Shown here: positions 1-64,000 of the stretch, one piece after another
Layout: each line of letters starts with the position of its first letter
How positions within the stretch are numbered: position 1 is the stretch's first letter
Source: a virus
Taxonomy: Duplodnaviria > Heunggongvirae > Uroviricota > Caudoviricetes
Length of the DNA stretch: 64,000 nt
IMG/VR virus record: IMGVR_UViG_3300029828_000006
Span: 1 to 64,000 of that record
Strand: one strand, 5' to 3'
Notes under the pieces: generated by a model
Seen by the model: the letters and a program-made list of their open reading frames with translations, nothing else
Told to the model about the DNA's origin: nothing
Database searches by the model: none
Program-made: the position numbers and the translations under genes

Positions 1-94
1 CCTTTCGGCGCGGAGATGCAACGATTAAGCCGGGTAATGGTATTGAGCAAGCAACTCACTGGATGCCGCTACCGGAACCGCCGCAGGAGGCGAA

Positions 95-355
95 ATGATG
101 GATGTAAAAGAGAAGGTTTTGCAGGTGATGCGTTCCCGGGCTGCCCTGCAAGATAAAGCTCTCGGCGGGGAATATCCATTCAGGATGGCAACCTGGAATT
201 TGCGGTTGGCAATGGAGAAGGAATTTCCTGATGAAGAATGGCGTTCGGCAGATTTGCGAAAAATCCTTATGGAGATTGCTAAAGACGGAACAGTATCTAA
301 AGATAACCATGCCAGCCGGATTGGTCAGGCGGTATGGAGACTGGAGGTGCGGTAA
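95..355 (+). CDS. hypothetical protein (86 aa)
   Basis: ATG with GGAGG-like RBS upstream; first of a same-strand run of small genes; no domain recognised. Confidence 0.4.
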   Translation: MMDVKEKVLQVMRSRAALQDKALGGEYPFRMATWNLRLAMEKEFPDEEWRSADLRKILMEIAKDGTVSKDNHASRIGQAVWRLEVR

Positions 356-636
356 TGGCTAACCTGCAACTTGCCGTCAAAGGTGAATACTTCGATGCCA
401 TGATTCGCGGAGATAAAACGGAAGAGTATCGCCTGTGTAATGACTACTGGAATAAGCGAATCATGTTCCGGGAATATGACCGCCTGATTATCACAAAGGG
501 ATATCCGAAGCGCGACGACTTCAGTCGCAGAATTGACGTCCCGTATAACGGATATGAAATAAAAACAATCACACATCCACACTTCGGTGATAAACCGGTA
601 AAGGTGTTCGCGATAAAAGTGAAGATTAATAGCTAA
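355..636 (+). CDS. ASCH/DUF3850-like (PUA-fold) protein, about 93 aa
   Basis: ATG at 355 with GGAGG RBS overlaps previous stop; motif KGEYFDAMIRGDKTEEYR resembles the N-terminal signature of ASCH-type phage proteins (recalled, not searched). Confidence 0.35.
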   Translation: MANLQLAVKGEYFDAMIRGDKTEEYRLCNDYWNKRIMFREYDRLIITKGYPKRDDFSRRIDVPYNGYEIKTITHPHFGDKPVKVFAIKVKINS

Positions 637-659
637 ATTTCAATTAACACGGAGTAATT

Positions 660-953
660 ATGTGGCGCGGTAATAATCATGGCGGAAGTCAGATGATACT
701 TACCGAATATACGTTCGACCACAAAACCAATAAATCACGTTCAGTATATTTGCTTCGGCACAATAGCCGCGTAAGAAATACCGTTCTGGAGCAAAATCTG
801 ACCGTTGAAATGGATAATTTGGGAAACTTCAAGCCAACAATATCGCTTGATGATTTTCCGTGTGGTTTAAGCGAAAGAGAAGCAATGCTGAAATTAGCAG
901 AATGGTTACAAAGATTGAGCATTGCTATTGAAGATAACTGGATTCAACCATAA
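660..953 (+). CDS. hypothetical protein (97 aa)
   Basis: ORF with GGAG RBS; no domain recognised. Confidence 0.4.
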   Translation: MWRGNNHGGSQMILTEYTFDHKTNKSRSVYLLRHNSRVRNTVLEQNLTVEMDNLGNFKPTISLDDFPCGLSEREAMLKLAEWLQRLSIAIEDNWIQP

Positions 954-977
954 TGAAAAACAGAAAGAAAGATTGCT

Positions 978-1187
978 ATGACAACATTTAGTAAATTCGC
1001 AGTAATTATGATTTTATTAATCCCTCTCACTGTTACAGCAGGGGAACAGCAACATTGCACAAAAGAGAATGAACACCCTTTCATCGTTATTCAATGCGAT
1101 GACGGAACGGTGACTGTGGTTAATGTAAGAAATGACCGTGTAGCTGTTTGCCGTAAAGGCGAACCATGCAAGGAAATAAAACTATGA
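978..1187 (+). CDS. small secreted protein (69 aa) with N-terminal signal peptide
   Basis: Hydrophobic N-terminus FAVIMILLIPLTVTA followed by Cys-containing mature part. Confidence 0.4.
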   Translation: MTTFSKFAVIMILLIPLTVTAGEQQHCTKENEHPFIVIQCDDGTVTVVNVRNDRVAVCRKGEPCKEIKL

Positions 1188-1324
1188 CAAGAATCACTAA
1201 AGAGCGTATTTCAGATATTATTTCCCGTATCGAAATGTATGGTCACGGTGCTGGATACACAGCAGATGAAGTATTGGAGCTTGCCAAAATAGCTTTAGCG
1301 CCTTGCAAGGAGGTAAAGCTATGA
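1184..1324 (+). CDS. small ORF (46 aa), translationally coupled
   Basis: ATGA overlap with upstream stop and CTATGA overlap with downstream start; below ORF-track size cut-off. Confidence 0.2.
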   Translation: MTRITKERISDIISRIEMYGHGAGYTADEVLELAKIALAPCKEVKL

Positions 1325-1932
1325 CACTGATTGACTTGTTAGTGAAGGAATTATCTAAGGGGCGTGGATGGCCTGATGGAAAAGATTTTTGCCATCTATC
1401 CATTACGATGCCAGGTAGTAGTCGCGCTACGGTTCTTTTTGGTACGCGCCATAAAAATTACCAATCATCAAAGAATTATTCCATTGATGGCATTATTTGT
1501 GATATCAGTGACCTTGATCGCAGTGCGTTTACATCGGTTGTCACTCGTGAACAGTATGAAGCAGCTCGCATAGCGTCTCAGAAAGTCAAGTCTGAAAGTA
1601 AGGCTTACAAGTTAGATTTTGAGCAATGGCTGGAGCAGCAACGCGGGGAAATCGATGTGGACTGCGGTTGTGTGTCTGCGGAAACATTCATGCACTGGTT
1701 GCGGGTAGCTTATGAGGCTGGGAACCATCCGGTTCTTCCGGATAGTTCCCAACAAGCGCCCAGGAAAAGCGTAAAAACCACTCTGGAAAGAGGCTATCTT
1801 GAGGCCGCATTAAAGATTAAGCCGGGCCATACGCTAGGCGTCATTGATGCCATGTTGGTTCATGAAATGGCTAAGGCTTTATTGCCGCTGGTGGCTGATA
1901 AACATGAGGCGGGCCATGCCAACGAAAGCTGA
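1321..1932 (+). CDS. hypothetical protein (about 203 aa)
   Basis: ATG at 1321 with GGAGG RBS (track start 1303 is in-frame upstream); no domain recognised. Confidence 0.45.
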   Translation: MTLIDLLVKELSKGRGWPDGKDFCHLSITMPGSSRATVLFGTRHKNYQSSKNYSIDGIICDISDLDRSAFTSVVTREQYEAARIASQKVKSESKAYKLDFEQWLEQQRGEIDVDCGCVSAETFMHWLRVAYEAGNHPVLPDSSQQAPRKSVKTTLERGYLEAALKIKPGHTLGVIDAMLVHEMAKALLPLVADKHEAGHANES

Positions 1933-2200
1933 GTTACAGGCTCGCGTAGAGATTCTTGAAAAAGAAAATGCGAGTCTAAAAGGAATGCTGGCGCGGGCGG
2001 AAAGGGAATTATCAGGCAAATTATTGCCAGAAGAGCTGCCACCAGCAGATATACCTGATCGAGTGTCCTGGTGGATGAAGTATTTCCGTGCACCGTGGGA
2101 GGCGTTTTGGTGCTACGACCATCGCAGATGGTGTGATGAGCTTGATAGCAGTTTCCCCTATTTTGCGGAAGGGAACTCTTGCCCTGAATGTAGGAGTTAA
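1916..2200 (+). CDS. small coiled-coil / Cys-rich protein (94 aa)
   Basis: ATG at 1916 with GAGG RBS; heptad-like N-terminus and C-terminal C..C...CPEC cluster. Confidence 0.35.
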   Translation: MPTKAELQARVEILEKENASLKGMLARAERELSGKLLPEELPPADIPDRVSWWMKYFRAPWEAFWCYDHRRWCDELDSSFPYFAEGNSCPECRS

Positions 2201-2430
2201 TGATGACCGGCGAGCTTTATTTTAAAATGTTTCTCGTTAGGAGTGCAGTCAAAATTTTTGGGCAATACAGGATCGAGAGGAATGCGATTAGGCATAGCCA
2301 ATTCCTTATTAACTGATTGGCAACGAGGTTACGCTGATCCGTTGGTGATGAATAGTAGCAAAGCGCACAAAATCATCTGCGGTGGTTGATGTACATAACG
2401 CGTTTGCACCAAAGGTGTCTCTTTAATGTA

Positions 2431-2450
2431 TACTGTATAAATGAACAGTA
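2431..2450. promoter_or_regulatory. LexA (SOS) box TACTGTATAAATGAACAGTA
   Basis: CTGT-N8-ACAG palindrome 20 bp upstream of the humD start. Confidence 0.55.
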
Positions 2451-2469
2451 TTATTGAGGTGAAAACGCT

Positions 2470-2859
2470 ATGGGCTTCCCTTCTCCTGCGGCGGATTATG
2501 TTGAAAGCCGAATTTCTCTTGATCAGCAGATAATTAGACATCCATCAGCAACCTACTTCATGCGGGCAGCTGATAGCCATCACCGTGAGGGAATATTGCA
2601 GGGTGCTTTGCTGGTGGTTGATTCTTCGCTTACTCCAGTTGATGGTTCGCTGCTTGTGTGCGCTATGGAGGGTGAATATCGCATAAAGAGATACAGGAAG
2701 TATCCGCGCCAGCACCTGGAGGATTTAAGCACCGGGAAGAAAGAGGCGTTACCAGTAGATGACGATGGTTACACGGGTAGTAATGCTGTTTTTGGTGTGA
2801 TCACTCATGTCATCAATGATGCCCGAAGTGGGGAATTTGATGATTGTCCGGTCATTTAA
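2470..2859 (+). CDS. humD: HumD, UmuD'-like translesion-synthesis accessory protein
   Basis: Translation aligns with UmuD core (GFPSPAADY, HPSATYF, VFGVITHVI); preceded by LexA box. Confidence 0.8.
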   Translation: MGFPSPAADYVESRISLDQQIIRHPSATYFMRAADSHHREGILQGALLVVDSSLTPVDGSLLVCAMEGEYRIKRYRKYPRQHLEDLSTGKKEALPVDDDGYTGSNAVFGVITHVINDARSGEFDDCPVI

Positions 2860-2931
2860 GCTGCAAAGTGCTGGTGCTTTATGCCTGTGAAGTTTATAAT
2901 TGTGTACACATAACGAGTACACGAGGTGTTT

Positions 2932-3153
2932 ATGCAATCCATTAACTTCCGTACCGCGCGCGGCAACCTTTCTGAAGTGCTCAACAATGTTGAAGCCGGG
3001 GAAGAGGTTGAAATCACCCGCAGAGGCCGTGAGTCAGCAGTAATTGTCAGCAAGGCTACTTTCGAAGCCTACAAAAAAGCGGCGCTGGATGCTGAATTTG
3101 CATCCCTGTTTGACACCCTGGACTCCACCAACAAGGAACTGGTTAACCGATAA
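2932..3153 (+). CDS. phd: Phd antitoxin
   Basis: 73 aa [34 protein letters not shown]... matches recalled P1 Phd; stop overlaps doc start (TAATG). Confidence 0.9.
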
Positions 3154-3533
3154 TGAGGCATATATCACCGGAAGAACTTATTGCGCTTCATGATGCGAAT
3201 ATAAACCGCTACGGCGGCCTGCCGGGAATGTCAGATCCGGGTAGGGCAGAGGCCATTATCGGGAGAGTTCAGGCCAGAGTTGCCTACGAAGAGATCACCG
3301 ACCTTTTCGAAGTCTCCGCCACCTACCTGGTGGCTACAGCGAGAGGGCATATATTCAATGATGCCAATAAGCGTACCGCGCTAAACAGTGCGCTGTTATT
3401 TCTACGCCGTAACGGGGTGCAGGTATTTGATTCACCTGAACTGGCAGACCTTACCGTAGGGGCTGCGACCGGAGAGATATCTGTATCTTCTGTCGCCGAC
3501 ACGTTACGTAGATTGTATGGTTCCGCGGAGTAG
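3153..3533 (+). CDS. doc: Doc toxin (Fic-fold kinase)
   Basis: 126 aa product matches recalled P1 Doc; coupled to phd. Confidence 0.9.
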
Positions 3534-3537
3534 ATTA

Positions 3538-3735
3538 ATGGCACGTAGATACAACAAATTGTCCCGTGAAGCGTTAAAGATGCTTCTTGATGGCGTGAGT
3601 CGCCGCGAGGTAAAGCAATACCTGATTGGTAAGCAAATTGGCGCCAGGACCGCTATTGCTGTGTTATGCCGTCAGGAAATGGTTGTGCTTAAACAGAGAA
3701 TGCTTGGTAGCAGACAAAGTGCTTCCAGTATTTGA
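3538..3735 (+). CDS. small basic protein (65 aa), possible DNA-binding
   Basis: ATG just after doc stop; followed by terminator at 3739-3769. Confidence 0.3.
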   Translation: MARRYNKLSREALKMLLDGVSRREVKQYLIGKQIGARTAIAVLCRQEMVVLKQRMLGSRQSASSI

Positions 3736-3738
3736 AAA

Positions 3739-3769
3739 GAAGCCCGCCATACCAAGCGGGCTTTTTGTT
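3739..3769. terminator. bidirectional rho-independent terminator
   Basis: AAGCCCGC-loop-GCGGGCTT stem with T-run; separates convergent doc cluster and 3768..4544. Confidence 0.6.
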
Positions 3770-4544
3770 ATTTCACCTCTTCTGCCGCTGTATCATTGGA
3801 CTGTTCTTCTTTGGCCCGTTCTGCAATCGCCGCACGGCATTTCGCCCTGGCTATAGCGATTGCTTCAGCTCGCACATCGTCTGGAATCGTTGACGTGATA
3901 TACATATCCAGTTCTTCGGCACGGAATACTGTTTGGTCCAGATATTCGCGTAGCATCCAGGTAAATTCGAAATCACACGCGATAATCTCTGCGCTACCTT
4001 CTGCACCATTTGGGAAATGAATAAATGCCTGTTTAGCCAAACCGATAACACGACATGCGGTTGCCAAAACAGCGACAACCAGGTTTACATTTTCACACGC
4101 TACGGGCTGATTAACGCCGGAGATTACTCCATTTAACTGTCGGTTATATGGAAGGTAGTTTGAGATGCGTTCTACGCGCCATGTGCCAGTCAGGCTGCCA
4201 TTTTTAAAGATAATTGGTGTAACGGATAGCCCAAGCTCGCGTATAAGTCGTTGCGCTATAGCAGGATCATTAAACAGGTCTAATGCTACACATTCGAAAG
4301 ACTGCGCAAGGGCAAACAGTTCTTCCAGAGAGTAGTCTTTGCCCCTGGCGGTGATGTAACGACGAACGCCGCTGTCCGCATCACTCCATATAGCTACGCC
4401 ATGCTCTTCATTCAGTTCTTCATTAAAGCCGAGATACGTCATGATAGTGCGTTCAATCGTGTCAAACGGCAGTGACATGTCGGCGTTAACATCCACCAGC
4501 AGACCATTACGCAAGCGGTATTGAATTGCTTTAGTATTTTCCAC
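3768..4544 (-). CDS. hypothetical protein (258 aa)
   Basis: Last gene of operon downstream of cre; no domain recognised. Confidence 0.5.
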   Translation of the reverse strand: MENTKAIQYRLRNGLLVDVNADMSLPFDTIERTIMTYLGFNEELNEEHGVAIWSDADSGVRRYITARGKDYSLEELFALAQSFECVALDLFNDPAIAQRLIRELGLSVTPIIFKNGSLTGTWRVERISNYLPYNRQLNGVISGVNQPVACENVNLVVAVLATACRVIGLAKQAFIHFPNGAEGSAEIIACDFEFTWMLREYLDQTVFRAEELDMYITSTIPDDVRAEAIAIARAKCRAAIAERAKEEQSNDTAAEEVK

Positions 4545-4550
4545 GTTAAA

Positions 4551-5213
4551 TCACTCCACTACAAACCAGTCACATGCCAGTAAGTCGCCTACAGAAGGAA
4601 CCCACGGAACAACTACACCTTGTGCATTTTTTAAGGCGAAATAAGCACCATACGGAACGAGGTCGCCGGGGAAATATCCCTTAATGGCTTCCATTCGTGC
4701 CGGGTACTGTCCTTCAGGAACCAGCCAGCAGAATTGGTTTTCACCGTTCCACCCGCGTCGAGCAACTTTCTTTCCTTCCTTCAGCCACATCAGCGCGTCA
4801 GAAAAGTCGGCTGCTTCAAGGTCGATTTCTTCTTGCTGGGTGGTGATGCCACCAGCAGAAATAGTTACGCTTCCGGAAATATTAATGTTCACGCCGTTGT
4901 CATCCGTAATGATGACCGTGGTCCCATTTTCGGAGGTGTCGTTAACCCGGCTATAGCATTTTTCAAATGCTTTCTCTGGCACATAGACCGGATAGCCATT
5001 TTCAGCAGTGACGAGATATCCTCCTATTTGCGGTCGGAATCTTTCCAAGAACACACCATCAACACGAAGCGTCATTCCTTTTGGCTCAACGACTTCGATA
5101 CTGCCCAAAATGGGCGCATCAGTTTCGCCGACAATAACAATATCTTTGATTTTCGATGCCCGAATGATGCTGTGGCTTTTGTATTTGGGGAACACCTGAA
5201 AAGTGCTAGCCAT
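4551..5213 (-). CDS. two-domain protein with C-terminal DUF2829 (Tad2-like) domain
   Basis: C-terminal FSDALMWLKEGKKVARRGWNG...VVPWVPSVGDLLACDWFVVE matches recalled DUF2829 signature. Confidence 0.5.
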   Translation of the reverse strand: MASTFQVFPKYKSHSIIRASKIKDIVIVGETDAPILGSIEVVEPKGMTLRVDGVFLERFRPQIGGYLVTAENGYPVYVPEKAFEKCYSRVNDTSENGTTVIITDDNGVNINISGSVTISAGGITTQQEEIDLEAADFSDALMWLKEGKKVARRGWNGENQFCWLVPEGQYPARMEAIKGYFPGDLVPYGAYFALKNAQGVVVPWVPSVGDLLACDWFVVE

Positions 5214-5227
5214 AATCTTTCCTCTAC

Positions 5228-5722
5228 TTAAAACTTTTCGTACTGAAGCGGTGTACGCTTGATTTCAACGCGGTCTTCCGATGTACTACCAAAGCCACCA
5301 GCACCTCGCTCTGTTTCATCGAGTTCATCAACTTCTACCAGCGATACCGGTTCAACACGCTCAAAAATGCCTTGCATGACAGCCATTCCAGGCTTGAGGC
5401 AAATGCCTTCCCCGCCGGGATCAGCAATCAGTTTTGCCATGATTTCACCGCGATAATCGGAGTCGATAATTCCTACGCAGTTAGCCAGGCGAGTATGTTT
5501 TTTGCAGCCCAATCCGGATCGTGGATAGAGTTTCAGACACCAGCCGGGCGGGATCTCCATAGCCAGTCCGGTATACACCCACCAGCTTGAGGAAATTGCA
5601 CCATTGCTATCGACGCATGGTTTTATTTCAACAGCCTCAAAATCCATCGCCGCCGATCCGGAGGTGGCATAAGCTGGAAGTTTTGCTGCCGGATGTAGGC
5701 GTTTCACTTTTACGTAAATCAT
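5228..5722 (-). CDS. dut: dUTPase (trimeric Dut family)
   Basis: Five Dut motifs visible: ATSGSAAMD, YPRSGLG, GIIDSDYRGE, MQGIFE, RGAGGFGSTS. Confidence 0.75.
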   Translation of the reverse strand: MIYVKVKRLHPAAKLPAYATSGSAAMDFEAVEIKPCVDSNGAISSSWWVYTGLAMEIPPGWCLKLYPRSGLGCKKHTRLANCVGIIDSDYRGEIMAKLIADPGGEGICLKPGMAVMQGIFERVEPVSLVEVDELDETERGAGGFGSTSEDRVEIKRTPLQYEKF

Positions 5723-6195
5723 TGTTTTTTAGCTCTCTGCGTGAAGGTGTAAACCCGACGTTTGATATGTGGAACGGTAGGAACAGGAAGACAGGAACTT
5801 TCAATAACCCCTTGCTCCTCCAGCGATCGCACCGCCCGCAAGAACTGCGACGTGTCGCCGCCAAACTGGCGGGCATAGGTGCTGCCGTTAAGAAGTATTT
5901 GAGCTATTACCCGAGCTTTTGTCTGGCTGTCACGATATGCGAATAGCCGCACGGCCTCTTCTGGCGCAATCGCTAACTGATAGCCTTTCCCGGCACGGTG
6001 TCGAATGAATCCATGCGCCAGTAGGTTTTTGAGTTCGTTACGAGTGCGAACAGATCCGTAATCCAGGAAGTGTGGATTGATAACGACTGGCTTAAACCAT
6101 TCCGTAGGTGCTTTAGATAATAGAGCTAACAGCTTCCCGGATAATTCTGGATAGGAAGACGGGTAACAATTCAGAGATGGGTAATAAGTTTTCAC
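5719..6195 (-). CDS. hypothetical protein (158 aa), possible winged-helix
   Basis: Overlaps neighbours by 4 bp (coupled); no firm domain. Confidence 0.45.
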   Translation of the reverse strand: MKTYYPSLNCYPSSYPELSGKLLALLSKAPTEWFKPVVINPHFLDYGSVRTRNELKNLLAHGFIRHRAGKGYQLAIAPEEAVRLFAYRDSQTKARVIAQILLNGSTYARQFGGDTSQFLRAVRSLEEQGVIESSCLPVPTVPHIKRRVYTFTQRAKKQ

Positions 6196-6536
6196 CGACG
6201 CCCCCTTGCAGGATATCGACCTGCATTAGTATCCGGTGCAATAAAGCCGGTAGTGGGGCGAGTGAAAGCGAGATTAATCTTCTCGACCATAGTGCGATAA
6301 TTTTCCTGATAGTGGGCCAGGAGTTTTTCGGCGGCAATGATGGTTACTTTCCGGACGTAGCTTTCTGCTTCCTCCAGATTTCGCCAGTTTTTTTCGAGGG
6401 TAAACACAGGGACGGCCTCAAGCCCGGTCATGATGCCGAACACAACGACAGCATGACTGTTCTTAACACCAGCGGCGAAGGTTACGGTGTAACCATCCAC
6501 CTTGAAGCGTCTTGATTCCGTGATTTGACTCTGCAA
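6192..6536 (-). CDS. hypothetical protein (114 aa)
   Basis: First gene downstream of cre; operator-like motif about 60 nt upstream. Confidence 0.45.
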   Translation of the reverse strand: MQSQITESRRFKVDGYTVTFAAGVKNSHAVVVFGIMTGLEAVPVFTLEKNWRNLEEAESYVRKVTIIAAEKLLAHYQENYRTMVEKINLAFTRPTTGFIAPDTNAGRYPARGRR

Positions 6537-6592
6537 AGCACCCTCCTAAATAGGCGAGGGTACTTTACAGCAAAGACGTTAATCTAAAAAGA

Positions 6593-6608
6593 TGTGTTAG
6601 AAATTTAA
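6593..6608 (+). promoter_or_regulatory. conserved 16-bp motif TGTGTTAGAAATTTAA (candidate operator)
   Basis: Family consensus T(A/G)TGTTAGAAA(A/T)(C/T)TAA; at cre 3' end upstream of 6192..6536. Confidence 0.4.
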
Positions 6609-6609
6609 T

Positions 6610-7638
6610 TTACGAATCCATCAGGCGGCTATTAGCCCCCACAGACACGCCGCCACGGCGAAGATACCGCATAAGTGTTTCCGGTTTCTTCCAGGTTCCT
6701 TCCTGCATGATCTCCACCATAGACACCTGCTTTTCAGCCATATCAATAGCGGCCCCGACGCGTGCACTATGCCCGGTCCACGTCCGGTATCTTCCTTTGT
6801 TTGGCGTAGCATCTCTTTTATTCAGCAACACCCAGGCGTCGCTGAATATTTTCTCCATTGCAGGTGCAGTAAGGGGCGTTATCGTGATCCTGGCCTTATT
6901 GCTACGGTGTATCGGCGGGAACAGCACTGCGTCAGGATGTTCGCGAAGCCCGGAAACATCCAGCCAGTCATTCAGCACAGCGGTAGTGCGACGGGAAAGC
7001 ACCTTATCAAGCCCGGCGGCGGTCGTTATTGTCTTCGTGTGTGAAATATGTAGCGTGACAGTGTCACCTGTTTGGTCCAGATCTCCTACACGAATACGCG
7101 AGATTTCCGACATACGCATCAGCGTATTGTATGCAACAAAGAGAAAAGCCCGGTTGCGCAGGTCCACCAGCCGTTCTGACCTGGACAACAGGACGTCGAG
7201 CAGTTTCAGATCGTCCCACCGCAGCGGTATAGCCTGGCCTGTTCGTTCGCCTTTTTCCGTTGCCGCTTCACGCCGGATGCGCCGCATAGCCAGAGAAACA
7301 CTTTTATCATCCGAAAGTGGCGGAAGGCCACAATGCGAAAGCAGCATGTTAAGCATGGCGTAGTGCTTATCAATGGTGGTCGAAGCCAGATCAGCATCAT
7401 GCAGCTGAAGAAAATACTCGCGGGCCATCTCTGGTGAGATCGGGAACCAGGCGAGCTGGCGAGCGTGACACCATCTCGCCCAGGAGTGAAACACTAACCG
7501 GAGATCGCGCAAAGTATTCGGCGCATAAGCCCCCTGGTCATTCATGAACCGCATAAAGTTTTCTGCGGCCTCCTGGTACTCTTTGCCAATGTTGCGCAGA
7601 AAACCACCGGAGCTGCCAGAGATAATTAATTCACTCAT
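6610..7638 (-). CDS. cre: Cre-like tyrosine site-specific recombinase
   Basis: 342 aa; aligns with Cre along its length (RRIRRE, AYNTLMRMSEISRIRVGD, TGHSARVGAAIDMA, EIMQEGTW...Y); diverged from P1 Cre. Confidence 0.85.
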   Translation of the reverse strand: MSELIISGSSGGFLRNIGKEYQEAAENFMRFMNDQGAYAPNTLRDLRLVFHSWARWCHARQLAWFPISPEMAREYFLQLHDADLASTTIDKHYAMLNMLLSHCGLPPLSDDKSVSLAMRRIRREAATEKGERTGQAIPLRWDDLKLLDVLLSRSERLVDLRNRAFLFVAYNTLMRMSEISRIRVGDLDQTGDTVTLHISHTKTITTAAGLDKVLSRRTTAVLNDWLDVSGLREHPDAVLFPPIHRSNKARITITPLTAPAMEKIFSDAWVLLNKRDATPNKGRYRTWTGHSARVGAAIDMAEKQVSMVEIMQEGTWKKPETLMRYLRRGGVSVGANSRLMDS

Positions 7639-7789
7639 GAAACTATTTCACCTCTATATACAGATGACGCTACGCGAAAAATATAAAAATGACAGGGTAG
7701 CTATAAGTTAATTTTCAAAATACAACCCTTTGATTCGATGCACGTATTTTCAGTGATGTCAACACTGTTCATCTACACATGATTATAGC

Positions 7790-7823
7790 CTAACTTTAAA
7801 TAATGCCAATTATTTAAAGTTAT
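7790..7823. other. lox-like site (13-bp inverted arms, 8-bp spacer)
   Basis: CTAACTTTAAATA-ATGCCAAT-TATTTAAAGTTAT; arms share ATAACTT with loxP; 150 bp upstream of cre start. Confidence 0.6.
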
Positions 7824-8002
7824 AAAATGCCGATTTTTTTTAATCCATCATAGATTGATGATGACCAGTAACACGTTGCCTTCATGGTCTTTAATTTGCG
7901 AAGTGTGGTTTCTACGGTTGGTTTTCTAAAATTGATGACAAAAAATCACAGTTCGATCCTTTACTCACTCTGTTATTCGACATAAATTTGTCATAGTAAT
8001 TT

Positions 8003-8018
8003 TATGTTAGAAAACTAA
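8003..8018 (+). promoter_or_regulatory. conserved motif TATGTTAGAAAACTAA
   Basis: 14 nt upstream of the c1-position ORF start. Confidence 0.45.
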
Positions 8019-8032
8019 ATCGAGTAGGAATA

Positions 8033-9070
8033 ATGAGTAAGAAGTCGATCGAGAAAGAGTACAAACGGTTCCTGCAAACCGCTGAACGGTGGAAAGAGCT
8101 GGTGGTCGCAAACTCTGTTTTCCATGATACCAGTTATGCTGGCGAGGAATTCCGCCATGTTGCATTAACGCATGACCAAAACATATTAGAAGAAGCTGAA
8201 AAATGTCTTGCTGAATGGAAAGCCTTCGTTGACATGTGCCGCGATGCCGACGGCAAAGCGTCGAACATTGTTGAGTCTGTATATTCTCCGATCCCATTCA
8301 TCATTGAGGACACCAATCAAAGCACGCATGTCGTTGTGCAAAGCGCTACAACAACACGTACATTTACACGTGAACAATTGCTAAAAAAATACGACAAAAT
8401 CATAAAGAAAAGCCTTAAAAATAGGGTTTTTTCTCAAATCGTAGGTGATCTTGAAGAAGAACAGCGCTTCTTTGAAGCTGAGCCTGAAGGCGAGATCTAC
8501 CGGGCGCGTAAAGAGGCATATACAGATGTTGTGCTGACAACAAACATCGAAGGCAGCAATGCCCTTTCTCGCTTTAGAGTTGGCGCACATGGTGCATTGG
8601 TTTTCGCAAGACTACCGAAGACAACGATCCCCGTTGTCAATAATGTTGGTGAACGCCGGAGCATTACAATTTATTCTGGCGTCGAATCGGTACCTTGCAG
8701 CCTTCTCGGCGATTTTAACTTATATCGTGTTCGTGACCTGGAAAAACACCAGCCAAGCTATGTTGCGAAGTCGTACATCTTAAGGAACATCGATATTCGC
8801 AATGAAAGCCTTAAGCAGAAATCCGCTAAGATGCTGGAGGATGCCGATCCGGCTATTCGCCATATCATTGAGCGTAAGATACGTACATCACGTGAAGCAA
8901 TGGCAAGGCTGGATAAAATGGATCTGGAATTGTTAGACGTAATGATGGCCTCTGGAGACGACCTGACCGGCATTAAACTGAATGAAGCTCGTAAAAAATA
9001 CGGCAAAGCAATCGAAGAACGTTACGGATACACATTCCCCCAAACGCAGTACGCCGCGAAGCTCTGGTAA
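8033..9070 (+). CDS. hypothetical protein (345 aa) at the c1 position; candidate immunity repressor
   Basis: Convergent with pacB between pacB and lox as c1 is in P1; operator-like motif 14 nt upstream; function positional only. Confidence 0.35.
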   Translation: MSKKSIEKEYKRFLQTAERWKELVVANSVFHDTSYAGEEFRHVALTHDQNILEEAEKCLAEWKAFVDMCRDADGKASNIVESVYSPIPFIIEDTNQSTHVVVQSATTTRTFTREQLLKKYDKIIKKSLKNRVFSQIVGDLEEEQRFFEAEPEGEIYRARKEAYTDVVLTTNIEGSNALSRFRVGAHGALVFARLPKTTIPVVNNVGERRSITIYSGVESVPCSLLGDFNLYRVRDLEKHQPSYVAKSYILRNIDIRNESLKQKSAKMLEDADPAIRHIIERKIRTSREAMARLDKMDLELLDVMMASGDDLTGIKLNEARKKYGKAIEERYGYTFPQTQYAAKLW

Positions 9071-9077
9071 TCACAAC

Positions 9078-9103
9078 CGGCCCCGCATCGCGGGGCTTTA
9101 TAT
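9078..9103. terminator. rho-independent terminator
   Basis: GCCCCGC-ATC-GCGGGGC stem plus T-run between convergent genes. Confidence 0.6.
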
Positions 9104-10606
9104 ATCCAGATCCGGCATTTCGATATCCGCCAGAACCTGATCTCGGAAAGTTGCCATTTCGGCACCAATATCTTCATTAGCAGGCACATAGTCCACCAGC
9201 ATAGTGAAGCAGTAGGTATCCCATCGGTCAGGCGATTTGATGTTTAGCTTTTGCCGCATGTGCTCTTTGCGCATCATCGCCATTTTCCCTTCTTCATTCA
9301 GTAAAAAGGGGATTTTTGACGCTTGCTCTGCCGTTTTAGGGTCACTGTCTATCCGCATACGCCCTGACTTTATGGCATCACGCGCCATAATGTTTGCGTA
9401 GGCACGCTGATTAACAAATCGCTCCCTGTCTTTGTTCGCAAACATGGGTTTTCCCCACCGAATACGTACCGGGTTCGCACCACGACGCACCAACTGCGCA
9501 CACGTATCAGAACCAAAACCATCAGCATCAACCGCGATTGTTATATTCGGGTATTTTTCCGGCGTACATTCGTTATATATGAAGTCAGCAAAGGCCAATG
9601 GGTCCATAGTGCCAGGCATCTCCATTACCTTAAAGTTAACAACGCGCCGCTTATCCCTGTGACCTGATACCTTGCAGATGTTGAGGACCGACTTATCTCG
9701 CCCATTACCAACGTCAGCCGTTGCCACCCATCCCCAGTTTTTCTCCAACAACACCTTGCGGCGAGCAGCGCGATCGCATTCATCACGACCAAGCAAATAG
9801 CCGTTAATTTCTCGTGGGAACTGACCAAGCACCTTGACCATGTACTCAATAGAATCGCGCCCGCCATATTCCAGAAGCTTCTCCTTGATGAATTGTGGTG
9901 TGACGAACGGTGATTCTTCCGAGTTAAGAACAATTGCTGTCCAGATCCCTTTCGGGTTGTCTGGGGTTTTTGCTCGAGAATGGTGCGAATCGTAGAAATA
10001 ACCACTTGGCCTTGTTGGCTGGGATAGCATCAACATCCGGTTATCTTCTTCAGTAAGAGCACCGGTCATTACGCCGATCGCCTTATCAGATATACCAGAT
10101 GCTTCATCCAGAATTAGAAGCAAATGTGCCGCGTGTTCCCCCGCCAGCGCTTCTTCGTTGCCGAGTCGATAACCTTTGCAGAGAACTTCCCAAATCCCCT
10201 TACGGGAGCGCTCATAAAACATGGTGTCAGAGAGGACAAAATAGGTCTGCAACCACCCATGACGCTTAACTGCATTCGCCCAATACTGTTTAACGTATTT
10301 GAATACGCCTGTTTTTACCTGGCCTATCTTGTTAGCAACAATGATGACACGGGCATCGGGGAACAGGATCATAAAAATCAACAGCAACATCGCGGTAAGG
10401 GACGACTTCCCCGTTCCGTGTCCGGACGTGACGGTCGTCCTACTCCCCGTTTCCTGCACTGACTGAATGATCTGCTGCTGCTGGTGGGAGGGGAACATCC
10501 CAAAAATATCGACTACAGCCTGGGTAAAGTTGTAGCGGTATTTGATTACCATATCGCGCCAGCGTGGATCGCTGGTGACGCATTTAATCTTGCGCCCGCC
10601 AGCCAT
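9098..10606 (-). CDS. pacB: PacB, terminase large subunit
   Basis: 502 aa with Walker A-like TSGHGTGKS and LILDEA; start overlaps pacA stop. Confidence 0.8.
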   Translation of the reverse strand: MAGGRKIKCVTSDPRWRDMVIKYRYNFTQAVVDIFGMFPSHQQQQIIQSVQETGSRTTVTSGHGTGKSSLTAMLLLIFMILFPDARVIIVANKIGQVKTGVFKYVKQYWANAVKRHGWLQTYFVLSDTMFYERSRKGIWEVLCKGYRLGNEEALAGEHAAHLLLILDEASGISDKAIGVMTGALTEEDNRMLMLSQPTRPSGYFYDSHHSRAKTPDNPKGIWTAIVLNSEESPFVTPQFIKEKLLEYGGRDSIEYMVKVLGQFPREINGYLLGRDECDRAARRKVLLEKNWGWVATADVGNGRDKSVLNICKVSGHRDKRRVVNFKVMEMPGTMDPLAFADFIYNECTPEKYPNITIAVDADGFGSDTCAQLVRRGANPVRIRWGKPMFANKDRERFVNQRAYANIMARDAIKSGRMRIDSDPKTAEQASKIPFLLNEEGKMAMMRKEHMRQKLNIKSPDRWDTYCFTMLVDYVPANEDIGAEMATFRDQVLADIEMPDLDI

Positions 10607-11970
10607 TAATCATCCTCCGGCGGTTCTATCGCGATATCATCATCTCCGGCGTCATACCCTGCATCAGATGCATCATAATCACCGTAAATTTCAGCCGTTG
10701 CCGAAGGGTCAATATCCAGCTCTTCGTCGTTGGCCTCGAATTCTCCAGCTTTACGCTCGCCATTGCGGTCGTAATCTCCGCACCCCAATTCTTCAACAAT
10801 GGTTGCCACATCCGCCCGGCGCTCTGCCAGCCATTGCGGATGGTTAGCCTGAAGCGTTGCAAACTCCCTTGCCTCTTTGTCCAGCTGTTCATCATCAACA
10901 TCATTGACGTCAGAAACAGGTGGTTCGAGAAGAGTGATAGCTTTCGCCGCGCGCGCCGCGAGGATAGCCGGGACGCTGACACCCTGGCGCTCGATGTATT
11001 CAGCAACACCGATATCATCCAGTTCCTCGCGCTCACGCATACGTATAGCGGCGGCGATAACTCTGGCTGCGCGTGCGTCAGCGCCAATGCGATATTCAAT
11101 CTCTTTGCCACGCTGTTCGGCCTGTAGGCGTGCTAATTCGAGTTTTTCTCTGGCCTCAGCCTCTTTGAATGCTTGCTGGCGAGCGCTCTGACGAAGCTTT
11201 TCATCCCCCTGTCGCAGCTTTTGTTCGGACTGATATATAGCTGCCAACCTACTGATAAAATCATTCATGTAGTAGGCCGCGTCACTGATTAGACCGAGAA
11301 GGCGCTGCCCAGGGTGCATTCCTTCTGGCTCTTTATCGCCCAAGGCGTCTATTTCCGCCTGTAGACGTTCGGCCTCCTGATCAACAATGCTTTGATACTG
11401 AAGTGCGCGCTCTTGCGCCATTTGAATTGCTAACCGCAGGTGTTCTTCTGCGCCGTTCTTCATCATATCGCGAGCCACATTCGTAGTTGGCAATGTGGCA
11501 CGCTGCACAGCACCGTCAGGGATCATTGCAGAAGATCCCTCAATTTTTGGGGCGTTTTTATCTTCTTCGGGGATCATTTTCGCCATTTTTTCGCGCAATG
11601 ATCTCCTGACGGATTCTTTTATCTCATTGTTATTATTTGAATTATTTTCATGATCCGAAGTTTTCTTTCTCGGCATACTTCGGAAAGAACCTGCGCCCTG
11701 CGAATTGTCAATTTCTGTAAATTTTGTTTTTTCTGCACCCTCTTCCAGCTTTTTTGTTGCTCTTCCCGCCCGTTTTTTTTCAGGTGATTTGGTGCTTTTT
11801 TTTGTTGTCTTTACCTGCGACCGCACCTCATTTTTTTTCATATTGAGATGCTTTCTGGCTGTATTGAAGCTAAGGCCATGCTCCTCACAGTATTCCTTTA
11901 CAGTGATCCCTTTTTCTTCACGCAACGCTATAAAGCGGGCGCGGTGCTCCTCCCAATTAACCAGACTCAT
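10606..11970 (-). CDS. pacA: PacA, terminase small subunit / pac recognition
   Basis: 454 aa, N-terminal HTH-like, acidic C-terminus; contains GATC cluster. Confidence 0.75.
   Translation of the reverse strand: MSLVNWEEHRARFIALREEKGITVKEYCEEHGLSFNTARKHLNMKKNEVRSQVKTTKKSTKSPEKKRAGRATKKLEEGAEKTKFTEIDNSQGAGSFRSMPRKKTSDHENNSNNNNEIKESVRRSLREKMAKMIPEEDKNAPKIEGSSAMIPDGAVQRATLPTTNVARDMMKNGAEEHLRLAIQMAQERALQYQSIVDQEAERLQAEIDALGDKEPEGMHPGQRLLGLISDAAYYMNDFISRLAAIYQSEQKLRQGDEKLRQSARQQAFKEAEAREKLELARLQAEQRGKEIEYRIGADARAARVIAAAIRMREREELDDIGVAEYIERQGVSVPAILAARAAKAITLLEPPVSDVNDVDDEQLDKEAREFATLQANHPQWLAERRADVATIVEELGCGDYDRNGERKAGEFEANDEELDIDPSATAEIYGDYDASDAGYDAGDDDIAIEPPEDD
11510..11656. other. candidate pac site (cluster of TGATCN/GATC elements)
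   Basis: Five GATC within 147 bp inside pacA 5' part, in two groups, resembling P1 pac hexamer organisation. Confidence 0.35.
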
Positions 11971-12359
11971 AAAGCAACACCACGCTTTTTAACGGCGGCA
12001 TTCCACAGCTTATTCGCCATGTCCACCAGCTCTCGTTGCTCTTTTCGCGCCTGTTCGACTGATTTCCTGCTACAGTTTTTAACCAGTAAACTGCCATATT
12101 CAGGGGTTCGCCCACGCACCTTGAACTGATATCCGTTCAGGCCATGCAACCAGTATTTTCGTGGGTAAACACGATCATCAAGCTCACAGATTGCCCTGCT
12201 TGAACGAACAAAATGACGAATGATGTTAGTTACACTTACTCGTGAAACATGGAGATGAGGGTATTTTTCTTTGGCGAGAGTGGTAATTTCAGTGACTGTC
12301 AGATAGCAGTCAGCCCTGATCATGATATCCGCAATTTCTGCGCTGCTGATTTGTTCCAT
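11967..12359 (-). CDS. Lpa-like late promoter activator (positional)
   Basis: 130 aa ORF overlapping pacA start, at the position lpa holds in P1; operator-like motif upstream. Confidence 0.35.
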   Translation of the reverse strand: MEQISSAEIADIMIRADCYLTVTEITTLAKEKYPHLHVSRVSVTNIIRHFVRSSRAICELDDRVYPRKYWLHGLNGYQFKVRGRTPEYGSLLVKNCSRKSVEQARKEQRELVDMANKLWNAAVKKRGVAL

Positions 12360-12435
12360 TAATCCCCCGGGCAGGAAATGACCGAGGGGATGATAATGAG
12401 AATGTTAAAACTGTATAGACTGGTAAAAAGATGAT

Positions 12436-12451
12436 TGTATTAGAAAATTAA
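12436..12451 (+). promoter_or_regulatory. motif variant TGTATTAGAAAATTAA
   Basis: In the lpa upstream region; weaker consensus match. Confidence 0.3.
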
Positions 12452-12467
12452 TACTAAATATCTAATG

Positions 12468-12860
12468 CTACCAGCGAGACAAACGAACAACATGTTTCAC
12501 TTTTGCGATCCACTGTCCGCGATAACTATTGATTACGGCCTGTGCCAGCTTCAAATTGGCTTCAAAATCAGCCTTACTACCATCAGACTCCACCAGCATT
12601 CCTCCATCTATTTCTGGTAAACATAGATAATCCTGCTCAACCTGCAGCGGCATTGATGGCTCTCTGAATGGGGTTACTTGCTCTGCTTTCCAGCGAAATC
12701 TAACCCTTATCCCCCTGGTGGTCATTACTAGATAGCCTGTTATAGTGCTTTTATGGCCCACATCAGTACGCGTGGCATTGCATGACACGATCTTACAGTT
12801 AGCGATAGACCACTCCATATTGGTGGCCTGTTGAGTGCTTAATTTGGTAGTCCCGTACAT
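12468..12860 (-). CDS. hypothetical protein (130 aa)
   Basis: Coupled to upstream gene; no domain recognised. Confidence 0.45.
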   Translation of the reverse strand: MYGTTKLSTQQATNMEWSIANCKIVSCNATRTDVGHKSTITGYLVMTTRGIRVRFRWKAEQVTPFREPSMPLQVEQDYLCLPEIDGGMLVESDGSKADFEANLKLAQAVINSYRGQWIAKVKHVVRLSRW

Positions 12861-13435
12861 CAGAAAGCCTCCCAGTCAGTCGCGATAATATCCACACCAG
12901 TTGCAAACCAGTCTGTCTGCGCCTGTAAATCACCATTCATCATTACCAGGCGAGGCATCACCATCACATCGCACCCTTCCACAATATCGAATGCCTCTTC
13001 CGGCAAGAATTCGAAGAGCTTTTCTTTGCTGCCAATGCTGCCACGGAACATCGATATATAGCTCCCTTTAGGCCATGATGTCCGCCGGGCATCAAGCCCT
13101 TTCATCATCCAGTAAAAAGCCGAGGAAAAAGGGATATTCTTTTTGCCAATGATTACATTATTCGCTTCTGTGTACTTCAGGAACTTAACTAACCTTACCA
13201 TTGACTCGGATAACGCAACGTATGGCTCATGATTGATTGCTGACACGCTTACACCGTGCAATCCAACGCTTACCACTGTCATATCGCCGCTCTGTGCGGT
13301 TTCGATATTGACGCCTTTGCGAACTAATGAGGCGTAAAGTTCCTCTCGCTTTTGGGTCCAGCGTTCCCGCTTCCCTATGAAGTCACTCAAAATGAGATCT
13401 TCTTCTGCATATGCGTTATCGTTCGCCATTAACAT
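12860..13435 (-). CDS. protein with C-terminal DUF2829-like domain (191 aa)
   Basis: AFYWMMKGLDARRTSW ... DIIATDWEAF matches DUF2829 pattern. Confidence 0.4.
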   Translation of the reverse strand: MLMANDNAYAEEDLILSDFIGKRERWTQKREELYASLVRKGVNIETAQSGDMTVVSVGLHGVSVSAINHEPYVALSESMVRLVKFLKYTEANNVIIGKKNIPFSSAFYWMMKGLDARRTSWPKGSYISMFRGSIGSKEKLFEFLPEEAFDIVEGCDVMVMPRLVMMNGDLQAQTDWFATGVDIIATDWEAF

Positions 13436-13657
13436 AACGTCTCCTTTTTACACGCGCGACCATCTCTCGGTTAAACCGATAGAGATGTCGAAACTTCGTA
13501 TTAATTAAGGGTTACAGCCTGAGCGGCTATATGATGAATTGAAAGGAGTTGTGGCGGTGGTGCCTCCACCTGCCAGGTCAGCCACGCCCGGCGACGACAC
13601 TTATCAGAACCTCAATGAATGAAAATGGCTTCGTCACGAGCGCATAGCCGCAATTAC

Positions 13658-13705
13658 CACAACGGAAACGGCGCTCGCGTTAATTAAACGCCTTTTCCTG
13701 TTGTG
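13658..13705. repeat. hairpin of the conserved-leader family
   Basis: CACAACGGAAA / TTTCCTGTTGTG stem preceded by GCATAGCCGCAATTACCACAACGG leader. Confidence 0.4.
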
Positions 13706-13889
13706 CGCCGTACTCTTCCGGCTGTCACACCGAATCGCCAGGATGGTGAGTCCTCGGTCCGACGATATGAACGGGGCTTGCACATTCCGGCTACCTGGTT
13801 TGTTGCCTGAGCTAGGGGAAAAGGTAACCCCTTTAACGTCACCAGACCGCTAACGACGCATGTGCCAGACGCCGTGTTACAACCAAATA

Positions 13890-13965
13890 TGGTGGCCCCT
13901 ACCGGACTTGAACCGGTGACCGTGCGATTATGAGTCGCCAGCTCTAACCACTGAGCTAAGGGGCC
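13890..13965 (-). tRNA. tRNA-Ile2 (anticodon CAU, lysidine type)
   Basis: 76 nt with CCA; near-identical to recalled E. coli ileX; anticodon loop CTCATAA. Confidence 0.9.
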
Positions 13966-13974
13966 AATTAGTTT

Positions 13975-14088
13975 TTATTTTCGACGCCTGAGATTCTTCG
14001 CTACTTGTTCTACTCCGTATACGATCACAAGCAGAAATAGCAAAGACCATCCAGGGTTCTTATCAATATACGTCCAAAAATCCATCAT
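13975..14088 (-). CDS. small membrane peptide (37 aa), TciC-position
   Basis: ATGATGG start overlaps upstream stop; one hydrophobic helix; below track cut-off. Confidence 0.3.
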   Translation of the reverse strand: MMDFWTYIDKNPGWSLLFLLVIVYGVEQVAKNLRRRK

Positions 14089-14249
14089 GAGTTCCTGAAC
14101 GCAGCTTTAATAATCGGCAATAGCAATACCACAGCTACTGAAACCAGTGCCCCATCAGCCAACACCGACATCACTTTGCTGGTGAAATCCACCAGCACGG
14201 ACAAAACGAGAAAACCAATGGCGCACGCAATACGCGCCTTGCCAATCAT
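14085..14249 (-). CDS. small membrane protein (54 aa), TciB-position
   Basis: Start overlaps tciA stop; two hydrophobic segments. Confidence 0.3.
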   Translation of the reverse strand: MIGKARIACAIGFLVLSVLVDFTSKVMSVLADGALVSVAVVLLLPIIKAAFRNS

Positions 14250-14683
14250 TACAGATAATCTTCCACACGAAGGCCCAAACGACGGCCTACTTCTTCCAGT
14301 ACTTTGTGTTCTGCTGGCTCGATTTCACCGTCCGCTTCTGCAATCGTCAGCATGTTAACGAATACTTCTTCCGCTTCTTTTGGATCATTTTTGATATCTT
14401 CAATTTCGCGAAGGATATTCATGCGACCAACACGGAAACCAGCTTCCAGTTGCTCAGTAAAACGGGTGATTGTTGCGGTAATTTCGTTGCCAAAATGACT
14501 TAAGCGAGGATTAGAGCGGACAAGCTGATCAAGTTTCGCTGTTTCTTCCTTTTCGATTTCACCATCTGCGGCAGACACCAACAAACAGCCACCGATAATG
14601 GCCTCCATCAGATCGCGATTCTCAACCCTTTTCAGCTCTACTTTTGCTGAAGCGACTTTCTTACCGAAAAATTTACCGAACAT
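14249..14683 (-). CDS. tciA: TerB-like protein (TciA-like)
   Basis: 144 aa with paired acidic helical repeats typical of the TerB fold. Confidence 0.6.
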   Translation of the reverse strand: MFGKFFGKKVASAKVELKRVENRDLMEAIIGGCLLVSAADGEIEKEETAKLDQLVRSNPRLSHFGNEITATITRFTEQLEAGFRVGRMNILREIEDIKNDPKEAEEVFVNMLTIAEADGEIEPAEHKVLEEVGRRLGLRVEDYL

Positions 14684-14950
14684 TGGTTATCCCTCAATAA
14701 ACATGACGTATTTATTAGGTTGCGGTGCCTGGTGCCTCCAGGTGACGTTAACCAGTTAACAATTAACGCCGGGATGTTTGACTTAACCACTAAGGAGGAT
14801 TGTTTTAACTGTTCCGCGTGCGCATAGCCGCATTCACCGCAATGGTAAGAGCACTTGGCTGGCTGGGCGGCGATGACGCCTGTACGCATTTGGTGATCCG
14901 GTTCTGCTTCCGGCATTCGCTTAATTAGCCAAATACTCTTAACGTTGCAC

Positions 14951-15037
14951 TGGCGGAGAGTAATGGAATCGAACCATCATCGCTTGCGCAATGGGACGGT
15001 TTTCAAGACCGTTTGAGCACCATGCTCCCTACTCTCC
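14951..15037 (-). tRNA. tRNA-Ser (anticodon UGA)
   Basis: 87 nt type II tRNA; acceptor GGAGAGT/ACTCTCC, anticodon loop CTTGAAA, long variable arm, CCA. Confidence 0.8.
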
Positions 15038-15139
15038 AGTGATTGTGATGGTCGGTGCTGAACTCCGACACAGGGTTGTAGCAAGCCCCGCAAAGCGCGC
15101 ACTACTGTAGTTGCGGCACATCAGCCTGTGCATTCACCA

Positions 15140-15229
15140 CAATGTTGAGAACACTGGTTGTCACGCTGCAACGCAACATTTATTCGTAGATTGGGATATG
15201 ACCCCGTTACGCCAGTGTTCTCAACGTTG
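15140..15229. repeat. long-stem hairpin (18-bp stem, 54-nt loop)
   Basis: CAATGTTGAGAACACTGG ... CCAGTGTTCTCAACGTTG, one wobble; preceded by conserved leader. Confidence 0.5.
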
Positions 15230-15370
15230 TAGTGCCGGTTACGGTTCCGGCCAGGCCTCTTCCTCAACGGGGTGTTCTCCATACGGACTACCGTTTATTG
15301 GTCGTTCCTGCGGTTTATGTTGTGAAGCCAGATGCTTATCTTCTGGTTGCTTCAAAGAGCTGCACTTCAT

Positions 15371-15438
15371 CACAACGGTAAGAGCACTCGATGCATTTAA
15401 GCCAAGCCCCATAAGGGAGAATGCCCTTACCTGTTGTG
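15371..15438. repeat. imperfect long-stem hairpin, same family
   Basis: CACAACGGTAAG ... CTTACCTGTTGTG; shares leader and GCTTGGC with next unit. Confidence 0.45.
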
Positions 15439-15566
15439 TTGTGATGACCGGTGCTGATCTCCGGCTTGCGGTTATTTCAGACTCTCACGGGCGTTTATTT
15501 GCCCCGCCGAACAGCTCTTTTCCGCAATAGCTGCAATGTCTTTCGCGCATCAGCCTGCGCATTCAT

Positions 15567-15653
15567 CACAACGGTAAGGGTACTTCGTAGGGATTCGAAC
15601 CCTCTGCCAAGCACGGCGATCTCCGACGTCGCAAAATACCCTTACCTGTTGTG
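15567..15653 (-). ncRNA. tRNA-like element lacking a D-arm
   Basis: Minus strand has canonical T-arm AGGG-TTCGAAT-CCCT and a 4-bp/9-nt hairpin inside a 16-bp stem; abuts tRNA-Thr. Confidence 0.4.
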
Positions 15654-15654
15654 T

Positions 15655-15730
15655 TGGTGCCGGTTAACGGACTCGAACCGCTGACATCCTGCTTACAAGG
15701 CAGGCGCTCTACCAACTGAGCTAAACCGGC
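15655..15730 (-). tRNA. tRNA-Thr (anticodon UGU)
   Basis: 76 nt; acceptor GCCGGTT/AACCGGC, anticodon loop CTTGTAA, CCA. Confidence 0.9.
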
Positions 15731-15734
15731 AATT

Positions 15735-15821
15735 TGGTGGGGAGTGATGGAGTCGAACCACCCGAGTCGCAATGACAGTAGATTTACAGTCTACCCCGCT
15801 ACCCCTACGGACTAACTCCCC
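15735..15821 (-). tRNA. tRNA-Tyr (anticodon GUA)
   Basis: 87 nt type II; anticodon arm AGACTGTAAATCT as in E. coli tRNA-Tyr; CCA. Confidence 0.85.
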
Positions 15822-15826
15822 TGAAT

Positions 15827-15903
15827 TGGCGATGGTGGGTGGATTCGAACCACCGACCGACAGCTTAGAAGGCTGCTGCTCTATCCTACTGAGCTACACC
15901 ACC
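15827..15903 (-). tRNA. tRNA-Arg (anticodon UCU)
   Basis: 77 nt; anticodon loop CTTCTAA; CCA. Confidence 0.85.
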
Positions 15904-16094
15904 ACTGTGCCGGGTACGTCTCCGGCGAGGGCTTCCACCTCCGTATGCTTTTCGGCGCACCGCGCCCTGGCTGCAATTCAGTAACAGGGGATGCATAACC
16001 CTGGCTTCCAGCGTGATTAGCGCCTTCAGCATGACGGGATATACCCGTAACCAACAAACTTTCCCATATACCATCAAGCAATGGCTGTTACGCG

Positions 16095-16190
16095 GGAGGG
16101 ACGTAACAGGTAAGGGCGCTGACCAGAAAGACCTGACCCTTCTCATTCATCTGGTTAATCACACCAGCGCCCTTGCCTGTTATGCCTCCC
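16095..16190 (+). repeat. long hairpin (17-bp stem, GGGAGG/CCTCCC extension)
   Basis: AACAGGTAAGGGCGCTG ... CAGCGCCCTTGCCTGTT; shares ACAGGTAAGGG start with minus-strand units. Confidence 0.5.
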
Positions 16191-16408
16191 CGTTCCCTAA
16201 TACACAGACGGGGACACTCTGCGGTCGATTTTTTGACGGGGGACGACTCATACCCCGTGGCGTCAGGCTTCTTAGGCCGCTACCATCATCAGATCATCGT
16301 TTGCATTTACTTTAATGGTCGGGTTCTAAACCGCCGCAAAGTCGCTAACCATGACGAAAACCCTAAAAAAGCCCACCCGAAGATGGGCAAATACGCTACA
16401 TCTCACAC

Positions 16409-16485
16409 AAGAAAGAAGCCGACTGCCTGAGCTGGATTCACTTTCAAATGCCCGCTGAAAGGGATCACAAGTCGGCTTCTTTCTT
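16409..16485. repeat. perfect 16-bp stem hairpin with 45-nt loop
   Basis: AAGAAAGAAGCCGACT ... AGTCGGCTTCTTTCTT. Confidence 0.5.
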
Positions 16486-16702
16486 GATGCGGCACTCTCT
16501 CCGCCCGTCACCGCTCTGTCTCGGTTGTCGCGTTTGCCACGCCAGCCATAACGAGGTTTAAAGTCTTTTCACGTTCCCATCACTCGACTGCCGTCTGTGG
16601 CTGTTCGTTGCAGCGGGGGTGCCTCCCCCTGGGGATATCCCCGGCCTTACCCCATTCTTTCAAGACACAATGCAAGGCCACATCCGCATAGGTGCATTAC
16701 CG

Positions 16703-16767
16703 CAACATTAAGGAGACTCAGGGCAAAAGGTAACCGCCACAAAAATCCCTATGCCTCCTTAATGTTG
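16703..16767. repeat. perfect 13-bp stem hairpin with 39-nt loop
   Basis: CAACATTAAGGAG ... CTCCTTAATGTTG with leader-like GCATTACCGCAA before it. Confidence 0.5.
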
Positions 16768-16966
16768 AAGATGTGCATTGATGATTAGATGCAGCATGTA
16801 CCGTTACTCTCTGCCGGACCATCATCAATGAACACCTTAAAAAGACCTTCCGTGGCTCAACATGTATTGTCGTTTACTCCGCAAAGTGCTCTCTCTGAAA
16901 CCACTTTCCGCACTAAACCTGTTGAACTTTGGTCTGCTCGGTGCCAAAGCGTGCTCTTGGTTTACT

Positions 16967-16982
16967 ATACTTTTCTAACACT
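16967..16982 (-). promoter_or_regulatory. motif variant (rc GTGTTAGAAAAGTATA)
   Basis: In non-coding region; partial match. Confidence 0.25.
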
Positions 16983-16994
16983 TTAATTTGTTAA

Positions 16995-17070
16995 TTGCTG
17001 GTGGGCAAACAATAACCAATAAGTGACTATCAAGCCCAGCAAGCGAAACGTGGGTACCGCCCACCAGCAA
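16995..17070. repeat. perfect 12-bp stem hairpin with 52-nt loop
   Basis: TTGCTGGTGGGC ... GCCCACCAGCAA. Confidence 0.45.
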
Positions 17071-17122
17071 GGAAAATTCTATGTTAAGTCATCTTCACAA
17101 TCAATACATTCGAATTGTGATT

Positions 17123-17138
17123 TTAGATTTCTAACACA
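17123..17138 (-). promoter_or_regulatory. conserved motif (rc TGTGTTAGAAATCTAA)
   Basis: Immediately beyond the 3' end of 17139..18362. Confidence 0.4.
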
Positions 17139-18362
17139 TTATTTCCCATAAAGATCTTCTACACCCCCATTCTTCTTATCCCATTCGTTCGCCCATACCC
17201 GGCAAGCGTCAATGATTTCCTGACGACGATCTCCTTGCATGAACGGAATGCTTTCATGGAAACAGCTTGGAATGCAGGCCACACTGAATACAGTATCAAA
17301 CTCCGTCTGCTTGATTGCCTCCAGCGTCTCCGGACGCATTTTTAATTCATCGATTGGCGCATCCTTAGAGTCCATAATCCGGCGATATAAGCGCGGAAAA
17401 TCCGTCTCCAGGTACGCCATAATTTTATCTGCGAGACATTCGTCTATGTCGGTATTCCAGTCCTTTTCGAAGCCCGGCAGGCGATAGTAAAGCGGCGTTC
17501 CCCATACCGATGGGATCACATCCATCGTTAACAGGCGATTAGTTCTGATTTGTTGATGGTAATTAGCCGTCAGCAGTGCTTCGCCACGCTGCCCAGTTTC
17601 CGCAACCAGGCCGTGCGGATACTCATGGATGTAGGCAATGGCATCCCTTCCATCATACATAAGTGGAAATGTCTCTGGTCTTTGTCCCATGCCACAAGCA
17701 CGGTTCAGATCGTGACCAAGCTGTGAGCACTCTCGCTTTAATGTTTCGATAATGCTCTGCGCTGTAGCCAACTTTTTACGCAGTGTGACGCCTTCGCCTT
17801 GATAATCAATGCATTGCTGATTGAGCTTGGTTAAACGCTCTTTTAGTTCCCGGCGCTCTCTTTTCAGCGTGCGGTTATCCTTCTCCGCAACATCCAGCCG
17901 CTTTGTCAGGCTGGGCGGATAGTCTTTTTTGTAACGGTTCAAATCGGCTTCGGCAGATTTACGCAGTGTATTTGCCTGTTCAAGACGCGCTTCCAGATTG
18001 CCGATCTCATTACGCATATTCGCGGCAAATTGATTAACTGCATCGCCCAGGCTTTCAACTGTCGCTGATACGCCTGTGACTTGTGAAAAACGGATCAAGC
18101 CATCATTAACGGCTTGTTGGTATTCCTCAAACTGATCCACCAGCTTATTGTAATCAACTGCCCCATCATCAAGCAGCTTGTTGATTTCCGCCACCAGGTT
18201 ATCTGTAGTGGCAATGACACTCTCGTGCAGTCGCTTTGACAGGTCATCTCCCGGATTCCGTTTCTGTATAAGAGCGATTTGTGTGCGCAGCGTTTCAATT
18301 GCTGTCGAGATAATTTCCAGATTAGAAGTATCAGTGTGTTGACTCATTGCTGTTCCCGTCAC
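17139..18362 (-). CDS. hypothetical coiled-coil protein (407 aa)
   Basis: ATG with GGGA RBS; N-terminal 200 aa heptad-rich, C-terminal globular domain unrecognised; motif at both ends. Confidence 0.55.
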   Translation of the reverse strand: MTGTAMSQHTDTSNLEIISTAIETLRTQIALIQKRNPGDDLSKRLHESVIATTDNLVAEINKLLDDGAVDYNKLVDQFEEYQQAVNDGLIRFSQVTGVSATVESLGDAVNQFAANMRNEIGNLEARLEQANTLRKSAEADLNRYKKDYPPSLTKRLDVAEKDNRTLKRERRELKERLTKLNQQCIDYQGEGVTLRKKLATAQSIIETLKRECSQLGHDLNRACGMGQRPETFPLMYDGRDAIAYIHEYPHGLVAETGQRGEALLTANYHQQIRTNRLLTMDVIPSVWGTPLYYRLPGFEKDWNTDIDECLADKIMAYLETDFPRLYRRIMDSKDAPIDELKMRPETLEAIKQTEFDTVFSVACIPSCFHESIPFMQGDRRQEIIDACRVWANEWDKKNGGVEDLYGK

Positions 18363-18372
18363 TTTGTTAAAT

Positions 18373-18388
18373 TAGTTTTCTAACATAT
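18373..18388 (-). promoter_or_regulatory. conserved motif (rc TATGTTAGAAAACTAA)
   Basis: 26 nt upstream of the 17139..18362 start codon. Confidence 0.45.
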
Positions 18389-18426
18389 TTTATTAGTTTG
18401 ATGACGGTATCGGAAGATGCAATAAA

Positions 18427-18456
18427 CAAAAAACCCGCTAATTGGCGGGTTTTTAT
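18427..18456. terminator. bidirectional rho-independent terminator
   Basis: AAACCCGC-loop-GCGGGTTT flanked by A-run and T-run. Confidence 0.65.
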
Positions 18457-18460
18457 GCAA

Positions 18461-18775
18461 TTACTGTGTTGCAGCCTGATAAATAAGATACGCGATAAAT
18501 ACAGGTACGATGGCCCATTGCAGCAATGAAAGTAGCCTCATTACTGTTATTGGGGTAACTCCATCCACGTATTGTTTCTCTGACATTTTCCCTAACCAAC
18601 TAACCGACAACAGTGCCGAGTTTTCCCCCAATTCCAGCTCTCTGAGAGCTTCACGGATTAACGGCGCTGTCACAGCCTTAACCGGTGTGCTCAACGTGAT
18701 ACTCCGCGTCCTCCCCGCATCGTCAGCGAACGCCAGACTCACATAATATTTTTTGCTCAATGTACAAACTCCCAA
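18461..18775 (-). CDS. small protein with C-terminal transmembrane helix (104 aa)
   Basis: Hydrophobic C-terminus LLSLLQWAIVPVFIAYLIY. Confidence 0.4.
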   Translation of the reverse strand: MGVCTLSKKYYVSLAFADDAGRTRSITLSTPVKAVTAPLIREALRELELGENSALLSVSWLGKMSEKQYVDGVTPITVMRLLSLLQWAIVPVFIAYLIYQAATQ

Positions 18776-18957
18776 TCATCAGCGCTTGCACTTTCCGGGG
18801 TTATGTGAACCTTATCGCCAGTAACAATATTGCGAGCTTCAAAACTTCCATTGATACGTTTCGAGATCTCAATACATAGAGCCTGCTGCCATGAGCGACG
18901 ACGAGCGATAGCATTAGTTCCTGCAGGGATAAGTTCTGCCACGTTAAGTAAACGCAA
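18757..18957 (-). CDS. hypothetical small protein (66 aa)
   Basis: ORF overlapping downstream gene start. Confidence 0.3.
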   Translation of the reverse strand: MRLLNVAELIPAGTNAIARRRSWQQALCIEISKRINGSFEARNIVTGDKVHITPESASADDWEFVH

Positions 18958-18971
18958 AACGATTTCTCCGT

Positions 18972-19466
18972 TTAATCAAGACAAACATACTCCGTGATAG
19001 CTTTTATGGCTTCAGCGGCACTGCGCGCCTCAAAGCAGTAGTAACCGGCTTCAGTGAGGCGGGTCATCCAGACGAGTTGTTCGGGAGTCAGGCGATTTCT
19101 CCCATGTTTCATCTCAATGCGCATTCCGTGGTATCCCCCACAAGCAAGGTCTATAGAAAGATCGGGATATCCCTTCTTTTGGCCCTCTGCCACCATTTTT
19201 ATTGCCGTCCTTATGCCTCGCAGGCCACCGTTTGGAGTGGCGTGAGTATGCTCATACACATAACGCATATTGCGATACAACCAGTCCAGGACGCGAACCT
19301 GCTCGTAATGCTCATGGTTCCTTTTGATTAGATCTGGGTTTTTCTCCAGTTCTCTAAGAGCTGCGGCATGTGGGGATGTTTCAGAATATTCACTGCGACG
19401 CCTTCTCTTTCGCGCTATTTTTCTAACACACCCATTGATGGTAAATATGCGAAATAATAACAACAA
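18972..19466 (-). CDS. VRR-NUC domain nuclease (true start probably internal)
   Basis: KGYPDLSIDLACGGYHGMRIEMK matches PD-(D/E)xK VRR-NUC core; conserved motif lies inside the first 20 codons. Confidence 0.5.
   Translation of the reverse strand: MLLLFRIFTINGCVRKIARKRRRRSEYSETSPHAAALRELEKNPDLIKRNHEHYEQVRVLDWLYRNMRYVYEHTHATPNGGLRGIRTAIKMVAEGQKKGYPDLSIDLACGGYHGMRIEMKHGRNRLTPEQLVWMTRLTEAGYYCFEARSAAEAIKAITEYVCLD
19415..19430 (-). promoter_or_regulatory. conserved motif (rc TGTGTTAGAAAAATA)
   Basis: Inside the annotated N-terminus of the VRR-NUC ORF, implying a later true start. Confidence 0.35.
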
Positions 19467-19602
19467 CGTTAGATTTGTAAAACAAGAGAGATACTACTCA
19501 AGGATGGTCTATATGCAACAGGTCGGATTTGCTTTTAGAGTAAAGAGTGACCTTAATCAACAAGGAGGGTAAATCGCATGGCATTTACCCAACCTGTTAT
19601 TT

Positions 19603-19863
19603 TTAAAGGGTTATTTTATCCTGTTCGGATAATTCTTTGATTGTCTTGTCGATTGCGATCAACCAACCTTCATAGGTTAAATCATCAACAAGTTCTACCA
19701 ACTTATCATCGGTGTGAGGAAAGTATATCCAGCTCCAGTTCGCAGGGTTTTCTGCTTTTCGCAGCGTAAAAACCTTCTTGTAACGGTGGAACTCAAGGAC
19801 ATACCCCTTCGATATGGAATATTCCTTTAGGTCTTCGACCGTAAACCTACGATTCTTTCGCAT
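19603..19863 (-). CDS. hypothetical protein (86 aa)
   Basis: No domain recognised. Confidence 0.4.
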   Translation of the reverse strand: MRKNRRFTVEDLKEYSISKGYVLEFHRYKKVFTLRKAENPANWSWIYFPHTDDKLVELVDDLTYEGWLIAIDKTIKELSEQDKITL

Positions 19864-19865
19864 GG

Positions 19866-20300
19866 CTACCCCATGATTCGATATTTCTCTATAGACTCGT
19901 CGTAACTTATGTACACGTATGGCTCGGTATCATCAGCATAAGGTGCGACTTCCAGAGCATGAACGGGATTGTATACCGCGTCATTTTCCAGGCGATCGCT
20001 CGAATACAGATGCCCAGCCAAAACCGTAAGCGCCGGGCGACTCATTTTGTAGATCTCTGCCACATCACTATCTACAACTTGTCCAAATGATATGTCGCCG
20101 CGCTCCAGCAATATCGTTTTGAGCGCGGGCCACCACGGACCATAAAGGTGATAAAGCTGTGGATTTTTCTTCAGTCTTTCTACCATGCCATCAAGATAAA
20201 CTGTCAGGTATTCTTCTTCACTCCTGCCATTGAGCGCCTGCGGCAAAATGTCCTCAAGGTAGGATTCCGTCGGTTTTACAGTGTCAATTAATGTCGTCAT
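19866..20300 (-). CDS. hypothetical protein (144 aa), immediately upstream of darB
   Basis: Occupies the ulx position relative to darB in P1. Confidence 0.45.
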   Translation of the reverse strand: MTTLIDTVKPTESYLEDILPQALNGRSEEEYLTVYLDGMVERLKKNPQLYHLYGPWWPALKTILLERGDISFGQVVDSDVAEIYKMSRPALTVLAGHLYSSDRLENDAVYNPVHALEVAPYADDTEPYVYISYDESIEKYRIMG

Positions 20301-20336
20301 TCAAATTCGGCCCCGGTTGGGGCCGCTCCTTATCTG

Positions 20337-23300
20337 TTAGGCCGCATCGGCGATTATTTTACGCAGTTCATCTACCGAGTAACGCGTAGATACCATCCAT
20401 GCAGGACGGTCAAAGTTCACATCAGCAACCGGGTTTGCTTCAAAATTCCAGAAACGCCCGCCAATCTTCTTAATCGCGTCTTTGGCGTTCCGTATTGTCG
20501 AGGAACCTGGCTGGTCGGCAATGAGATAAACCGCGCCAACGTCTTCGCTGACGCTCCACCAGCGCCCGCGAACACGCGCCTTAGCGCGAATCGGCTTATC
20601 ATTAACCACAATGATATAGTCATCATTCGCCGCTTCATCAGCTCTTGCTTCAGCCACTGCCGCCTGCTCTTCTCTTTTGCTTTCAGCCTGCTCAAGCCTT
20701 TTCGCGATCTCTGATTCAGTGGCCCCGCCGTTTTTCAGCGATACATAGTCCTGCCACGTTGCCGATTTGAGCGCATCCGGCAACTCATTCACATAGTCGC
20801 CGTCTTTCAACTCACGGGCGCGACGGGTAGCCATTTCTACCAGGCGATTAACAGAAACAGCATCAGCAAAATCGTCCTTACTAATGTGTTTTTCATCAAA
20901 TGCATTGATGACAGCCCCAACCTTAATCCACTGTGCTGCCGGTGATTCCAAGGGGTTATCAGCCTGAACAATGGCGAGTTTCGCTCCATCTACCCCATTA
21001 TTCGCCAGCTGTTCCAATGCCGCCCATCCATCTGCATCACTGAGTGATTTATATTGCTCAAACAATGCATCGCGCCAGGCCACCAGCGCAGAACGTGTTT
21101 TTTCGATCTTCGCCTTAATTTTCGCGATCTTGACCTGATTAAACATCCGTTCAATATCATCGATATTGCTAAAGGCTTTCATCCTGCCCTGGAATAAACG
21201 GTATGCCAGCACGGTCCTCCAGAATGATTCCAGACCTTCTCCGGACGGTTTACGGAACAAGCTAAGAATATCTTCAGAAGTGACTTTATTAAGCGAACGA
21301 CCTGACAGACCACGCCCAGCCATCCAGTTTTCGAACTCCTGGGCAACATCATCCATCGTTGCTTGTGCGCCCCATGCCTGCATTCCCTGGATGTAATCAT
21401 ACCCATACAATGCCTGGAGGAATCCCTCTCCGTCCACGATATTCAGCGGATTATCACTGGCTTGTATTTTTGCCACTTCACGCTTCAGCGCCTCATTGTT
21501 GATATCAGGGTAAATCCACTGCTCTGGTGCAATATCCGATGTACGCCCGATTTTCTGTCCTATCATGCCATCATAGGTCGATGACAGCGCGATCTGACCA
21601 TCATCTGTGCGATAAGCCCAGTATTTAATAGCTGACCCACCGCCCCATGCATTACCAGGTTTACCAGCAATAACATTCATTACCCCATTGCGAATAGCAT
21701 CATAGAACTGATCGCGAGTAAGTATTGTTGATAGCTGGTGGCACTGAACACCACGCGCAGCCGTTGCGCGCGATTCAGCTACCCCCTCTTCAAAAGTTAC
21801 CGCTTCAATCACAGAGTCAAACGGCAATGTAACGATTGACCCCGGTGCTCGAGCGTAACGACTTGCTCTATCCAGCCAGGCGATACGGCAGAGGTATTGT
21901 GCTTTTTCACCGTCAATTTTTTCCACCCGGACAATCGCTGTTGTTTCGCGATCATCAATGACTGCACGGTAATAACTACCTTTATGCAACAGGATATTCT
22001 TGTCAGTGCGCATATATTCCTGTGGGTTCTGAATAACATCGATACTGATATCCAGCACACCAGACTTAATAGCGCGCTCCACATCACCACGAGAGCGTTT
22101 CATTATGGTATCCGCGTCTTTTGCCCTGGTGATCGCAAACCGCAGCACCCGCGCACGTTTTCTGTAGCTACTCAACTGCTCAAGCGCGTATTTTTGCCCA
22201 TTCCTGTTCGTACCCGCTTTTATCAGGTCGTCAAGATTGCGCTGGTAATACTCTATCTGTTCCATCGCGCTTTTCAGTTCTGTCTCCATCATGCCGATAT
22301 CTTTTCCGGCGGCGTTTGCCGCTTTCAGGTAGATATCGAGAGCATTGTTGGCCTCGCGCTGTGCTTTCAGTTTCAGACGTTCTTCACGCTCTTGCGCCTG
22401 GCGAGCCATGATTGCGCGGCGTTCTTCCGGGTTTGCCGCCAGCATAATGGCGCGTTCATCAGCATCATCCGCATCACCATTGGCGATCTCTGACATGTCG
22501 GAGGTCATCACCATCTTGATCCAATCTTTCTTACGTTTCAGCGTATCCAGACGGAAGTCGTCGAATGTGCCTTTGCCACAATAGTAGTGAACATTGACCT
22601 TCTCTTGCGGTGAACCTACGCGCGCACCGCGCCCATTTCGTTGGTCGATACTGGCTGGTGTCCAGGGTAGTGTCAGGTGGTGGATATCGGTTGTCCCGAT
22701 GTGCAGGTTAATACCTACTTCAGCCTTCTTGTTACAGATTATGATACGCGTGCGACCTTCGTTATAGTCGGCGGCAATACCTTCCATGCCCTCAAGGCCA
22801 GCATCATTTTTAGCTGAGAGATAATCCTCATATTGGGCAAGTTTGCTGTAGTAGGTTTCCCATGCCCCTTCTTTGTATTCACCGTTTTTGTTTGGAGTAG
22901 GTTCGGTCGGCTTATTCACCTTCTTCAGCTTGATGCCGCCAGCCTGGCTAACTGTCGTTGCATTGATAATGCCAATCTCCTGCTCCGGCATTTGCAGTGC
23001 ACTGGCGATAATACGGCGCAGCTTCTGGTGCTGGGCTTTTTCATCAATAAAGACGATCTGCTTACCGTTCTTCAGACCTTCACGAAGATTTTCGATCAGC
23101 GCGGCATACTTCGGCGGGATGGGGTGCGATACCTGCTGCATATCAATACCGGCAGCCGCAATGGCCTTAAGTATTTCAGCTTCCAGTTCAATGCTGGCAC
23201 GTATTTCAACATGCGTCGGATGTTCACTAAAAGCGGTCTTCACTACCTTGCTGGTACGCGTACTGACCAGCCCGCCAGCGCCGTCTTCCTCGGCCTCATC

Positions 23301-26300
23301 AACATCATCTGCCACTTTACCGCCAGCTACTTTTGGCAAGGCATCAGCAATAGCTTTTACCTGGTCTGCAAGCTCAACGGGGAACTGGAATGTAATCGCA
23401 CTGGCATACAGATCCGGGTCTATAGCAACCTTGTCCATGTCACGGATGATGGAGAAGATGAAATCATCCGGTTTGTCGTTAGTGATATGCCCGTTTTCAT
23501 CGACTGTCAGCTCATCATTGCGACTTAACTCCTGAGCACGCTTACGAAGCTCTTCATAAGCAGTCTCCTGCTCCCCTGTCATCGGGATCTGCAAGGTGTT
23601 CTCAATGATGTCGGGAATTTTAACCGTTGCTCCGACATCTGCAGCAGTCTTCAGAGTGGTCCAACGATGGAAAATACCACGCAGGCCGTCAAGGTTCTGG
23701 AAGCCCACCAGCCCCTGCTTCTCTTCCACTTCCCCGGAAATTTTCTGGACCTGAACTGTGGCTGTTTTGCCAAACACACGAACGAAATCATCAGGCGTAA
23801 TGATGCCCATGCGCATCCACTCTTCCTGCGGAATGACAGTAGACAGCATGTTGAAGGCATCAATCGGACTGTTCACCAGCGGAGTTGCCGTCAGCATGAC
23901 TACACCACGCCCGTTGTTGCGTTTCATCATGTACGCAGCTTTTACAGCCATGTCGCGGGCCATCTTGGATACTGCCGGGTTAGGCAAATATGCCAGTTGT
24001 CCCGCTTCACGCCCGGCATTAAAGGAGTTGCGGTAGTTATGCCCCTCGTCGGCAATCACGCTATCGAAGTTCATATCCTCAAAGTACGGGATATTCTGCT
24101 TCTTCGTTGTACCGGTATTCGCGGCCTGATCCTTAATCTTGTTCTTCTTCTGCGCATCACGGTGTTTACCGGACGCCAGGTCAAGACGCCCCATTTCCAC
24201 AGCATTAAAGACAGCTTGCTGTGAGTTCTCCTCGATGGTTTTTTCTCGTAGCGGGATAGACGCGAATTGTTCTTTTGTCATGATGACCGTTCGCCAATTT
24301 GACGACGGGATCATGTTCATGCGCTGAACGATAACGGCGCTGGCGGACTCTTTCACAACATTTCTGGTAAGAGGCTGCCCGTTACTGTCGAGGCGTGGTT
24401 CGCCATTTTCATCAAGCACCGGCGCGGTCAGAATATTTCCGCTGTCATCACGAACTTCATCCAAACCGATAAACATCATATTGGCGAAGGCATCAGCACT
24501 GTAGAAACTCTGTGCCTCGTGATACCAGTTCTGATAAACCGCCTTCGGAACAACAATACACGTGCGTTTAGTGCGACCTGTTTCGAAGTTATACGCCTCA
24601 AGCGCAAGCGCGGTCGTGGTTTTACCCAGCCCGGTACCAAATCCCATGATGCCGCGCCCATCTTCTGACAAGCGCCGAACTTCTTCATTCTGATAAGTAA
24701 GAGGAATGCGCTTTCCACTAAGCCCTTCCAGGCCAAGCGGTGCGTCAGAATGCGTGAACGGAATGAAACCATTGAATGCGTCGTTATACTCGCGGGCTAT
24801 CTGATCAGCCTGCGGGTGAGTGCGTAACCAGTCGTTAAAACTAACTTCCAGTTGAGCAATTTTATCCAGGTACTCGTTAGCGTTCTGCCCACGCGGTTTA
24901 ACACCGTTCAGGTAGTTTTCTAACTGGTTCAGGAAGCCGTCTTTATTGTTGGCCTTCTTGAACTCATTCCCGTTTTTGCCGTTTACGGTTCGTAGCTGAT
25001 AGCCGGTAAATACCCCGTCCTTACCTTCGTAATCGTCCGGAGATACCAGAATGCCATCGACGACCTTCAGATCAGGTTCAGTGTACTTAAACTCGTCATA
25101 GCCCTGCTCTGCCAGGAACTCTTTTATCAAGCGGCGATCCAGCCAGCGGGCATTCAGATTAACGGTGACTTTATTTAGTGGCGTGAAAATACGTTTCTCT
25201 TCGATTTTCGCCAACTGACGCTCAAAGTTCGCTTTCTGCTCACCTGTTGACGCATCACGCCAGCCCATCAGCAATGCTGTTTTGGTTGCAATATCGCCGC
25301 TGGTGGCGCGGTCCATCGGCAGCAGGCAGCCATACCCATCAATAGCGATATCATCAAATTTCGCCAGGTATTCAAGGGCCGCGTCGTCGTCCTCTGGCAG
25401 TTCACCAGCAAACGCCTCACGAAAGTCTCCCAGCGTTATAGGATTAAGGGCTACATCACTGAAAAGATGTGCTATCACTTGTTCAGGACGTGTAAAGTCA
25501 ATACCGGCAGCACCATCCGTTACATCAAGTCGCCCTGCCAGAAGGTCAGAAGTGGAACCATCCTGTTTCACATTGCCAGTGAACGTCATCCAGTTTTTAG
25601 CGCCAGCTTCAGCAAGCCCATTCAGCTTAATGGCGTGCGGTGGCCCATACTTCGCAACTTCTGCTGCCGCCAGGCGGGATGCATCTGCCAGTTTGTCATC
25701 AACGTTCACACCCAGGTTACGCAAATCAAGTGCCTTGTTGATCAACTGACCTATCAGCGCACCGCGCATAACGCGCTCCCTGTCTTTTTCTCGCTGCTTG
25801 CCAGCAAAGCGAATCATTGCTGCCACTTCATCACTGACAACCGATGGATAGTCGGACGCGATCGCCGATATCTGGTCCCATGACAAAGCCAGAATCCCGT
25901 TTGTTGACTGGAACGCGATCTGCAGATCGCCAAACGTCGAAACACCATATCGACTTACATCAAGCGCGGAGGATTTGGTTGTCGTGTCCTTAACCCATTT
26001 CAGACCATCAAACTCATGCCAGATACCGCCTACAAGGCGTTTATCGCCCACTTTCGCGCCCTGCCATGCCTGAGTAGTTACGCCGAGCAAATCCCAATTG
26101 ATGCGACTATCAAAGCGACGAGATAGCGCGGTTTTCATCGACTCATTGGATACACGACCGTCTTTTTTCACCACCAGGGTATTGCGGAAGCTGGTACGTT
26201 CCATGTCGCCGTAAACAAATCGCTTCCCTTCGGTTGTAAACCATTTTCCTTTGAGGAAGGTATCCCAAAGGACGTTTGCCGATTTGAGTGTTGAATCATC

Positions 26301-27173
26301 CGTGTCGGGGATCATCTCCAGGAAGGTTTCCGGGTGTTTACGCAATACCCATACGTCCACCACGGTATCTGTACCGGATTCGCTGAACGTACCGGAAGGC
26401 ATACGATGTGCGCCCAAAAATTCCGCTTTACGGCTGACTTTATCGCGCAATTTTTTATATTTCGCACCATCGGTCATGCCATTTGGCACCACCAATACGA
26501 TAAGCCCACCAGGCTTAACCTTGTCGATCGTGCGCAGCACAAAGTAATTGCCAACGTTCTTCTCGTTTGCATATGCCGGATCAAGCCCGGCAACGCCGGA
26601 ACGCCCTTCACCAAACGGTACGTTACCAACAGCGTGGTCATACATTGCATCTTTCGCCGCCAGCGCCTCAAACGCCCCGATATTCACATCGTCTTCCGGG
26701 TGCAAAAGCTGGTTTATTCGACCAGAAATCGGAGACAGTTCGGCGCTGGTCATTATCATGCCCTGCCGTTTTGTCTCCTGGAAAATACCTGTGCCCGCTG
26801 ATGGTTCCAGTACGTGCCCGCCATCAATACCGTAGTCAGCAAACAGATCCCATATACCTTCAGCCATAAACTGTGGCGTGTAGTATTCGTATTGGCTGCC
26901 CTCACCATCTGTCAGGCCGCCTTCACCGGTATACCCAGCAAGAATCTGACGTTGTTCGTCAGTTAATTTCGCCCCATCGAAGCCGGGCGGAAGGGAATTA
27001 AGAAGATTTACTGCGGCATTGTTTGCTGCCCGGCGTGTTTTCTGAATACTGACGCCATCGGCTTTCCTGACGCCAAAGGTCGCAACAGCACGTAATTTAT
27101 GCAACCGACTAACAATTTCAATCAGTTCGCCTAAGCTGGAGGCTTCACTGATTGAATGAAGTAGTTTGTCCAA
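20337..27173 (-). CDS. darB: DarB-like antirestriction protein (N6-adenine methyltransferase + DExH helicase, 2278 aa)
   Basis: N-terminal EPSAGTG and NVPFG MTase motifs; central GFGTGLGKTT and IADEGH helicase motifs; TTG start with GAGGGGG RBS. Confidence 0.8.
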   Translation of the reverse strand: MDKLLHSISEASSLGELIEIVSRLHKLRAVATFGVRKADGVSIQKTRRAANNAAVNLLNSLPPGFDGAKLTDEQRQILAGYTGEGGLTDGEGSQYEYYTPQFMAEGIWDLFADYGIDGGHVLEPSAGTGIFQETKRQGMIMTSAELSPISGRINQLLHPEDDVNIGAFEALAAKDAMYDHAVGNVPFGEGRSGVAGLDPAYANEKNVGNYFVLRTIDKVKPGGLIVLVVPNGMTDGAKYKKLRDKVSRKAEFLGAHRMPSGTFSESGTDTVVDVWVLRKHPETFLEMIPDTDDSTLKSANVLWDTFLKGKWFTTEGKRFVYGDMERTSFRNTLVVKKDGRVSNESMKTALSRRFDSRINWDLLGVTTQAWQGAKVGDKRLVGGIWHEFDGLKWVKDTTTKSSALDVSRYGVSTFGDLQIAFQSTNGILALSWDQISAIASDYPSVVSDEVAAMIRFAGKQREKDRERVMRGALIGQLINKALDLRNLGVNVDDKLADASRLAAAEVAKYGPPHAIKLNGLAEAGAKNWMTFTGNVKQDGSTSDLLAGRLDVTDGAAGIDFTRPEQVIAHLFSDVALNPITLGDFREAFAGELPEDDDAALEYLAKFDDIAIDGYGCLLPMDRATSGDIATKTALLMGWRDASTGEQKANFERQLAKIEEKRIFTPLNKVTVNLNARWLDRRLIKEFLAEQGYDEFKYTEPDLKVVDGILVSPDDYEGKDGVFTGYQLRTVNGKNGNEFKKANNKDGFLNQLENYLNGVKPRGQNANEYLDKIAQLEVSFNDWLRTHPQADQIAREYNDAFNGFIPFTHSDAPLGLEGLSGKRIPLTYQNEEVRRLSEDGRGIMGFGTGLGKTTTALALEAYNFETGRTKRTCIVVPKAVYQNWYHEAQSFYSADAFANMMFIGLDEVRDDSGNILTAPVLDENGEPRLDSNGQPLTRNVVKESASAVIVQRMNMIPSSNWRTVIMTKEQFASIPLREKTIEENSQQAVFNAVEMGRLDLASGKHRDAQKKNKIKDQAANTGTTKKQNIPYFEDMNFDSVIADEGHNYRNSFNAGREAGQLAYLPNPAVSKMARDMAVKAAYMMKRNNGRGVVMLTATPLVNSPIDAFNMLSTVIPQEEWMRMGIITPDDFVRVFGKTATVQVQKISGEVEEKQGLVGFQNLDGLRGIFHRWTTLKTAADVGATVKIPDIIENTLQIPMTGEQETAYEELRKRAQELSRNDELTVDENGHITNDKPDDFIFSIIRDMDKVAIDPDLYASAITFQFPVELADQVKAIADALPKVAGGKVADDVDEAEEDGAGGLVSTRTSKVVKTAFSEHPTHVEIRASIELEAEILKAIAAAGIDMQQVSHPIPPKYAALIENLREGLKNGKQIVFIDEKAQHQKLRRIIASALQMPEQEIGIINATTVSQAGGIKLKKVNKPTEPTPNKNGEYKEGAWETYYSKLAQYEDYLSAKNDAGLEGMEGIAADYNEGRTRIIICNKKAEVGINLHIGTTDIHHLTLPWTPASIDQRNGRGARVGSPQEKVNVHYYCGKGTFDDFRLDTLKRKKDWIKMVMTSDMSEIANGDADDADERAIMLAANPEERRAIMARQAQEREERLKLKAQREANNALDIYLKAANAAGKDIGMMETELKSAMEQIEYYQRNLDDLIKAGTNRNGQKYALEQLSSYRKRARVLRFAITRAKDADTIMKRSRGDVERAIKSGVLDISIDVIQNPQEYMRTDKNILLHKGSYYRAVIDDRETTAIVRVEKIDGEKAQYLCRIAWLDRASRYARAPGSIVTLPFDSVIEAVTFEEGVAESRATAARGVQCHQLSTILTRDQFYDAIRNGVMNVIAGKPGNAWGGGSAIKYWAYRTDDGQIALSSTYDGMIGQKIGRTSDIAPEQWIYPDINNEALKREVAKIQASDNPLNIVDGEGFLQALYGYDYIQGMQAWGAQATMDDVAQEFENWMAGRGLSGRSLNKVTSEDILSLFRKPSGEGLESFWRTVLAYRLFQGRMKAFSNIDDIERMFNQVKIAKIKAKIEKTRSALVAWRDALFEQYKSLSDADGWAALEQLANNGVDGAKLAIVQADNPLESPAAQWIKVGAVINAFDEKHISKDDFADAVSVNRLVEMATRRARELKDGDYVNELPDALKSATWQDYVSLKNGGATESEIAKRLEQAESKREEQAAVAEARADEAANDDYIIVVNDKPIRAKARVRGRWWSVSEDVGAVYLIADQPGSSTIRNAKDAIKKIGGRFWNFEANPVADVNFDRPAWMVSTRYSVDELRKIIADAA

Positions 27174-27324
27174 AGGATTTCCCCCTCTAAACCGTAAAAA
27201 ATTCCGCTATGCGGTACGGTTGAGAGGGTATGGAGAATGTTATTTTCAGGGGGACGATACTACCGTCAAAATCACATACTCCCCATAGTTTGCCTACTTA
27301 TTAACCCATGACCGGGAGAAAAAT

Positions 27325-27810
27325 ATGGCAAACATTGAACCTCGCTGGCTAATTGAAGCCCGTAAGCACATTGGCCTGACTGAAATAAAAGGCGCTAAAC
27401 ACAACCCTGAAATCGTTCAGTTCTGGCGCGACATCAAGCGCGGCGGAATTAAAGACGATGAAACGCCGTGGTGCGCAGCATTTGTCGGTGCAATGCTGGA
27501 ACGTGTAGGCATCCGCTCAACAAGATTTGAGTCGGCAAAATCCTATCTGGATTGGGGCGAAAAATTAGATACACCGGCATACGGATGTATCGTTGTATTT
27601 ACCCGCGTAGGCGGTGGGCACGTAGGCTTCGTTGTCGGACGCCGTGCCAATGGCGATCTGCTTGTCCTGGGTGGGAACCAGGGGGATGCTGTTAATATTC
27701 GCGCATTCCCAACATCAAGAGTGTCTGGCTATCGCTGGCCTGCTGGCGAACCACGCAATACCGCTCTGTTACCAGTCGGAGACGCAGCAACCTCAACTAA
27801 TGAGGCATGA
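27325..27810 (+). CDS. peptidoglycan hydrolase of the TIGR02594 / NlpC-P60-like family
   Basis: PWCAAFV catalytic Cys context and GGGHVGFVVG His motif; 161 aa. Confidence 0.6.
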   Translation: MANIEPRWLIEARKHIGLTEIKGAKHNPEIVQFWRDIKRGGIKDDETPWCAAFVGAMLERVGIRSTRFESAKSYLDWGEKLDTPAYGCIVVFTRVGGGHVGFVVGRRANGDLLVLGGNQGDAVNIRAFPTSRVSGYRWPAGEPRNTALLPVGDAATSTNEA

Positions 27811-27836
27811 AAAAAGCCCCGGCCAGGCCGGGGCAT
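27811..27836. terminator. GC-rich hairpin terminator
   Basis: GCCCCGGCC/GGCCGGGGC stem after A-run; between convergent genes. Confidence 0.5.
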
Positions 27837-27842
27837 CACGCT

Positions 27843-28043
27843 TCAAGTCACGATCCAATCATTACCGACTATATCAGCCGTCGATAAATCAACTTCCCGG
27901 ATCTGGAGTCCATTAATACAAAACCATCCGGTAGTAGAGTAATTATCAGGCCAGGCCCATACACCAACACTCCATACTTTACGGCGGCACACTTCAGCCT
28001 GTCCTTCCCTGATTTTTTTTACCGCCTGCATGATGTCCATCAC
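27843..28043 (-). CDS. stand-alone DUF2829 (Tad2-like) protein (66 aa)
   Basis: AVKKIREGQAEVCRRKVW ... ADIVGNDWIV matches DUF2829 pattern. Confidence 0.45.
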   Translation of the reverse strand: MMDIMQAVKKIREGQAEVCRRKVWSVGVWAWPDNYSTTGWFCINGLQIREVDLSTADIVGNDWIVT

Positions 28044-28747
28044 TCACCTCCCCAACCGATCACCTGGAATTGCCCCATTTTGGGGTGATACCAGCGTTTT
28101 CCTCGGTGTTCAGCCTCCGACATCATCCGGTTAAAAGCATTCATGAAGGGAGATAAGGCCACGATTGAACGACGCGACAATACCCCCTCTGGAGTTAAAA
28201 ACTCATGCGTATCTGTGGGGATCCGGTAAGCGTTGACCAGGTTGCGGCATTTGGCTTCGGTCAGGCCGCATTTTGCCGCCAGCTGGCGGTAGCCAATGTA
28301 ACCTTCCGGCATGTTGCCCTTCTTGATTTGCTCGACGGTTTCTACCACTTGGCTAACCTTTGACTCAACAACATGAAGCCGCTTTTGCTGCTGAACTGCA
28401 TTTGCAGCCATTGCGGCGATCATCTCTATTTCGGTCAACGGCTGGCGTGCTTGTTCTTCCAGTTCGCGCCAGCGGTCCACCAGCCGGGCGGTGAATTCGG
28501 GAGAGAGCTGCGCAACGACAATAATGCTGTCTCGTTTGCCTTGCTCGCCTTCGAAGACGTAAGCCTCGACACTACGGCGTAGTCCTAAGTTATTGATTTT
28601 TTCGAAAACCTGCAATGCAGGAAGTTGAATAACTCCAGATTTAGCCAGGCGCTCTATTGATATTTTTACGTTATCTGGACGACTTCCCACCAGCTCCGCG
28701 ATCTCAATGCTGGTCATTGATGGCTTTTCAAGAATGCAGATATCCAT
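28040..28747 (-). CDS. Rha-family phage regulatory protein / antirepressor-like
   Basis: N-terminal MTSIEIAELVGSRPDNVKISIERL typical of Rha/antirepressor DNA-binding domain. Confidence 0.55.
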   Translation of the reverse strand: MDICILEKPSMTSIEIAELVGSRPDNVKISIERLAKSGVIQLPALQVFEKINNLGLRRSVEAYVFEGEQGKRDSIIVVAQLSPEFTARLVDRWRELEEQARQPLTEIEMIAAMAANAVQQQKRLHVVESKVSQVVETVEQIKKGNMPEGYIGYRQLAAKCGLTEAKCRNLVNAYRIPTDTHEFLTPEGVLSRRSIVALSPFMNAFNRMMSEAEHRGKRWYHPKMGQFQVIGWGGE

Positions 28748-28971
28748 CAGTGTGCCTCCGCAATTCCGGGATTGGTAATATTGCGATACCAGGGATTAGT
28801 GTTTGGTTGTGGGGAAGTAGAGAAACGACCAGTAAGAACACCATGCTGATCAGGGATCAGAGAACGGGCTTCTTTTTCGGTTGCGGCAATTGCGAAGTGA
28901 TCGCAGTGTTTTTGCAGGGAGTGGAAACGCCAGATGAATTCTGGACGTGAGCAAGGATTGGCATTAACCAT
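28747..28971 (-). CDS. small protein (74 aa), Icd-position
   Basis: Overlaps start of Rha-like gene as icd overlaps ant in P1; no similarity asserted. Confidence 0.3.
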   Translation of the reverse strand: MVNANPCSRPEFIWRFHSLQKHCDHFAIAATEKEARSLIPDQHGVLTGRFSTSPQPNTNPWYRNITNPGIAEAH

Positions 28972-28974
28972 AGT

Positions 28975-29316
28975 TACGGCCTCACTAACAGGTTTAACAA
29001 CCTGCTACCCGCTGTCAAACAGGTGGCAGGACGTGACAGGGTTGACAGACTGGCGTTAGTGAAACCAGCAGGCCGAAGCCTCCCCATCACGCCCCACCAT
29101 AATTCGGGCGTAACGCGGTTTACGGACACAAAAATACCGCAATATCGGAAATCTGCGGTTGTCCGCACTAACATTCAGGCTGTCAAACCTGGTCGCAGAA
29201 TTTGCTACGACGGCATGAATATAAGCCTGAAAACATGGAAGATCAACTAAAAATTTCAGCAATGGATGACTTCAGTCGATGATGCAGATCATACATTCCG
29301 ATTTAGAAACAGCAAA
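28975..29316 (-). promoter_or_regulatory. structured leader with complementary 8-10 nt elements (candidate antisense-RNA control region)
   Basis: GCTGTCAAAC at 29011 and 29179 and its complement GTTGACAG at 29041, downstream of operator-like motif. Confidence 0.25.
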
Positions 29317-29332
29317 TTAATTTTCTAACACA
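29317..29332 (-). promoter_or_regulatory. conserved motif (rc TGTGTTAGAAAATTAA)
   Basis: Head of the leader preceding the small-ORF/Rha-like operon. Confidence 0.45.
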
Positions 29333-29384
29333 GATTATCGAGCGAGCATTTTCCGATCATTGGGATGTTTTGTAGACACACAGG

Positions 29385-30347
29385 TCATCCCCTAAAGCCC
29401 GCCGGGATTGACCAATCCTCACGGTCAAATTCAGACCGATAGCCACGCTGTTTCATCAGGTCAAAGGCTTCACCAATGGTTGCACACCCCAGGGAGCCAG
29501 AATAATCCATTGAGAAATCCAGGGCACTGGATTGTTTAGGCTTATTCACTGCGGTAGCGGCACTACGTATCCATGCAAATTTTTTTGCCAGCTTTTCAGC
29601 GGTACGATACAGAGCCTGCCGTTTTGCGTGCCCCTCGTCTGAACGACGCTTTGCAGCTCTCGCTTTTGCCGCCGCCAGGCAGTGGTTGGTATGTTCTTCC
29701 CTGATTACTGGTTTTTTATCCAGCACCCCATTATCCGCTTGAGAACTATCTGCTGGTGAAGCCTTTGGCTGAACCGCGCATGATCTTTCTCTTCTTTTTG
29801 CTATAGAGTGACTCTTATTTTCTATTGGCTGTTCATTTTGAACATGGGGGGACTTGTTCAATTTGAACAGGGGGTTCCCAGTTTCAAAAAAATAACGAAC
29901 CTTTGAAATCAACTGCTTAACCAGTTTTGTGGCGTTGGCAAATTTGATGCCCTGCTTACCCCCTATCTCCATTGCTACATGAATGAAGTGGAGAAATTGT
30001 GTCGTAAACCGATATACGTTACACACCTGGGCATTGTTATTCGCTACCTGATGTTGCTTAACAAGCATTCCGCACTTCGTCGCTTCAGCAAATGCCCGGC
30101 GCACAGTAGAAATACTGCGTCCTGTAATCTCGGACATATCAGCATATGAGCGACGGATCATGTATTCATCGGTAGACCCTGCCAGGTTGGCGAACTCGGC
30201 AATAATGGCGCTATGTGAAGGGGAAAGAAGACCGCTATGACGAGCAAAAAAACTCAACTGATGACCTTTGATTTTTTTGTGGTATTCAGTGTTGTTTTTA
30301 TACTCAGAAGTGTTGAAAGTTACTGAAACTGAATTTAAAATACTCAC
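29385..30347 (-). CDS. RepL-like HTH replication protein (tentative)
   Basis: HTH-like MSEITGRSISTVRRAFAEATKCGML; internal tandem palindromes; own operator-like motif. Confidence 0.35.
   Translation of the reverse strand: MSILNSVSVTFNTSEYKNNTEYHKKIKGHQLSFFARHSGLLSPSHSAIIAEFANLAGSTDEYMIRRSYADMSEITGRSISTVRRAFAEATKCGMLVKQHQVANNNAQVCNVYRFTTQFLHFIHVAMEIGGKQGIKFANATKLVKQLISKVRYFFETGNPLFKLNKSPHVQNEQPIENKSHSIAKRRERSCAVQPKASPADSSQADNGVLDKKPVIREEHTNHCLAAAKARAAKRRSDEGHAKRQALYRTAEKLAKKFAWIRSAATAVNKPKQSSALDFSMDYSGSLGCATIGEAFDLMKQRGYRSEFDREDWSIPAGFRG
29830..29874. repeat. tandem palindromes TGTTCAWTTTGAACA-GGGGG (candidate internal origin)
   Basis: Two 25-bp units at 29830 and 29855 inside the RepL-like ORF, plus nearby TTTCAAA/TTTGAAA inverted repeat. 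Confidence 0.4.
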
Positions 30348-30410
30348 CAGATAGTTCCGTGAAAAAATCTATCTACCGTATAAATCTATGGCAGTGGATT
30401 TATACACCCA

Positions 30411-30441
30411 AAAAGCCGCTTCTCAGCGGCTTTTGCTTTTT
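30411..30441. terminator. bidirectional rho-independent terminator
   Basis: AAAGCCGCT-TCTC-AGCGGCTTT with T-run. Confidence 0.6.
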
Positions 30442-30518
30442 TGGCAGTCGCTACCGGAGCAGTGACCGCGATCCTACTCGATCCCATCCACCAGGATCAA
30501 CAGTGTATATAAATACAC

Positions 30519-30534
30519 TATGTTAGAAATTTAA
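30519..30534 (+). promoter_or_regulatory. conserved motif TATGTTAGAAATTTAA next to AGTGTAT-N4-ATACACT palindrome
   Basis: About 170 bp upstream of RepL-like gene start. Confidence 0.45.
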
Positions 30535-30547
30535 CTTAACAAGGCAA

Positions 30548-31546
30548 TCACCCCCTTCTAGAAACGAAGAGTAACGGGGTGGTGTTTTTGTTCTCCTTCG
30601 GTGATAACTCTGGTTCTTTCTTGCCTGATACCGGTAAGCCATAAGTAGCATTTGCCCCAAGAGATTCAAGCATCGCAGCCACTATGCGGGCATCATCTTC
30701 AGACTGCATACGGCAGAGCGCCCGGCGCTGTTCTGCGCTGATAAAAACAGGCATTTCCTGGATAGCGTCACGCAAAATCCGGCGGCATTGCTTTGCATTT
30801 TCCCCTTGGCTTTCCATCATCGCTGTTTGAGCGCGCAGCTTATCTCGAAGCTGTATGTTTTCCACTTCAAGGAGCATCAATTCTGATTCCAGGGCTTCAC
30901 GATGTGCAGATTCGAGCATGGCTTGCTGATTTTTCATTGCTGAAAAGTGGTGAACCAGATCCGTAGCTGCGTTATCGGTAAAACCTTGTTCGATAAGTGC
31001 TGCATGAATAGCCGCATCGCGCTCTTCTACTGATTCAAGCATCAGGCTTTTCTTGTCGAGGCTGATATAGTTAGGCACAGTTACGTAATCAAAGCCGTGG
31101 AAAGACTTTACCAGGGATACCGATGAATCTGGACCAGATGTAGCCCACGACCAACCACCAGCACCAGAATTAATCATGCCCTGAACAATACGCCCGGTGT
31201 CTGTATCCAGTATTTCCTGCGTATGAGTAACAATGCCGTTGTCGTCAATCGAAATGTCGATAGTCCTGTTTGACGGCACGTTCTCCAATACAACAGGCTT
31301 CCCATCTACCATCACAACAGAGACTTCCGGCAAGTTCAGGCTTTTCGTTTTGTTATAGTGCATCGCCCGGCGACCATGACCGTAATAACCATACATCTCA
31401 CCCAGCGCGATACGCTCTTTTGTTTCTGGCGAGTTGAATGTGTCTCGTACCGACTGAATGACGTAATTTCGGTTGTTCTGCGGTGTGTGTTTGCGGATTT
31501 TCTCTACCAGGGAGAAGCGATCCGTAACAGTATTCAGTGATTGCAT
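30548..31546 (-). CDS. head morphogenesis protein, Pro-like (positional)
   Basis: 332 aa directly downstream of portal candidate; coiled-coil C-terminal half. Confidence 0.3.
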   Translation of the reverse strand: MQSLNTVTDRFSLVEKIRKHTPQNNRNYVIQSVRDTFNSPETKERIALGEMYGYYGHGRRAMHYNKTKSLNLPEVSVVMVDGKPVVLENVPSNRTIDISIDDNGIVTHTQEILDTDTGRIVQGMINSGAGGWSWATSGPDSSVSLVKSFHGFDYVTVPNYISLDKKSLMLESVEERDAAIHAALIEQGFTDNAATDLVHHFSAMKNQQAMLESAHREALESELMLLEVENIQLRDKLRAQTAMMESQGENAKQCRRILRDAIQEMPVFISAEQRRALCRMQSEDDARIVAAMLESLGANATYGLPVSGKKEPELSPKENKNTTPLLFVSRRG

Positions 31547-31559
31547 TATTTCCCTCCGG

Positions 31560-33242
31560 TTAATTGCTCATCACAAATTTTGCAAAGTTTATTAACTGTT
31601 CTGGCGTCCAGTTTTCCGGATCGTCACCGGACGACAACGGCGCGGATTCGTACATACCATGCTCGCTGTTTTGCTCTGATTCATTCGCCTTAAACTCTTT
31701 GATCATGGTGTTGAGAGTGTCATCGTCGATGTGCAACTGCTCGGTGAACAGATAACGCATAAACGCGTCACTACCAGCCAGTTTCGGGTTGTTCTGGATC
31801 TGGTCCATAATTTGGGAGATGACAGCAACAAAGTTGGCGCGTGCATCCAGTTCTCGGTTTTCCTCTTCCTGGATAGCAGTGTTCATTGAGTTGAATTGCA
31901 CGTCATAAGGGCGGTTTGTTTCGGTGTAAACCTTGCCGTATTTATAAGCGAGGTGAATGTCCAGAAGCCGATAAATAGTTCGCTGGGCGGCCTGTCTGAT
32001 CCAGTTCGCACGCAATGCAGCCTGGATAGCAGTTTGCTGCCAGCCGCCTTCTCCAAGCCCTCCGCTCATCTGATCAGCCCAGCCAAGCATTGTTGCGTCA
32101 ATGCCGAGGCTTGCAGCAAGCTGCCGGAGGTGAAACATAACGTCTTCGATACCACTGATATCTGCGGGTATGGATTGCGTATCAATGGTGATGCCGTTCT
32201 TCCCGTCTCCCATAACAGGTATCAGATGGTTAAGCACAGTCGGAATAGCGTTAGCATTAATCGACCTTTGCGCCACCAGGTCACTATGACGCTTCAATGC
32301 CTGGCTGACGCCACGCGTATAGTTCGCCGCATTAACCGGGTCCAGTGTGTTCGTCGTAAGAGCAATCAGGCGGTCAATTTTGGCTGCATTATTTCGCGTT
32401 GATTTCAGCGCGGCGAGCGAAGCACATAAATTAAGGTAAGGTTCATAGCTGTATTCCAGGAATGAAGTTCCGTAATTCTGCGTCTCCATTAACGGCTTAT
32501 CAGCCTGATCACTTAACAGTGAGTACCCTTTTGTGCCGTAGCTAACCGGAATAACTTTATGCTGTGGCGTCCAATAGGGATTTTTCATGGAAACCAGATT
32601 CCACGGTTCGGTTATTACTCTGCGCAAACTATGCGTATCCAGGATGTAATCACCACTGAATCCAACCAGCTGGCTACCGCGATAAAATTCCTGGACGAAA
32701 TGTGGCAGAGTGTAATAACTGGACTCAATGCCTGTTATCCCCCTGCCCTGTTCAGCATAAGGTCGGACATAAGACACCCCAAAGATCGCCATGATCATGG
32801 CCCATGAAGGAAGTCCGTCATTAATCATCGCCCCCAAATCAGCGGTTAACTCTTCACATCTACTTACTGCCTCGGCATCGGAACCATCCTTTGGCGAAAG
32901 GATGAATGCCTGTCCGGTTTTTTTTGAAGGCGCAAGCGCATGTGCAATGTGAATGTTTAAAGCCGTCGAGATAGTCGGGCTTTTAGCCATCGTTTCCAGG
33001 ATGTTGTACTTTTGCAGGCGCTCGCCGGGCAGTTCAGCGGATAAAGAAATTGAATCTGCCTCACTCGTCATGCCATCGCTATTGCTCCCCAGGATGCCTG
33101 GACGTAAAGCAGACAGGCCGGAACGAGCAACGACACTATGTCCGCTCGTAAAAACGACCGGATCGGCGGGCGTAACATCACCACCGTTGAAGGCTTTCTT
33201 CAATGCTGACAGAAAGCCTTTATTTTTGTCTTTCGTTGCCAT
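31560..33242 (-). CDS. putative portal protein (Prt-like)
   Basis: 560 aa, position and size consistent with portal; no motif verified. Confidence 0.3.
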   Translation of the reverse strand: MATKDKNKGFLSALKKAFNGGDVTPADPVVFTSGHSVVARSGLSALRPGILGSNSDGMTSEADSISLSAELPGERLQKYNILETMAKSPTISTALNIHIAHALAPSKKTGQAFILSPKDGSDAEAVSRCEELTADLGAMINDGLPSWAMIMAIFGVSYVRPYAEQGRGITGIESSYYTLPHFVQEFYRGSQLVGFSGDYILDTHSLRRVITEPWNLVSMKNPYWTPQHKVIPVSYGTKGYSLLSDQADKPLMETQNYGTSFLEYSYEPYLNLCASLAALKSTRNNAAKIDRLIALTTNTLDPVNAANYTRGVSQALKRHSDLVAQRSINANAIPTVLNHLIPVMGDGKNGITIDTQSIPADISGIEDVMFHLRQLAASLGIDATMLGWADQMSGGLGEGGWQQTAIQAALRANWIRQAAQRTIYRLLDIHLAYKYGKVYTETNRPYDVQFNSMNTAIQEEENRELDARANFVAVISQIMDQIQNNPKLAGSDAFMRYLFTEQLHIDDDTLNTMIKEFKANESEQNSEHGMYESAPLSSGDDPENWTPEQLINFAKFVMSN

Positions 33243-33306
33243 GAATCACCGCAAATTGTTTCCAGTTTTGCGGCAGCATAATCAGTATGTGATTTCAGCG
33301 GTTGGT

Positions 33307-34704
33307 TTAGTTTTCCGTACGGCAATTATTTAGATCTGTAGAATTTTCAAACATAGCAAAGTTCAGACCTTTCCCTTCGCCAAATTCACCCTCAATTTCA
33401 TCAGATACAGCAGACAAAATACGACGCAGATCAACATCGCCACCGCCGAACATATCGCCCAATGCCTGTTGTTTATGAGTCAGCTCGTCGTTGATTTTTT
33501 GCGCCATTTTTTTGAATGCTGTCCCCATACGCTTCGCACTGCGATTATTTGCTACGATGAATAGCGCCAATGCCTCAGCTTCTGGTGTACTGTCGCCGAA
33601 TAACCCCCTTTGGGCGATCACTTCTTCAACGGCCTGACCGTTGTCTTTGGCTTCACGTACAAGATTAATTGCTTCCTGGAGTGCTGCTATCGCCTGTGTA
33701 TCCAGGCCATTAACCTGCTCTATACCGTCCACTAAGCCTGTTACTGCGTCATGGTGAGCGTCGCCAGACAGCGACTGCATTTGCGCAAAATCGCTGGCTG
33801 CCGTATTTAATGCGGTCAGGATATTACGCATTTCCGGATCTGGCTCTTCCGACACCAGCCGAACAAGCCTTTCATCCTTGTACGCTTTGGCAAAAATTGC
33901 ATTCTGGATGCGATCGATAAGCTGTTTCGTGGGACGCCCATCGGCAGTAAGCAAGCCTGCCGTCGCTGTATCGCCAATTTCGCGCAAAAACGCACGAATA
34001 AACGCATCATTGGACCGCGCCAGCAGATTTCCATCATCTGAAGGATTAAATAGCGCCATGACGCTCTCAGTGAGAAATTGCGCATCCGCATACGCTTTTT
34101 CACTTGCTGCCATCTCTTGCAGATCGCTAATGTTTGAATCGCGGGCAAATTGAGCGCGGTCTACATCTGTGAGTCTTTCTCGCACCAGTACGGGCATAGA
34201 CATTTGCGAAATTTCGTCAGGATTCAGACCAAACTCTTTCGCATGGTCGATCAGGTACTGGCGATACTCATCCGCCTGTCCTTGCTCATAGGCACGCCAG
34301 ATACCCATACTCCTTCCGTTGCCGGATTCAACAACGTTGTCCGGACCAACTATCGGCGCTCCGTGGCTGCTCATACCGGAATCCGTTAATTGTGCCGGGC
34401 GTAAATTGGAGGCAATACGGTTAACCTGGAGTTTGCTGGATAGCCGGGTACGATCTCGTGGTTGGAGTTCTTCCGGGAAGGCCGGGTTAATCGTACCGTC
34501 AAGGTTGTTCGAAATGATCAGACTGCTGGCATCAACGACCTTAAAAGCCGTCTTTACCTCTGCACCTTTGCTGGTGACTACGTAGCTACTTCGCCCCAGG
34601 CGTGTTTCTTTCCTCTCTAATGAAGAAACCAGAGCAATGACGCTGTTAATATCTGCGGCCCCGGAAAGCGCAGAAGTAACTGATTTGTTCAAAATACACT
34701 CCAA
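33307..34704 (-). CDS. hypothetical protein (465 aa)
   Basis: In darA-operon neighbourhood; no domain recognised. Confidence 0.45.
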   Translation of the reverse strand: MECILNKSVTSALSGAADINSVIALVSSLERKETRLGRSSYVVTSKGAEVKTAFKVVDASSLIISNNLDGTINPAFPEELQPRDRTRLSSKLQVNRIASNLRPAQLTDSGMSSHGAPIVGPDNVVESGNGRSMGIWRAYEQGQADEYRQYLIDHAKEFGLNPDEISQMSMPVLVRERLTDVDRAQFARDSNISDLQEMAASEKAYADAQFLTESVMALFNPSDDGNLLARSNDAFIRAFLREIGDTATAGLLTADGRPTKQLIDRIQNAIFAKAYKDERLVRLVSEEPDPEMRNILTALNTAASDFAQMQSLSGDAHHDAVTGLVDGIEQVNGLDTQAIAALQEAINLVREAKDNGQAVEEVIAQRGLFGDSTPEAEALALFIVANNRSAKRMGTAFKKMAQKINDELTHKQQALGDMFGGGDVDLRRILSAVSDEIEGEFGEGKGLNFAMFENSTDLNNCRTEN

Positions 34705-34759
34705 CTATAGAGAAAGCTGTGAGTGTAAAAAGTGTGTGATTTATGTGAGAACAGATAAG

Positions 34760-34785
34760 TGAAAGGGGCATTTCAGCCCCTTTTG
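34760..34785. terminator. hairpin terminator
   Basis: GGGGC-loop-GCCCC with T-run. Confidence 0.45.
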
Positions 34786-34786
34786 A

Positions 34787-35155
34787 TTACCCGGCATAAC
34801 CGTTAGCTTTCACCCAGCTTATGGTCTGCTCTTTAGCCTGCTCCAACGTAAGGAACTCGCCAACATAGTTTGAGATCCCACGCAGCGCATCAATAAATTC
34901 CATTTGTGTGGACTTTGTGAAGACACCGCCCAGGAAGTCAGTCACTATCTTAGGGACTTCATCTACAACAGGATCAGTCTGTTGTTGCGGTTCCGCTGCC
35001 GGTTGCGCGGCAGTCCCCAGGCCCAATTTCAGCATCACATCAACAATCTGCTTACCAATGGTGACGCGTTGCAATACTGGCGCAGTTTTCTGCGCCTGCA
35101 TTAGATCTGATAGCTCTTTACCTAATTTCAGGCGGTCTAAAACAGAGATGGTCAT
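34787..35155 (-). CDS. hypothetical protein (122 aa), DdrA-position
   Basis: Coupled to upstream DarA-like gene. Confidence 0.35.
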   Translation of the reverse strand: MTISVLDRLKLGKELSDLMQAQKTAPVLQRVTIGKQIVDVMLKLGLGTAAQPAAEPQQQTDPVVDEVPKIVTDFLGGVFTKSTQMEFIDALRGISNYVGEFLTLEQAKEQTISWVKANGYAG

Positions 35156-37125
35156 TAAGCACCTCCCTGCTGAATTTCAGCCAGAATGTTGATCAGGTAG
35201 TCAACTGCTGCACCAACAGTGGCTTCGTTCTCGTCGTATCGACCTGCACTGATTAGAGCGTTTGCTGCTTCCTGCACATGATCAAGTTCAGCACTAATGA
35301 CCGTCAGATCGCGGGATGTAAACTGCTCCGGCACGGATTTCAGGTACTCCAGTGCTTTATCTGCCTCCTGATCAGCTTCATTTGCTGATTCACCCGTTTC
35401 TTCTGGCTCCTGTTCTGGTGCTGGTTGTGGTTGTGGTTGTGGTTGTGATTCTGGCTCAACCATATGCTCTGTTTTTACTTCGCTTGAATGATTTTGAAGG
35501 GCGTTATACACGTCCATAATGAAAAGGTTCTCCCCATCACTAAGTGGATACGCCACGTTTGGAAACGCTTTGCGGAAAAGAATTTTCACTTGCGCCTTGA
35601 ATGTTTTCAGGTCACTGCCAAACAGGTCCACATAGCCATCAATATGTTTCGACATGCTGGACGCAACCAATTGGTCTGCAAAATCTTTCAGCTCATCTTC
35701 ATCAGGAAGATAGAGCAACTCGTACTGGCTGACTTCTTCATCTGTCAGTTTACGGTCATACGTAATGATACCGTGACGAGCATATTCGTAATACTGATCA
35801 GCCTGGTCAGGACGATCAAGCACGGCTTTATTTCCATCCGGAACAGCACCAACACCAGCCGGGCGAGATTGAAGTGCATAGTGGTATTTACCTACATCTT
35901 GGCTCTCTGGTTGTAATACTGGGTTCGTTTCGGGGTCTGTCTGTGGTGGTTCGGAGTCTTCCAGCTGGCCTGGTAACACATCAACTTTATATTTATCTGC
36001 GTTATGCTCTCGGTAGGCTTTAAGTAATTTGGTTGCAGCATCTGCCAAACTGCCTCCTTTGACAGCACTGGCATCAATACTGAATTTACCTTCAGGTGCT
36101 ACTATCGTAACGAAATTATCACTGCCGGACGTGACATAATTAACTTCAGCTCCATTATCCAGCACTGTTTTTCCGTCAATGGCAAGATTATGTTTTACAT
36201 GTCGCAGCTGGTCACTAAACGCTCGTTCTTTCGTTTTTTCACCTTTAGCAGACAACAATTTATCGCGTTTTGCTTGTAATTCCTCGTTGATGGCTTTCTG
36301 GGCATCAAGTTTTTTTTGCATCTCCGTAAGAGCAGCACGCTTTTCAGTCAGCCCACGTTGCGCAACTTCCACCTGATCAATCATTATTGACCGTTCTTCT
36401 GCCAGTTTATCTGCTTCATTGAGATAACTCTCAATATCTGCCTTCATTTTGTCCTGGCGCTCTTTTGCTTTCTTAAATTTTTCGCTGTTACGCTCAATCA
36501 AATTAGATAGCGCCTGGCATACCTGGCTTAAAGAAACATCTCTCCCACCAATCGGGGCGACAACGTGAGTTACGTTACGTTTATTAAGTAAAAACTGAAA
36601 TGCAACAAGCTCGTCGTTACTCTTTATTTTTGCCCCGTCAGCTGTTGGAGAGTGGAAAATTATGCTTGTACTCTGCCCGTCAGTAAGCGGTATCTGCGCG
36701 GTCAAAACAGGGATATTAGCTACCCGACGTACACGACCGATAATCGCACCACCAATACAATTACGTCCATTTTCATCGGTCCCAGCTTCATCAGTCCCTG
36801 CCATAATATTCGTACCATTCAGGCCACGATTCAGCGCACGGACGAAAGCTCGCATTGTTTGAGCTAACCGAATTCTGGTTGTAGTTATGGACTCAAACAT
36901 AGCTTCGTCAGACACAACCAGAATTTCATTGCCCATATAGGCAAGCTCAATATCTTCTAAGGTCGCCGCCTCAAAAATCAGGTCATCTTCGCTTAATTCT
37001 TCTGAAGACCAGCGACTTGGCATATAGCCGGGGATCGTATCAGCAAAAGTAGACTGAATATTAATTCGTAAAGGATTGTTAATCATGCTCATCCTCCAGG
37101 CGCGCGATTTCTTCTTTAAGAGCAC
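35155..37125 (-). CDS. DarA-like head-internal protein (656 aa)
   Basis: Follows lydA/lydB as darA does in P1; central coiled coil; QPQPQPQP tract. Confidence 0.4.
   Translation of the reverse strand: MLLKKKSRAWRMSMINNPLRINIQSTFADTIPGYMPSRWSSEELSEDDLIFEAATLEDIELAYMGNEILVVSDEAMFESITTTRIRLAQTMRAFVRALNRGLNGTNIMAGTDEAGTDENGRNCIGGAIIGRVRRVANIPVLTAQIPLTDGQSTSIIFHSPTADGAKIKSNDELVAFQFLLNKRNVTHVVAPIGGRDVSLSQVCQALSNLIERNSEKFKKAKERQDKMKADIESYLNEADKLAEERSIMIDQVEVAQRGLTEKRAALTEMQKKLDAQKAINEELQAKRDKLLSAKGEKTKERAFSDQLRHVKHNLAIDGKTVLDNGAEVNYVTSGSDNFVTIVAPEGKFSIDASAVKGGSLADAATKLLKAYREHNADKYKVDVLPGQLEDSEPPQTDPETNPVLQPESQDVGKYHYALQSRPAGVGAVPDGNKAVLDRPDQADQYYEYARHGIITYDRKLTDEEVSQYELLYLPDEDELKDFADQLVASSMSKHIDGYVDLFGSDLKTFKAQVKILFRKAFPNVAYPLSDGENLFIMDVYNALQNHSSEVKTEHMVEPESQPQPQPQPAPEQEPEETGESANEADQEADKALEYLKSVPEQFTSRDLTVISAELDHVQEAANALISAGRYDENEATVGAAVDYLINILAEIQQGGA
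35422..35445. repeat. hexanucleotide tandem repeat (TGGTTG)x4 encoding QPQPQPQP
   Basis: Four perfect tandem copies inside DarA-like ORF. Confidence 0.8.
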
Positions 37126-37714
37126 GTGTCTTAGCTACTTCCTGAGACAAGGCAGCTTTAACATTACCCGTATCTTGCATTACTTTGTCTGACTTGCTCT
37201 GGAGTTTAGACAGTTTGTCGTTAGCATTAGCGATATCTTCACGGAGTGCATCACGTGATTCTTTCGCTTCAGCTAATTTCTGAGCGTTAGATTTAACTCC
37301 CTGCCGCTTCTTATTTCCGTCATCAATATTTTTTGCTGCACGAGCAAGTTTTCGAGCTAATGACTTCTGGAAAGAAGTTGCTCCACGATTAAATAAAGCC
37401 GCAAGAGATTGCCCCAAAGCCGACATTGTTTTTACTGGCTTGAACGGTACTGTTTTACCATTCAGTTTGATCCCAGATATATCACCGGTATCGTTAACCT
37501 GAACTTCCATTGTCTGTTCATCAATACCAATAAGGGTAAACGTGCGCGTCATGATCCCATCTTTCTTCCTGCCATTACTTGCAGGGATCACCCTCGCTAT
37601 CTTGTAACCACCTTTGCTGATTTCTTTGACGAGTTTTGCCAGCCCCTTTTCGTTTAACTCATCATAATTAAGAAGAACATAATTATTCTTATTTGACATC
37701 CCAGTCTCCTTCAC
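37079..37714 (-). CDS. hypothetical protein (211 aa)
   Basis: Basic coiled-coil C-terminus; between lydB and darA-like. Confidence 0.4.
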   Translation of the reverse strand: MKETGMSNKNNYVLLNYDELNEKGLAKLVKEISKGGYKIARVIPASNGRKKDGIMTRTFTLIGIDEQTMEVQVNDTGDISGIKLNGKTVPFKPVKTMSALGQSLAALFNRGATSFQKSLARKLARAAKNIDDGNKKRQGVKSNAQKLAEAKESRDALREDIANANDKLSKLQSKSDKVMQDTGNVKAALSQEVAKTRALKEEIARLEDEHD

Positions 37715-38135
37715 GCTTTTCGATCGTAAACTGGCGCTCTATGCAGTCATTGATAGGGAAAATGCGATAAAGCGGATTCAGTCGGCAGTTACCGTTAGTC
37801 AATGTGACTTTCAGATCCCACTTCGTTGGCTCAAGATATTTCGTATCGATGAGCAAATACTCTTCTCTCTCACCGCGTTTTGAGGCGTCAACTGGTCGCG
37901 TTTTCCCTGAAATAACCACAGATGGATTTTTCAGGTCTTGCAACCAATATTCGATTTGAGCATTGCTGACCCAGCTTCGCTTAACACGTAGCGAAACAGG
38001 AAATGCTATAGCTGATTCTTTCACTACAGCGTCACCAATACTCAAAATCTCAACACTCTTGCGACGAAAAATGAAACGGTCAATGATGGCAACAAATGCC
38101 ATGATAAAAATGAAATAATTTCCAAAGTTACCCAT
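37689..38135 (-). CDS. lydB: LydB-like antiholin (148 aa)
   Basis: N-terminal membrane anchor; follows holin; size matches P1 LydB. Confidence 0.5.
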   Translation of the reverse strand: MGNFGNYFIFIMAFVAIIDRFIFRRKSVEILSIGDAVVKESAIAFPVSLRVKRSWVSNAQIEYWLQDLKNPSVVISGKTRPVDASKRGEREEYLLIDTKYLEPTKWDLKVTLTNGNCRLNPLYRIFPINDCIERQFTIEKREGDWDVK

Positions 38136-38461
38136 TATTTCTCTCCACCTTTTCCCCCATTCGCTATTACGCTTAAGAGATTCAAGACGTTACTAGCTCT
38201 GGACTTCAAGCCCTGTAAAATTTCACTACCGTTGTTACTGGCAATCAGAACAACGCAGAAAATGATGCCTTCAGGCCATTCTTGGCTAACCGCCACCCCA
38301 TACCCCGCAAGCCCGGCTGTTACCGCAGTAAACAATTCACTCGCAAGATTGAGCAGGGACGCAGAAATGCGCCCGTCTCTAACTCCGAGAAGGAATACGC
38401 CGGTTCCACTTAGTAGGGATGTTATGACTACTACAGCCAGATTTTCATAATCTGCAAACAT
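38135..38461 (-). CDS. lydA: LydA-like holin (108 aa)
   Basis: Three hydrophobic segments and charged C-terminus. Confidence 0.55.
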   Translation of the reverse strand: MFADYENLAVVVITSLLSGTGVFLLGVRDGRISASLLNLASELFTAVTAGLAGYGVAVSQEWPEGIIFCVVLIASNNGSEILQGLKSRASNVLNLLSVIANGGKGGEK

Positions 38462-38566
38462 ACCCCTCCAGAAATAACATCTAATGCGCCACTAACTTAG
38501 TCAGTTTGTTATTTCCTTACAGGACATCTTCTAAAATCTCCCCCCTTAACATACTAGGGGGGACAT

Positions 38567-39127
38567 ATGCTTATTGGATACATTCGCGTATCAACTAATG
38601 ACCAAAACACCGCTTTACAACGAAACGCCCTTGAAAGCGCAGGATGTGAGCTAATTTTTGAGGATAAGGCGAGCGGCAAAAAGGCTGAACGCCCAGGGTT
38701 AAAAAAGGTTCTGCGTATTATTTCCAGAGGTGACACCCTGGTCGTATGGAAGTTAGATCGTCTTGGGCGCAGCATGCGTCACTTGGTTGTGCTGGTGGAA
38801 GAGCTGCGTGACAGAGGCATTAACTTCCGAAGTCTCACTGACTCCATCGACACCAGTACACCAATGGGGCGCTTTTTCTTTCACGTAATGGGGGCGCTGG
38901 CAGAAATGGAACGTGAGCTTATCGTTGAACGTACACGCGCTGGACTTGATGCAGCTCGCGCAGAAGGTCGTATAGGTGGGCGTCGGCCTAAATACAAAGA
39001 AGAAACATGGCAGCAAATGCGGCGATTGCTGGAGAAGGGCATCCCCCGTAAGCAGGTTGCAATCATCTATGATGTGGCTGTTTCCACGCTTTATAAGAAG
39101 TTTCCGGCGTCATCATTTCAATCCTAA
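38567..39127 (+). CDS. cin: Cin serine DNA invertase
   Basis: MLIGYIRVSTNDQNT...VVWKLDRLGRSM...GRFFFHVMGALAEMEREL matches Cin/Gin/Hin; 3' end runs into cix. Confidence 0.9.
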   Translation: MLIGYIRVSTNDQNTALQRNALESAGCELIFEDKASGKKAERPGLKKVLRIISRGDTLVVWKLDRLGRSMRHLVVLVEELRDRGINFRSLTDSIDTSTPMGRFFFHVMGALAEMERELIVERTRAGLDAARAEGRIGGRRPKYKEETWQQMRRLLEKGIPRKQVAIIYDVAVSTLYKKFPASSFQS

Positions 39128-39144
39128 ACCTTGGTTTAAGAGAA
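39119..39144. other. cix crossover site (cin-proximal)
   Basis: CAATCCTAAACC-TT-GGTTTAAGAGAA; right half identical to second site in inverted orientation. Confidence 0.7.
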
Positions 39145-39174
39145 CTCGGTACCAGCGGTGAAAAGATCCCCCTG

Positions 39175-40776
39175 TTGAGTACGGCTAACACATGGAGTGC
39201 GCGCCAGACTTTCAACGGCGGGATCACCGGGGCGCTGACAGGGAACGCCGACACCGCGACGAAATTAAAAACAGCCATAAACATTAATGGCGTCAGATTC
39301 GATGGTTCGGCTGACATTAATATCAATACTCTGGTATCGCGTGGTCGCGTAACGGCTCTGGGGGCGAATGCACAGGGGACATCCGGGATTCAGCTGTATG
39401 AGGCATACAACAATGGCTACCCTTCCCCCTATGGCAATGTGCTTCACCTTAAAGGTGCCACCGCTGCTGGCGAAGGTGAGTTATTCATTGGCTGGAGTGG
39501 CACGAGTGGTGACCATGCGCCCGTACATATCCGTTCGCGGCGGGATACTGATTCTGCTAACTGGTCTGAATGGGCGCAGGTCTATACGTCAAAAGATTCC
39601 GTTCCCGGCGTTAATGCCAAAGGGAATCAGGACACCTCTGGTAATGCGGCTACAGCGACCAAGTTGCAGACAGCATGTACTATCAACGGTGTCTCGTTTG
39701 ATGGTTCTAAAAATATTGAGCTAACGGCGGAAGATTTAAATCTACAGGAAACGGTAAACAAGGCTGATAACGCGGTTCAAAAGACAGGCGATACCTTGTC
39801 CGGTGGACTTACTTTTGAAAACGACTCAATCCTTGCCTGGATTCGGAATACTGACTGGGCGAAGATTGGTTTTAAAAATGATGCCGACAGCGATACTGAT
39901 TCATACATGTGGTTTGAAACAGGCGACAACGGCAATGAATATTTCAAATGGAGAAGTCGCCAGAGCACCACAACAAAAGACCTGATGAATCTTAAATGGG
40001 ATGCTTTGTCTGTCCTTGTTAAAGCCCTTTTCAGCAGTGAAGTAAAAATATCGACAGTCAATGCACTAAGGATATTTAATTCATCTTTTGGTGCTATTTT
40101 TCGTCGTTCTGAAGAATGCCTGCATATCATCCCTACACGAGAGAATGAGGGGGAAAATGGTGATATAGGGCCACTACGTCCCTTTACACTTAATCTCAGA
40201 ACTGGCCGTATAACTATGGGGCATGGTCTGGATGTTACAGGAGATATAACAACTAACGCCTGGGTGTATGCAAACAGGTTTGCTATTAACAGCAGTAATG
40301 GTATGTGGATTCAGATGCGCGATAACAACGCTATCTTTGGGAAAAATATAGTTAACACTGATAGCGCCCAGGCATTGCTACGTCAGGACCATGCTGATCG
40401 CAAATTTATGATTGGTGGTCTGGGGAATAAGCAATTTGGCATCTACATGATTAATAATTCAAGGACAGCCAATGGTACCGATGGTCAGGCGTACATGGAT
40501 AATAACGGGAACTGGCTTTGCGGCTCGCAAGTTATTCCCGGCAACTATGGCAATTTTGACTCCAGATATGTGAAAGATGTTCGACTTGGTTCACAGCAAT
40601 ATTATGGAGTGAACAACTGGCAAACATGGAATTTCCAGTGCCCTTCAGGTCATGTATTGTCTGGTATTAATGTTCAGGATACAGGTTCCAACTCTGCCGA
40701 TAATATAGCGGGCGTTTATTACAGGCCCGTTCAAAAGTTTATAAATGGCACCTGGTATAATGTAGCGAGCGTTTAA
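39175..40776 (+). CDS. silent alternative tail-fibre variable segment Sv'
   Basis: No ATG (track start is TTG); N-terminus identical to S residues after cix; expressed only after inversion. Confidence 0.6.
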
Positions 40777-40777
40777 C

Positions 40778-41305
40778 ATGATGCACTTAAAGAACATAAA
40801 AGCGGGTAACGCTAAAACACTGGAACAGTATGAGTTAACAAAGAAACACGGAGTTATCTGGCTTTACTCTGAGGACGGAAAAAACTGGTATGAGGAAGTG
40901 AAAAACTTTCAGCCAGACACAATAAAGATTGTTTACGATGCAAATAATATTATTGTCGCCATCACTAAAGATGCCTCCACGCTTAACCCTGAAGGTTTTA
41001 GCGTCGTTGAGGTTCCTGATATTACAGCTAATCGTCGTGCTGATGATTCCGGTAAGTGGATGTTTAGGGACGGAGCTGTGGTTAAACGGATTTATACGGC
41101 AGACGAGCAACAACAACAGGCCGAATCACAAAAGGCCGCGTTACTTTCCGAAGCAGAAAACGTTATTCAGCCACTGGAACGCGCTGTCAGGCTGAATATG
41201 GCGACGGATGAGGAACGCGCACGACTGGAGTCATGGGAACGCTATAGTGTTCTGGTCAGCCGTGTGGATACGGCAAATCCTGAATGGCCACAAAAACCAG
41301 AGTAA
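40778..41305 (+). CDS. tail fibre assembly protein U'
   Basis: 175 aa paralogue of U. Confidence 0.65.
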
Positions 41306-41333
41306 AAATTAAGGCCCGATATCGGGCCTTCTC

Positions 41334-41867
41334 TCATTCTGGTTGTTCGGGAAACGTTACTGGCAGGCTGGAGGTGTCTGTAGATTCGACTTTCTGCGCA
41401 AAGAGCATCCACTCTGTTAATTTTTGTTTATTCTCGTCGGAAATGATGCCCAGCCGTAGCTGTGAGTCCCATAGCTGGGTTTTATCCCTGACGAGCTGTA
41501 GCAGGCTTTGCTTTTCATTTTCCGCCTGCTGCCTCTGCTCTTCCTCGGTATAAGTTCGCTTTACCACTACGCCATCTTTGAACATCCATTTACCCGAAAT
41601 GTCAGCACGGCGATTTGCTGTAATATCAGGAACCTCAACGACGCTTGCGCCTTCTGGATTAATTGCTGAAACATCCTTTTCAATACAAATAATAACGCCG
41701 TTGTGGTCATAGACCATTTTCAACGTATCAGTCTGGAAATTCTTTTGTTCCTCATACCAGTTTTTTCCATCCTCTGTATAAAGCCATTTGATGTTAAATT
41801 GTTTCGTTAGCTGGTATTGCTCTTTTGTTTTAGGGTTGCCAGCAGTAATATTTTTTAAGTGCATCAT
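41334..41867 (-). CDS. U: tail fibre assembly protein U
   Basis: 177 aa directly downstream of S. Confidence 0.7.
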   Translation of the reverse strand: MMHLKNITAGNPKTKEQYQLTKQFNIKWLYTEDGKNWYEEQKNFQTDTLKMVYDHNGVIICIEKDVSAINPEGASVVEVPDITANRRADISGKWMFKDGVVVKRTYTEEEQRQQAENEKQSLLQLVRDKTQLWDSQLRLGIISDENKQKLTEWMLFAQKVESTDTSSLPVTFPEQPE

Positions 41868-41869
41868 AA

Positions 41870-44800
41870 TTAAATACTCCCCGCGTTATACCACGTTCCA
41901 TTAATGCAATACTGAATTGGCCTTGCCTGAGTTGTATCAATTAATTCATCACGGTTTCCGTTAACTGAACCAGTAACGACATAACCTGACCTGTCAGACC
42001 AGCCGGGACCATTCCATGTCTGAACAGATGACAGACCGCCAAGGCGAATACCTGTAATAAACCTTGAGTTACATTCTGCCTGCGTATATGCACCAACATC
42101 TCTCGCAGAGGGTTTGCGGGTTGTGGTGTAAAACTCTGACCAGTCAGCTTCAAAGCCATAACCATCACGCGCTGAACGATAAAAGATTCCGCCATTTCTG
42201 TAATTCACGCGGAACTGTACAGCAGGGCAGCTCCCCGTATTCATATTGAAGTGGAGGATTAATGTCGATGCGCCACCAATATTTGCGTTATAGACCCCGC
42301 TATTCCAGTTCCAGCCAACAGCTTTATCATTTCCGACAGTGCTTCCTGTTTGCCCTAAAGCAAATGCAGGCTGCTGGTTTTTCGTGTTGTAGTCTCGTCG
42401 CCAGCCAGGAGCATAAGCATCACCATGATTAATATAGGTGAATTGAGCGTTAGTAATTCCGCCGCCGCTGGACGTACTCGGCGTAGTAACGCGTATGGTC
42501 ATTGCGCCGCGAGTGCCAATAACTTCCACCACAGCACCTGCAAGACAAATATTTCCGCAACCTGTATCTGTAATGACCTTATTATTTGCATAAGCCCATG
42601 AGCCTTTGCACATCCAGTAAGGATGGTTAAATGCTCCCTGACTCTCCAGCCACGAAATAAATTGCGCGGTTGTCCAGACCTGACTATCGCCACCAATATT
42701 CAGCCATGAGCTATATGCGCGGCAGGCACCAATATTTTTGGTGAAGGTATCTTTTCCTGGAATATCTGCGCCGTTCTGGTTTTTCTGCAATGATCCAGCG
42801 GCTAATTCTACGGTTTGCTCAAGATTTAAATCTTCCGCCGTTAACTCAATATTTTTAGAACCATCAAACGAGACACCGTTAATAGTACATGCTGTCTGCA
42901 ATTTAGTCGCTGTAGCCGCATTACCAGAGGTATCCTGATCCCCTTTAGCATTGACGCCGGGAACGGAATCTTTTGACGTATAGATCTGCGCCCATTCGGA
43001 CCATGCCGCAGCAGTGCTATCTCTTTTGGATCGAATGAAAGCAGGTGCATGAGCGCCATTTGTGCCACTCCAGCCAATGAGCAACTCGCCTTCACCAGTG
43101 GATGCTGCTCCCTTCAGGTGAAGTACATTCCCGTAAGTCGTTGGATAACCATTGTTGTATGCCTCATACATCTGCAATCCAGTAGCAGCACCTTGCGTTG
43201 TACCGGTAAGCGCAGTAACGCGTCCTCTAGACGTAATTGTTGGTATCGAAATGTTCGTAGAACCATCGAACCTGACGCCATTAATGTTTATGGCTGTTTT
43301 TAATTTCGTAGCGGTGTCGGCGTTCCCTGTCAGCGCCCCGGTGATCCCGCCGTTGAAAGTCTGGCGCGCACTCCATGTGTTAGCCGTACTCAACAGGGGG
43401 ATCTTTTCACCGCTGGTACCGAGTTCTCTTAAACCAAGGTATTGGATAACGGCTAGTGTGCTTGTTTTAGCCAGAATATCGCGACCGACTGACGTTAAAT
43501 CAGTCTGCGCTACCGTATCCTTACCGGTGAAATAAGGCAGTTTGTTTGCACCAGTCGCAAGGGCAGCAAGAGCGGTTAAAGTTGCATCAAGTGGCTGTTT
43601 CCCTGCCAGCGCATTTGTCATGGTTGTCGCAAAGTTCGGGTCATTGCCCAATGCTGCTGCAAGCTCATTCAGGGTATCAAGAGCTTCAGGTGATGAGCCG
43701 ACCAATGCAGAGATAGCAGCCCGTACGTAAGCAGTCGTAGCGATCTGCGTATTGTTTGTGCCCTGTGCGGCGGTCGGCGCAGTAGGGACACCCGTTAATG
43801 CAGGGCTTGCCAAAGGCGCTTTGAGAGCCAGGGCATTGTTGATAGTTGTGCTGAAATTCGGGTCGTTATTGATCGCAGCCGCTATTTCTTTCAACGTATC
43901 CAATGTGCTAGGCGCACCGTTGATAAGTGTCGTTATAGCTGCCTTAACAAAGGCTGTATTTGCAATCTGCGTGCTATTTGTGCCTTGTGAGGCCGTAGGC
44001 GCTGTCGGTGTACCTGTAAACGCCGGGCTTGCCAAAGGAGCTTTAAGAGCCAGTGCGTTATTGATAGTTTCGCTGAACTTTGGGTCGTTATTGATGGCTG
44101 CTGCAATTTCTTTCAGCGTGTCCATCGTTCCCGGAGCACCATTGATAAGCGCATTTATAGCAGCATAGACAAAGGCCGCATTTGCGATCTGTGTGTTGTT
44201 TGTACCGGGTTCAGGTGTTGGCGAAGTCGGCGTACCTGACAGATGCGGACTATCGAGCGGAGCTTTTGTATCAACCAAATCATGGAGAGTTTTGACAGCC
44301 AGAGGTGTAGCCGCTTTTCTTTCTTCTGTACTGCTTATTTCATTAGAGAATTCGACACCAACAGCACGGTTAACCCGGTATTTAAGCACAATCATTTCTT
44401 TAGTCACAGCCGTTGCGCCGCTAGGCACGATAACTCGACATAATTCAATTTGATTCTGCCCAATAGTATTGTCCGTACGCGCGTAAATTCTTGCAGCACT
44501 GACAGAAGATGCGCTATCTACCTGTGTCGTTTTTACACCATGTTCAAAATTGGCTTCCAGCACAATAATGTTTGTAGCCCCAGCCTTTACCGAGACAGTC
44601 ACATCTTCTATTTGCTGAACGGATATCTGAACATTATTTACATCTACTGAAGCAGCCCCTTTACCTTCTGAGTTTTCAGAAGTTACACGGACGCTCAACC
44701 CTGTGCCGGGAACTGGTTCAAATCCACAGTAAAAGCCAGGCAAAACAATATTTTTAAGTTTTCTGTTAAGAGCCGAACTACTATAGAGTTCGAAATATTG

Positions 44801-44872
44801 AACATCAGCAAGCAACGGCTGTGAAACACCAGAGGATAGTGTCATTATGTTGTTCGTTTTATCAGCCCCCAT
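41870..44872 (-). CDS. S: tail fibre protein S (constant part + Sv)
   Basis: About 1000 aa; ATG at 44872 with GAGGG RBS (track start is upstream TTG); collar repeats; cix inside. Confidence 0.8.
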   Translation of the reverse strand: MGADKTNNIMTLSSGVSQPLLADVQYFELYSSSALNRKLKNIVLPGFYCGFEPVPGTGLSVRVTSENSEGKGAASVDVNNVQISVQQIEDVTVSVKAGATNIIVLEANFEHGVKTTQVDSASSVSAARIYARTDNTIGQNQIELCRVIVPSGATAVTKEMIVLKYRVNRAVGVEFSNEISSTEERKAATPLAVKTLHDLVDTKAPLDSPHLSGTPTSPTPEPGTNNTQIANAAFVYAAINALINGAPGTMDTLKEIAAAINNDPKFSETINNALALKAPLASPAFTGTPTAPTASQGTNSTQIANTAFVKAAITTLINGAPSTLDTLKEIAAAINNDPNFSTTINNALALKAPLASPALTGVPTAPTAAQGTNNTQIATTAYVRAAISALVGSSPEALDTLNELAAALGNDPNFATTMTNALAGKQPLDATLTALAALATGANKLPYFTGKDTVAQTDLTSVGRDILAKTSTLAVIQYLGLRELGTSGEKIPLLSTANTWSARQTFNGGITGALTGNADTATKLKTAININGVRFDGSTNISIPTITSRGRVTALTGTTQGAATGLQMYEAYNNGYPTTYGNVLHLKGAASTGEGELLIGWSGTNGAHAPAFIRSKRDSTAAAWSEWAQIYTSKDSVPGVNAKGDQDTSGNAATATKLQTACTINGVSFDGSKNIELTAEDLNLEQTVELAAGSLQKNQNGADIPGKDTFTKNIGACRAYSSWLNIGGDSQVWTTAQFISWLESQGAFNHPYWMCKGSWAYANNKVITDTGCGNICLAGAVVEVIGTRGAMTIRVTTPSTSSGGGITNAQFTYINHGDAYAPGWRRDYNTKNQQPAFALGQTGSTVGNDKAVGWNWNSGVYNANIGGASTLILHFNMNTGSCPAVQFRVNYRNGGIFYRSARDGYGFEADWSEFYTTTRKPSARDVGAYTQAECNSRFITGIRLGGLSSVQTWNGPGWSDRSGYVVTGSVNGNRDELIDTTQARPIQYCINGTWYNAGSI
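43424..43449. other. cix crossover site within S
   Basis: TTCTCTTAAACC-AA-GGTATTGGATAA, inverted relative to 39119-39144. Confidence 0.7.
43560..44240. repeat. three tandem 225-bp repeats encoding 75-aa collar repeats
   Basis: Recurring INNALALKAPLASPAFTGTPTAPT blocks in S constant region. Confidence 0.7.
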
Positions 44873-44874
44873 AA

Positions 44875-45321
44875 TCAACCCTCAACTTGCTCGATTGTCA
44901 TGAGAATACTGTAACGTTTACCTTTATAGAGGGTATCTTGCTGGGTGCAAAGCACACCAAAAGCCTGTTCCTCAGCATCAACAAGCACAAGCGTGTTAAA
45001 GTCGTAAGGCGTGTTATCCGGCATTCTTTCTTGAGGGAAGGCTGCATTGATAGTGATAATCCCATCCACACTGGACAATATCAGATCGGACACTGCAAAC
45101 TGTTGAGCATCACTCAATTTAAAATCGAGTGGAATGTCAGCTATATTCCAGCCTCCTGCACCATTAGCAGTTACCAGACTAGATTTGCACCAATACGCCT
45201 TAGAGATAACAAAACGCGCACCTTTGCCGATCGCCGACTCAGCGCGGCGTGAATAATAGTAGGAAAGCAATTGCGCCTTATACAGGCGGTTACCATCTCT
45301 TGCCTTTAAATTTTCAGCCAT
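44875..45321 (-). CDS. tail fibre-associated protein R-like (148 aa)
   Basis: Immediately upstream of and coupled to S. Confidence 0.45.
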   Translation of the reverse strand: MAENLKARDGNRLYKAQLLSYYYSRRAESAIGKGARFVISKAYWCKSSLVTANGAGGWNIADIPLDFKLSDAQQFAVSDLILSSVDGIITINAAFPQERMPDNTPYDFNTLVLVDAEEQAFGVLCTQQDTLYKGKRYSILMTIEQVEG

Positions 45322-45386
45322 ACGAACATAGCCCCTTCATAAGCAATGAACCAAAGGAGAGTATGCTCAGTTTGTGATTTCCGTTG

Positions 45387-45416
45387 TTCTTCCCCCAAAT
45401 GCGGGGGAAGAATTAT
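45387..45416. terminator. hairpin TTCTTCCCCC-loop-GGGGGAAGAA
   Basis: 10-bp stem between baseplate gene and R. Confidence 0.45.
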
Positions 45417-46261
45417 TAAACAGGTTGAAGGTGGTAATCCAAAGGCCACGCATCGAGTGGGGTTACATCAAGATGTAATTGCTTTTCTGCCGTTCGGTTC
45501 GGTATGGCGTTAAGAGAAATATTGTCTACCTGGCAGGAGATATCACTACGGGATAGCATATCAGCCATACTCTCAGTAACATAAACACCTTCAATTACCG
45601 AAACATCCGTAGACAAGCAATTTAGTATTTCTGCCACTTCAGGGAATACAGCACTAAGCCGAAACGAGACGCCATCAAAAACAATATGCAATGGCAACAA
45701 AGGGGCTATTACTGTTTCGAAGTCAGATAACAATTTCTGCACAGCGGCTTCTTTATCCTGCTCTCCATATGAGCGATATAGCTTGTTCTGATCAACAACG
45801 ACCAGCCCCCTTGATGTCAGGAAGAACTCACCGAATTGAGCCTGTGCCGTAGGTATTTCTATTTCGGTCGCAAAATATGAACCATAGGGGTGTTTTTCTA
45901 TATTTACAGGTGCATACAGCGGTTCCCAGCTAACAGGAATACAACCGAATTCACGCCAGAATGTCTGCTCAATAGGCAAGATAGTGCCTTTAAAGTGCAC
46001 TTCATCTAAACGTTGTGCCAGTAGCATTGGCCTACGGGCCTTATCTTTTTCAGTGATGACGAAAAAACGCCCGTATTCAGCAATGCGGGCATCCATATCC
46101 TCACTGTCCATAGTGAAGAAGGATTTTCTGTTACTTATTCTTGTTAATATTGGTTCTACTGCCTCATTCCAGACATCCTGTAAAGCGTCGATAAAGGCAC
46201 TCCAGAGATGTGAATCCTGTTTTACTTTAGTTAATCGTTCCTTAAGCCAATTATCTTTCAT
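45416..46261 (-). CDS. baseplate structural protein (281 aa, tentative)
   Basis: Position in tail-fibre/baseplate operon. Confidence 0.3.
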   Translation of the reverse strand: MKDNWLKERLTKVKQDSHLWSAFIDALQDVWNEAVEPILTRISNRKSFFTMDSEDMDARIAEYGRFFVITEKDKARRPMLLAQRLDEVHFKGTILPIEQTFWREFGCIPVSWEPLYAPVNIEKHPYGSYFATEIEIPTAQAQFGEFFLTSRGLVVVDQNKLYRSYGEQDKEAAVQKLLSDFETVIAPLLPLHIVFDGVSFRLSAVFPEVAEILNCLSTDVSVIEGVYVTESMADMLSRSDISCQVDNISLNAIPNRTAEKQLHLDVTPLDAWPLDYHLQPV

Positions 46262-46271
46262 GCCAACCTCA

Positions 46272-47702
46272 TTACGGGTAAGAAATGCTGAACGTTGAAG
46301 ATTTCACGTCAAGATAAATGAAGTCATTAAAGTAAACAGCATCTTTCATATTTTGTATTGTTATGTCGTAAGACAGAAACATATCCAGAGACTCTATTAC
46401 TCGCCAAATATCTTTAACTTTTACCTGTGCATAACATTGCTGGGAATCATCATCACTCTGTAGTAATAAACTGAATGATGAAGAATCACGGCCAAAATTA
46501 TCTTCCAACGCTGCTTTAATAGTATTTTGAGCATCGTCTATCAGAACATTTTTACGTGCAATACCTATAAAATTTATAGTAAATGGCTGTTCATTTGTAT
46601 CTACATACTCGAACCGCTTGTTCAACTCATTTGGAACATTCTCTAGAGCTTTCAGTATTTCTGATTTTAGCTGAGCCTGGCTTACACCCGGTTTATGTCC
46701 GCAAAAGAAAATTTTGTTGATGTTTCGAACGTCAAACCCAGTTATTTTCTCTTGTAACGCTTCGCCCCAAACGTTCAACCATGAAGTTCCATGAACAACA
46801 TTCTGAATGAATTGGCGATAATCACCGCCCCATACCACTTGTTCATCGTATGCAACATAATACTGAGCACGATTTCGAGTTTCTTCTGTAGTTTCCATAC
46901 CACTACCACCGGTAATGATCGAATCAGTTTTAAACTCTAGTGACTCCACATATTGAGCGATATTTCCAGCCGGTTCTAACTTTTGTCCTTCAGCCAAAGT
47001 ATAGTCGCCAAGGCTAGCCATAACATCGATTCGAACCTGACAGCCTGCTGGAGGCATCATACCCATAGAACCATCACCAAACTTGACTCCAAGTTGTTCT
47101 GTAGGTTTATATGCCAATGAATAGTGTTTACTCTTGTCTCTGGACATTCTAAATAATGGGTTATATGTCCATTTTTCTTCTACGCCATCTGTAATAACAT
47201 AAACATCCAGGCTAGAGACTTCTTTTGTTAACTCTCTGGAAAGCAACAATGTCAGAAATAAAGTTTCCTTCTCAATATCAAATGTAACGCTAACGGCTTC
47301 ATGCTGTTTAGTTTCTACGCCAGAAACAGTTCCTCCAGCAGGAATTACAACACTGTTAATAATTGCCAAAGGTGTTTGGTCATTGGCAAGCAATTCAGCC
47401 CCGGCTGGTAACGTAATATCCCGATCAGTTTTATTGGTTATAGACGTTGTTCCGTATGAAGCACTAACAAATCGCCCTACGTAGCTACGGTCTTCAGCAA
47501 CCGCTAAAATACTTGAGCGGCGCGTAGCCGTTGAAATAAGTCCCTCAGTGAGGCCGCGGCTTGCAAATGTACGGGCAATATAAATAAGCTGTGATCCGAA
47601 TATAGCGTGCATCTGCACAAACTGACTATTTACAAATCGTGACCACCATGTGTTTTCATTTAACTTAGCGTTAAATTTGTCCAGTAATTCTGTAATCGTC
47701 AC
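46272..47702 (-). CDS. baseplate protein (476 aa, tentative)
   Basis: Coupled to gp25-like gene upstream. Confidence 0.3.
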   Translation of the reverse strand: MTITELLDKFNAKLNENTWWSRFVNSQFVQMHAIFGSQLIYIARTFASRGLTEGLISTATRRSSILAVAEDRSYVGRFVSASYGTTSITNKTDRDITLPAGAELLANDQTPLAIINSVVIPAGGTVSGVETKQHEAVSVTFDIEKETLFLTLLLSRELTKEVSSLDVYVITDGVEEKWTYNPLFRMSRDKSKHYSLAYKPTEQLGVKFGDGSMGMMPPAGCQVRIDVMASLGDYTLAEGQKLEPAGNIAQYVESLEFKTDSIITGGSGMETTEETRNRAQYYVAYDEQVVWGGDYRQFIQNVVHGTSWLNVWGEALQEKITGFDVRNINKIFFCGHKPGVSQAQLKSEILKALENVPNELNKRFEYVDTNEQPFTINFIGIARKNVLIDDAQNTIKAALEDNFGRDSSSFSLLLQSDDDSQQCYAQVKVKDIWRVIESLDMFLSYDITIQNMKDAVYFNDFIYLDVKSSTFSISYP

Positions 47703-48073
47703 GCGCCCACCCCACTTGATTTCTGCATAACAATATCCATGCTCCCACCTTTCGCATAAAAACTAATTAATAAAGAATCTTCAGAAATTGATGTGCAACG
47801 AATCCCCTGCACATCCAAACCTGGCAAATCTTGTCGTAGTTTTTTCATCATTCTCCCTTCAATAGCCACTTCAACTATGTGCGAAGTTTCAGAGCCGAAT
47901 GGTTCATGCTTAAATTCTTCCATTGGATTCCCCCATGAGGGTAAACCATAAACACTCCCTTCAGGGGTTCGTAACCACTCGTCAAGTCGGGCCATCCATG
48001 CTGCGGTACTTCCTTCTGCAATAATGACACCGCTCTCATTCGTTTGAAGTCTTGCGTCTATTTCATAAAGCAT
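47699..48073 (-). CDS. gp25/GPW-like baseplate wedge protein (124 aa, tentative)
   Basis: Size and position typical; follows tape-measure-like gene. Confidence 0.3.
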   Translation of the reverse strand: MLYEIDARLQTNESGVIIAEGSTAAWMARLDEWLRTPEGSVYGLPSWGNPMEEFKHEPFGSETSHIVEVAIEGRMMKKLRQDLPGLDVQGIRCTSISEDSLLISFYAKGGSMDIVMQKSSGVGA

Positions 48074-48078
48074 CTGTA

Positions 48079-51000
48079 TTAATCCTCAAGCAGAGCATCC
48101 AGCGACGGGTCATTAATAGTTGTGCTAGCACGTGGTCGCGGTTGCGGCTGCGATGTTTTGACAACCTTATCCGGATCGCCTTTTGTATTGTTCTTGTTCA
48201 CATTCAGAAGATCGTTCAGGATAGAGCAGATGTTATCCAGCGCCTTCAACATAGCAGGATCGTTATTTATAGTGTCAGTAGTTAATGGTTGTCTTATTCC
48301 GCTTCGTGCGAGGTCTGTTACAGTAGGAAGCTGTGGTGGCAAAGCAAGAAAAGGTTCTTGCACGGCTGACGCAGAGCCAAATATGGCATTATTGGCTTCG
48401 TTTGATATACCTCTAATGCTATCTGCGGTTTGTTGAATACCATTATTCAGCCAACTACCGGCGCTCCTGGTAAGCGGGCTAATAGCCCTGGCAATTGTTG
48501 AGTTCTGCCCAGTAGCCTGATAAACCAAATCATTAACAATGCCAGTGCCATCTACCCCACCAATAAGTTGTGAAACGTTATCGCCAATTGCAGGTAACAC
48601 AGCAGAGCTAATACGTTTCAGACCTGTTAATGACGAGTCAAACAAAGAGCCAAGCACCCCCTTATCTTCACCATCAATTACCTTGTATCCATTGTCATAA
48701 ACTGGAATCCCCCTTGAGTTTACAGAGATTTTTTCACTCTCTCTTGCCGAAGAAACACCGGAGAGAAGATCCACTGAAGGCATATCGCGTTCAGCTTTTG
48801 GTCTTTTTTGTAAAGCGTCTCTTATATCAGTTACCTGGCTTGCTTTTTGAAATCCAAAAGATTTACCGGTTAAGCTGGATATCTTTTCAGTAAGAGCCTG
48901 ATCCATTCCTTTCGCTTTTTCGGAAAGCGAAGATATAGAACCAAACGAAGTCGCCGACGCAAAATCCTTAATCAGGCCAAGGCTTGTACCAGCAATGCTG
49001 GTAGCCGCACCTCCAAATAAATTACCTACCCCGCTGTCATTTATAGCGATTAATCTCTCAAGCAGACTTGATGGCGAGCCAGTATTAACATCAACATTCT
49101 CTGGATTAATCGGTTGCGATTGATTGCCTGTTTTTTGTGGCTTTTTGACTGTCTGAGCATGTTGTGCAACCTCAATTGGCTGTTGTGTTGCTGTCGGAAC
49201 GGCATTCAAAACTGGTTGAGCTGGAGATTTTCCATTAGCATATTTTACCTTGCGACCAACACTATATTGCGAATCGCGGGCAATTAGCTGACCACCATTT
49301 TCTTTCTGAATTTTATTAATCCGCGCCAATGTTTCGTCAGAGAATTGTCCCTCCCATCGACCAGTATTTGTGTTAAATGCCCCAAGAGCATTCTTTATGA
49401 ACTCATTGTTAACCGCCGGGTTTCCACCTTCTTTCGTCGCTATTGCACGAACTAATTGCGTCATAACCTCTGGGTTGCTGACGTCTATTTTTTCATTAGG
49501 CGAGACGCCAAGATATTTGCTGACGTTATCAATATATTGATTAGTATTGTTCTCCTTTGGGGGTGCCCATTTGGAAATAATACTGGATACCGTCTGTAGC
49601 TTCTGATACCCAGCAGCGGCGCTGGTGCCGTTGTAATAGCTTGACACCTGGTTTGCCAGCGCCCTGATCCCTTCTTCAGGCGTGTTAAATCGCGCAAAAC
49701 GTTGTTCACCTTTTGCATTTGGTGCTTCCAGCGTCGCCCCTTCCTGATTAGCGAAAACAAGGTTGCCGAGATTATTATTCCGGTAATTGCGGTTTTTAGC
49801 GTTGCTGCCACCAATATTCAGATCCGCTGCAATGGTGTTGCTGGTAGGGGCATTAAATTCAGCCGGGGAAGTATACCCGTGCTCACCAACACCATCTTCA
49901 CCATCACGCCCGCCTTGTAGCTGCTCACCTAAAGAATGAATCGCATCGACAGTTTTTTTGGTGCCGTCTTCAACAGCTTTTTTTACTTGTTTTGTGTTTT
50001 CGTCAGTGGATAAAAATGTATCCTTAAGGCTACCAAAAACAGATTTGGTGATATCTACCGCGCCGTTAACACCACGAGCAATATCTCCGGTATCAAAATT
50101 CTGAAGTTTTTCACCTGCTCTTTCAAATCCTAGCGCAGAAATTCCTTTCCCTATCAAGTTTGTTGCGCCCGACACCAAGCCCCCCATATCGAGCACATTA
50201 GCTGTTGCGTAAGCCGTTTTTTGCTGTTCGGATACAGCATCATCGTCACTTAAACCAAAGGCTGCCTTTTGCGCCTCTGTATCTGTGTAACCATCTATGG
50301 CGTCATATCCAGCCATTGCCAGCGAACCGATGATAGGGACCGCTCTCGCCGCTGTGGATGCTGCTGATTTAACTCCTATTTTTGCAGCACTTTTGAGGGC
50401 TACAGATTCAGTTTTTTTCTTTGCAATGGCTTCGCCGGTTTTAATGGTGGCATCTTCAGCCACAACACCAGCTGACTTCACGGCCTTAGCAGTATTTTTT
50501 GTTTCCTTTGCAATCCCCTTTGATGTATCGCTGATAGTGCTTACATCTTTGGGTTTACTGATCTTATTTTTAACTACTTTTGCTGCTCCGACACCAGTGC
50601 CAGCTGCAGCACTACCGGCAGCAACTTTTTCGCCAACGGAGAGTGCTTTTTTCCCAAGATTGCGACCTTTCCTTTTCGATTTATTCCGTTTATTTTTTCC
50701 CGTTTGATCACCAATATTGATTTTATTTCTTCTGCTTGCTCGATTTTTCCAGAGATCACTTAAGCCGAACTTATTTCCAGAAGACACTGATTTCCGAAGC
50801 TTAACTATCTCGTCAGAAACATTTTCCAGACCATCAATTATTTTGTTGTCATTGGTCTGAAGGATTTTGGTTTGCTCTTCTACTGCTTGTGCGGATTTTG
50901 TCTCAACAGCGTTATTAAACGCTTTTGCAGATGTTGCTTTTTGAGAATTCACCGCCGCCGGATAAGTAATTACTGGTGATATTGCTTTCGAGGTTGATGT

Positions 51001-51861
51001 TTCTTTTTTCCCCTTTTCTACCCATTCTTTAAGAGATTCTGCTTTACCTGTGATCTCTTTAGTTATGTCGTACATGCCACGAGCCGCCATCCATAACGGC
51101 CCACCAGCACCGACACCAGCTGCATTTGTTAAAGACTCTTCACTGGAAGACTGATTGCCATCTACCCCCATAATGGAACCTAGCTTTCTGAGAAAGCCAG
51201 CTTGTAATTTTGCGTCGGCTTTACGTGCGTTCTGCAATTCTTTTTTTCTGGCTACATCCTCATTGCTTTTTTGGGATACAAAACGTCCATTACTATCCCG
51301 CAGCGGGCCTTTTAGACTTTGGGGGGATTGTGGTTCAAGAGGGGCTGAATTAGCAGCTACCGGTATAAAACCGTCCGATTTTCGGATGGTCTGACGTGAT
51401 TGCACGGAGCGAACACTTTCTGGTGTGTTCGTTGCAACGATAGAGCGGTCCACGGTTTGGTTTATCGGTGCCCTTTCCTTTTTAGCAGGGAGACGTTTTT
51501 TATATGGGTTAGTTTGGACATCTCTAACGCTATCAGATGTACTTTGCTCGTAGTCTTTACGCCTGCGTGATAGTCTGTTGCTAACTCTGCCTTGCCTTTC
51601 GTCCTGTTGAGTTATGGTGCTTGCCCCAGAAAGAATGGCGTCTTTTACCTCAGCAAGAGCTTTAAGTTCGTTTGTGCTCGCCTCCTGAATAGCGTCAATT
51701 ATTGCGATACGGTCTTTATTCTCTTTCAAAATAACCTCTCTTTTACCAGCGCGATCAACGTTTCCCAGCTTGAGCTTTGTATTTTTCTTCCAGGGCTTTT
51801 GACATATGGAGTGCTCGCCATTGCGGTAATTGTTCAACGTCGCTAACGGGCTGATATCCAT
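48079..51861 (-). CDS. sit: Sit-like tape-measure / injection protein (1260 aa)
   Basis: Very long low-complexity Ala/Gly/Ser/Lys-rich repetitive protein upstream of baseplate genes. Confidence 0.5.
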   Translation of the reverse strand: MDISPLATLNNYRNGEHSICQKPWKKNTKLKLGNVDRAGKREVILKENKDRIAIIDAIQEASTNELKALAEVKDAILSGASTITQQDERQGRVSNRLSRRRKDYEQSTSDSVRDVQTNPYKKRLPAKKERAPINQTVDRSIVATNTPESVRSVQSRQTIRKSDGFIPVAANSAPLEPQSPQSLKGPLRDSNGRFVSQKSNEDVARKKELQNARKADAKLQAGFLRKLGSIMGVDGNQSSSEESLTNAAGVGAGGPLWMAARGMYDITKEITGKAESLKEWVEKGKKETSTSKAISPVITYPAAVNSQKATSAKAFNNAVETKSAQAVEEQTKILQTNDNKIIDGLENVSDEIVKLRKSVSSGNKFGLSDLWKNRASRRNKINIGDQTGKNKRNKSKRKGRNLGKKALSVGEKVAAGSAAAGTGVGAAKVVKNKISKPKDVSTISDTSKGIAKETKNTAKAVKSAGVVAEDATIKTGEAIAKKKTESVALKSAAKIGVKSAASTAARAVPIIGSLAMAGYDAIDGYTDTEAQKAAFGLSDDDAVSEQQKTAYATANVLDMGGLVSGATNLIGKGISALGFERAGEKLQNFDTGDIARGVNGAVDITKSVFGSLKDTFLSTDENTKQVKKAVEDGTKKTVDAIHSLGEQLQGGRDGEDGVGEHGYTSPAEFNAPTSNTIAADLNIGGSNAKNRNYRNNNLGNLVFANQEGATLEAPNAKGEQRFARFNTPEEGIRALANQVSSYYNGTSAAAGYQKLQTVSSIISKWAPPKENNTNQYIDNVSKYLGVSPNEKIDVSNPEVMTQLVRAIATKEGGNPAVNNEFIKNALGAFNTNTGRWEGQFSDETLARINKIQKENGGQLIARDSQYSVGRKVKYANGKSPAQPVLNAVPTATQQPIEVAQHAQTVKKPQKTGNQSQPINPENVDVNTGSPSSLLERLIAINDSGVGNLFGGAATSIAGTSLGLIKDFASATSFGSISSLSEKAKGMDQALTEKISSLTGKSFGFQKASQVTDIRDALQKRPKAERDMPSVDLLSGVSSARESEKISVNSRGIPVYDNGYKVIDGEDKGVLGSLFDSSLTGLKRISSAVLPAIGDNVSQLIGGVDGTGIVNDLVYQATGQNSTIARAISPLTRSAGSWLNNGIQQTADSIRGISNEANNAIFGSASAVQEPFLALPPQLPTVTDLARSGIRQPLTTDTINNDPAMLKALDNICSILNDLLNVNKNNTKGDPDKVVKTSQPQPRPRASTTINDPSLDALLED

Positions 51862-51875
51862 ATAGAGTCAGGTTG

Positions 51876-52697
51876 TTAATAATGGTTAGCCATCCATTCA
51901 GATCTAATTGATGGGATAAACTCTCTATTGAGAAAGGGGACGTACAGTGTGGTTGTCACATCTGCACCCTCCTTAGCGTTTTTGCAATGTTGCGGAGGCA
52001 GGATCAGTCGGCTTGTGCCTCTCTCAATAGACATTTTCAGGCCGTGGCGTAGGTCTTTTTGCATAAGCTGTATGCGAGCCACAAGCGGTGTAAACTCGGT
52101 TTCAAGCGCCATGCTTTCAATAATGTCAAAGCGTCGGTTAGCGGCCTGCGTGAAGTCCTCCGGATCGTCTTCAAGCGCCGTGCATAAAGCGAGTTCAGCA
52201 ATCCGCATCCGTGCCACGCCAGCACTGTATTCGGGGCTTTTCATATCAGGAAGTGACGCTCGCATTCGTTCAAGGAGTTCCGCGCCTTTCCCGGTTAATG
52301 GTTTAAGTATCCAGTCAGTTGGTACTCCATTTACTGGTACGTTGGTTTTCACGTAAGGAGGTACAGTGAGTATTTCTACTGTTTGGGCCAGGTCGCTCAG
52401 GTTAATATCTGCATGATGCGTATTACCGCAGTGACTGCACTCATAGGAGTAGGTCATTACTGCATCGGGGCGCGAATTAATAAATATCCACCAAAGAGCA
52501 GTTCTGCGATCCTGAACTGTCCAGTTAGCACTGTCGTTAATTTCACCATCCTGCATAGAGTTAAGGTACTCTGTAGTAGTTGCCTCATCTTCTGCCGGGT
52601 TCAGGTCAGAATATTTCAGCGCATCCTTCACGGTAGGGGCGTGGAACTGAATTTCTGTCTCAGGACGGGAAGGCAATGGGAATTTTGGAATGTTCAA
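51876..52697 (-). CDS. hypothetical structural protein (273 aa)
   Basis: Immediately upstream of sit; contains CxxC...HCxNxH cluster. Confidence 0.35.
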   Translation of the reverse strand: MNIPKFPLPSRPETEIQFHAPTVKDALKYSDLNPAEDEATTTEYLNSMQDGEINDSANWTVQDRRTALWWIFINSRPDAVMTYSYECSHCGNTHHADINLSDLAQTVEILTVPPYVKTNVPVNGVPTDWILKPLTGKGAELLERMRASLPDMKSPEYSAGVARMRIAELALCTALEDDPEDFTQAANRRFDIIESMALETEFTPLVARIQLMQKDLRHGLKMSIERGTSRLILPPQHCKNAKEGADVTTTLYVPFLNREFIPSIRSEWMANHY

Positions 52698-52839
52698 TTA
52701 TTCCTCCGAAAAGCAGGTATCTGTTCATTTTCCAGAGGATAGGGAGTGTGTGATTTGCGATGGGGATTGAATGAAGATCTTTGCTGGTCGAGAAGCGATT
52801 ATTGAGGGTGATTTTTACACCTTAAGTGACGCTACTCAC

Positions 52840-52848
52840 ATATCCACA
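52840..52848. promoter_or_regulatory. DnaA box-like ATATCCACA
   Basis: 8/9 match to TTATCCACA, next to iterons and GATC sites. Confidence 0.35.
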
Positions 52849-52943
52849 GAGTATTTTTATAAACCTTTTTCCATTTTTAATCCTTTTTAGATCCTTTTTA
52901 GGCGTCGCTGGAGCCAGTAGTGGCGCGGGCTGTAGAGGAGGCT

Positions 52944-53061
52944 GGTGTAAGATTTGCCCTCAATTAAATACGATCGGTGTAAGATTTGCCCTCAAAAGGT
53001 GTAAGATTTGCCCTCAAAAGGTGTAGTAATTGCCCTCAAAGTGATGTAAAAATTGCCCTCA
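52944..53061 (+). repeat. five direct iterons GGTGTAAGATTTGCCCTCAA (incC-like)
   Basis: Copies at 52944, 52976, 52998, 53020, 53040 with 21-22 bp phasing; inverted copy at 52801. Confidence 0.8.
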
Positions 53062-53085
53062 CCATTTGAAGGATCACACAGGGTT

Positions 53086-53841
53086 ATGAACAGAGCGGAA
53101 TTAACAGCAAAAGCCGTCAGCCTGATTGAGTCAGCGACACCTATTAGTCGTAGTTTGGCACAAGCCAATGAGATCACGGAGGCTGCTTATCACCTGACTC
53201 GCGACCAAAAGCGACTGTTGTTTATTGTGGTGGGAAGACTTCGCTATGCTTCTAAGGATGGCGTTCTTGGTTCAGGTGCCTGTGAGTTGACGGTCAACGA
53301 ATATGCAGAGATGTATAATTTGCCCTCTGCTGAAGCCAGCAAGGATATTCGTAAGGCCATTTCAGGGCTTAGCGAGAAGAAAGTTACGATATATAACCCT
53401 GATGAATCGACCGAATCAGAAGACAGTTATGAGTCTTATCCTTGGATGATTAAGGATGCCTATTCACCACGGCGCGGGACTTACATTATTCATCTTAATC
53501 CATATCTCATGCCGTTTTTTACTCTGCTTGATAAGAGATTCACAAGGCTGAATTTTACCGAAGTATCTCGCCTTACAAATCCTTATTCTATGCGGCTTTA
53601 TGAGTCCTTATGCCAGTACAGGAAGGATGATGGAAGCGGCTTTGCCATACTTGGCGTCGAATGGATGCGGGAGCGTTATGGGTTACCAAAAAGCTATCAG
53701 CGGTATGCCGAATTTAAGAGAAGTTTTTTAACGAAGGCTGTAGCAGAGATTGAAAAAAATACAAAAATGAAAATAGTCTTCTCAGAGGTGACGGAAGGCG
53801 GCAAAGTTACCAGGATAAAATTTACCTATCAGCAGTCTTAA
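53086..53841 (+). CDS. repA: RepA-like iteron-binding replication initiator
   Basis: 251 aa from first ATG with AAGGA RBS; flanked by iterons on both sides. Confidence 0.65.
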   Translation: MNRAELTAKAVSLIESATPISRSLAQANEITEAAYHLTRDQKRLLFIVVGRLRYASKDGVLGSGACELTVNEYAEMYNLPSAEASKDIRKAISGLSEKKVTIYNPDESTESEDSYESYPWMIKDAYSPRRGTYIIHLNPYLMPFFTLLDKRFTRLNFTEVSRLTNPYSMRLYESLCQYRKDDGSGFAILGVEWMRERYGLPKSYQRYAEFKRSFLTKAVAEIEKNTKMKIVFSEVTEGGKVTRIKFTYQQS

Positions 53842-54170
53842 GGGCAATTTTTACACCCCTCTCAAGGTGTAGAATTTGCCCTTAACGATCGGCAATTGAG
53901 GGCAATTTTTACATCTTAATTGCATGTATCTTGTTATTAGCAAGTTGTGTTTTTATATAACGTATTGATATGTAAGGACTATGTAAAAATCGCCCTCAAC
54001 CAATATCGTGCGTATCGTGCATTCTTATTGCGCTTTTTTATTATCATTCACTGTGTTAACTGATTGATATTATTGAAATGTGTAAAGAATGCCTTCATTA
54101 CAGATGAATTGATGATGTAAAAAATGCCCTCAAAATTGCGCTACCTTCCCTACCCGCTATCGTTGAGGGC
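53841..54170. repeat. downstream iteron cluster (incA-like, both orientations)
   Basis: At least six copies of (G)ATGTAAAAATNGCCCTCAA or its complement. Confidence 0.7.
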
Positions 54171-54222
54171 GTGGGTGCTGACGGGAAATGAGCAACCCTC
54201 CAGCACACATAATTAAAGCTAT

Positions 54223-54930
54223 TCAGAATTTGATCACTCCACTCACAGCCCCCTTTAACGCACTTGTAGCCATGCCAGCGGCACCGTTGACCAAAGCAGA
54301 AACACCTGAGCCTGCGGATGTGTATTTCTGGAAAGTGATTGGGTATGACAAGAACTCTGACACCTGATCACGTGAGCGTGTGATTTCCCCAAGTTGCGTA
54401 GGAAATACGCGCATTTCTTCTTCCAGTTCTTTTCCGCCGTCCTGAGTCACCCGGTAGACACGGATTTTCATCAGATATTCAGGAGGAAGGTTTATTGTTC
54501 CATCAGGATTTGTTACACGAGAACGACGCTCTTTGAACCAGTCCATGATCTTGCCATCTTCGGTATCCCTCACGGTCATAGTGACCGGTCCGGCGCTAAC
54601 ATAGGTTGGCTTGCTGAATTCTACGCTGCCGATCACCTTGCTTTCTGTCTCAATGTTTCCACTGCTGTAGGTGATATCCTTCACGAACATATCGAAGCCG
54701 TTCAGGCCATCCACTTCAACGGTCCACTGCCACCCCTGGGCGTAACGGATACGCATAGCGGCAGCAACAATATTTTTCCCGTAGGCAATATCGCTACTGT
54801 AATTCCCGCTTACCCCGCCGCCTGATATGGCTTTATCAAGAATGTCGCTAATGAGGTTGCTGGTGAATGATTTCGTGTTAAATGACAATGCGGTGGTCAA
54901 CATTCTACCAACGCTGCTGAAAATACTCAC
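54223..54930 (-). CDS. hypothetical tail-module protein (235 aa)
   Basis: Last gene of the sheath operon. Confidence 0.35.
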   Translation of the reverse strand: MSIFSSVGRMLTTALSFNTKSFTSNLISDILDKAISGGGVSGNYSSDIAYGKNIVAAAMRIRYAQGWQWTVEVDGLNGFDMFVKDITYSSGNIETESKVIGSVEFSKPTYVSAGPVTMTVRDTEDGKIMDWFKERRSRVTNPDGTINLPPEYLMKIRVYRVTQDGGKELEEEMRVFPTQLGEITRSRDQVSEFLSYPITFQKYTSAGSGVSALVNGAAGMATSALKGAVSGVIKF

Positions 54931-54945
54931 TCTGCGCCTCCAGCG

Positions 54946-55497
54946 TTAAAAAATGGTAGCCCCCGGAATAATGGCCCGGTTTGAGGACATTTTTTCCTCA
55001 ATCTCCTGCACGCGGGCATATAGCGTGGCTTCATCGGGCAGATCGGAGTAGTCAAATTTCCCGTCGATGGACGCTCTACGCTGCCGGGCGACATTTCTTA
55101 CATTGATAAGCGCCTCCAGATATTCCTCCAGCATTCCAATGATTGCAGGAGGCACTTGCCATTCATCCAGCTCTCTGTCGCGTAGATTAACCAGATACAG
55201 CATTCGAAAAGGCCAGCGTTCTGAACCTGTTAGTTCTAATTCAATAAATCCGGATAATTCATCCGAATAGACCAACAAGCCGTTGTTGTCGGTAACATGA
55301 ACCAGAGAGAGATAATCTTCTGGCAACGGGATTGCAGTACCACCAGCTTTTTCAAGTTTTAACGTTTTCACTACCCCTGCCCTGTCCTGATACGTGGTCA
55401 GAGCTTTGATCAGGAATGCTTTCAACGTTTCTTCTTCACGCACAAGCAGCGGATTAAATCGCTCTTTAACGCTTTCTAATAATTCAATTGGTGTCAT
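54946..55497 (-). CDS. hypothetical tail-module protein (183 aa)
   Basis: Position only. Confidence 0.35.
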   Translation of the reverse strand: MTPIELLESVKERFNPLLVREEETLKAFLIKALTTYQDRAGVVKTLKLEKAGGTAIPLPEDYLSLVHVTDNNGLLVYSDELSGFIELELTGSERWPFRMLYLVNLRDRELDEWQVPPAIIGMLEEYLEALINVRNVARQRRASIDGKFDYSDLPDEATLYARVQEIEEKMSSNRAIIPGATIF

Positions 55498-55551
55498 TGT
55501 TGCCTACAACTCAATAACAAGGATGTTCCCGCCACAAGGGCGGGATAGGGA

Positions 55552-56043
55552 TTATTCCGCCCAGTTGTAAACAATGCGCAGGGAAGGTTTAACGACCGCC
55601 GTTACGTCTTCGGATGAGAAGTCCACGGCGTCGGAATACACTTTGCAATGAGAATATGTGCGGATCAGACCTTTATGGTTACCGCTATTCGATTCAGCCG
55701 CCGCCTGTAAGGTAATTTCCAGATATTCTTTTCCGTATACCATCTGTTTTACAGCGGCGAGAACTGCGCCTTCGATAGTTTCCGCGCATGTGACCTGAAA
55801 TTCACCAGAGTTGCGTAATGGTCCGTGCTGGTTGAATTTCATGCCACCAGGGGCGTAATCCTCCACATCTTCACGTGTCATTTCTGGTAACTGAGCTGTA
55901 CGAACTAGTACAGACAGATGTTCGTAACCCTTAATGGTCATCCAATATTCAGAACCAATAAGTTTTTCGCCTGCAGCCAGGTTTTTATTAAACCGGGATT
56001 TTAGAAAGGCCATATCGGCTTTTGTATTTGCAAAACCGGACAT
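55552..56043 (-). CDS. putative tail tube or tail structural protein (163 aa)
   Basis: Size and position downstream of sheath. Confidence 0.3.
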   Translation of the reverse strand: MSGFANTKADMAFLKSRFNKNLAAGEKLIGSEYWMTIKGYEHLSVLVRTAQLPEMTREDVEDYAPGGMKFNQHGPLRNSGEFQVTCAETIEGAVLAAVKQMVYGKEYLEITLQAAAESNSGNHKGLIRTYSHCKVYSDAVDFSSEDVTAVVKPSLRIVYNWAE

Positions 56044-56051
56044 AAATACTC

Positions 56052-56642
56052 CTACACAAAAACAGATGAGATATTGCTACGGTTGATCGATGTGTTACCG
56101 CTGCATTGCAGGGTTACCGTGTTATGAGTGAAATAGCCTTCCGGTGTGCGCGGGGCGTCCAGTTGGTAACTCACGCTTTTGATAACAACGTCGGTAAGGG
56201 CTATGTTCCTACCTATGTTTAACGTTACTGTCTCCGGGCGACGACCGAATGGCGCTACATTGTTCAGTTCCGGCGATTCCATCTTCAGCAATGCTGTAAT
56301 GGCTGCGTTCACTTCAAGTTGCGCGTTCGTTGTCGCCATGAAATCAATTACCAGATTAAATTCAGGCGGTTGCTGACCTTCCCAAACAAGCATTGAGTTG
56401 AAGAGGGTTTTTGTTGTTACGCCGGTTGCGGTCTGAAGCGTATCTGCAAGAGAGCCAGCCGCAGCGCTAATACCGCCAAGCAAACCTCCTACTGACTGGT
56501 TTTCAAATGGTGATTGCCACATTGATGACAGTTCTGCGGTAGATCCTTCACCGATATAACCGACGACCATATCCTCTGAAGAGAGGATATAAACCTTCAT
56601 TAACGGACTTATTCCGTCAGGCATTATCGCGCCGCAAATCAA
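56052..56642 (-). CDS. putative tail structural protein (196 aa)
   Basis: Position only. Confidence 0.3.
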   Translation of the reverse strand: MICGAIMPDGISPLMKVYILSSEDMVVGYIGEGSTAELSSMWQSPFENQSVGGLLGGISAAAGSLADTLQTATGVTTKTLFNSMLVWEGQQPPEFNLVIDFMATTNAQLEVNAAITALLKMESPELNNVAPFGRRPETVTLNIGRNIALTDVVIKSVSYQLDAPRTPEGYFTHNTVTLQCSGNTSINRSNISSVFV

Positions 56643-56691
56643 ACGCTATTTCTCCCAGGTAGAGGCCACCTTTGCAGGCGGCCTATGTCAC

Positions 56692-57432
56692 TTACAAACC
56701 GCGTTTTTTGCGAATGCGCATTGATTTTTTGCGGTTGATATTCGCTACGGATGTATGTGCTTTGCGGCGTGCTTTTTTCAGCGCCTGTTTTTGCAATGAC
56801 GTCATGCGGCGAGGACGCGGGCGTTTACGGATGATGGTAACCTTGCCATCACGAACCACTTTTTTACGTACCGCTTCCAGCATTGCGCTATCACCACCAG
56901 CAACGGTGTAAATGGCAATAGCTGTTTCCATCATGTCGGTGTCGCTTTCGGAAAGAGCGTCATAAACACGTTCGGCAGCTGAGTCATCTTCATCGTCGAT
57001 CATTTCGGTTACATCGTCCTGATCAGCGCCAAGCGCAACAGCTGCATCAGCAAGAGCTGCGAGAGCATCGTTATAAGCATCGATTTGCTCATCGGTGAAA
57101 TCGGTGTCTTCATCGATATCAGCCAGGCCAGCCATAGTGATTGCTAATGCATCAAATGAGTCAGCCTCCGGATCACCATCTTCAACCCAACCAGCAAGCA
57201 TGGAAGCTGCCAGGCTGCGCATATCACCTTGTGCACGGGATTCAACCGCTTCCATCATCGCGGTTTCAATGTCGTCTTTGGGCTTTGGTTGAGTGTCCTT
57301 TCCTTTCTGTCCTGCGCTTTCCAGCATGGCGTTATCATTATTGTCCTGCGTGGATTTATCACCGCTTTCAAAGCAGCCAGAACCGAAAATCGCACGCATA
57401 AAAGGATCAGCAGTATAATTTTTCATATTCAA
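56692..57432 (-). CDS. acidic protein with strongly basic C-terminal tail (246 aa)
   Basis: Asp/Glu-rich body and RKRPRPRR...RKKRGL end. Confidence 0.4.
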   Translation of the reverse strand: MNMKNYTADPFMRAIFGSGCFESGDKSTQDNNDNAMLESAGQKGKDTQPKPKDDIETAMMEAVESRAQGDMRSLAASMLAGWVEDGDPEADSFDALAITMAGLADIDEDTDFTDEQIDAYNDALAALADAAVALGADQDDVTEMIDDEDDSAAERVYDALSESDTDMMETAIAIYTVAGGDSAMLEAVRKKVVRDGKVTIIRKRPRPRRMTSLQKQALKKARRKAHTSVANINRKKSMRIRKKRGL

Positions 57433-57469
57433 ACCTCTCTCCCCCGCATCATTTAGCGGGGGTTATAAA

Positions 57470-59128
57470 TCAGCGCATCAGAATTGGCTTACCGACGATT
57501 CGGCGAGCTGTACCGGTCGGACAAACAGACCAGGACACTTCCCACAGATCGATGTCCTTTTGGACAACCTGAACAACATATGGATCTTCACCCTGGGACT
57601 TGTCACGTGGAGTAACCAGCGCACCGGCTGCAACGTAACGGTCAAGCAATTCAGTCATTGCTTTCATTAGCGTTTCTTTGGTAATGCCATCCGGTTCGTG
57701 CTTAATCGCCTGAGCTACTTCATAGAAATCTCTGGCGATGGCGTTCATCAAGGAAGACACATGCTGGAATCGCAGATAGTTGTTTTTGCTGTAAGTTGTT
57801 AAAGAGTCGTCAATGTAAACGGACCCGTCAGCAGCAACTGAAACTGGATTAATGCGCGCAAGAACGAACGCTTCACGATCAACTGCACCGATATTTGGAA
57901 TTCGGGCAATGTTCTGTCGATCAATAATCGCGCGTGATATACCTGCCGGTGCGTAATGCCAACCACCAACATCCGGTACCAGCGCCACTCCTTTTGCTTT
58001 CGCTACGAATGCGTCGCAGCTAATGCCATAGACGACATTCATTCCAGTGAAAGTATCTCGGCAGGAGAGCGGGAAGTAGTAACGGCTTGGTTGATGTGAG
58101 CCGCCAAAACTATGGCTTTTCGCTTCTGAAATAGCGTTTTCAGGTGTCTGGTTGCCCTTCAGGTCATAGAACATGTCTACGCGAACATCTTCAGCCAGCT
58201 TTTTGATTGCGGCTAAGGCGGATGCGTCATAACAACCCAGTGACAGCAATGCGGTGTAATTAACCTCTGAAGCTTCGAGAACCTTTAATGCTTCCAGATA
58301 GTCTTCAGTGTCAATTTCGGACAGATCTCCATCAGTACCACCTTCAAAAGCCACATCCTCAAAAATGAGTTGAGCAGCGGATGCTTCTGCATTATCTGCC
58401 AGTACGGCACCAATGCGAGTGGACTGGCTTTCAAGCAGTGTCGGAATCCATGCTGGTTGGCCCATGTCGTTAGTGCCTTCTGGATTGAAAGACACTTGGT
58501 GGCTTTCCAGCACCTCAATGGACCCATCGGTTTGTTTTTCTTTCAGCGTCAGCGTAAAGAGTTCGCTTTCTTCATCATCGCGAGTTAGTGATAACGTGCG
58601 ATTTTGAGATGCATCACCATCTTTGATGAAGAATAATGCCTTCTCTTCACCTTTAATCTGGGGCGTCTCTTTGGGTGTGAAGGACACTGATTGAGTCGTT
58701 GCAGTTGAAGCAACACCAACGCTTAATGTGTCACCTGGATTTACTGTGGTTTCAGTAGGTTCAACGGAAAGTTCTTTGCTCGCCTTTGCCGCTTTTGCTT
58801 TGCCCACAACGGAAACAGAAATACCCGGCACCTTCATGTCTTTAGCGCAAACTCGAACGACATATCCAGAGCCGCCTTTTACTGCACGCTCCACGTGGCG
58901 ATATGGTTCAAATGCCGCGCCCTGGCGAGGGTGAATCGGTGAACCTAATACGCTTTGATAAGTCGTATCGTCAACTTTCAGTACCTTACCCGGTGCGCCA
59001 CGACGCGATATTACAAGCCCAGCAAAGACGGATGCGCCACCGCTGGTATTGGTGAGGGTAGCGTCAGCATTTACTGACATTACAGCAACGCCAGCTGCCT
59101 GCCCTACCGAAAAACTAATCTTATTCAT
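57470..59128 (-). CDS. tail sheath protein
   Basis: 552 aa; C-terminal GGWHYAPAGISRAIID...RINPV matches the contractile-sheath signature as in T4 gp18. Confidence 0.7.
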   Translation of the reverse strand: MNKISFSVGQAAGVAVMSVNADATLTNTSGGASVFAGLVISRRGAPGKVLKVDDTTYQSVLGSPIHPRQGAAFEPYRHVERAVKGGSGYVVRVCAKDMKVPGISVSVVGKAKAAKASKELSVEPTETTVNPGDTLSVGVASTATTQSVSFTPKETPQIKGEEKALFFIKDGDASQNRTLSLTRDDEESELFTLTLKEKQTDGSIEVLESHQVSFNPEGTNDMGQPAWIPTLLESQSTRIGAVLADNAEASAAQLIFEDVAFEGGTDGDLSEIDTEDYLEALKVLEASEVNYTALLSLGCYDASALAAIKKLAEDVRVDMFYDLKGNQTPENAISEAKSHSFGGSHQPSRYYFPLSCRDTFTGMNVVYGISCDAFVAKAKGVALVPDVGGWHYAPAGISRAIIDRQNIARIPNIGAVDREAFVLARINPVSVAADGSVYIDDSLTTYSKNNYLRFQHVSSLMNAIARDFYEVAQAIKHEPDGITKETLMKAMTELLDRYVAAGALVTPRDKSQGEDPYVVQVVQKDIDLWEVSWSVCPTGTARRIVGKPILMR

Positions 59129-59195
59129 GCTGGTTCTTATCCTCTAAAGCGAGAGAACGAGGCAAGGCTACCCACGGTTAATGGGCAGCCTCTGA

Positions 59196-59474
59196 TCAGG
59201 ATTCGCTTACCGTGAAGTTGTCGCCTACGGTTACTTCTTTCGTAGTTGGTTCAACACTGACGGCGCTTACGCTTTTAGGTGCCTCCCTAACAGTGACTGT
59301 GCACTGTGCGGTTTTATTGCCGTCATTTGTTTTGATTGTCAGCACTGCCTGCCCGGCCTTAAGAGCGGTACATGTAGTGCCATCAACCTGGACAATTTCA
59401 GGGTGATCTGACTCAACAGTGAAAGATTTGTCTGTTGCGTCAGATGGCGTGATAGTTACTTGAATGTTTGCCAT
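59196..59474 (-). CDS. Ig-like (Big_2) domain protein (92 aa)
   Basis: Beta-rich TVTV...LTIKT...CTVTV pattern; AGGAGA RBS. Confidence 0.45.
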   Translation of the reverse strand: MANIQVTITPSDATDKSFTVESDHPEIVQVDGTTCTALKAGQAVLTIKTNDGNKTAQCTVTVREAPKSVSAVSVEPTTKEVTVGDNFTVSES

Positions 59475-59621
59475 TCTTTTCTCCTGAACGCCCCTTATTC
59501 AGGGGCGTGTTTTTGCCTTACTTCTGCTTTGTTTTTTTCTGTGCCTTTGAAGTGTTCGCGGCGATAGTTTCACCTTCATCTACGTCAAGTGACGTTGGTG
59601 ATACCGACACGTTCGCCACCA

Positions 59622-61319
59622 TCACTTTTTTTCGTTAACCTTGCCTGTCAGCATGTCGATAGCACCTTCTTTGGCACGAGTCAGACGCAGGCGGGTGAAG
59701 TAGTTTTCACCGTTGCGAGGATGTACTTCGTTGATGGCACTGCCCCAGAGAGTGGTACGGTTAACGAGAGACGGATTGGTTTCGTGCACGTAAGGGATTG
59801 CTGGGACTGCATCACCAGCAATCAGACCGGCTTTACCGATGCCTTCGCCACGCCCATAGAAGAAGATGTCATCCAGCCCGAAGTCATATCCCTGTGCCTG
59901 GAATTGCTCACAGACAGGTTGCGGCACTTCGTAAATACGAATCGTGCCAAACAGGGTGCCGATGTACTGTACATACGGCGACTGAACGTAACCTGGTGCG
60001 ATCTGGAAGTGCTGTGGAGGCAGAGAGCGCAGGAAGTTCGCGGCGTCACCACCAGCAAAGCCGCCACGAATACCCGTTGTCAGGGTACGATTTGCCATTT
60101 CTTGAGACAGAGCGTTTACTACGTGACGCAGGAGGCCGACCCAGGACTCATAGTTTTGAGCTTCCGGCAGAGCCACATCAAATTCACGACCATAAACGGT
60201 ATGGAATACTAGGGTGCGCAGACGCATGATGTCAGTCTCATGGGAGATCCAGTTACGCATCGCGGAGAACTGAAGTGCCGCTAATTCAAGGCCGTGCTCA
60301 CGGCTTAAATCGGATGCGGACATTACCGTGTGTTCGGATGCAATTACGTACTGGGACGGACGAACTTCGTACTTACGCATAGCCTGGTTGATCACCGGAA
60401 TCAGGCTTGGATTGCGCTCGATGTTAATTTCGACCTGAACAGCAATTTCAGTACCTTCTGGCGGAGCCTGGGTAAATGTAATGTCAATGACACCAGTGTC
60501 ATAGGCAACTTTGGCAGTCGCTGAGAAAGCATTACCTTTGCTGTCTTTAGCATTGAAATAAAGGTTGCCATCGCCGTCGTCAACTTTGGACGGTTTGCGG
60601 TTGATCAGCAGTTTGTTATAACCAGCGCGAAGCGGGCAGGATTGTCCCTCAAAATTTTGGATGTCGAACTGGAAGGTTTTGGTGCTGCCATCCCCTTTAG
60701 TGGAAAGGGTATACAGGCGCTTCATTTGAGAATAAACACCAGCTGACTGCATATTCAGTTCGTCACCTTGTTTGAAGGTGCCGAATTTTGTGCCTGCTAC
60801 GTTGACCAGTTCATAAATATTTGACTCGTCACGATCACAAGGAACAAAAGTACAGGCATCACTGGTAGCAGCGCCCAGAGAGGCAGGCAGAATTAGAGCA
60901 GCATATTGAGCAACTTTCATTACGCCGTCAGAGCTACGCATTGATTGCGCGACAGACTCAAACATCGCCTTACCCGTGCCTTCATGGGTATCACTGGCAC
61001 ATTCAGTCATCAGGCGTTCAAGAGCCATGTGTGCGTTCGCCAGGATGTCACTTGCCGGGTAATGACCATGTTGACGTTTATACTCATGCAGAGACATAGC
61101 CCACCCACCAGTGATCTGACGAGCGACCTCTGGATTTACGCCTTCAAACATAGGCACTTTCTGGATTGCTTTATCCAGGTTTTCCATCATTACTGCCTGG
61201 TCAGCAATCATGTTGCCTGCTGCATCGGTGGTCGGATCGACGGTCATAGCCATGACGCTTGCCGCCCGATTCATAATCTCGCGCTCGCGATCACGAGCTG
61301 GCTGAATGTTTTTATTCAC
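59622..61319 (-). CDS. putative major head protein (565 aa)
   Basis: GTG start; size matches P1 major head precursor; upstream of sheath. Confidence 0.35.
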   Translation of the reverse strand: MNKNIQPARDREREIMNRAASVMAMTVDPTTDAAGNMIADQAVMMENLDKAIQKVPMFEGVNPEVARQITGGWAMSLHEYKRQHGHYPASDILANAHMALERLMTECASDTHEGTGKAMFESVAQSMRSSDGVMKVAQYAALILPASLGAATSDACTFVPCDRDESNIYELVNVAGTKFGTFKQGDELNMQSAGVYSQMKRLYTLSTKGDGSTKTFQFDIQNFEGQSCPLRAGYNKLLINRKPSKVDDGDGNLYFNAKDSKGNAFSATAKVAYDTGVIDITFTQAPPEGTEIAVQVEINIERNPSLIPVINQAMRKYEVRPSQYVIASEHTVMSASDLSREHGLELAALQFSAMRNWISHETDIMRLRTLVFHTVYGREFDVALPEAQNYESWVGLLRHVVNALSQEMANRTLTTGIRGGFAGGDAANFLRSLPPQHFQIAPGYVQSPYVQYIGTLFGTIRIYEVPQPVCEQFQAQGYDFGLDDIFFYGRGEGIGKAGLIAGDAVPAIPYVHETNPSLVNRTTLWGSAINEVHPRNGENYFTRLRLTRAKEGAIDMLTGKVNEKK

Positions 61320-61448
61320 GGTTAAGCCCTAAATTCGGGCGCGGCGTGAAGGTTCTTTTGACGGGCTAACAATACCTACTTTGTGATTTAGTCAATAGGT
61401 TTAGTAAAATAAAATATATTAACACGCATGTTGTTATGTGATTTAATT

Positions 61449-61464
61449 TTAGTTTTCTAACACA
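61449..61464 (-). promoter_or_regulatory. conserved motif (rc TGTGTTAGAAAACTAA)
   Basis: Between divergent major-head candidate (start 61319) and 61478 gene. Confidence 0.45.
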
Positions 61465-61477
61465 AATTATTAGAGTT

Positions 61478-61870
61478 ATGGCGTATCGAATCTTTGTTTC
61501 GTATAAAAATGGCGCTAAGAGCCACTCTCTGAACACAACAAGTCGCTTTCTTGTTGAGGCGCAGTTGGCATCAATTCTTGCTGAAAGTGAGATACTCTCG
61601 CTCGCTGAACGGATCGTTATCCAGTTTTCTGGTAGAGATATACTCAATGTCCCCGCCCTCACCCCGGCATCCGAAGTTATGGAATCAATTAAATGGCCTG
61701 TATGCGGATGTCCTGCCAGGGTTGAAGAGCCGGTAACTGCAACGCTCTACATGCCGAAAGCTGTAAGAGATTGGCTTGCTATGGTTGGCAATGGGAAAGT
61801 CAGTGCTGGACTTCGCAAGTTAATTGAAATGGCAGATATTCCTGAGTTAAAAAATGCATGGCGACAATGA
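61478..61870 (+). CDS. hypothetical protein (130 aa)
   Basis: ATG immediately after conserved motif. Confidence 0.45.
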   Translation: MAYRIFVSYKNGAKSHSLNTTSRFLVEAQLASILAESEILSLAERIVIQFSGRDILNVPALTPASEVMESIKWPVCGCPARVEEPVTATLYMPKAVRDWLAMVGNGKVSAGLRKLIEMADIPELKNAWRQ

Positions 61871-61886
61871 GTAAACAAGGGACAAA

Positions 61887-62345
61887 ATGAGTCACGTTAA
61901 CCCATCAAAAACACAATATCGCTTAATGCTGGCGATCGCGTCAGCTATACCAACCAGCCTGAATCCCCCGACAGGCTATCCCGCTGTTGTTGATGATTGT
62001 TTTCAGTATTACGGAGAAGACATCCTGAGCCAGTCAAAAGCGCTCAAGCAGTTATGTAAGGCAGGTATTCTTCACTGTATCGGAGATCCGGACGATTTTG
62101 TTGTTATGCTGGCGGATCGTGACTCTTTTCTACTGTCCTGGAAAGCTGGTGCGCGCGAAGCACGTTTGGGGAATGGTATTGGTTACATAGACTATAGCGA
62201 TTGTCCGCTGGCATTTGCTGGTGGATATATGCATTGGCATGAGCGAAATAGGGGCCGTCAGCGTCAGTATCGTTTGAGTGACTTTAACGTCTGTCACGGT
62301 TTCGAAGAAGCTGACAGCCAGGACATCTGGCTTCAGGAGCCTTGA
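61887..62345 (+). CDS. hypothetical protein (152 aa)
   Basis: No domain recognised. Confidence 0.4.
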   Translation: MSHVNPSKTQYRLMLAIASAIPTSLNPPTGYPAVVDDCFQYYGEDILSQSKALKQLCKAGILHCIGDPDDFVVMLADRDSFLLSWKAGAREARLGNGIGYIDYSDCPLAFAGGYMHWHERNRGRQRQYRLSDFNVCHGFEEADSQDIWLQEP

Positions 62346-62665
62346 TCCCCCTTCCCTTCCCAAATCTCCCTGTTTCTTTGGTTATTCAGTGCGTTTCGTT
62401 GGTTGCATTCGTCGATCGTGCTGAATAACTGTTCAGCGTATGTCGGATACTTGTTTAACAGCACTGGCGTGTCTTCTGGCACTAAACAAGGGGAGTAATC
62501 AATCAGATTTGCCTGCGGCCTGCTGGTGGCTTCTACGGTAATTTTCACTGGCACGCTGGTTGATGGCTTTTGCCCGTTCCCGCTGCATCCTGATAACGTC
62601 ATCAGGCACACGCACATCGTTAATCCCAGCACGGCGTAACGCATTTTCAAGGCGAGTGATTTCAT
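62333..62665 (-). CDS. o-spanin lipoprotein (Rz1-like), embedded
   Basis: Lipobox LMTLSGC; +1-frame ORF overlapping the 3' half of the i-spanin gene. Confidence 0.55.
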   Translation of the reverse strand: MKSLALKMRYAVLGLTMCVCLMTLSGCSGNGQKPSTSVPVKITVEATSRPQANLIDYSPCLVPEDTPVLLNKYPTYAEQLFSTIDECNQRNALNNQRNREIWEGKGDQGS

Positions 62666-62972
62666 TCTGGCTTTCCTCCCGTTGTTTGATTAGGTTGGCA
62701 TTCAGTTCTGCTGTTTTGCGCTGGTACTCCTTTTCCAGTGCTTTAATTCTTTCGTTTTCGGACAGCATGGCTGAGCGAGCGTTCTCACTTAACTGTAATG
62801 CGGTAGAAAGCGTGTTGTTCGTGCTTTCCAGTTGTGATTTTGAGTCTTCAAGCGATCGGACATACCTGATGTGTTCGATAACTGCCGTCGTTGTTCGGTA
62901 AATTCCAGAAATGGCTAAAAGCGCAATTACAATCAAAATTATCTTTTTCAAAACCATCCTCTTTAGGTTCAT
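62499..62972 (-). CDS. i-spanin (Rz-like)
   Basis: N-terminal TM helix then coiled coil; overlaps o-spanin. Confidence 0.55.
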   Translation of the reverse strand: MNLKRMVLKKIILIVIALLAISGIYRTTTAVIEHIRYVRSLEDSKSQLESTNNTLSTALQLSENARSAMLSENERIKALEKEYQRKTAELNANLIKQREESQNEITRLENALRRAGINDVRVPDDVIRMQRERAKAINQRASENYRRSHQQAAGKSD

Positions 62973-63027
62973 CTTTGGTGTTAAACATGTACCAATTCAC
63001 ATCCTTTTGTGTTCCTAAGTGGTGTTG

Positions 63028-63834
63028 CTATTGTTCCTTTTTGGTGTTCTTTTGGAGCGCATCGATAACGCCTTGTGGCATGATTAAACTGATTGCCGGA
63101 CTCATTACTGCATCATCCAGTAGAGAACCAGTTAACGTGATGGCGACAGCGTTCTCTAAACCTTTGGTTGCCTGAGTGGTTGACGTTTTAATGCGACCTG
63201 TAAGGGTTACGACACTCTCACTTGCTGAGTTAATTTCGGAGAGTAAAACTTCGGCGGCTGCCACTGCTTCCCGTAAAGCATCAATTTCATCCTGAGTAAT
63301 GACTGGAGCCTGAGCGCCCCCAGCACCACCCTGTCCACCATTGCTATCACCACCACCAGCACTTCCGGCAGCTTCTATTTTTGCGTTAATGGCGTTCATG
63401 GCGGTTTTCAGAGCATCAAGTTTTAGCGCCGCCAATGCGTCCGTTAATGAATGCGGTATGGAAACATTACCCATCCCCTCCACGAGAGCGAATGCTGGCG
63501 TGGGTGCCAGTTCATTACCTTTTGCGTGGCATTCCCAGCCAATCTTCATCTGTAACAGCTCTGATGGCTTGGTGTATGGGGAAAGAGAATCAGCCAGTAA
63601 TGAAGACGCTTTGCTGGCCTCATTGAGCTGTTCAGAAAAGCCAAGCAATTGAGTAGTCCAGGCCGAAACAGAATCAGGATAGGCTTTATCGGCGTGAACT
63701 ATTCCCTGTATGGCGCTGGCGAGCGATGAGGCTTTTACAGAAGCTGCCCGGCTTATGGTTATAGATTCTGGTGTAGAGATACCGGCATCTGACAGAATTT
63801 TGAAGGCTTTAACTTCACCTATTGAATCAAGCAT
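63028..63834 (-). CDS. hypothetical protein (about 268 aa from internal ATG)
   Basis: Track ORF extends to 63933 with a Cys/Arg-rich unlikely N-terminus; Gly-rich linker. Confidence 0.35.
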   Translation of the reverse strand: MLDSIGEVKAFKILSDAGISTPESITISRAASVKASSLASAIQGIVHADKAYPDSVSAWTTQLLGFSEQLNEASKASSLLADSLSPYTKPSELLQMKIGWECHAKGNELAPTPAFALVEGMGNVSIPHSLTDALAALKLDALKTAMNAINAKIEAAGSAGGGDSNGGQGGAGGAQAPVITQDEIDALREAVAAAEVLLSEINSASESVVTLTGRIKTSTTQATKGLENAVAITLTGSLLDDAVMSPAISLIMPQGVIDALQKNTKKEQ

Positions 63835-64000
63835 TATGCAACCTGAAAAATATCCTCGCCGTTGGCGATAACAGAACCACAAGAAAGCGGATCGCCTACA
63901 CAGACAACTCCCTTTCCACCTATCGAAAACCATACTCGCGTCGATACAGCTGCCCCTGGATGTGCACTGTTACCGTCAGTGTGACTGGGAAACATGGCAC

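What the first reader, a model, noticed from the sequence alone, without database searches (positions are those of the whole stretch)
3768..6536. Five-gene operon downstream of cre, where P1 carries its restriction-modification genes
P1 has cra-ref-mat-res-mod after cre. Here the same slot holds five translationally coupled genes: three unknowns, a trimeric dUTPase and a DUF2829-like fusion, ending at a terminator that faces phd-doc. No res/mod is present. The slot is a plausible variable defence or anti-defence locus.
Basis: partly seen in the sequence, partly recalled or inferred. Interest (0 to 1): 0.6.

Follow-up and report, generated by a model that had tools for sequence, protein, structure and literature searches.

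The report
D6-type phage-plasmid operon with Tad2 sponge
The five genes after the Cre-like recombinase are a conserved operon of D6-type phage-plasmids, with its own promoter, that carries a dUTPase, a Tad2-family "sponge" predicted to soak up bacterial immune signals, and three proteins of unknown function; Tad2 in this lineage has already been reported, so this is a useful annotation rather than a surprise.

Summary
On the minus strand, 3768-6536 carries five tightly packed genes downstream of dre, the D6 homologue of cre. They end at a bidirectional terminator facing pdcA/doc/phd. No homologue of P1 res or mod occurs anywhere in the window.

The window is 100% identical over this region to E. 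coli plasmid CP088384.1 and 97% identical to phage D6.

- **g3** is a canonical trimeric dUTPase.
- **g4** is a Tad2-family (DUF2829) domain. It is closest to ModTad2, the His-ADPR/Pycsar sponge (46-47% identity), and its pocket residues are conserved. It is fused to an N-terminal module homologous to the phage L decoration protein Dec.
- **g5** is a homologue of P1 IsaA (48% identity).
- **g1 and g2** belong to tiny orphan families.

The slot does not vary within the E. coli/Salmonella D6 lineage: about 112 of 116 dre-bearing plasmids carry the whole region. Across other Enterobacterales the frame g1-g2-(dut)-IsaA is kept. The Tad2 gene is present, absent or fused to dut, and dut can be replaced by a DNA methyltransferase.

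g1 has its own conserved promoter, preceded by a repeated box that is probably the D6 C1 operator.

The anti-defence reading is partly supported, for g4 only. A 2025 preprint already reports Tad2 in 93% of D6-like elements. Interest is modest.

The parts
7791..7822 (.). rox recombination site (TAACTTTAAATAATTGGCATTATTTAAAGTTA on the minus strand), the target of Dre
   Evidence: Sequence read. The D6 record annotates the two rox halves at the matching position. The identity to the published rox sequence is from my own memory.
7782..7809 (-). Sigma-70-like promoter TTGGCA-16-TATAAT upstream of dre; its -35 hexamer lies in the rox spacer
   Evidence: 11 of 12 matches. Consensus match only.
6610..7638 (-). 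dre, a Cre-like tyrosine recombinase (342 aa)
   Evidence: Pfam Phage_integrase 1.9e-16; 100% protein identity to D6 orf118.
6595..6610 (-). AATTAAATTTCTAACA box, the candidate D6-type C1 operator, overlapping the dre stop codon and 59-74 nt upstream of the g1 start
   Evidence: TTTCTAACA occurs 9 times in the window against 0.62 expected. The 16-mer occurs 8 times against 0.70 expected. Other copies lie upstream of c1, lpa and repL. A box is kept upstream of g1 in divergent loci.
6562..6588 (-). Putative g1 promoter: -35-like TTTAGA (6583-6588), 15-nt spacer, -10 TAAAGT (6562-6567)
   Evidence: Sequence. The arrangement box / TTGnnn-type -35 / 15-18 nt / TAAAGT or TAAATT is kept in L007, L015, L017, L019, L021 and L023. 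It was not reported by the strict scan, which requires a 16-18 nt spacer.
6534..6567 (-). 5' leader hairpin (ACCCTC...GAGGGT) that pairs the Shine-Dalgarno AGGAGG, plus the TTG start of g1
   Evidence: RNAalifold on 6 divergent loci gives 12 pairs, 2 of them with compensatory changes. A comparable hairpin is seen in L019.
6192..6536 (-). g1, 114 aa (D6 orf117), unknown function, orphan family
   Evidence: phrog_1968, 4e-48. Only 12 representatives among 1.84 billion proteins. No Pfam, PDB or PADLOC match. dN/dS 0.19-0.30.
5719..6195 (-). g2, 158 aa (D6 orf116), unknown function; possibly a tandem winged-helix DNA-binding protein
   Evidence: phrog_6669; 9 clusters, all Enterobacteriaceae. Only sub-threshold winged-helix hints: EutK 0.59, PadR 0.13, HTH_CodY 0.23. 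Always follows g1.
5228..5722 (-). dut, trimeric dUTPase (164 aa)
   Evidence: PF00692 7e-14; NCBIfam NF001862 at 118.5 bits against a cut-off of 103. Motifs AAMD, PRSG, GIIDSDYRGE and RGAGGFGST are visible in the translation.
4833..5213 (-). g4 N-terminal module (aa 1-127): Dec-like OB-fold plus a beta-rich linker
   Evidence: A profile of 22 N-terminal regions hits phage L Dec (6e3c) at E=6.5e-8, profile positions 13-118 against Dec 14-122. Foldseek against 6e3c gives 2.7e-3. The AF2 beta-barrel covers aa 1-90 at pLDDT 82-91 over residues 11-90; the linker is at 45-60.
4554..4820 (-). g4 C-terminal Tad2 (DUF2829) sponge domain (aa 132-220)
   Evidence: PF11195 1.3e-22. ModTad2 9eib/8v3e at 2e-20, 46-47% identity. 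W155, N156, W204, S207 and D210 correspond to SPO1 Tad2 W25, N26, W73, S76 and D79; four of them are invariant in 46 homologues, N156 is not listed as invariant.
3768..4544 (-). g5, an IsaA homologue (258 aa), unknown function
3737..3766 (.). Bidirectional intrinsic terminator shared by the operon and the convergent phd-doc-pdcA unit
   Evidence: RNA folds of -16.8 kcal/mol (minus strand) and -17.8 kcal/mol (plus strand), each followed by a U-rich tract.

Best explanation
This is a conserved accessory operon of D6-type phage-plasmids, not a free-floating variable island. The frame g1-g2-dut-IsaA is inherited with the recombinase/immunity region. The Tad2 gene (g4) is an insertable counter-defence cassette between dut and isaA.

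Inferred mechanism:
- The operon has its own sigma-70 promoter just after dre. A 16-bp box (AATTAnnTTTCTAACA) sits just upstream of its -35 and is most likely the operator of the D6 C1 repressor. The operon would then be shut off, or leaky through read-through from dre, in the plasmid prophage, and switched on early after infection or induction.
- g1 translation is damped further by a TTG start and a leader hairpin that pairs the Shine-Dalgarno sequence. The downstream genes are translationally coupled.
- Dut hydrolyses dUTP and so keeps uracil out of replicating phage DNA.
- The C-terminal domain of g4 assembles like other Tad2 proteins and sequesters nucleotide-derived immune signals. Its closest relative, ModTad2, suggests His-ADPR from type II Thoeris and possibly Pycsar cCMP/cUMP. 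The TIR- or cyclase-triggered effector is then never activated.
- The Dec-like N-terminal module is an accessory scaffold of unknown role. It is truncated in phage D6 itself.
- g2 is probably a DNA-binding protein. The roles of g1 and IsaA are unknown.

Shown here: the gene structure, the family and fold assignments, pocket-residue conservation, conservation and variation of the locus, and over-representation and placement of the motif. Inferred: C1 control, timing of expression, ligand specificity and the anti-defence phenotype.
For: - **Gene structure and coupling:**
- **Purifying selection on all five genes:**
- **Conservation in the E. coli/Salmonella lineage:** 112 of about 116 dre-bearing plasmids carry the region. 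The 295-bp length variant in H88 lies outside the operon.
- **Frame conserved across Klebsiella, Enterobacter and Raoultella, with variable Tad2/dut positions:**
- **Tad2 membership:** Pfam 80.5 bits against a cut-off of 25; PDB sequence hits at 2e-20; Foldseek 1.3e-8 with TM 0.75-0.88 normalised to the target; pocket residues conserved.
- **Independent report:** an anti-defence screen found Tad2 in 93% of D6-like and 56% of P1-like elements (bioRxiv 10.1101/2025.09.12.675607).
- **Cassette behaviour:** the Tad2 part is 98-99% identical between loci whose N-terminal parts are 83% identical or less, and it occurs with many different N- and C-terminal partners.
- **Faster divergence of g2, g4 and g5:** 65-90% identity, against 90-94% for dre, dut and doc.
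- **Promoter and operator:** the box is over-represented. P1-type operators are absent. Copies lie upstream of c1, lpa and repL, as P1 C1 operators do. The box, promoter and hairpin stay with g1 even when a 289-aa gene with its own terminator separates dre from g1.
- **P1 parallel:** in P1-like phages the g4-g5 pair follows ssb; in P1 itself ssb is transcribed from a C1-controlled promoter.
Against: - There is no experimental or expression data for this lineage.
- Ligand specificity cannot be read from 46-47% identity. Tad2 homologues differ widely in targets.
- The His-ADPR contact residues of ModTad2 were not available as text, so they were not checked.
- Thoeris and Pycsar are not common in E. 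coli (my own knowledge), so the selective target is uncertain.
- The proposed -35 is weak in the window itself (TTTAGA with a 15-nt spacer) and was not picked up by the consensus scan.
- The box could bind a factor other than C1.
- Some relatives lack Tad2 altogether (L017, L021), so the conserved frame must do something else that remains unexplained.
- g1, g2 and g5 have no informative matches.
Confidence: 0.6

Rival explanations
1. The whole five-gene operon is a dedicated anti-defence island, essentially the first reader's view. In this reading g1, g2, Dut and IsaA each neutralise a host immune system alongside Tad2.
For: g2, g4 and g5 diverge faster than the flanking dre, dut and doc. The cargo that swaps in has a counter-defence flavour, for example an orphan N6/N4 DNA methyltransferase replacing dut in Enterobacter. 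IsaA and the Tad2 gene are adjacent in both the P1-like and the D6-like lineages. isaA is dispensable for P1 growth on a laboratory host, as expected for an accessory host-range gene.
Against: No homology, fold or family evidence ties g1, g2 or g5 to any known anti-defence protein. The g1-g2-dut-IsaA frame is strongly conserved and under purifying selection (dN/dS 0.06-0.30). It persists where Tad2 is absent, which looks more like a lineage-specific housekeeping or regulatory function. dUTPase has an ordinary nucleotide-hygiene role.
Confidence: 0.2
2. g1 and g2, and perhaps IsaA, are accessory or regulatory factors of the Dre/rox-C1 region, concerned with recombination, plasmid maintenance or immunity control. 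Dut and Tad2 are merely morons inserted into that operon.
For: g1 and g2 follow the recombinase in every locus examined, across four genera. g2 has weak winged-helix signatures and conserved basic motifs. P1 also has small regulatory genes (cra, c8) around cre.
Against: The g1 promoter, box and hairpin travel with g1 rather than dre when another gene is inserted between them (L019). There is no similarity to cra or c8 and no significant DNA-binding family hit. The linkage may simply reflect shared ancestry of the region.
Confidence: 0.15
3. g4 is a virion protein. In this reading a Dec-like capsid decoration trimer carries the Tad2 domain at its distal end, so its role is structural or it is delivered with the particle, rather than acting as a cytoplasmic early sponge.
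For: The N-terminal 120 residues are homologous to phage L Dec across the OB-fold and into the spike region (E=6.5e-8; Foldseek 2.7e-3). Dec's OB-fold binds capsids and its C-terminus forms a trimeric beta-helix (PMC6449081). Another homologue carries a tail-fibre repeat in front of Tad2 (P0013).
Against: The gene sits in a non-structural operon here (behind a candidate C1 operator) and in P1-like phages (after ssb; C1 control of ssb is annotated in P1 itself), not among late morphogenetic genes. Phage D6, a viable phage, has lost the first half of the OB domain. Many homologues have unrelated N-termini or none. An external decoration protein would not enter the cell. The linker is modelled with low confidence.
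Confidence: 0.05
4. The operon, or its g1/g2/IsaA frame, is a prophage-encoded defence or superinfection-exclusion system that protects the lysogen.
Against: PADLOC finds nothing (best E 0.04-0.05). The nuclease-like match is below a convincing Z, and by inspection of alignment A1 against the model no conserved D...(D/E)xK motif sits on the corresponding strands. If the box is a C1 operator, the operon is repressed in the lysogen, the opposite of what a defence system needs. The survey found a complete defence system in only one D6-like element.
Confidence: 0.05

Closest known systems
ModTad2 / MoTad2 (Myroides odoratus prophage Tad2; PDB 8V3E, 9EIB), Tad2 family, Pfam PF11195 (DUF2829)
   Same: The C-terminal 89 residues of g4 align end to end with one single-residue indel at 46-47% identity, including the long beta2-beta3 insertion typical of ModTad2. 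The fold match is clear (Foldseek 1.3e-8). The Trp/Asn/Trp/Ser/Asp pocket residues defined in SPO1 Tad2 are conserved.
   Different: ModTad2 is a stand-alone 89-aa protein. g4 has a 130-residue N-terminal Dec-like module. Ligand binding, tetramer formation and Thoeris or Pycsar inhibition are untested for g4.
P1-like phage pair 'DUF2829 protein - IsaA' after ssb (Salmonella phage SJ46 gp048/IsaA; vB_EcoM-Ro157c2YLVW gp12/gp13)
   Same: The two genes have the same order, orientation and 6-nt spacing. g4 is 72-73% identical to its counterpart and g5 48-49%. The Tad2 part is almost identical.
   Different: There the pair follows ssb, between the lysis genes and hxr/ddrB. Here it is the distal end of the dre operon. 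P1 itself has lost the Tad2 gene.
Phage L decoration protein Dec (PDB 6E3C)
   Same: The N-terminal module of g4 is homologous across the OB-fold, the following helix and part of the beta-helix spike (profile E=6.5e-8; structure).
   Different: Dec is a 134-aa late structural protein that binds P22/L capsids as a trimer. g4 is encoded in a non-structural operon and replaces the end of the Dec spike with a Tad2 domain. Capsid binding is untested.
P1 region downstream of cre (c8-ref-mat, then the EcoPI res/mod)
   Same: The position relative to the recombinase gene and lox/rox is the same. It holds accessory, non-essential cargo, partly under C1 operators (Oref, Omat).
   Different: No gene is shared. 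There is no R-M system here. The far flank differs because the lpa-pac-c1-lox-cre block is inverted relative to phd-doc.
Trimeric dUTPases of phages and bacteria (PF00692; NCBIfam NF001862/TIGR00576)
   Same: g3 scores above the curated cut-offs and has all five motifs.
   Different: g3 has a short C-terminal extension. In some relatives the enzyme is naturally fused to the Tad2 domain (P0053, 241 aa; L023, 304 aa).

Membership tests
Tad2 (Thoeris anti-defence 2, DUF2829, PF11195) | Sequence match to the family model above the curated threshold | tested here: met
   PF11195 at 80.5 bits against a gathering score of 25, aa 136-219. phmmer to 9eib/8v3e gives 2e-20.
Tad2 (Thoeris anti-defence 2, DUF2829, PF11195) | Tad2 fold (alpha1 plus an antiparallel sheet with extended loops) | tested here: met
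   AF2 model pLDDT is mostly 80-94 in the domain, with one block at about 60. Foldseek to ModTad2, SPO1 Tad2, HgmTad2 and SptTad2 gives E 1e-8 to 1e-5, with target-normalised TM 0.62-0.88.
Tad2 (Thoeris anti-defence 2, DUF2829, PF11195) | Ligand-pocket residues of SPO1 Tad2 (W25, N26, W73, S76, D79) | tested here: met
   They map to W155, N156, W204, S207 and D210 of g4. W155, W204, S207 and D210 are invariant in 46 homologues. T78 corresponds to G209 and H71 to V202, so both differ.
Tad2 (Thoeris anti-defence 2, DUF2829, PF11195) | Homotetramer with pockets at protomer interfaces | not testable with these tools
   Only a monomer model could be made.
Tad2 (Thoeris anti-defence 2, DUF2829, PF11195) | Binds and sequesters an immune signal and restores phage growth on a signalling defence system | not testable with these tools
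   Needs biochemistry and plaque assays.
ModTad2 sub-clade (His-ADPR / type II Thoeris, cUMP/cCMP) | Closest solved relative, sharing the beta2-beta3 insertion | tested here: met
   The best PDB hit by both sequence and structure is ModTad2, with a single-residue indel over 88-89 residues.
ModTad2 sub-clade (His-ADPR / type II Thoeris, cUMP/cCMP) | His-ADPR and cUMP contact residues; placement in the Tad2 tree | not tested
   The residue lists are only in figures of the papers read. No phylogeny was built.
Trimeric dUTPase | Family models above curated cut-offs, with the five conserved motifs | tested here: met
   PF00692 at 52.1 bits against 22; NF001862 at 118.5 against 103; TIGR00576 at 116.2 against 102.55. 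The motifs were read in the translation.
Phage L Dec decoration protein family | Homologous OB-fold domain | tested here: met
   Profile-to-sequence E=6.5e-8 over Dec residues 14-122. Single sequence E=0.0017. Foldseek 2.7e-3, probability 1.00.
Phage L Dec decoration protein family | C-terminal trimeric beta-helix spike | tested here: inconclusive
   The alignment runs into the spike region. However, the corresponding g4 segment 93-131 is modelled at pLDDT 45-60 as a monomer.
Phage L Dec decoration protein family | Binds mature capsids; expressed as a late structural protein | not testable with these tools
   The genomic context argues against it: a non-structural operon.
P1 IsaA family (phrog_2326) | Full-length homology to P1 IsaA | tested here: met
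   phrog_2326 1.3e-135. tblastn to P1 isaA gives 48% identity over 86% of the query, E 4e-66.
PD-(D/E)xK nuclease superfamily (considered for g5) | Restriction-endonuclease-like alpha/beta core | tested here: inconclusive
PD-(D/E)xK nuclease superfamily (considered for g5) | Conserved catalytic D...(D/E)xK on the core strands | tested here: not met
   The invariant residues of alignment A1, laid on the model's strands at 40-45, 50-55 and 62-66, include no such motif. This was done by inspection.
Type III restriction-modification (P1 EcoPI res/mod) | Homologues of Res and Mod | tested here: not met
   tblastn of P1 Res and of both Mod halves, and tblastx of the mod region, find nothing in the 64-kb window.
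Known anti-phage defence systems (PADLOC-DB 2.0) | Any component model matched | tested here: not met
   The best E-values are 0.04-0.05, for two unrelated models.
C1-controlled operon (P1-type immunity regulon) | Operator of the resident C1 repressor at the promoter | tested here: inconclusive
   The P1 consensus is absent. A different asymmetric 16-mer is over-represented 8-9 fold or more and sits upstream of c1, lpa, repL and g1. Binding by C1 is not shown.

The most novel reading that the evidence does not exclude
The conserved frame g1-g2-IsaA could be an undescribed counter-defence or host-takeover module specific to P1/D6-type phage-plasmids. In addition, the Tad2 sponge may be deliberately tethered to trimerising scaffolds. 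Three are seen: a Dec-like OB/beta-helix here, dUTPase in P0053 and L023, and a tail-fibre repeat in P0013. Trimers joined to Tad2 tetramers would build higher-order, high-avidity sponge assemblies, or co-localise the sponge with IsaA. The most conserved stretch of IsaA (aa 109-152) is exactly the part AF2 cannot place, as expected for a partner-binding segment.
Probability: 0.15. Interest if true: 0.6.

Novelty: new member of a known kind. Interest (0 to 1): 0.3.

Why it matters
D6-like and P1-like phage-plasmids are common in clinical E. coli, Shigella and Salmonella. Knowing that they carry a regulated operon with a ModTad2-like sponge suggests how these elements establish themselves in hosts armed with TIR- or cyclic-nucleotide-based immunity.

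It also gives a natural enterobacterial Tad2 to test against type II Thoeris and Pycsar.

The locus offers a clean natural experiment. The same frame occurs with Tad2 present, absent, truncated or fused to dUTPase. That variation can be used to ask what the N-terminal Dec-like module and the neighbouring IsaA contribute.

It also corrects the P1 annotation of isaA and supplies a candidate operator for the D6 immunity system.

None of this overturns current understanding.

Tried and rejected
- **Family and sequence searches:** Pfam, NCBIfam and PADLOC scans of g1, g2 and g5 gave nothing significant. Searches of PDB sequences with single sequences and with profiles for g1, g2 and g5 gave only E>0.1 noise.
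- **g1 exhaustive search:** 12 representatives only, so there is no leverage for remote homology.
- **P1 operator:** a search for the P1 C1 operator consensus gave 0 hits at up to 3 mismatches.
- **Late-promoter idea for the TTTCTAACA box:** I considered that it might be a P1-style late-promoter '-22' element. I rejected this because no -10 hexamer follows at the fixed 4-nt spacing in the nine copies.
- **Variable hotspot idea:** I considered that the slot is a hotspot within the D6 lineage. I rejected this on 112 of 116 plasmids carrying the whole region. The one length variant inspected lies between doc and pdcA.
- **AcrIIA7 reading:** an anti-CRISPR reading of DUF2829 is not favoured. The Tad2 papers argue that the family are signal sponges, and E. 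coli lacks type II CRISPR (my own knowledge).
- **D6 genome paper:** Gilcrease and Casjens 2018 is not in the searchable library, so its own view of these ORFs and of the C1 operators could not be checked.

Full report
**What the window is.** The region is 97% identical to Escherichia phage D6 (NC_050154) over 94% of a 4.5-kb query. All other phage records share only phd-doc. Positions 2900-7900 are 100% identical to E. coli plasmid CP088384.1, a 91.9-kb plasmid from a blood isolate. The 'cre' of the finding is dre, the D6 recombinase, at 6610-7638 on the minus strand. Its rox site lies at 7791-7822, and the C1 repressor gene (8033-9070) is transcribed divergently on the plus strand.

**Checking the observation.** Five minus-strand ORFs fill 3768-6536.
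- The g1/g2 and g2/dut junctions are 4-nt overlaps. The dut-g4 gap is 14 nt and the g4-g5 gap is 6 nt, and most starts have a recognisable Shine-Dalgarno sequence (weak before dut).
- There is no terminator-like site inside the operon. A GC-rich hairpin at 3737-3766 works on both strands (-16.8 and -17.8 kcal/mol) and separates g5 from the convergent pdcA-like ORF, doc and phd.
- Against divergent homologous loci, all five genes show pN far below pS, with dN/dS 0.06-0.37. They are therefore real genes.
- P1 Res and Mod have no homologue anywhere in the 64-kb window.
It is lox-cra-cre-c8-ref-mat, then res and mod on the opposite strand.
- The 'same slot' statement holds only relative to the recombinase. 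In P1, phd-doc-pdcA is followed by pdcB-lpa-pacA-pacB-c1-lox-cre. Here phd-doc-pdcA abuts the end of the operon, so the block is inverted.

**The proteins.**
- **g3** is a standard trimeric dUTPase. It passes PF00692 and scores 118.5 bits on the NCBIfam dut equivalog against a cut-off of 103. All five motifs are present.
- **g4, C-terminal part.** Residues 132-220 are a Tad2 (PF11195/DUF2829) domain at 80.5 bits against a cut-off of 25. The best solved relatives are ModTad2 8V3E and 9EIB, at E=2e-20 and 46-47% identity with one single-residue indel. HgmTad2/AcrIIA7, SPO1 Tad2 and SptTad2 follow.
- **g4, model.** The AF2 model has mean pLDDT 79 and is good in both domains. It matches these structures with Foldseek E 1e-8 to 1e-5.
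- **g4, pocket.** The residues that hold gcADPR in SPO1 Tad2 are W25, N26, W73, S76 and D79 (bioRxiv 10.1101/2023.05.01.538930). They correspond to W155, N156, W204, S207 and D210, and four of the five are invariant in 46 homologues.
- **g4, likely ligands.** ModTad2 does not inhibit type I Thoeris. It sequesters His-ADPR of type II Thoeris (bioRxiv 10.1101/2024.01.03.573942) and also cUMP/cCMP of Pycsar in a second pocket (bioRxiv 10.1101/2025.08.24.671296). The same paper shows that Tad2 homologues vary widely in targets, so specificity here is only an inference.
- **g4, N-terminal part.** Residues 1-127 were unknown to Pfam. A profile of 22 such N-termini hits the phage L decoration protein Dec (6E3C) at E=6.5e-8 over Dec residues 14-122. 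The structural match supports this (2.7e-3). Dec consists of an OB-fold (10-77), a helix and a trimeric beta-helix spike (PMC6449081). The corresponding g4 linker (93-131) is modelled poorly as a monomer.
- **g1** (114 aa) has 12 relatives at 50% clustering among 1.84 billion proteins.
- **g2** (158 aa) has 9 clusters, all enterobacterial. It shows only sub-threshold winged-helix hints.
- PADLOC finds nothing in any of the five.

**Is the slot variable?** Not within the E. coli/Salmonella/Shigella D6 lineage.
- dre is found in 116 PLSDB plasmids, and the whole phd-to-dre stretch is at least 80% covered in 112. One 295-bp length variant lies between doc and pdcA, outside the operon.
- A second sublineage keeps the same five genes. 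Protein identities are dre 94%, dut 91%, doc 90%, g1 82%, c1 80%, g2 73%, g5 70-72% and g4 65-90%. So g2, g4 and g5 diverge faster than their neighbours.
- Further out, the frame persists but the middle changes:

| Locus | Host | Difference from the window |
|---|---|---|
| L015 | Enterobacter | An N6/N4 DNA methyltransferase replaces dut; an HNH-like gene lies before IsaA |
| L017, L021 | Raoultella (L017); host not identified (L021) | No Tad2 gene |
| L023 | K. michiganensis | A single 304-aa Dut-Tad2 fusion |
| P0053 | E. coli | A 241-aa Dut-Tad2 fusion |
| L019 | K. variicola | A 289-aa gene lies between the recombinase and g1 |
| L011, L012, L018 | some E. coli-type elements | A sixth gene of 366-368 aa (phrog_5902) is added |

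- The downstream flank also differs: doc-phd, hicBA or an ars operon. Type I R-M genes, when present, lie beyond phd (L007/L008).
- The Tad2 domain behaves as a cassette. It is 98-99% identical between elements whose N-terminal modules are 83% identical or less. It also occurs with many other N- or C-terminal partners, including crAss001_48 and a tail-fibre repeat.

**Relation to P1.** In P1-like phages SJ46 and vB_EcoM-Ro157c2YLVW, the same pair (Dec-like-Tad2 gene, then isaA) follows ssb. In P1 itself the annotated 320-aa IsaA consists of a 57-residue leader nearly identical (3 differences) to the start of SJ46 gp048, joined directly to IsaA proper. The P1 reference has therefore cleanly lost the Tad2 gene. 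isaA is non-essential in P1 (PMC10695390).

**Regulation.** The 73-nt dre-g1 spacer contains AATTAAATTTCTAACA at 6595-6610.
- TTTCTAACA occurs 9 times in the window against 0.62 expected. The 16-mer occurs 8 times against 0.70 expected. The P1 C1 operator consensus is absent.
- Other copies lie just upstream of c1, 79-94 nt upstream of lpa and about 175 nt upstream of repL. This mirrors the P1 operators Oc1 and Olpa and the C1-controlled repL operon (my own knowledge).
- In six divergent loci, the box or a near variant (TTTCTAATA in L015, TATCTAACA in L023) is followed by a TTGnnn-type -35, a 15-18 nt spacer, TAAAGT or TAAATT, a hairpin that pairs the Shine-Dalgarno sequence, and a TTG start. 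The hairpin has 12 pairs, two of them with compensatory changes.
- In L019 this whole module stays with g1 although another gene with its own terminator separates it from the recombinase.
- I infer a separate, probably C1-repressed, early promoter with damped translation of g1. In the window the -35 is weak, and no binding data exist.

**Comparison with what is known, and verdict.** A 2025 survey of phage-plasmids already reports 'Tad2 AcrIIA7 (anti-Thoeris)' in 93% of D6-like and 56% of P1-like elements. It found a complete defence system in only one D6-like element (bioRxiv 10.1101/2025.09.12.675607). The anti-defence content of this locus is therefore known at the level of automated annotation.

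This analysis adds five things:
- the operon anatomy and its conserved regulatory module;
- the Dec-like nature of the N-terminal module;
- the closer affinity to the ModTad2 (type II Thoeris/Pycsar) branch;
- the cassette-like presence, absence and fusion pattern on a conserved g1-g2-dut-IsaA frame;
- the P1 deletion.

One gene is a credible counter-defence sponge, but the locus is a conserved operon rather than a variable island, and it is not the counterpart of the P1 R-M site. Three proteins remain unexplained. Interest is modest at 0.3. The more novel possibility is that the frame proteins and the trimer-scaffold fusions have a counter-defence function of their own. That is not excluded, but it has little direct support.

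Noticed in passing
L004:4570-5532 (P1 isaA) compared with L005:4806-6440 (SJ46 gp048 plus isaA): The annotated 320-aa IsaA of P1 is a fusion. Its first 57 residues are nearly identical (3 differences) to the start of SJ46 gp048, and residues 59 onward are IsaA proper. The P1 reference genome has therefore cleanly lost the Dec-like-Tad2 gene that other P1-like phages carry between ssb and isaA.
   Followed up: yes
window 6595-6610, 8005-8020, 12438-12453, 17121-17136, 18370-18385, 29315-29330, 30521-30536, 61447-61462 (also 16972-16980 and 19420-19428): An asymmetric motif AATTAnnTTTCTAACA is over-represented (8 copies against 0.7 expected). It sits upstream of c1, lpa, repL and g1. It is probably the operator set of the D6-type C1 repressor. 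P1-type operators are absent from the window.
   Followed up: partly
window 6534-6567 and the equivalent positions in L007, L015, L017, L019, L021, L023: A conserved leader hairpin pairs the Shine-Dalgarno sequence of g1, with some compensatory changes. g1 appears to use a TTG start in every lineage examined (read directly in six intergenic sequences). In L023 the hairpin is followed by a run of eight T and looks like a terminator or attenuator.
   Followed up: partly
P0053 (E. coli, 241 aa) and L023:5434-6348 (Klebsiella michiganensis, 304 aa): These are natural single-chain dUTPase-Tad2 fusions in D6-like elements, apparently arising independently. Other Tad2 homologues carry a tail-fibre repeat (P0013) or a C-terminal crAss001_48 domain (P0061, P0068, P0071).
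   Followed up: partly
L001:5552-5992 (phage D6 orf114) compared with window 4551-5213: The D6 reference phage has a 146-aa version of g4 that lacks the first half of the OB domain (a deletion of roughly 220 bp). Most plasmids carry the 216-225-aa form. The N-terminal module is therefore dispensable for phage viability.
   Followed up: partly
L007:9314-12489 and L008:9313-12489: A complete type I R-M system (hsdM, hsdS, hsdR) is inserted next to phd in some D6-like elements. In this lineage the variable defence cargo sits on the far side of phd-doc, not downstream of dre.
   Followed up: no
window 7782-7822: The rox site overlaps a near-consensus promoter-like site: TTGGCA in the rox spacer, a 16-nt gap, then TATAAT, pointing toward dre. 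Dre binding could therefore affect dre transcription.
   Followed up: no
L011:8457-9557, L012:8457-9557, L018:5788-6894: An extra sixth gene (366-368 aa, phrog_5902, with weak similarity to a terminase large-subunit PHROG) overlaps the end of the IsaA-like gene in one sublineage. It is absent from the window.
   Followed up: partly
window 3517-3735 (+): A pdcA-like ORF lies immediately after doc and ends 2 nt before the shared terminator. In plasmid NZ_MN101851 an additional 276-nt ORF is inserted between doc and pdcA.
   Followed up: partly

What the first reader, a model, noticed from the sequence alone, without database searches (positions are those of the whole stretch)
4551..28043. Three DUF2829 (Tad2-like) domains in one genome segment
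ORFs 4551..5213 and 12860..13435 end in a DUF2829-like domain and 27843..28043 is a stand-alone copy. All share the pattern A-x-x-(L/I)-K-x-G-x-x-V-x-R-R-x-W and a C-terminal D-(L/I)-(L/V)-(A/G)-x-D-W. Tad2, the characterised member, sequesters Thoeris signalling nucleotides; three copies with different partners may target different signals.
Basis: partly seen in the sequence, partly recalled or inferred. Interest (0 to 1): 0.6.

Follow-up and report, generated by a model that had tools for sequence, protein, structure and literature searches.

The report
Tad2-like sponge paralogues in phage-plasmid
A D6-like (P1-family) phage-plasmid of E. coli carries one clear and two divergent copies of the Tad2 'sponge' domain that phages use to mop up bacterial immune alarm molecules. 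The clear copy is already annotated in public records; the divergent copies and an unnamed fusion partner are new leads, not proven functions.

Summary
The window is about 98% identical to Escherichia phage D6. All three ORFs exist at the stated coordinates.

- **ORF1 (4551-5213).** It is a bona fide Tad2-family protein: Pfam PF11195 at 80.5 bits, about 46-50% identity to solved ModTad2, and all canonical pocket residues present. Public plasmid records already call it DUF2829.
- **ORF2 (12860-13435).** It also passes the Pfam threshold (39.1 bits), and its family profile retrieves every solved Tad2. It lacks the phosphate-binding Asn.

The C-terminal motif is real.

New points:
- ORF3 is the last gene of the C4-icd-ant immunity operon, and a paralogue is fused to Ant in D6.
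- ORF1's N-terminal half is a phage L Dec-like OB-fold domain. In other phages that domain is mostly stand-alone or fused to Tad2 or Sequestin sponges.

Verdict: a known kind with new variants. No ligand has been tested.

The parts
4551..5213 (-). ORF1, 220 aa: a long-form Tad2 protein (OB-fold N-domain + linker + Tad2 domain). It lies between a dUTPase gene (5228-5722) and an isaA-like gene (3768-4544).
   Evidence: It is annotated 'DUF2829 domain-containing protein' in 244 PLSDB plasmids.
4557..4808 (-). Tad2 domain of ORF1 (aa 136-219). Pocket residues are W155-N156-G157 and W204...S207...D210. The 46-aa insertion is of the ModTad2 type.
   Evidence: PF11195 80.5 bits. ModTad2 9eib E 2e-20, with an almost gap-free alignment.
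4929..5192 (-). N-terminal OB-fold domain of ORF1 (aa 8-95). It is homologous to the phage L decoration protein Dec. The same domain recurs stand-alone or fused to sponge domains in other phages.
4809..4928 (-). Variable linker of ORF1 (aa 96-135; TTVIITDDNGVNINISGSVTISAGG...). It aligns with the stalk part of Dec, is modelled with low confidence, and ends in the nearly invariant EIDLEAADFSDAL junction.
12860..13435 (-). ORF2, 191 aa (= D6 orf6): an unknown N-terminal ~100 aa domain plus a divergent Tad2-like domain. It is followed by orf5 (12468-12860) and lpa (11967-12359).
   Evidence: A homologue lies upstream of lpa in Pantoea plasmid pEuc3. The gene is present in 125 plasmid records.
12866..13129 (-). 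Tad2-like domain of ORF2 (aa 103-190). W121 is kept, the Asn is deleted (SW-PKG), and W176, T179 and D182 are kept.
   Evidence: PF11195 39.1 bits. hhalign 96%. All solved Tad2 sequences are the top PDB profile hits. Alignment.
27843..28040 (-). ORF3, 65 aa from the ATG (= D6 orf17): a minimal, probably Tad2-like domain without the beta2-beta5 insertion. W23 and D56 are kept; the Asn and the second Trp are absent. Its start overlaps the ant stop codon (TGATG).
28040..28747 (-). Rha/Roi-type antirepressor gene ant (235 aa), immediately upstream of ORF3 and translationally coupled to it.
28747..28971 (-). icd-like gene, the first protein gene of the immI-type operon.
   Evidence: D6 annotation.
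29019..29224 (-). C4 antisense RNA (29019-29104) and its a1/b1 target sites (29172-29224). They define the immI-type operon whose last gene is ORF3.
   Evidence: Rfam RF01695 68.8 bits and RF03163 54.4 bits, both above gathering score.
18757..18957 (-). Weak candidate fourth mini-domain (= D6 orf11, 66 aa, TTG start): ...AGTNAIARRRSW... and a C-terminal ADDWEFV.
   Evidence: It is the second-best window hit of the ORF3-family HMM (E 0.0087 among 754 segments). hhalign against the ORF3 family scores 20.2, against a shuffle maximum of 18.9. Nothing was found against Tad2 or Pfam. This is marginal.

Best explanation
The window is a D6-like, P1-family phage-plasmid. It encodes a small paralogous set of Tad2-fold proteins at three accessory loci.

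ORF1 is a working-type Tad2 sponge. By homology, its C-terminal domain assembles into a homotetramer whose inter-protomer pockets sequester TIR-made ADP-ribose-derived alarm molecules. Most likely these are of the His-ADPR/gcADPR kind, and possibly also cyclic mononucleotides through the ModTad2-type insertion pocket. Sequestration would keep Thoeris-type (and perhaps Pycsar-type) effectors inactive. Its N-terminal OB-fold module is a recurrent partner of sponge domains. That module is either a second ligand-binding unit or an assembly unit.

ORF2 and ORF3 belong to a divergent branch of the same fold. That branch has lost the diphosphate-binding Asn, and ORF3 has also lost the insertion and one Trp. 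If they are sponges, they bind something other than the canonical ligand.

ORF3 is made together with the Ant antirepressor from the C4-controlled immI operon, so it is produced at the moment of infection or derepression.

What is shown: domain homology, pocket-residue status, operon position and fusion patterns. What is inferred: oligomer state, ligands and anti-defence effect.
For: ORF1:
- PF11195 at 80.5 bits.
- Closest solved relative is ModTad2 (9eib/8v3e, E about 2e-20, same insertion length). ModTad2 binds His-ADPR and cUMP/cCMP.
- W155/N156/G157 and W204/S207/D210 correspond to SPO1 W25/N26/W73/D79 and to HgmTad2 W21/N22/G23/W87/S90/D93. Mutating those residues abolishes binding.
- The locus carries more than 20 cassette variants of the insertion and pocket between near-invariant flanks across 111 homologue clusters, as expected for an arms-race gene.
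- N-terminal fusions to Tad2 are functional elsewhere, as in Acb4-Tad2 of phage Pm86.

ORF2:
- Passes the Pfam gathering score.
- Its profile retrieves all solved Tad2 sequences.
- The invariant G, R, W, D and DW columns are shared with known Tad2.
- The gene stays intact, and upstream of lpa, as far away as Pantoea (24% identity).

ORF3:
- hhalign 84%, about 9 sd above column shuffles.
- It shares the same Asn deletion as the ORF2 family.
- It is the last gene of the C4/icd/ant operon.
- Stand-alone relatives sit in a different accessory locus of other phage-plasmids, which argues for an autonomous small protein.

N-domain: it is fused to Tad2, to Tad2 plus Sequestin, or to Sequestin alone in unrelated phages, and is otherwise mostly stand-alone.
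Against: - No ligand binding, oligomer state or anti-defence phenotype was or could be tested here.
- The His-ADPR contact residues of ModTad2 were not available in the texts I could read, so the ligand call for ORF1 rests on clade membership alone.
- ORF2 and ORF3 lack the Asn that contacts the diphosphate in both solved complexes. ORF3 also lacks the W73/W87 equivalent.
- Fusion of an ORF3-like domain to Ant in D6 suggests a role in antirepression rather than in signal capture.
- D6's own ORF1 orthologue lacks the first ~80 aa, so the OB-fold N-domain is dispensable or lost there.
Confidence: 0.6

Rival explanations
1. ORF3 is not an immune sponge. It is the detached C-terminal domain of an Ant-type antirepressor. 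It would work with Ant, for example as an oligomerisation or repressor-contact module, in the lysis-lysogeny switch. Its resemblance to Tad2 would be only an old shared fold, or chance.
For: - The window's Ant (235 aa) plus ORF3 (65 aa) are collinear over their full length with D6 orf82 (313 aa) of a second icd-ant operon, at 56% identity.
- A TGATG overlap with a GGAGG Shine-Dalgarno sequence indicates coupled translation.
- 122 plasmids keep this arrangement, most with a second ORF3-like place.
- ORF3 lacks two of the four key Tad2 pocket residues and fails Pfam, Foldseek and the PDB HMM search.
Against: - The related stand-alone mini-proteins P0136 and P0137 lie in a different accessory locus, between the capsid gene and upfB/C, with no ant gene nearby.
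- Fusion of adjacent operon genes can happen without shared function. A dUTPase-Tad2 fusion, P0066, exists at the ORF1 locus.
Confidence: 0.25
2. ORF1 is a virion protein. Its Dec-like OB-fold would bind the capsid and its stalk would display the DUF2829 domain on the particle surface, for example for adhesion or ligand binding outside the cell. It would not be an intracellular sponge.
For: - A stand-alone N-domain gene lies between the portal and major capsid genes in Ralstonia phage GP4.
- One homologue carries a tail-fibre repeat (P0026).
Against: - ORF1 lies in the accessory region next to cre, dUTPase, isaA and phd/doc, not in a morphogenesis block.
- The same N-domain sits next to repressor or Rha genes in Klebsiella phage ZX1 and E. 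coli phage Bas106.
- It is fused to Sequestin, an intracellular sponge.
- D6 lacks the OB part.
- The Tad2 pocket residues are fully conserved.
Confidence: 0.08
3. ORF2 and ORF3 are decaying or neutral paralogues of a sponge gene and have no current ligand-binding role.
For: - The diphosphate-binding Asn is lost in both, and one Trp is lost in ORF3.
- Taxonomic range is very narrow. ORF3 has 6 relatives among 1.84 billion cluster representatives, one of them a spurious PKD-repeat match. ORF2 and ORF3 occur only in D6 among 50,697 phage records.
Against: - Both are intact in about 120 plasmids.
- ORF2-type genes stay intact down to 24% identity with invariant G, R, W, K-G, D-W and D columns.
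- The ORF3 family keeps 12 invariant positions at 31-40% identity.
Confidence: 0.05
4. The DUF2829 proteins act as toxins of type I toxin-antitoxin systems (the PGAP name 'MW1434 family type I TA system toxin') or as anti-CRISPRs (AcrIIA7).
For: - PGAP names ORF2 homologues 'MW1434 family type I TA system toxin'.
- HgmTad2 was first reported as AcrIIA7.
Against: - The MW1434 label goes back to a bioinformatic listing in a S. aureus prophage.
- Li et al. could not reproduce any anti-Cas9 activity for HgmTad2 or its homologues.
- No antisense RNA or membrane-peptide features are seen here.
- NCBIfam and PADLOC give no match.
Confidence: 0.02

Closest known systems
ModTad2 / MoTad2 (Myroides odoratus prophage; PDB 8V3E apo, 9EIB with His-ADPR)
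   Same: ORF1's aa 132-220 align with one 1-aa gap at about 46-50% identity. The insertion length is the same, and the GWNG and W-x-P-S-V-x-D pocket motifs are shared.
   Different: ORF1 carries a 135-aa N-terminal extension (OB-fold plus linker), whereas ModTad2 is 88 aa. Its ligand is untested.
SPO1 Tad2 (Gp34.65; PDB 8SME-8SMG) and HgmTad2/AcrIIA7 (8KBI-8KBM)
   Same: The family is the same (PF11195). The W, N, W and D pocket residues are conserved in ORF1.
   Different: Identity is 36-37%. ORF2 and ORF3 have the Asn deleted. ORF3 has no insertion domain at all: it is shorter than SPO1's and lacks the cyclic-dinucleotide pocket region of HgmTad2.
Sponge-sponge fusions (Acb4-Tad2 of Pasteurella phage Pm86; Tad2-Sequestin PF21825), PMC12265669
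   Same: Homologues at the ORF1 locus include N-domain + Tad2 + PF21825 proteins. The N-domain behaves as Sequestin does in that study: mostly stand-alone and short, and sometimes fused to known sponges.
   Different: The N-domain is an OB-fold with no Pfam family, and nothing shows that it binds a signal.
Phage L decoration protein Dec (PDB 6E3C)
   Same: The OB-fold plus following stalk region align over Dec residues 14-122.
   Different: There is no evidence for capsid binding. The gene is not in a structural module here, and it is fused to an intracellular-type sponge domain.
Phage P1 immI operon (C4 RNA - icd - ant)
   Same: C4 RNA, the a1/b1 sites, an icd-like gene and an antirepressor gene occur in the same order.
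   Different: The antirepressor is of the Rha/Roi type, and the operon has an extra last gene (ORF3). D6 has two such operons, one with the extra domain fused to Ant.

Membership tests
Tad2 / DUF2829 (Pfam PF11195) | Match to the Pfam model at or above the gathering score (25 bits) | tested here: met
   ORF1 scores 80.5 bits and ORF2 39.1 bits. This row covers ORF1 and ORF2 only.
Tad2 / DUF2829 (Pfam PF11195) | The same Pfam threshold, applied to ORF3 | tested here: not met
   ORF3 scores 14.5 bits, E 0.053. Its relatives score 16.5, 14.0 and 23.9 bits, all below 25.
Tad2 / DUF2829 (Pfam PF11195) | Tad2 fold (N-terminal helix followed by an antiparallel sheet with a short helix before the last strand) | tested here: inconclusive
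Tad2 / DUF2829 (Pfam PF11195) | Ligand-pocket residues (SPO1 W25, N26, W73, D79; HgmTad2 W21, N22, G23, W87, S90, T92, D93) | tested here: met
   ORF1 has W155, N156, G157, W204, S207 and D210; T92 is replaced by G, as it is by S in ModTad2. This row covers ORF1 only.
Tad2 / DUF2829 (Pfam PF11195) | The same pocket residues in ORF2 and ORF3 | tested here: not met
   ORF2 keeps W121, W176, T179 and D182, but the Asn is deleted (W-PKG). ORF3 keeps W23, S53 and D56, but the Asn is deleted or replaced and V50 stands in place of the second Trp.
Tad2 / DUF2829 (Pfam PF11195) | Homotetramer with pockets at protomer interfaces | not testable with these tools
   No multimer prediction or experiment was available.
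Tad2 / DUF2829 (Pfam PF11195) | Sequesters a TIR- or cyclase-made signal and relieves Thoeris, CBASS or Pycsar defence | not testable with these tools
   This needs binding assays and plaque assays.
Phage L Dec-like OB-fold decoration proteins | OB-fold domain homologous to Dec | tested here: met
Phage L Dec-like OB-fold decoration proteins | Trimeric beta-helix stalk and binding to capsid quasi-threefold sites | not testable with these tools
   The linker is modelled at pLDDT 55-70. There are no virion data.
P1-type immI operon | C4 antisense RNA with a1/b1 sites upstream of icd and an antirepressor gene | tested here: met
   Rfam RF01695 and RF03163 score above gathering at 29019-29224. icd-like, ant and ORF3 follow on the same strand.

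The most novel reading that the evidence does not exclude
The Asn-less mini Tad2-fold domain (ORF3, and its copy fused to the C-terminus of the second Ant in D6) is not a sponge. It is a small-molecule sensor attached to the antirepressor. The phage-plasmid would read a host nucleotide or immune alarm signal through it and use that to gate derepression, that is, the decision to leave the plasmid state.
Probability: 0.07. Interest if true: 0.85.

Novelty: new variant of a known kind. Interest (0 to 1): 0.45.

Why it matters
Tad2 sponges are an established counter-defence, and ORF1 adds only another member. Three things go beyond that.

1. **A clean natural series.** D6/P1-type phage-plasmids, common in E. 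coli, Salmonella and Shigella, carry a locus where the ligand-pocket cassette of Tad2 is swapped between otherwise near-identical flanks. This offers a natural series for mapping sponge specificity.

2. **A candidate new sponge or sponge accessory.** An unnamed OB-fold domain of about 90 aa has relatives at 237 IMG/VR loci. Among the 66 distinct proteins from the 80 best loci it is mostly stand-alone. It is fused to two unrelated sponge families, Tad2 and Sequestin. That is the same signature that led to the discovery of Sequestin.

3. **A possible link to the lysis-lysogeny switch.** A branch of the Tad2 fold without the phosphate-binding Asn sits in, and in one case is fused to, the antirepressor operon. 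This hints at either immediate-early delivery of an anti-defence protein or a link between signal binding and the switch.

Tried and rejected
- **Single-sequence PDB searches.** phmmer of ORF2 and ORF3 against PDB gave no Tad2 hit. ORF2 was recovered only with a family profile. ORF3 was not recovered even then.
- **Foldseek.** The ORF3 model against PDB gave no match with E <= 0.001; the top hits were SH3-like folds.
- **NCBIfam and PADLOC.** Neither gave a match for any of the three proteins or their neighbours. The PGAP name 'MW1434 toxin' could not be traced to a model in the NCBIfam copy.
- **Deep searches for ORF3.** Only 3 word-indexed relatives and 6 cluster representatives were found. 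One of these, P0134, is a spurious PKD-repeat match.
- **Supplementary tables.** I looked for the window proteins among the 18 tested Tad2 homologues of Hadary et al., but no supplement text is held. The His-ADPR and cUMP contact residues of ModTad2 are only in figures, so residue-level ligand prediction for ORF1 was not possible.
- **A fourth copy (orf11, 18757-18957).** The evidence is only marginal, so I did not count it.
- **Reading ORF3 purely as an Ant domain.** This was weakened by the non-ant context of P0136 and P0137.
Full report
**What the window is.** Megablast places the segment in Escherichia phage D6, a P1-family plasmid prophage. Identity is 98.5-98.8% over the c1-pacB-pacA-lpa region and 96.7% over the darB-ant region. 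The D6 annotation identifies dre/cre, c1, pacA/B, lpa, tciA/B, pmg genes, ulx, darB, icd, ant and repL. The best plasmid match, CP088384.1 (E. coli, 91.9 kb), is 100% identical for ORF1 and ORF3. All three ORFs in the finding lie on the minus strand at the stated coordinates.

**Checking the observation.**
- Pfam PF11195 (Tad2-like, gathering score 25 bits) scores ORF1 at 80.5 bits (aa 136-219), ORF2 at 39.1 bits (aa 103-190) and ORF3 at 14.5 bits (E 0.053, end-to-end alignment).
- The C-terminal D-[LI]-[LVI]-[AG]-x-D-W motif occurs exactly three times in the six-frame translation, only at these C-termini. Base shuffles gave a mean of 0.003.
- An HMM of the Tad2 domain, searched against all 754 stop-to-stop segments of the window, ranks ORF1 first, ORF2 second (E 2.6e-7) and ORF3 third (E 0.23).

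**ORF1.**
- Its C-terminal 88 aa are closest to ModTad2 (PDB 9eib/8v3e, E about 2e-20, one 1-aa gap), then HgmTad2/AcrIIA7, SPO1 Tad2 and SptTad2.
- According to the papers:
  - SPO1 Tad2 is a homotetramer that binds 1''-3' gcADPR through W25, N26, W73 and D79.
  - HgmTad2 uses W21, N22, G23, W87, L88, S90, T92 and D93, plus a second pocket in its insertion for cyclic dinucleotides.
  - ModTad2 binds His-ADPR (type II Thoeris) and, in the insertion pocket, cUMP/cCMP (Pycsar).
- ORF1 keeps W155-N156-G157 and W204...S207...D210, and it has the ModTad2-type 46-aa insertion.
- It is already called 'DUF2829 domain-containing protein' in 244 plasmid records, nearly all ~90-100 kb and non-mobilizable.
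- Across 111 homologue clusters the flanks (EIDLEAADFSDALMWLKEGK... and ...W-x-P-S-V-x-D-L-L-A-x-D-W) are nearly invariant. The segment between them comes in more than 20 forms, 31-54 aa long. These include a REWKG form in which the Asn is replaced.

**ORF1's partner domain.**
- The N-terminal 135 aa were modelled with a 38-sequence alignment (pLDDT about 90 for aa 10-90).
- D6's own orthologue (orf114, 146 aa) lacks the first ~80 aa.
- The same N-domain is fused to Sequestin (PF21825) alone in Klebsiella phage vB_KpnP_ZX1 (BLASTP E 2e-15) and in Burkholderia phage BCSR129.
- It is fused to Tad2 plus Sequestin in P0081, P0084, P0110 and P0112.
- It stands alone (~90 aa) in Ralstonia phage GP4 and E. 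coli phage Bas106, and in Pseudomonas phage PaBG when the annotated 62-aa ORF is read further upstream.
- In IMG/VR, 237 loci encode a relative. Among 66 distinct proteins from the best 80 loci, 48 are stand-alone, 12 carry Tad2, 2 carry Sequestin and 4 carry another tail.
- PMC12265669 discovered Sequestin from exactly this kind of fusion pattern and showed that an Acb4-Tad2 fusion is active.
- The N-domain is therefore a candidate sponge or sponge accessory. A capsid-binding role like Dec's is not excluded, since in GP4 the gene lies between the portal and capsid genes.

**ORF2.**
- Single-sequence searches of PDB fail. A five-member family profile retrieves all seven distinct solved Tad2 sequences as the top hits (SptTad2 E 1.5e-5), and hhalign gives 96%.
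- The alignment shows invariant G, R, W, D and DW columns shared with known Tad2. The Asn after the pocket Trp is deleted, so WNGxG becomes W-PKG, or W-GKG in Pantoea.
- The N-terminal ~100 aa match nothing.
- The gene is in 125 plasmid records and, among phage records, only in D6.
- A 24%-identical homologue sits upstream of lpa in Pantoea plasmid pEuc3, so both the gene and its position are old.
- PGAP's name 'MW1434 family type I TA system toxin' traces to a bioinformatic list.

**ORF3.**
- The family is tiny: 3 word-indexed relatives and 6 of 1.84 billion cluster representatives, one of them spurious.
- Evidence for Tad2 homology:
  - full-length sub-threshold Pfam matches in four family members, up to 23.9 bits;
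  - hhalign 83.8%, score 31.7, against column-shuffle mean 10.7, sd 2.2 and maximum 19.0;
  - the same Asn deletion as in the ORF2 family, with RRxxWPxG conserved in its relatives.
- Evidence against: Foldseek finds nothing, the family HMM finds no Tad2 in PDB sequences, and the W73/W87 equivalent is absent.
- I rate it a probable minimal remote homologue, at roughly two in three.

**Context of ORF3.**
- Rfam finds C4 antisense RNA (29019-29104) and its a1/b1 sites (29172-29224) upstream on the same strand. The order is a1/b1, C4, icd-like, ant, ORF3.
- The ant stop and the ORF3 start overlap (TGATG), with GGAGG upstream.
- D6 has a second icd-ant operon outside this window. Its Ant (orf82, 313 aa) is collinear with the window's Ant plus ORF3 at 56% identity, so there the mini-domain is fused to Ant. 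Most of the 122 plasmids show two ORF3-like places.
- Against a strictly Ant-bound role, the stand-alone relatives P0136 and P0137 lie between the capsid gene and upfB/C in other ~90 kb phage-plasmids, with no ant nearby.

**Mechanism and ranking.**
- Most likely (0.6 overall, about 0.85 for ORF1 alone): ORF1 is a tetrameric sponge for TIR-derived ADPR-type signals, possibly also for cyclic mononucleotides. ORF2 and ORF3 are members of an Asn-less branch of the same fold with unknown ligands. ORF3 is produced with Ant at infection or derepression.
- Rivals: ORF3 as an Ant accessory domain (0.25), ORF1 as a Dec-like virion protein (0.08), decayed paralogues (0.05), and TA toxin or anti-CRISPR (0.02).
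- All ligand, oligomer and phenotype statements are inferences.

**Novelty and score.** ORF1 is an already-annotated member of a known family. The Asn-less branch, its link to the immI/Ant operon, and the recurrent OB-fold partner of two sponge families are new variants and leads. I rate interest at 0.45: useful and testable, but not surprising in kind.

Noticed in passing
window 18757-18957 (-): A 66-aa ORF (D6 orf11, TTG start, GGAG upstream) lies between the pmgM-like and pmgR-like genes. Its layout loosely resembles the mini Tad2 domain (…AGTNAIARRRSW… and a C-terminal ADDWEFV). It is the second-best window hit of the ORF3-family HMM, but only marginally above shuffles, and Pfam finds nothing.
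   Followed up: partly
outside the window: D6 NC_050154.1 74022-75178 (L005:29023-30179): D6 has a second icd-ant operon. Its Ant (orf82, 313 aa) ends in an ORF3-like domain, so the same phage holds a split version and a fused version. Most D6-like plasmids show two ORF3-like places.
   Followed up: yes
window 4929-5192 (-); loci L011, L012, L014, L015, L016-L095: An unnamed ~90-aa OB-fold domain family (motifs P-x-Y-x-C-H-K and GGY-x-V-x-Y-E-D-G-Y-x-S-Y-S-P) has relatives at 237 IMG/VR loci. Among the 66 distinct proteins from the 80 best loci it is mostly stand-alone, and sometimes fused to Tad2 or Sequestin. It has no Pfam model.
   Followed up: partly
homologues of window 4551-5213 (P0014-P0133): The Tad2 insertion and pocket region is exchanged as a cassette between near-invariant flanks: more than 20 forms, including REWKG in place of RGWNG. 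Some relatives are in-frame fusions of the neighbouring dUTPase with the Tad2 domain (P0066), or carry a tail-fibre repeat (P0026).
   Followed up: partly
window 13890-15903 (-): ARAGORN calls five tRNA genes (Met, Ser-tga, Thr, Tyr, Arg-tct) on the minus strand. The D6 record annotates its tRNAs in this region on the other strand and with partly different identities (Ser, Thr, Asn).
   Followed up: no
window 29019-29224 (-): C4 antisense RNA and its a1/b1 target sites score above Rfam gathering thresholds. The P1-type immI control is therefore present, even though the antirepressor is of the Rha/Roi type rather than P1 Ant.
   Followed up: yes
window 4551-5213 compared with D6 88126-88566: This element's ORF1 has the full OB-fold N-domain, whereas D6's orthologue (orf114, 146 aa) starts at about residue 75-81. 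The same truncated form occurs in some Salmonella and Shigella plasmids.
   Followed up: partly
L008 2466-4291; L009 2267-4207: In other ~90 kb phage-plasmids the ORF3-like mini genes (P0137, P0136) end a short plus-strand cluster of small unknown genes between the major capsid gene and upfB/C. This cluster may be another accessory or anti-defence islet.
   Followed up: no

Follow-up and report, generated by a model that had tools for sequence, protein, structure and literature searches.

Dispersed 16-bp sites in a D6-like plasmid prophage as the probable operators of a P1-type C1 repressor with its own specificity

The window analysed here, the whole stretch of 64,000 nucleotides, has a close relative in phage D6 (98.6% identity), and both are remote cousins of P1. 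Plasmid prophages of the D6 group are common in E. coli, Salmonella and Shigella, and its c1 gene was found in 149 plasmid records; some uncultured D6-like and P1-like plasmids carry resistance genes. As in P1, where c1 adjoins the Cre/lox module and pacB, the gene order is dre-rox-c1-pacB-pacA-lpa. Dispersed over the window are copies of a degenerate 16-mer, T(A/G)TGTTAGAAA(A/T)(C/T)TAA, which are listed below together with c1.

6593..6608, plus strand: candidate operator directly 3' of the dre stop codon, exact match, heading the leftward orf117-orf116-dut-isaA operon
7918..7933, minus strand: weak, possibly auxiliary site in the rox-c1 interval, three mismatches (D6 112-127)
8003..8018, plus strand: candidate operator, probably autoregulatory, exact match, 14 nt 5' of the c1 ATG, counterpart of P1 Oc1
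8033..9070, plus strand: c1, encoding the predicted repressor for the motif (345 aa; D6 orf1)
12436..12469, no single strand: candidate bivalent operator before lpa-pacA-pacB, with halves at 12436-12451 (plus) and 12454-12469 (minus), counterpart of P1 Olpa
16967..16982, minus strand: weak site in the leader of the tRNA-tci operon, matrix score 18.4, three mismatches
17123..17138, minus strand: candidate operator right after the pmgS stop codon, exact match, counterpart of P1 Oban or OpmgT
18372..18387, minus strand: candidate operator between an intrinsic terminator (18429-18454) and pmgS, exact match, counterpart of P1 OpmgRa/b
19415..19430, minus strand: candidate operator heading pmgM(VRR-NUC)-orf11-pmgR, two mismatches, matrix score 25.4, counterpart of P1 O26 or Oppp
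19469..19484, minus strand: doubtful site, two mismatches that disrupt the GTTAG core, missed by the matrix scan
29317..29332, minus strand: candidate operator heading the c4 RNA-icd-antirepressor operon, exact match, counterpart of P1 Oc4
30519..30534, plus strand: candidate operator before repL, exact match, 172 bp 5' of repL, counterpart of P1 OrepL
61449..61464, minus strand: candidate operator near orf52, exact match, 13 nt 5' of the orf52 ATG (61478, plus strand)

The 16-mer matched exactly at seven positions in the window (6593, 8003 and 30519 on the plus strand; 17123, 18372, 29317 and 61449 on the minus strand), and no exact match occurred in 100 dinucleotide-preserving shuffles. Allowing up to two mismatches gave 10 sites against 0.25 expected, the additional ones being 12436 on the plus strand and 19415 and 19469 on the minus strand. 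A weight matrix derived from the sites returned nine strong sites (scores of 25-36), followed by 16967, with background scores of 10 or less; this brings the total in the window to nine strong and two to three weak sites. The motif search thus bore out the claim of a sequence-only reading that the motif recurs in both orientations; its frequency is far above chance. The gene neighbourhoods given in that reading were correct on inspection. The count of 11 made there is reached only by adding 16967 and the doubtful 19469. The latter contains the TTTACA of a sigma-70-like match (TTTACA-16-TATTAT) that lies just 5' of 19415..19430, and it has no counterpart in L007 and L009; it is probably the -35 region of the pmgM promoter and not an operator.

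All sites in the window lie outside annotated genes, except 19415..19430, which falls within the initial 52 nt of the annotated VRR-NUC/pmgM open reading frame. The whole of D6 contains about 16-20 sites, with none expected by chance, and in the D6 record 15 of the 16 sites with up to two mismatches fall in the non-coding 10.5% of the genome (binomial P = 3e-14). We found no annotation or description of the D6 operator sequence. Single and paired inverted forms both occur, as they do in P1: the lpa site in the window is paired, as are several sites in relatives, and D6 has clear inverted pairs before hrdC and before pdcB. Both strands are used, orientation relative to the downstream gene is mixed, which resembles P1 operators and not a promoter element, and the distance from site to start codon varies from 13 nt to 172 bp.

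Such a motif could also be a -10/-35 or UP-like part of early sigma-70 promoters rather than a repressor site. It is AT-rich, its final bases read TAAnnT forward and TAACAT in reverse, and weak sigma-70-like matches overlap several sites. This explanation is nevertheless very improbable, given the mixed orientation, the variable distance to the start codon and the inverted pairs. Moreover, the GTTAGAAA core resembles neither sigma-70 hexamer, a promoter scan found no excess of promoter-like sites over shuffles in most regions, and another sequence replaces the motif in plasmids from similar hosts whose C1 is different (see below).

The predicted repressor is the product of 8033..9070. In the D6 record, orf1 is annotated as 'prophage repressor, similar to P1 C1'. 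Aligned with P1 C1, the product shows 21% identity across 268 aa (E = 1e-8), and it is 62 aa longer. Its entire length is covered by phrog_1678, a family that also includes P1 C1, and it matches NCBIfam phage_rep_C1 weakly (25.9 bits against a cut-off of 500). Since this score lies below the equivalog cut-off, the profile matches identify the product as a distant member of the C1 family and not as an equivalog. The product fell into no Pfam family, and searches returned no solved structure for a relative.

P1 carries 22 dispersed C1 operators with an asymmetric consensus (PMC8546580), and we compared the sites locus by locus with the operator positions annotated in AF234172. The sites head loci of the P1 C1 regulon, namely c1, lpa, repL, c4-icd-ant, pmgR/S and the pmgM region. 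Further P1-like placements are the tRNA-tci (ban-type) operon, the operon after the recombinase gene and, in D6 outside the window, sites before hrdC-dmt and ref. In all, the overlap with the P1 C1 regulon, as defined by experiment, comprises eight or more loci.

Around c1, P1 has Oc1a-e at the position equivalent to 8003..8018. In relatives with 68-89% identical C1, 15-16 of the 16 bases of this site are kept while the upstream flank diverges, and the TTTTCTAA core of 7918..7933 is invariant in five genomes amid an otherwise unalignable stretch. The site after dre, comparable to P1 Oref, is kept at the equivalent position in L007, L009, L010 and L011. P1 Olpa likewise lies before lpa. Here the first half of the lpa operator has one mismatch and its degenerate inverted partner, across a 2-bp gap, has five; in relatives the halves are kept as inverted GTTAG and CTAAC cores. 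Downstream of 29317..29332, Rfam places the c4 a1b1 targets (29172-29224, minus strand) and the C4 RNA (29019-29104, minus strand), in the same order and with similar spacing as P1 Oc4-a1/b1-c4-icd-ant. The site before repL, kept in L007, is followed by three GATC sites, as in the P1 PkilA/OrepL region, and a terminator-like hairpin sits between it and repL.

In the pmg region, 17123..17138 heads a leftward operon, tRNA(Arg,Tyr,Thr,Ser)-tciAB-tRNA(Met)-orf6-orf5, with the tRNAs on the minus strand. This site is bivalent in L009, and the weak site in the leader of the operon has an orthologue in L007, L009 and L011. A conserved ACTAATAAAA lies directly 5' of 18372..18387 and yields a -10-like TAAAAT that overlaps the first base of the candidate operator. 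The pmgM site, 19415..19430, is kept in L007, L009 and L011. Finally, 61449..61464 is without a P1 counterpart; its D6 equivalent has one mismatch. It lies about 60 bp upstream of the late promoter of gene 23 (late box at 61369-61389). Another late-promoter-like box, at 17103-17123, abuts 17123..17138.

Despite the shared placement, the operator sequences differ. The P1/P7 consensus, ATTGCTCTAATAAATTT, which the sequence-only reading had given correctly, is 17 bp long, and the window motif, likewise asymmetric, is 16 bp. The P1 operator had no match in the window at up to three mismatches, as against 17 in the P1 genome itself, and the D6 motif had none in P1 at the same threshold. This absence of cross-matching operators fits the 21% identity between the C1 proteins. 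A TCTAA core can be placed in register in P1 (GCTCTAAT), D6 (TTTCTAAC) and Leclercia (ATTCTAAG); overall similarity between the motif and the P1 operator is marginal (column-shuffle p about 0.05). Paired sites are separated by a 2-bp gap in the D6 type, whereas those of P1 overlap by 6 bp. Because the window holds no P1-operator match and only the TCTAA core is common, the predicted system is of the P1-type C1 immunity kind and lies outside the P1/P7 immunity group. Nor is the circuit a copy of that of P1, since P1 Lxc and Coi, used as tblastn queries on the window and on the whole of D6, gave no homologue (E of 0.8 or more), a search that very divergent small proteins may escape; Lxc also went undetected in a D6-like plasmid (PMC6799933). 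Unlike in P1, lpa and pacAB apparently belong to a single operator-controlled operon in which pacA has no late promoter of its own.

The 16-mer had alternatively been read as a late-promoter element, that is, an Lpa-dependent one. An Lpa homologue (Pfam BPP1_LPA) that shares 31% identity with P1 Lpa is encoded in the window. In P1, the Lpa-dependent late promoter consists of a -22 box, AAGTGACTT, followed by 4 bp and a -10. The AAGTGACTT box occurs in the window about as often as expected (17 copies against 16.4), so late promoters here must differ from those of P1. In addition, 18372 and 61449 stand in front of genes with a morphogenetic annotation or close to the capsid gene. That role is filled, however, by a separate motif, AAATCACAnAnT-N3-TAnnnT, with nine sites in the window against 1.7 expected. 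Its box, AAATCACA, is co-directional with the downstream gene in nine out of nine cases, and its sites lie before prt, ddrB, lydA, R, pmgB, gene 23, darB and a hydrolase gene. Where gene order is comparable, these positions match P1 LPpro, LPdar, LPs, LPsit, LP23 and LPlyz, and the window resembles P1 in having a directional box-plus--10 motif before late operons. The 16-mer, in contrast, takes either orientation between genes that run the same way, forms inverted pairs, is missing from the 31-61 kb late block in the matrix scan, and lies before c1, lpa, repL and c4, which in P1 are C1-repressed early genes. We rejected the late-promoter reading, which is scarcely credible against this evidence.

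We then considered how the motif behaves across relatives. Where C1 is 68-89% identical, the motif occurs at equivalent positions. For relatives with C1 identities of 70% and 80%, the sites are 87% identical and the 30-bp flanks 67-68%, a comparison that is anchored on motif hits and hence biased towards the sites. The Leclercia and Citrobacter plasmids, whose C1 proteins are about 30% identical to that of D6 and 49% to each other, lack the D6 motif. They carry ATTCTAAGG instead, in four and six copies against 0.25 expected, before c1, after the recombinase gene (the position of 6593..6608), and before ref, rdgC-dam and VRR-NUC. Motif type tracks C1 clade across the relatives. The three variants are as follows.

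P1: ATTGC-TCTAA-TAAATTT
D6: TTAGTTT-TCTAA-CACA
Leclercia/Citrobacter: TAGAT-TCTAA-GG

The claim of a P1-like distribution of operators with a different specificity is thus supported by synteny, mixed orientation, the lack of cross-matches, clade tracking and the separate late motif. Another phage or host protein might still bind the motif: a further repressor, a small DNA-binding protein from the early region, or one of the nucleoid proteins. The link between C1 and the motif comes from sequence, the plasmids of Leclercia and Citrobacter diverge from D6 at many genes other than c1, so that the covariation is not specific to C1, and D6, in which no Lxc or Coi homologue was found, has an immunity circuit unlike that of P1. 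We consider such a binder unlikely. The set of operons is that of the P1 C1 regulon, including a site right before c1 itself, and the TCTAA core, length and asymmetry are common to the P1 C1 operator. A host factor, for its part, would be expected to keep one motif across plasmids of closely related enterobacterial hosts.

Our preferred reading, that the motif is the operator set of a C1-family master repressor which the phage itself encodes at 8033-9070, is one to which we give a probability of roughly 0.85. We infer from the DNA that C1 is the binding protein, that it represses and, for each site, which promoter it controls. C1 in the plasmid prophage would occupy each asymmetric site of about 16 bp, with two inverted sites 2 bp apart at lpa. 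Each site would overlap, abut or fall just downstream of a sigma-70 promoter; this operator-promoter geometry is tentative, as scans for sigma-70 promoters near the sites gave weak, ambiguous predictions. With C1 bound, transcription would be blocked at the early and regulatory operons: c1 itself, lpa-pacAB, repL for lytic replication, the c4-icd-antirepressor operon, pmgS, pmgM-pmgR, the tRNA-tci operon, the dut operon after dre, and orf52-53. Through repression of lpa, all late genes would be kept off. Once C1 is inactivated, Lpa would be made and would switch on the late operons through their distinct box.

Mycobacteriophages L5 and L1 (Cluster A) also have a repressor with many dispersed asymmetric 13-bp operator or 'stoperator' sites. 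The general logic is similar; the repressor comes from an unrelated family, and the hosts are unrelated too. Stoperators show an orientation bias and work chiefly as roadblocks within operons, unlike the sites in the window, which stand at operon heads in both orientations. The kind of system proposed here is expected and involves no new kind of mechanism; the D6-specific operator is the addition.

For D6 plasmid prophages, these results provide an operator consensus and a map of repressor-controlled operons that splits the early repressor-controlled from the late Lpa-controlled ones. The operator difference explains, at the level of sequence, why D6 should be heteroimmune to P1, and it offers orthogonal repressor/operator parts beside the existing Dre/rox system. 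Comparison of the three C1 clades suggests that immunity specificity diverges while the regulon persists. A broader proposal, whose chances we regard as even, is that operators of the C1 family consist of an invariant (Y)TCTAA core with clade-specific flanks, that new specificities arise as C1 and the flanks co-evolve, and that the wiring of some ten operons stays fixed despite genome rearrangement. If this is true, the immunity groups of uncultured D6-like and P1-like plasmids would be predictable from sequence alone.

Phage D6 is a plasmid prophage related to P1, and by megablast the window matches Escherichia phage D6 (MF356679) at 98.6% identity; a window coordinate is approximately the D6 coordinate plus 7806. 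Gene names used here are those of the GenBank annotations of D6 and P1; no operators or promoters are annotated in either D6 record. Searching the window for the 16-mer T(A/G)TGTTAGAAA(A/T)(C/T)TAA (hereafter the D6 motif) revealed seven exact matches, named by first coordinate and strand: 6593+, 8003+, 17123-, 18372-, 29317-, 30519+ and 61449-. None occurred in 100 dinucleotide-preserving shuffles. Allowing up to two mismatches gave 10 matches against 0.25 expected, as 12436+, 19415- and 19469- joined the exact seven. Scored with a weight matrix derived from these sites, nine stand out as strong (25-36) and one as intermediate (16967-, 18.4), against a background of at most 10. The structural-gene block at 31-61 kb contains no site. 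Only 10.5% of the D6 record lacks a coding annotation, yet 15 of its 16 sites (up to two mismatches) fall there (P = 3e-14). The shuffle, matrix and non-coding statistics thus show a genuine motif that exceeds chance and, as the sequence-only reading had claimed, lies between genes in both orientations; the count of 11 in that reading takes in two or three weak members. Motif discovery succeeded only on intergenic DNA, since k-mer counts on whole sequences were dominated by Chi sites; Chi (GCTGGTGG) has 33 copies in the window compared with 1.7 expected from shuffles, 24 of them on the minus strand (e.g. 1887, 2039, 4493, 16997 and 17061). An exact 14-mer scan of IMG/VR viral contigs returned mostly single matches at chance level.

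We compared the sites with the C1 operators listed in the P1 record (Oref, Omat, Ossb, Oc4, OrepL, Orlf, Odmt, Obanab, O26, Oppp, OpmgRa/b, OpmgT, Olpa and Oc1a-e).

Sites of the D6 motif in the window and their P1 counterparts
6593+, after the recombinase gene, at the head of the dut operon: Oref, after cre-c8
8003+, 14 nt upstream of the c1 ATG: Oc1
12436+, upstream of lpa-pacAB: Olpa
17123- (with weak 16967-), heading the leftward tRNA-tciAB operon: the Oban-controlled tRNA-tci-ban operon of P1, or OpmgT
18372- and 19415-, upstream of pmgS and pmgM-pmgR: OpmgR, O26/Oppp
29317-, upstream of the c4-icd-antirepressor operon: Oc4
30519+, upstream of repL; three GATC sites come next, a feature shared with the P1 PkilA/OrepL region: OrepL
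61449-, immediately preceding orf52 and lying upstream of the probable late promoter of gene 23: none, the only window site that is extra relative to P1

Beyond the window, D6 carries sites before hrdC-dmt (a clear inverted pair, equivalent to Odmt), before ref (equivalent to Oref), before pdcB and near mat. The association between site and gene is kept despite rearrangements between the D6 and P1 genomes, and the earlier proposal that the distribution mirrors the dispersed C1 operators of P1 holds against the annotated P1 operators, 61449 excepted. In the window, lpa-pacAB apparently forms one repressor-controlled operon, unlike in P1. Rfam detected an a1b1 target element at 29172-29224(-) (54.4 bits) and C4 antisense RNA at 29019-29104(-) (68.8 bits), both downstream of 29317 and preceding icd and the antirepressor gene, in P1 order. 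The c4-icd-antirepressor region is a P1-type immI module; its antirepressor is, by the D6 annotation, a Roi/Rha-type protein rather than Ant1/2. The three GATC sites (30470-30500) share the interval from operator 30519 to the repL start with a strong GC-rich hairpin at 30411-30434, which has a T run after it on either strand. This hairpin may terminate the prt-pro late operon or act as a repL attenuator.

Most window sites are single. At lpa, a second, degenerate copy in inverted orientation occupies 12454-12469, 2 bp away. Paired D6-type sites are adjacent, whereas paired P1 operators overlap. Promoter scans, including a looser scan of our own, placed weak and ambiguous sigma-70-like candidates overlapping or abutting several sites, from which we infer the following geometry; in P1, operator placement relative to promoters is also variable.

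Weakly predicted promoters at predicted operator sites
pmgS: conserved TAAAAT -10 ending at the first operator base; operator just 3' of an intrinsic terminator
repL: TAACAT within the operator
c4: operator abutting a TTTGCT-17-TATGAT promoter
pmgM: operator 17-32 nt downstream of a TTTACA-16-TATTAT promoter

The pmgS and pmgM ORFs both look over-extended at their annotated starts (window 18345-18362 and 19391-19466). The pmgS start, GTG 18362, is 9 nt from the operator; relatives keep ATGAGT 18347, which has a GGGAA ribosome-binding site. The pmgM start, TTG 19466, puts operator 19415 inside the ORF, and GTG 19393 after GAGAAGG is likelier.

The tRNA-tci operon has further features of its own. 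The five tRNA genes (Met-CAT, Ser, Thr, Tyr and Arg; 13890-13965, 14951-15037 and 15655-15903) run in the same direction as tciAB, all on the minus strand, and Tyr and Arg take the position of Asn in D6. ARAGORN places the D6 tRNAs (L001, 6084-7850) on the minus strand, while the MF356679 feature table gives plus and lacks tRNA-Met. Some 1.2 kb (15904-17122) separates operator 17123 from the first tRNA; D6 has no annotated gene there, and the ORFs are all short. This region includes weak site 16967 and, at 17076-17094, a sequence resembling a P1-type late promoter. The equivalent P1 leader holds a dicF-like region. Rfam at a permissive threshold found no credible RNA family in 15900-17140. In the same operator-controlled operon, D6 orf6 (12860-13435, minus strand) encodes a Tad2-like (Thoeris anti-defence 2) domain (Pfam PF11195, E = 1e-9).

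The sequence-only reading had offered a late-promoter element as its alternative. Between pairs of leftward genes, however, 6593, 12436 and 30519 have one orientation and 17123, 18372 and 29317 the opposite. Such mixed orientation is not expected of a directional promoter element, and a distinct, co-directional motif precedes the late operons; we therefore rejected this alternative. Annotated P1 late promoters follow AAGTGACTT-N4-TAnnnT, a pattern that shows no enrichment here (17 matches in the window, 16.4 expected). Inspection of the DNA upstream of late operons instead pointed to AAATCACAnAnT-N3-TAnnnT, for which a pattern search gave nine matches against 1.7 expected, all co-directional with the gene downstream.

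Copies of the probable late-promoter box in the window
17103-17123, minus, adjoining operator site 17123
27225-27245, minus, before darB
27269-27289, plus, before the divergent hydrolase gene
33275-33295, minus, before prt
34722-34742, minus, before ddrB
38494-38514, minus, before lydA
45360-45380, minus, before R
52736-52756, minus, before pmgB
61369-61389, minus, before gene 23

Where gene order is comparable, the boxes match P1 LPpro, LPdar, LPs, LPsit, LP23 and LPlyz. Window Lpa is 31% identical to P1 Lpa, consistent with a late box that is related to that of P1 yet distinct. By its pattern and placement, AAATCACAnAnT-N3-TAnnnT is probably the D6-type Lpa-dependent late promoter, which is absent from the D6 annotation.

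A single PHROG family covers the full length of both D6-type C1 and P1 C1. The two proteins share 21% identity over 268 residues (E = 1e-8), measure 345 and 283 aa, respectively, and recognize different operator sequences if the predicted sites are theirs; D6-type C1 falls far below the NCBIfam equivalog threshold. As claimed from sequence alone, the motif differs from the P1 operator: the D6 motif has no copy in P1 at up to two mismatches, and the P1 operator consensus none in the window at up to three, compared with 17 in P1. Read on the other strand (TTAGTTTTCTAACAYA), the D6 motif aligns best to the P1 operator matrix with the TCTAA core in register, a marginal match (p about 0.05). P1 also encodes the Lxc (Bof) co-repressor and the C1 inactivator Coi, whereas tblastn with the P1 proteins detected no homologue of either in the window or whole D6 (L001 plus L005); Lxc was likewise not detected in a D6-like plasmid (PMC6799933).

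A tblastn search with c1 retrieved 149 plasmid records in identity bands of at least 99%, about 89%, 80%, 68-70% and about 30%. Plasmids with 68-89% identical C1 (from S. dysenteriae, L007; E. coli, L009 and L011; and S. Typhi, L010) keep the motif at orthologous positions, often as inverted pairs with a 2 bp gap. In 16 orthologous comparisons with L007 and L009 (C1 70% and 80% identical), sites were 87% identical and their 30-bp flanks 67-68%, a contrast that somewhat favours the sites because it is anchored on motif matches in the relatives. Alignments of the dre-c1 and lpa upstream regions likewise showed the motif as a conserved island. No gene is annotated between rox and c1; in four relatives the rox right arm directly joins the operator-core-like AAAGTTAGAAA (alignment A1, columns 150-190), where the window has AAAGTTATAAAA (7791-7826). 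The C1 proteins of Leclercia pE1_003 and a Citrobacter plasmid are about 30% identical to that of D6 and 49% to each other. Both plasmids lack the D6 motif and carry the intergenic word ATTCTAAGG (four and six copies, respectively, against 0.25 expected) before c1, ref, rdgC-dam and the VRR-NUC gene and after the recombinase gene.

Positions of (T)A(G/A)ATTCTAAGG with a T-rich tail
Leclercia pE1_003 (L008): 4068, 8084, 9477, 19211, 24324, 26980
Citrobacter portucalensis plasmid (L012): 5778, 13617, 18377, 19886, 26034, 26214, 39799

These positions coincide with operator positions of D6 and P1. The three C1 clades would thus have three operator variants at equivalent places, TCTAA being common to all. 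Binding of the motif by a protein other than C1 is an unlikely reading.

We found no description of D6 operators in the searchable literature (motif strings; 'phage D6' plus 'operator') or in GenBank; Gilcrease & Casjens 2018, reportedly on the D6 genome, and Sauer & McDermott 2004, said to cover the D6 immC region, may contain one. Most likely, the mechanism is that of P1, namely C1 repression through the predicted operator sites. In the lysogen, C1 would occupy the sites and block initiation or early elongation at early promoters, including that of c1 itself. Repression of lpa would in turn keep every AAATCACA late promoter silent. Lifting repression would start lytic replication through repL and the late cascade. 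This kind of system is textbook for P1, whose asymmetric operators are dispersed and number 22 (PMC8546580). A C1 that has diverged should come with operators of its own, so the D6-type system would be a further example of the known P1 kind.
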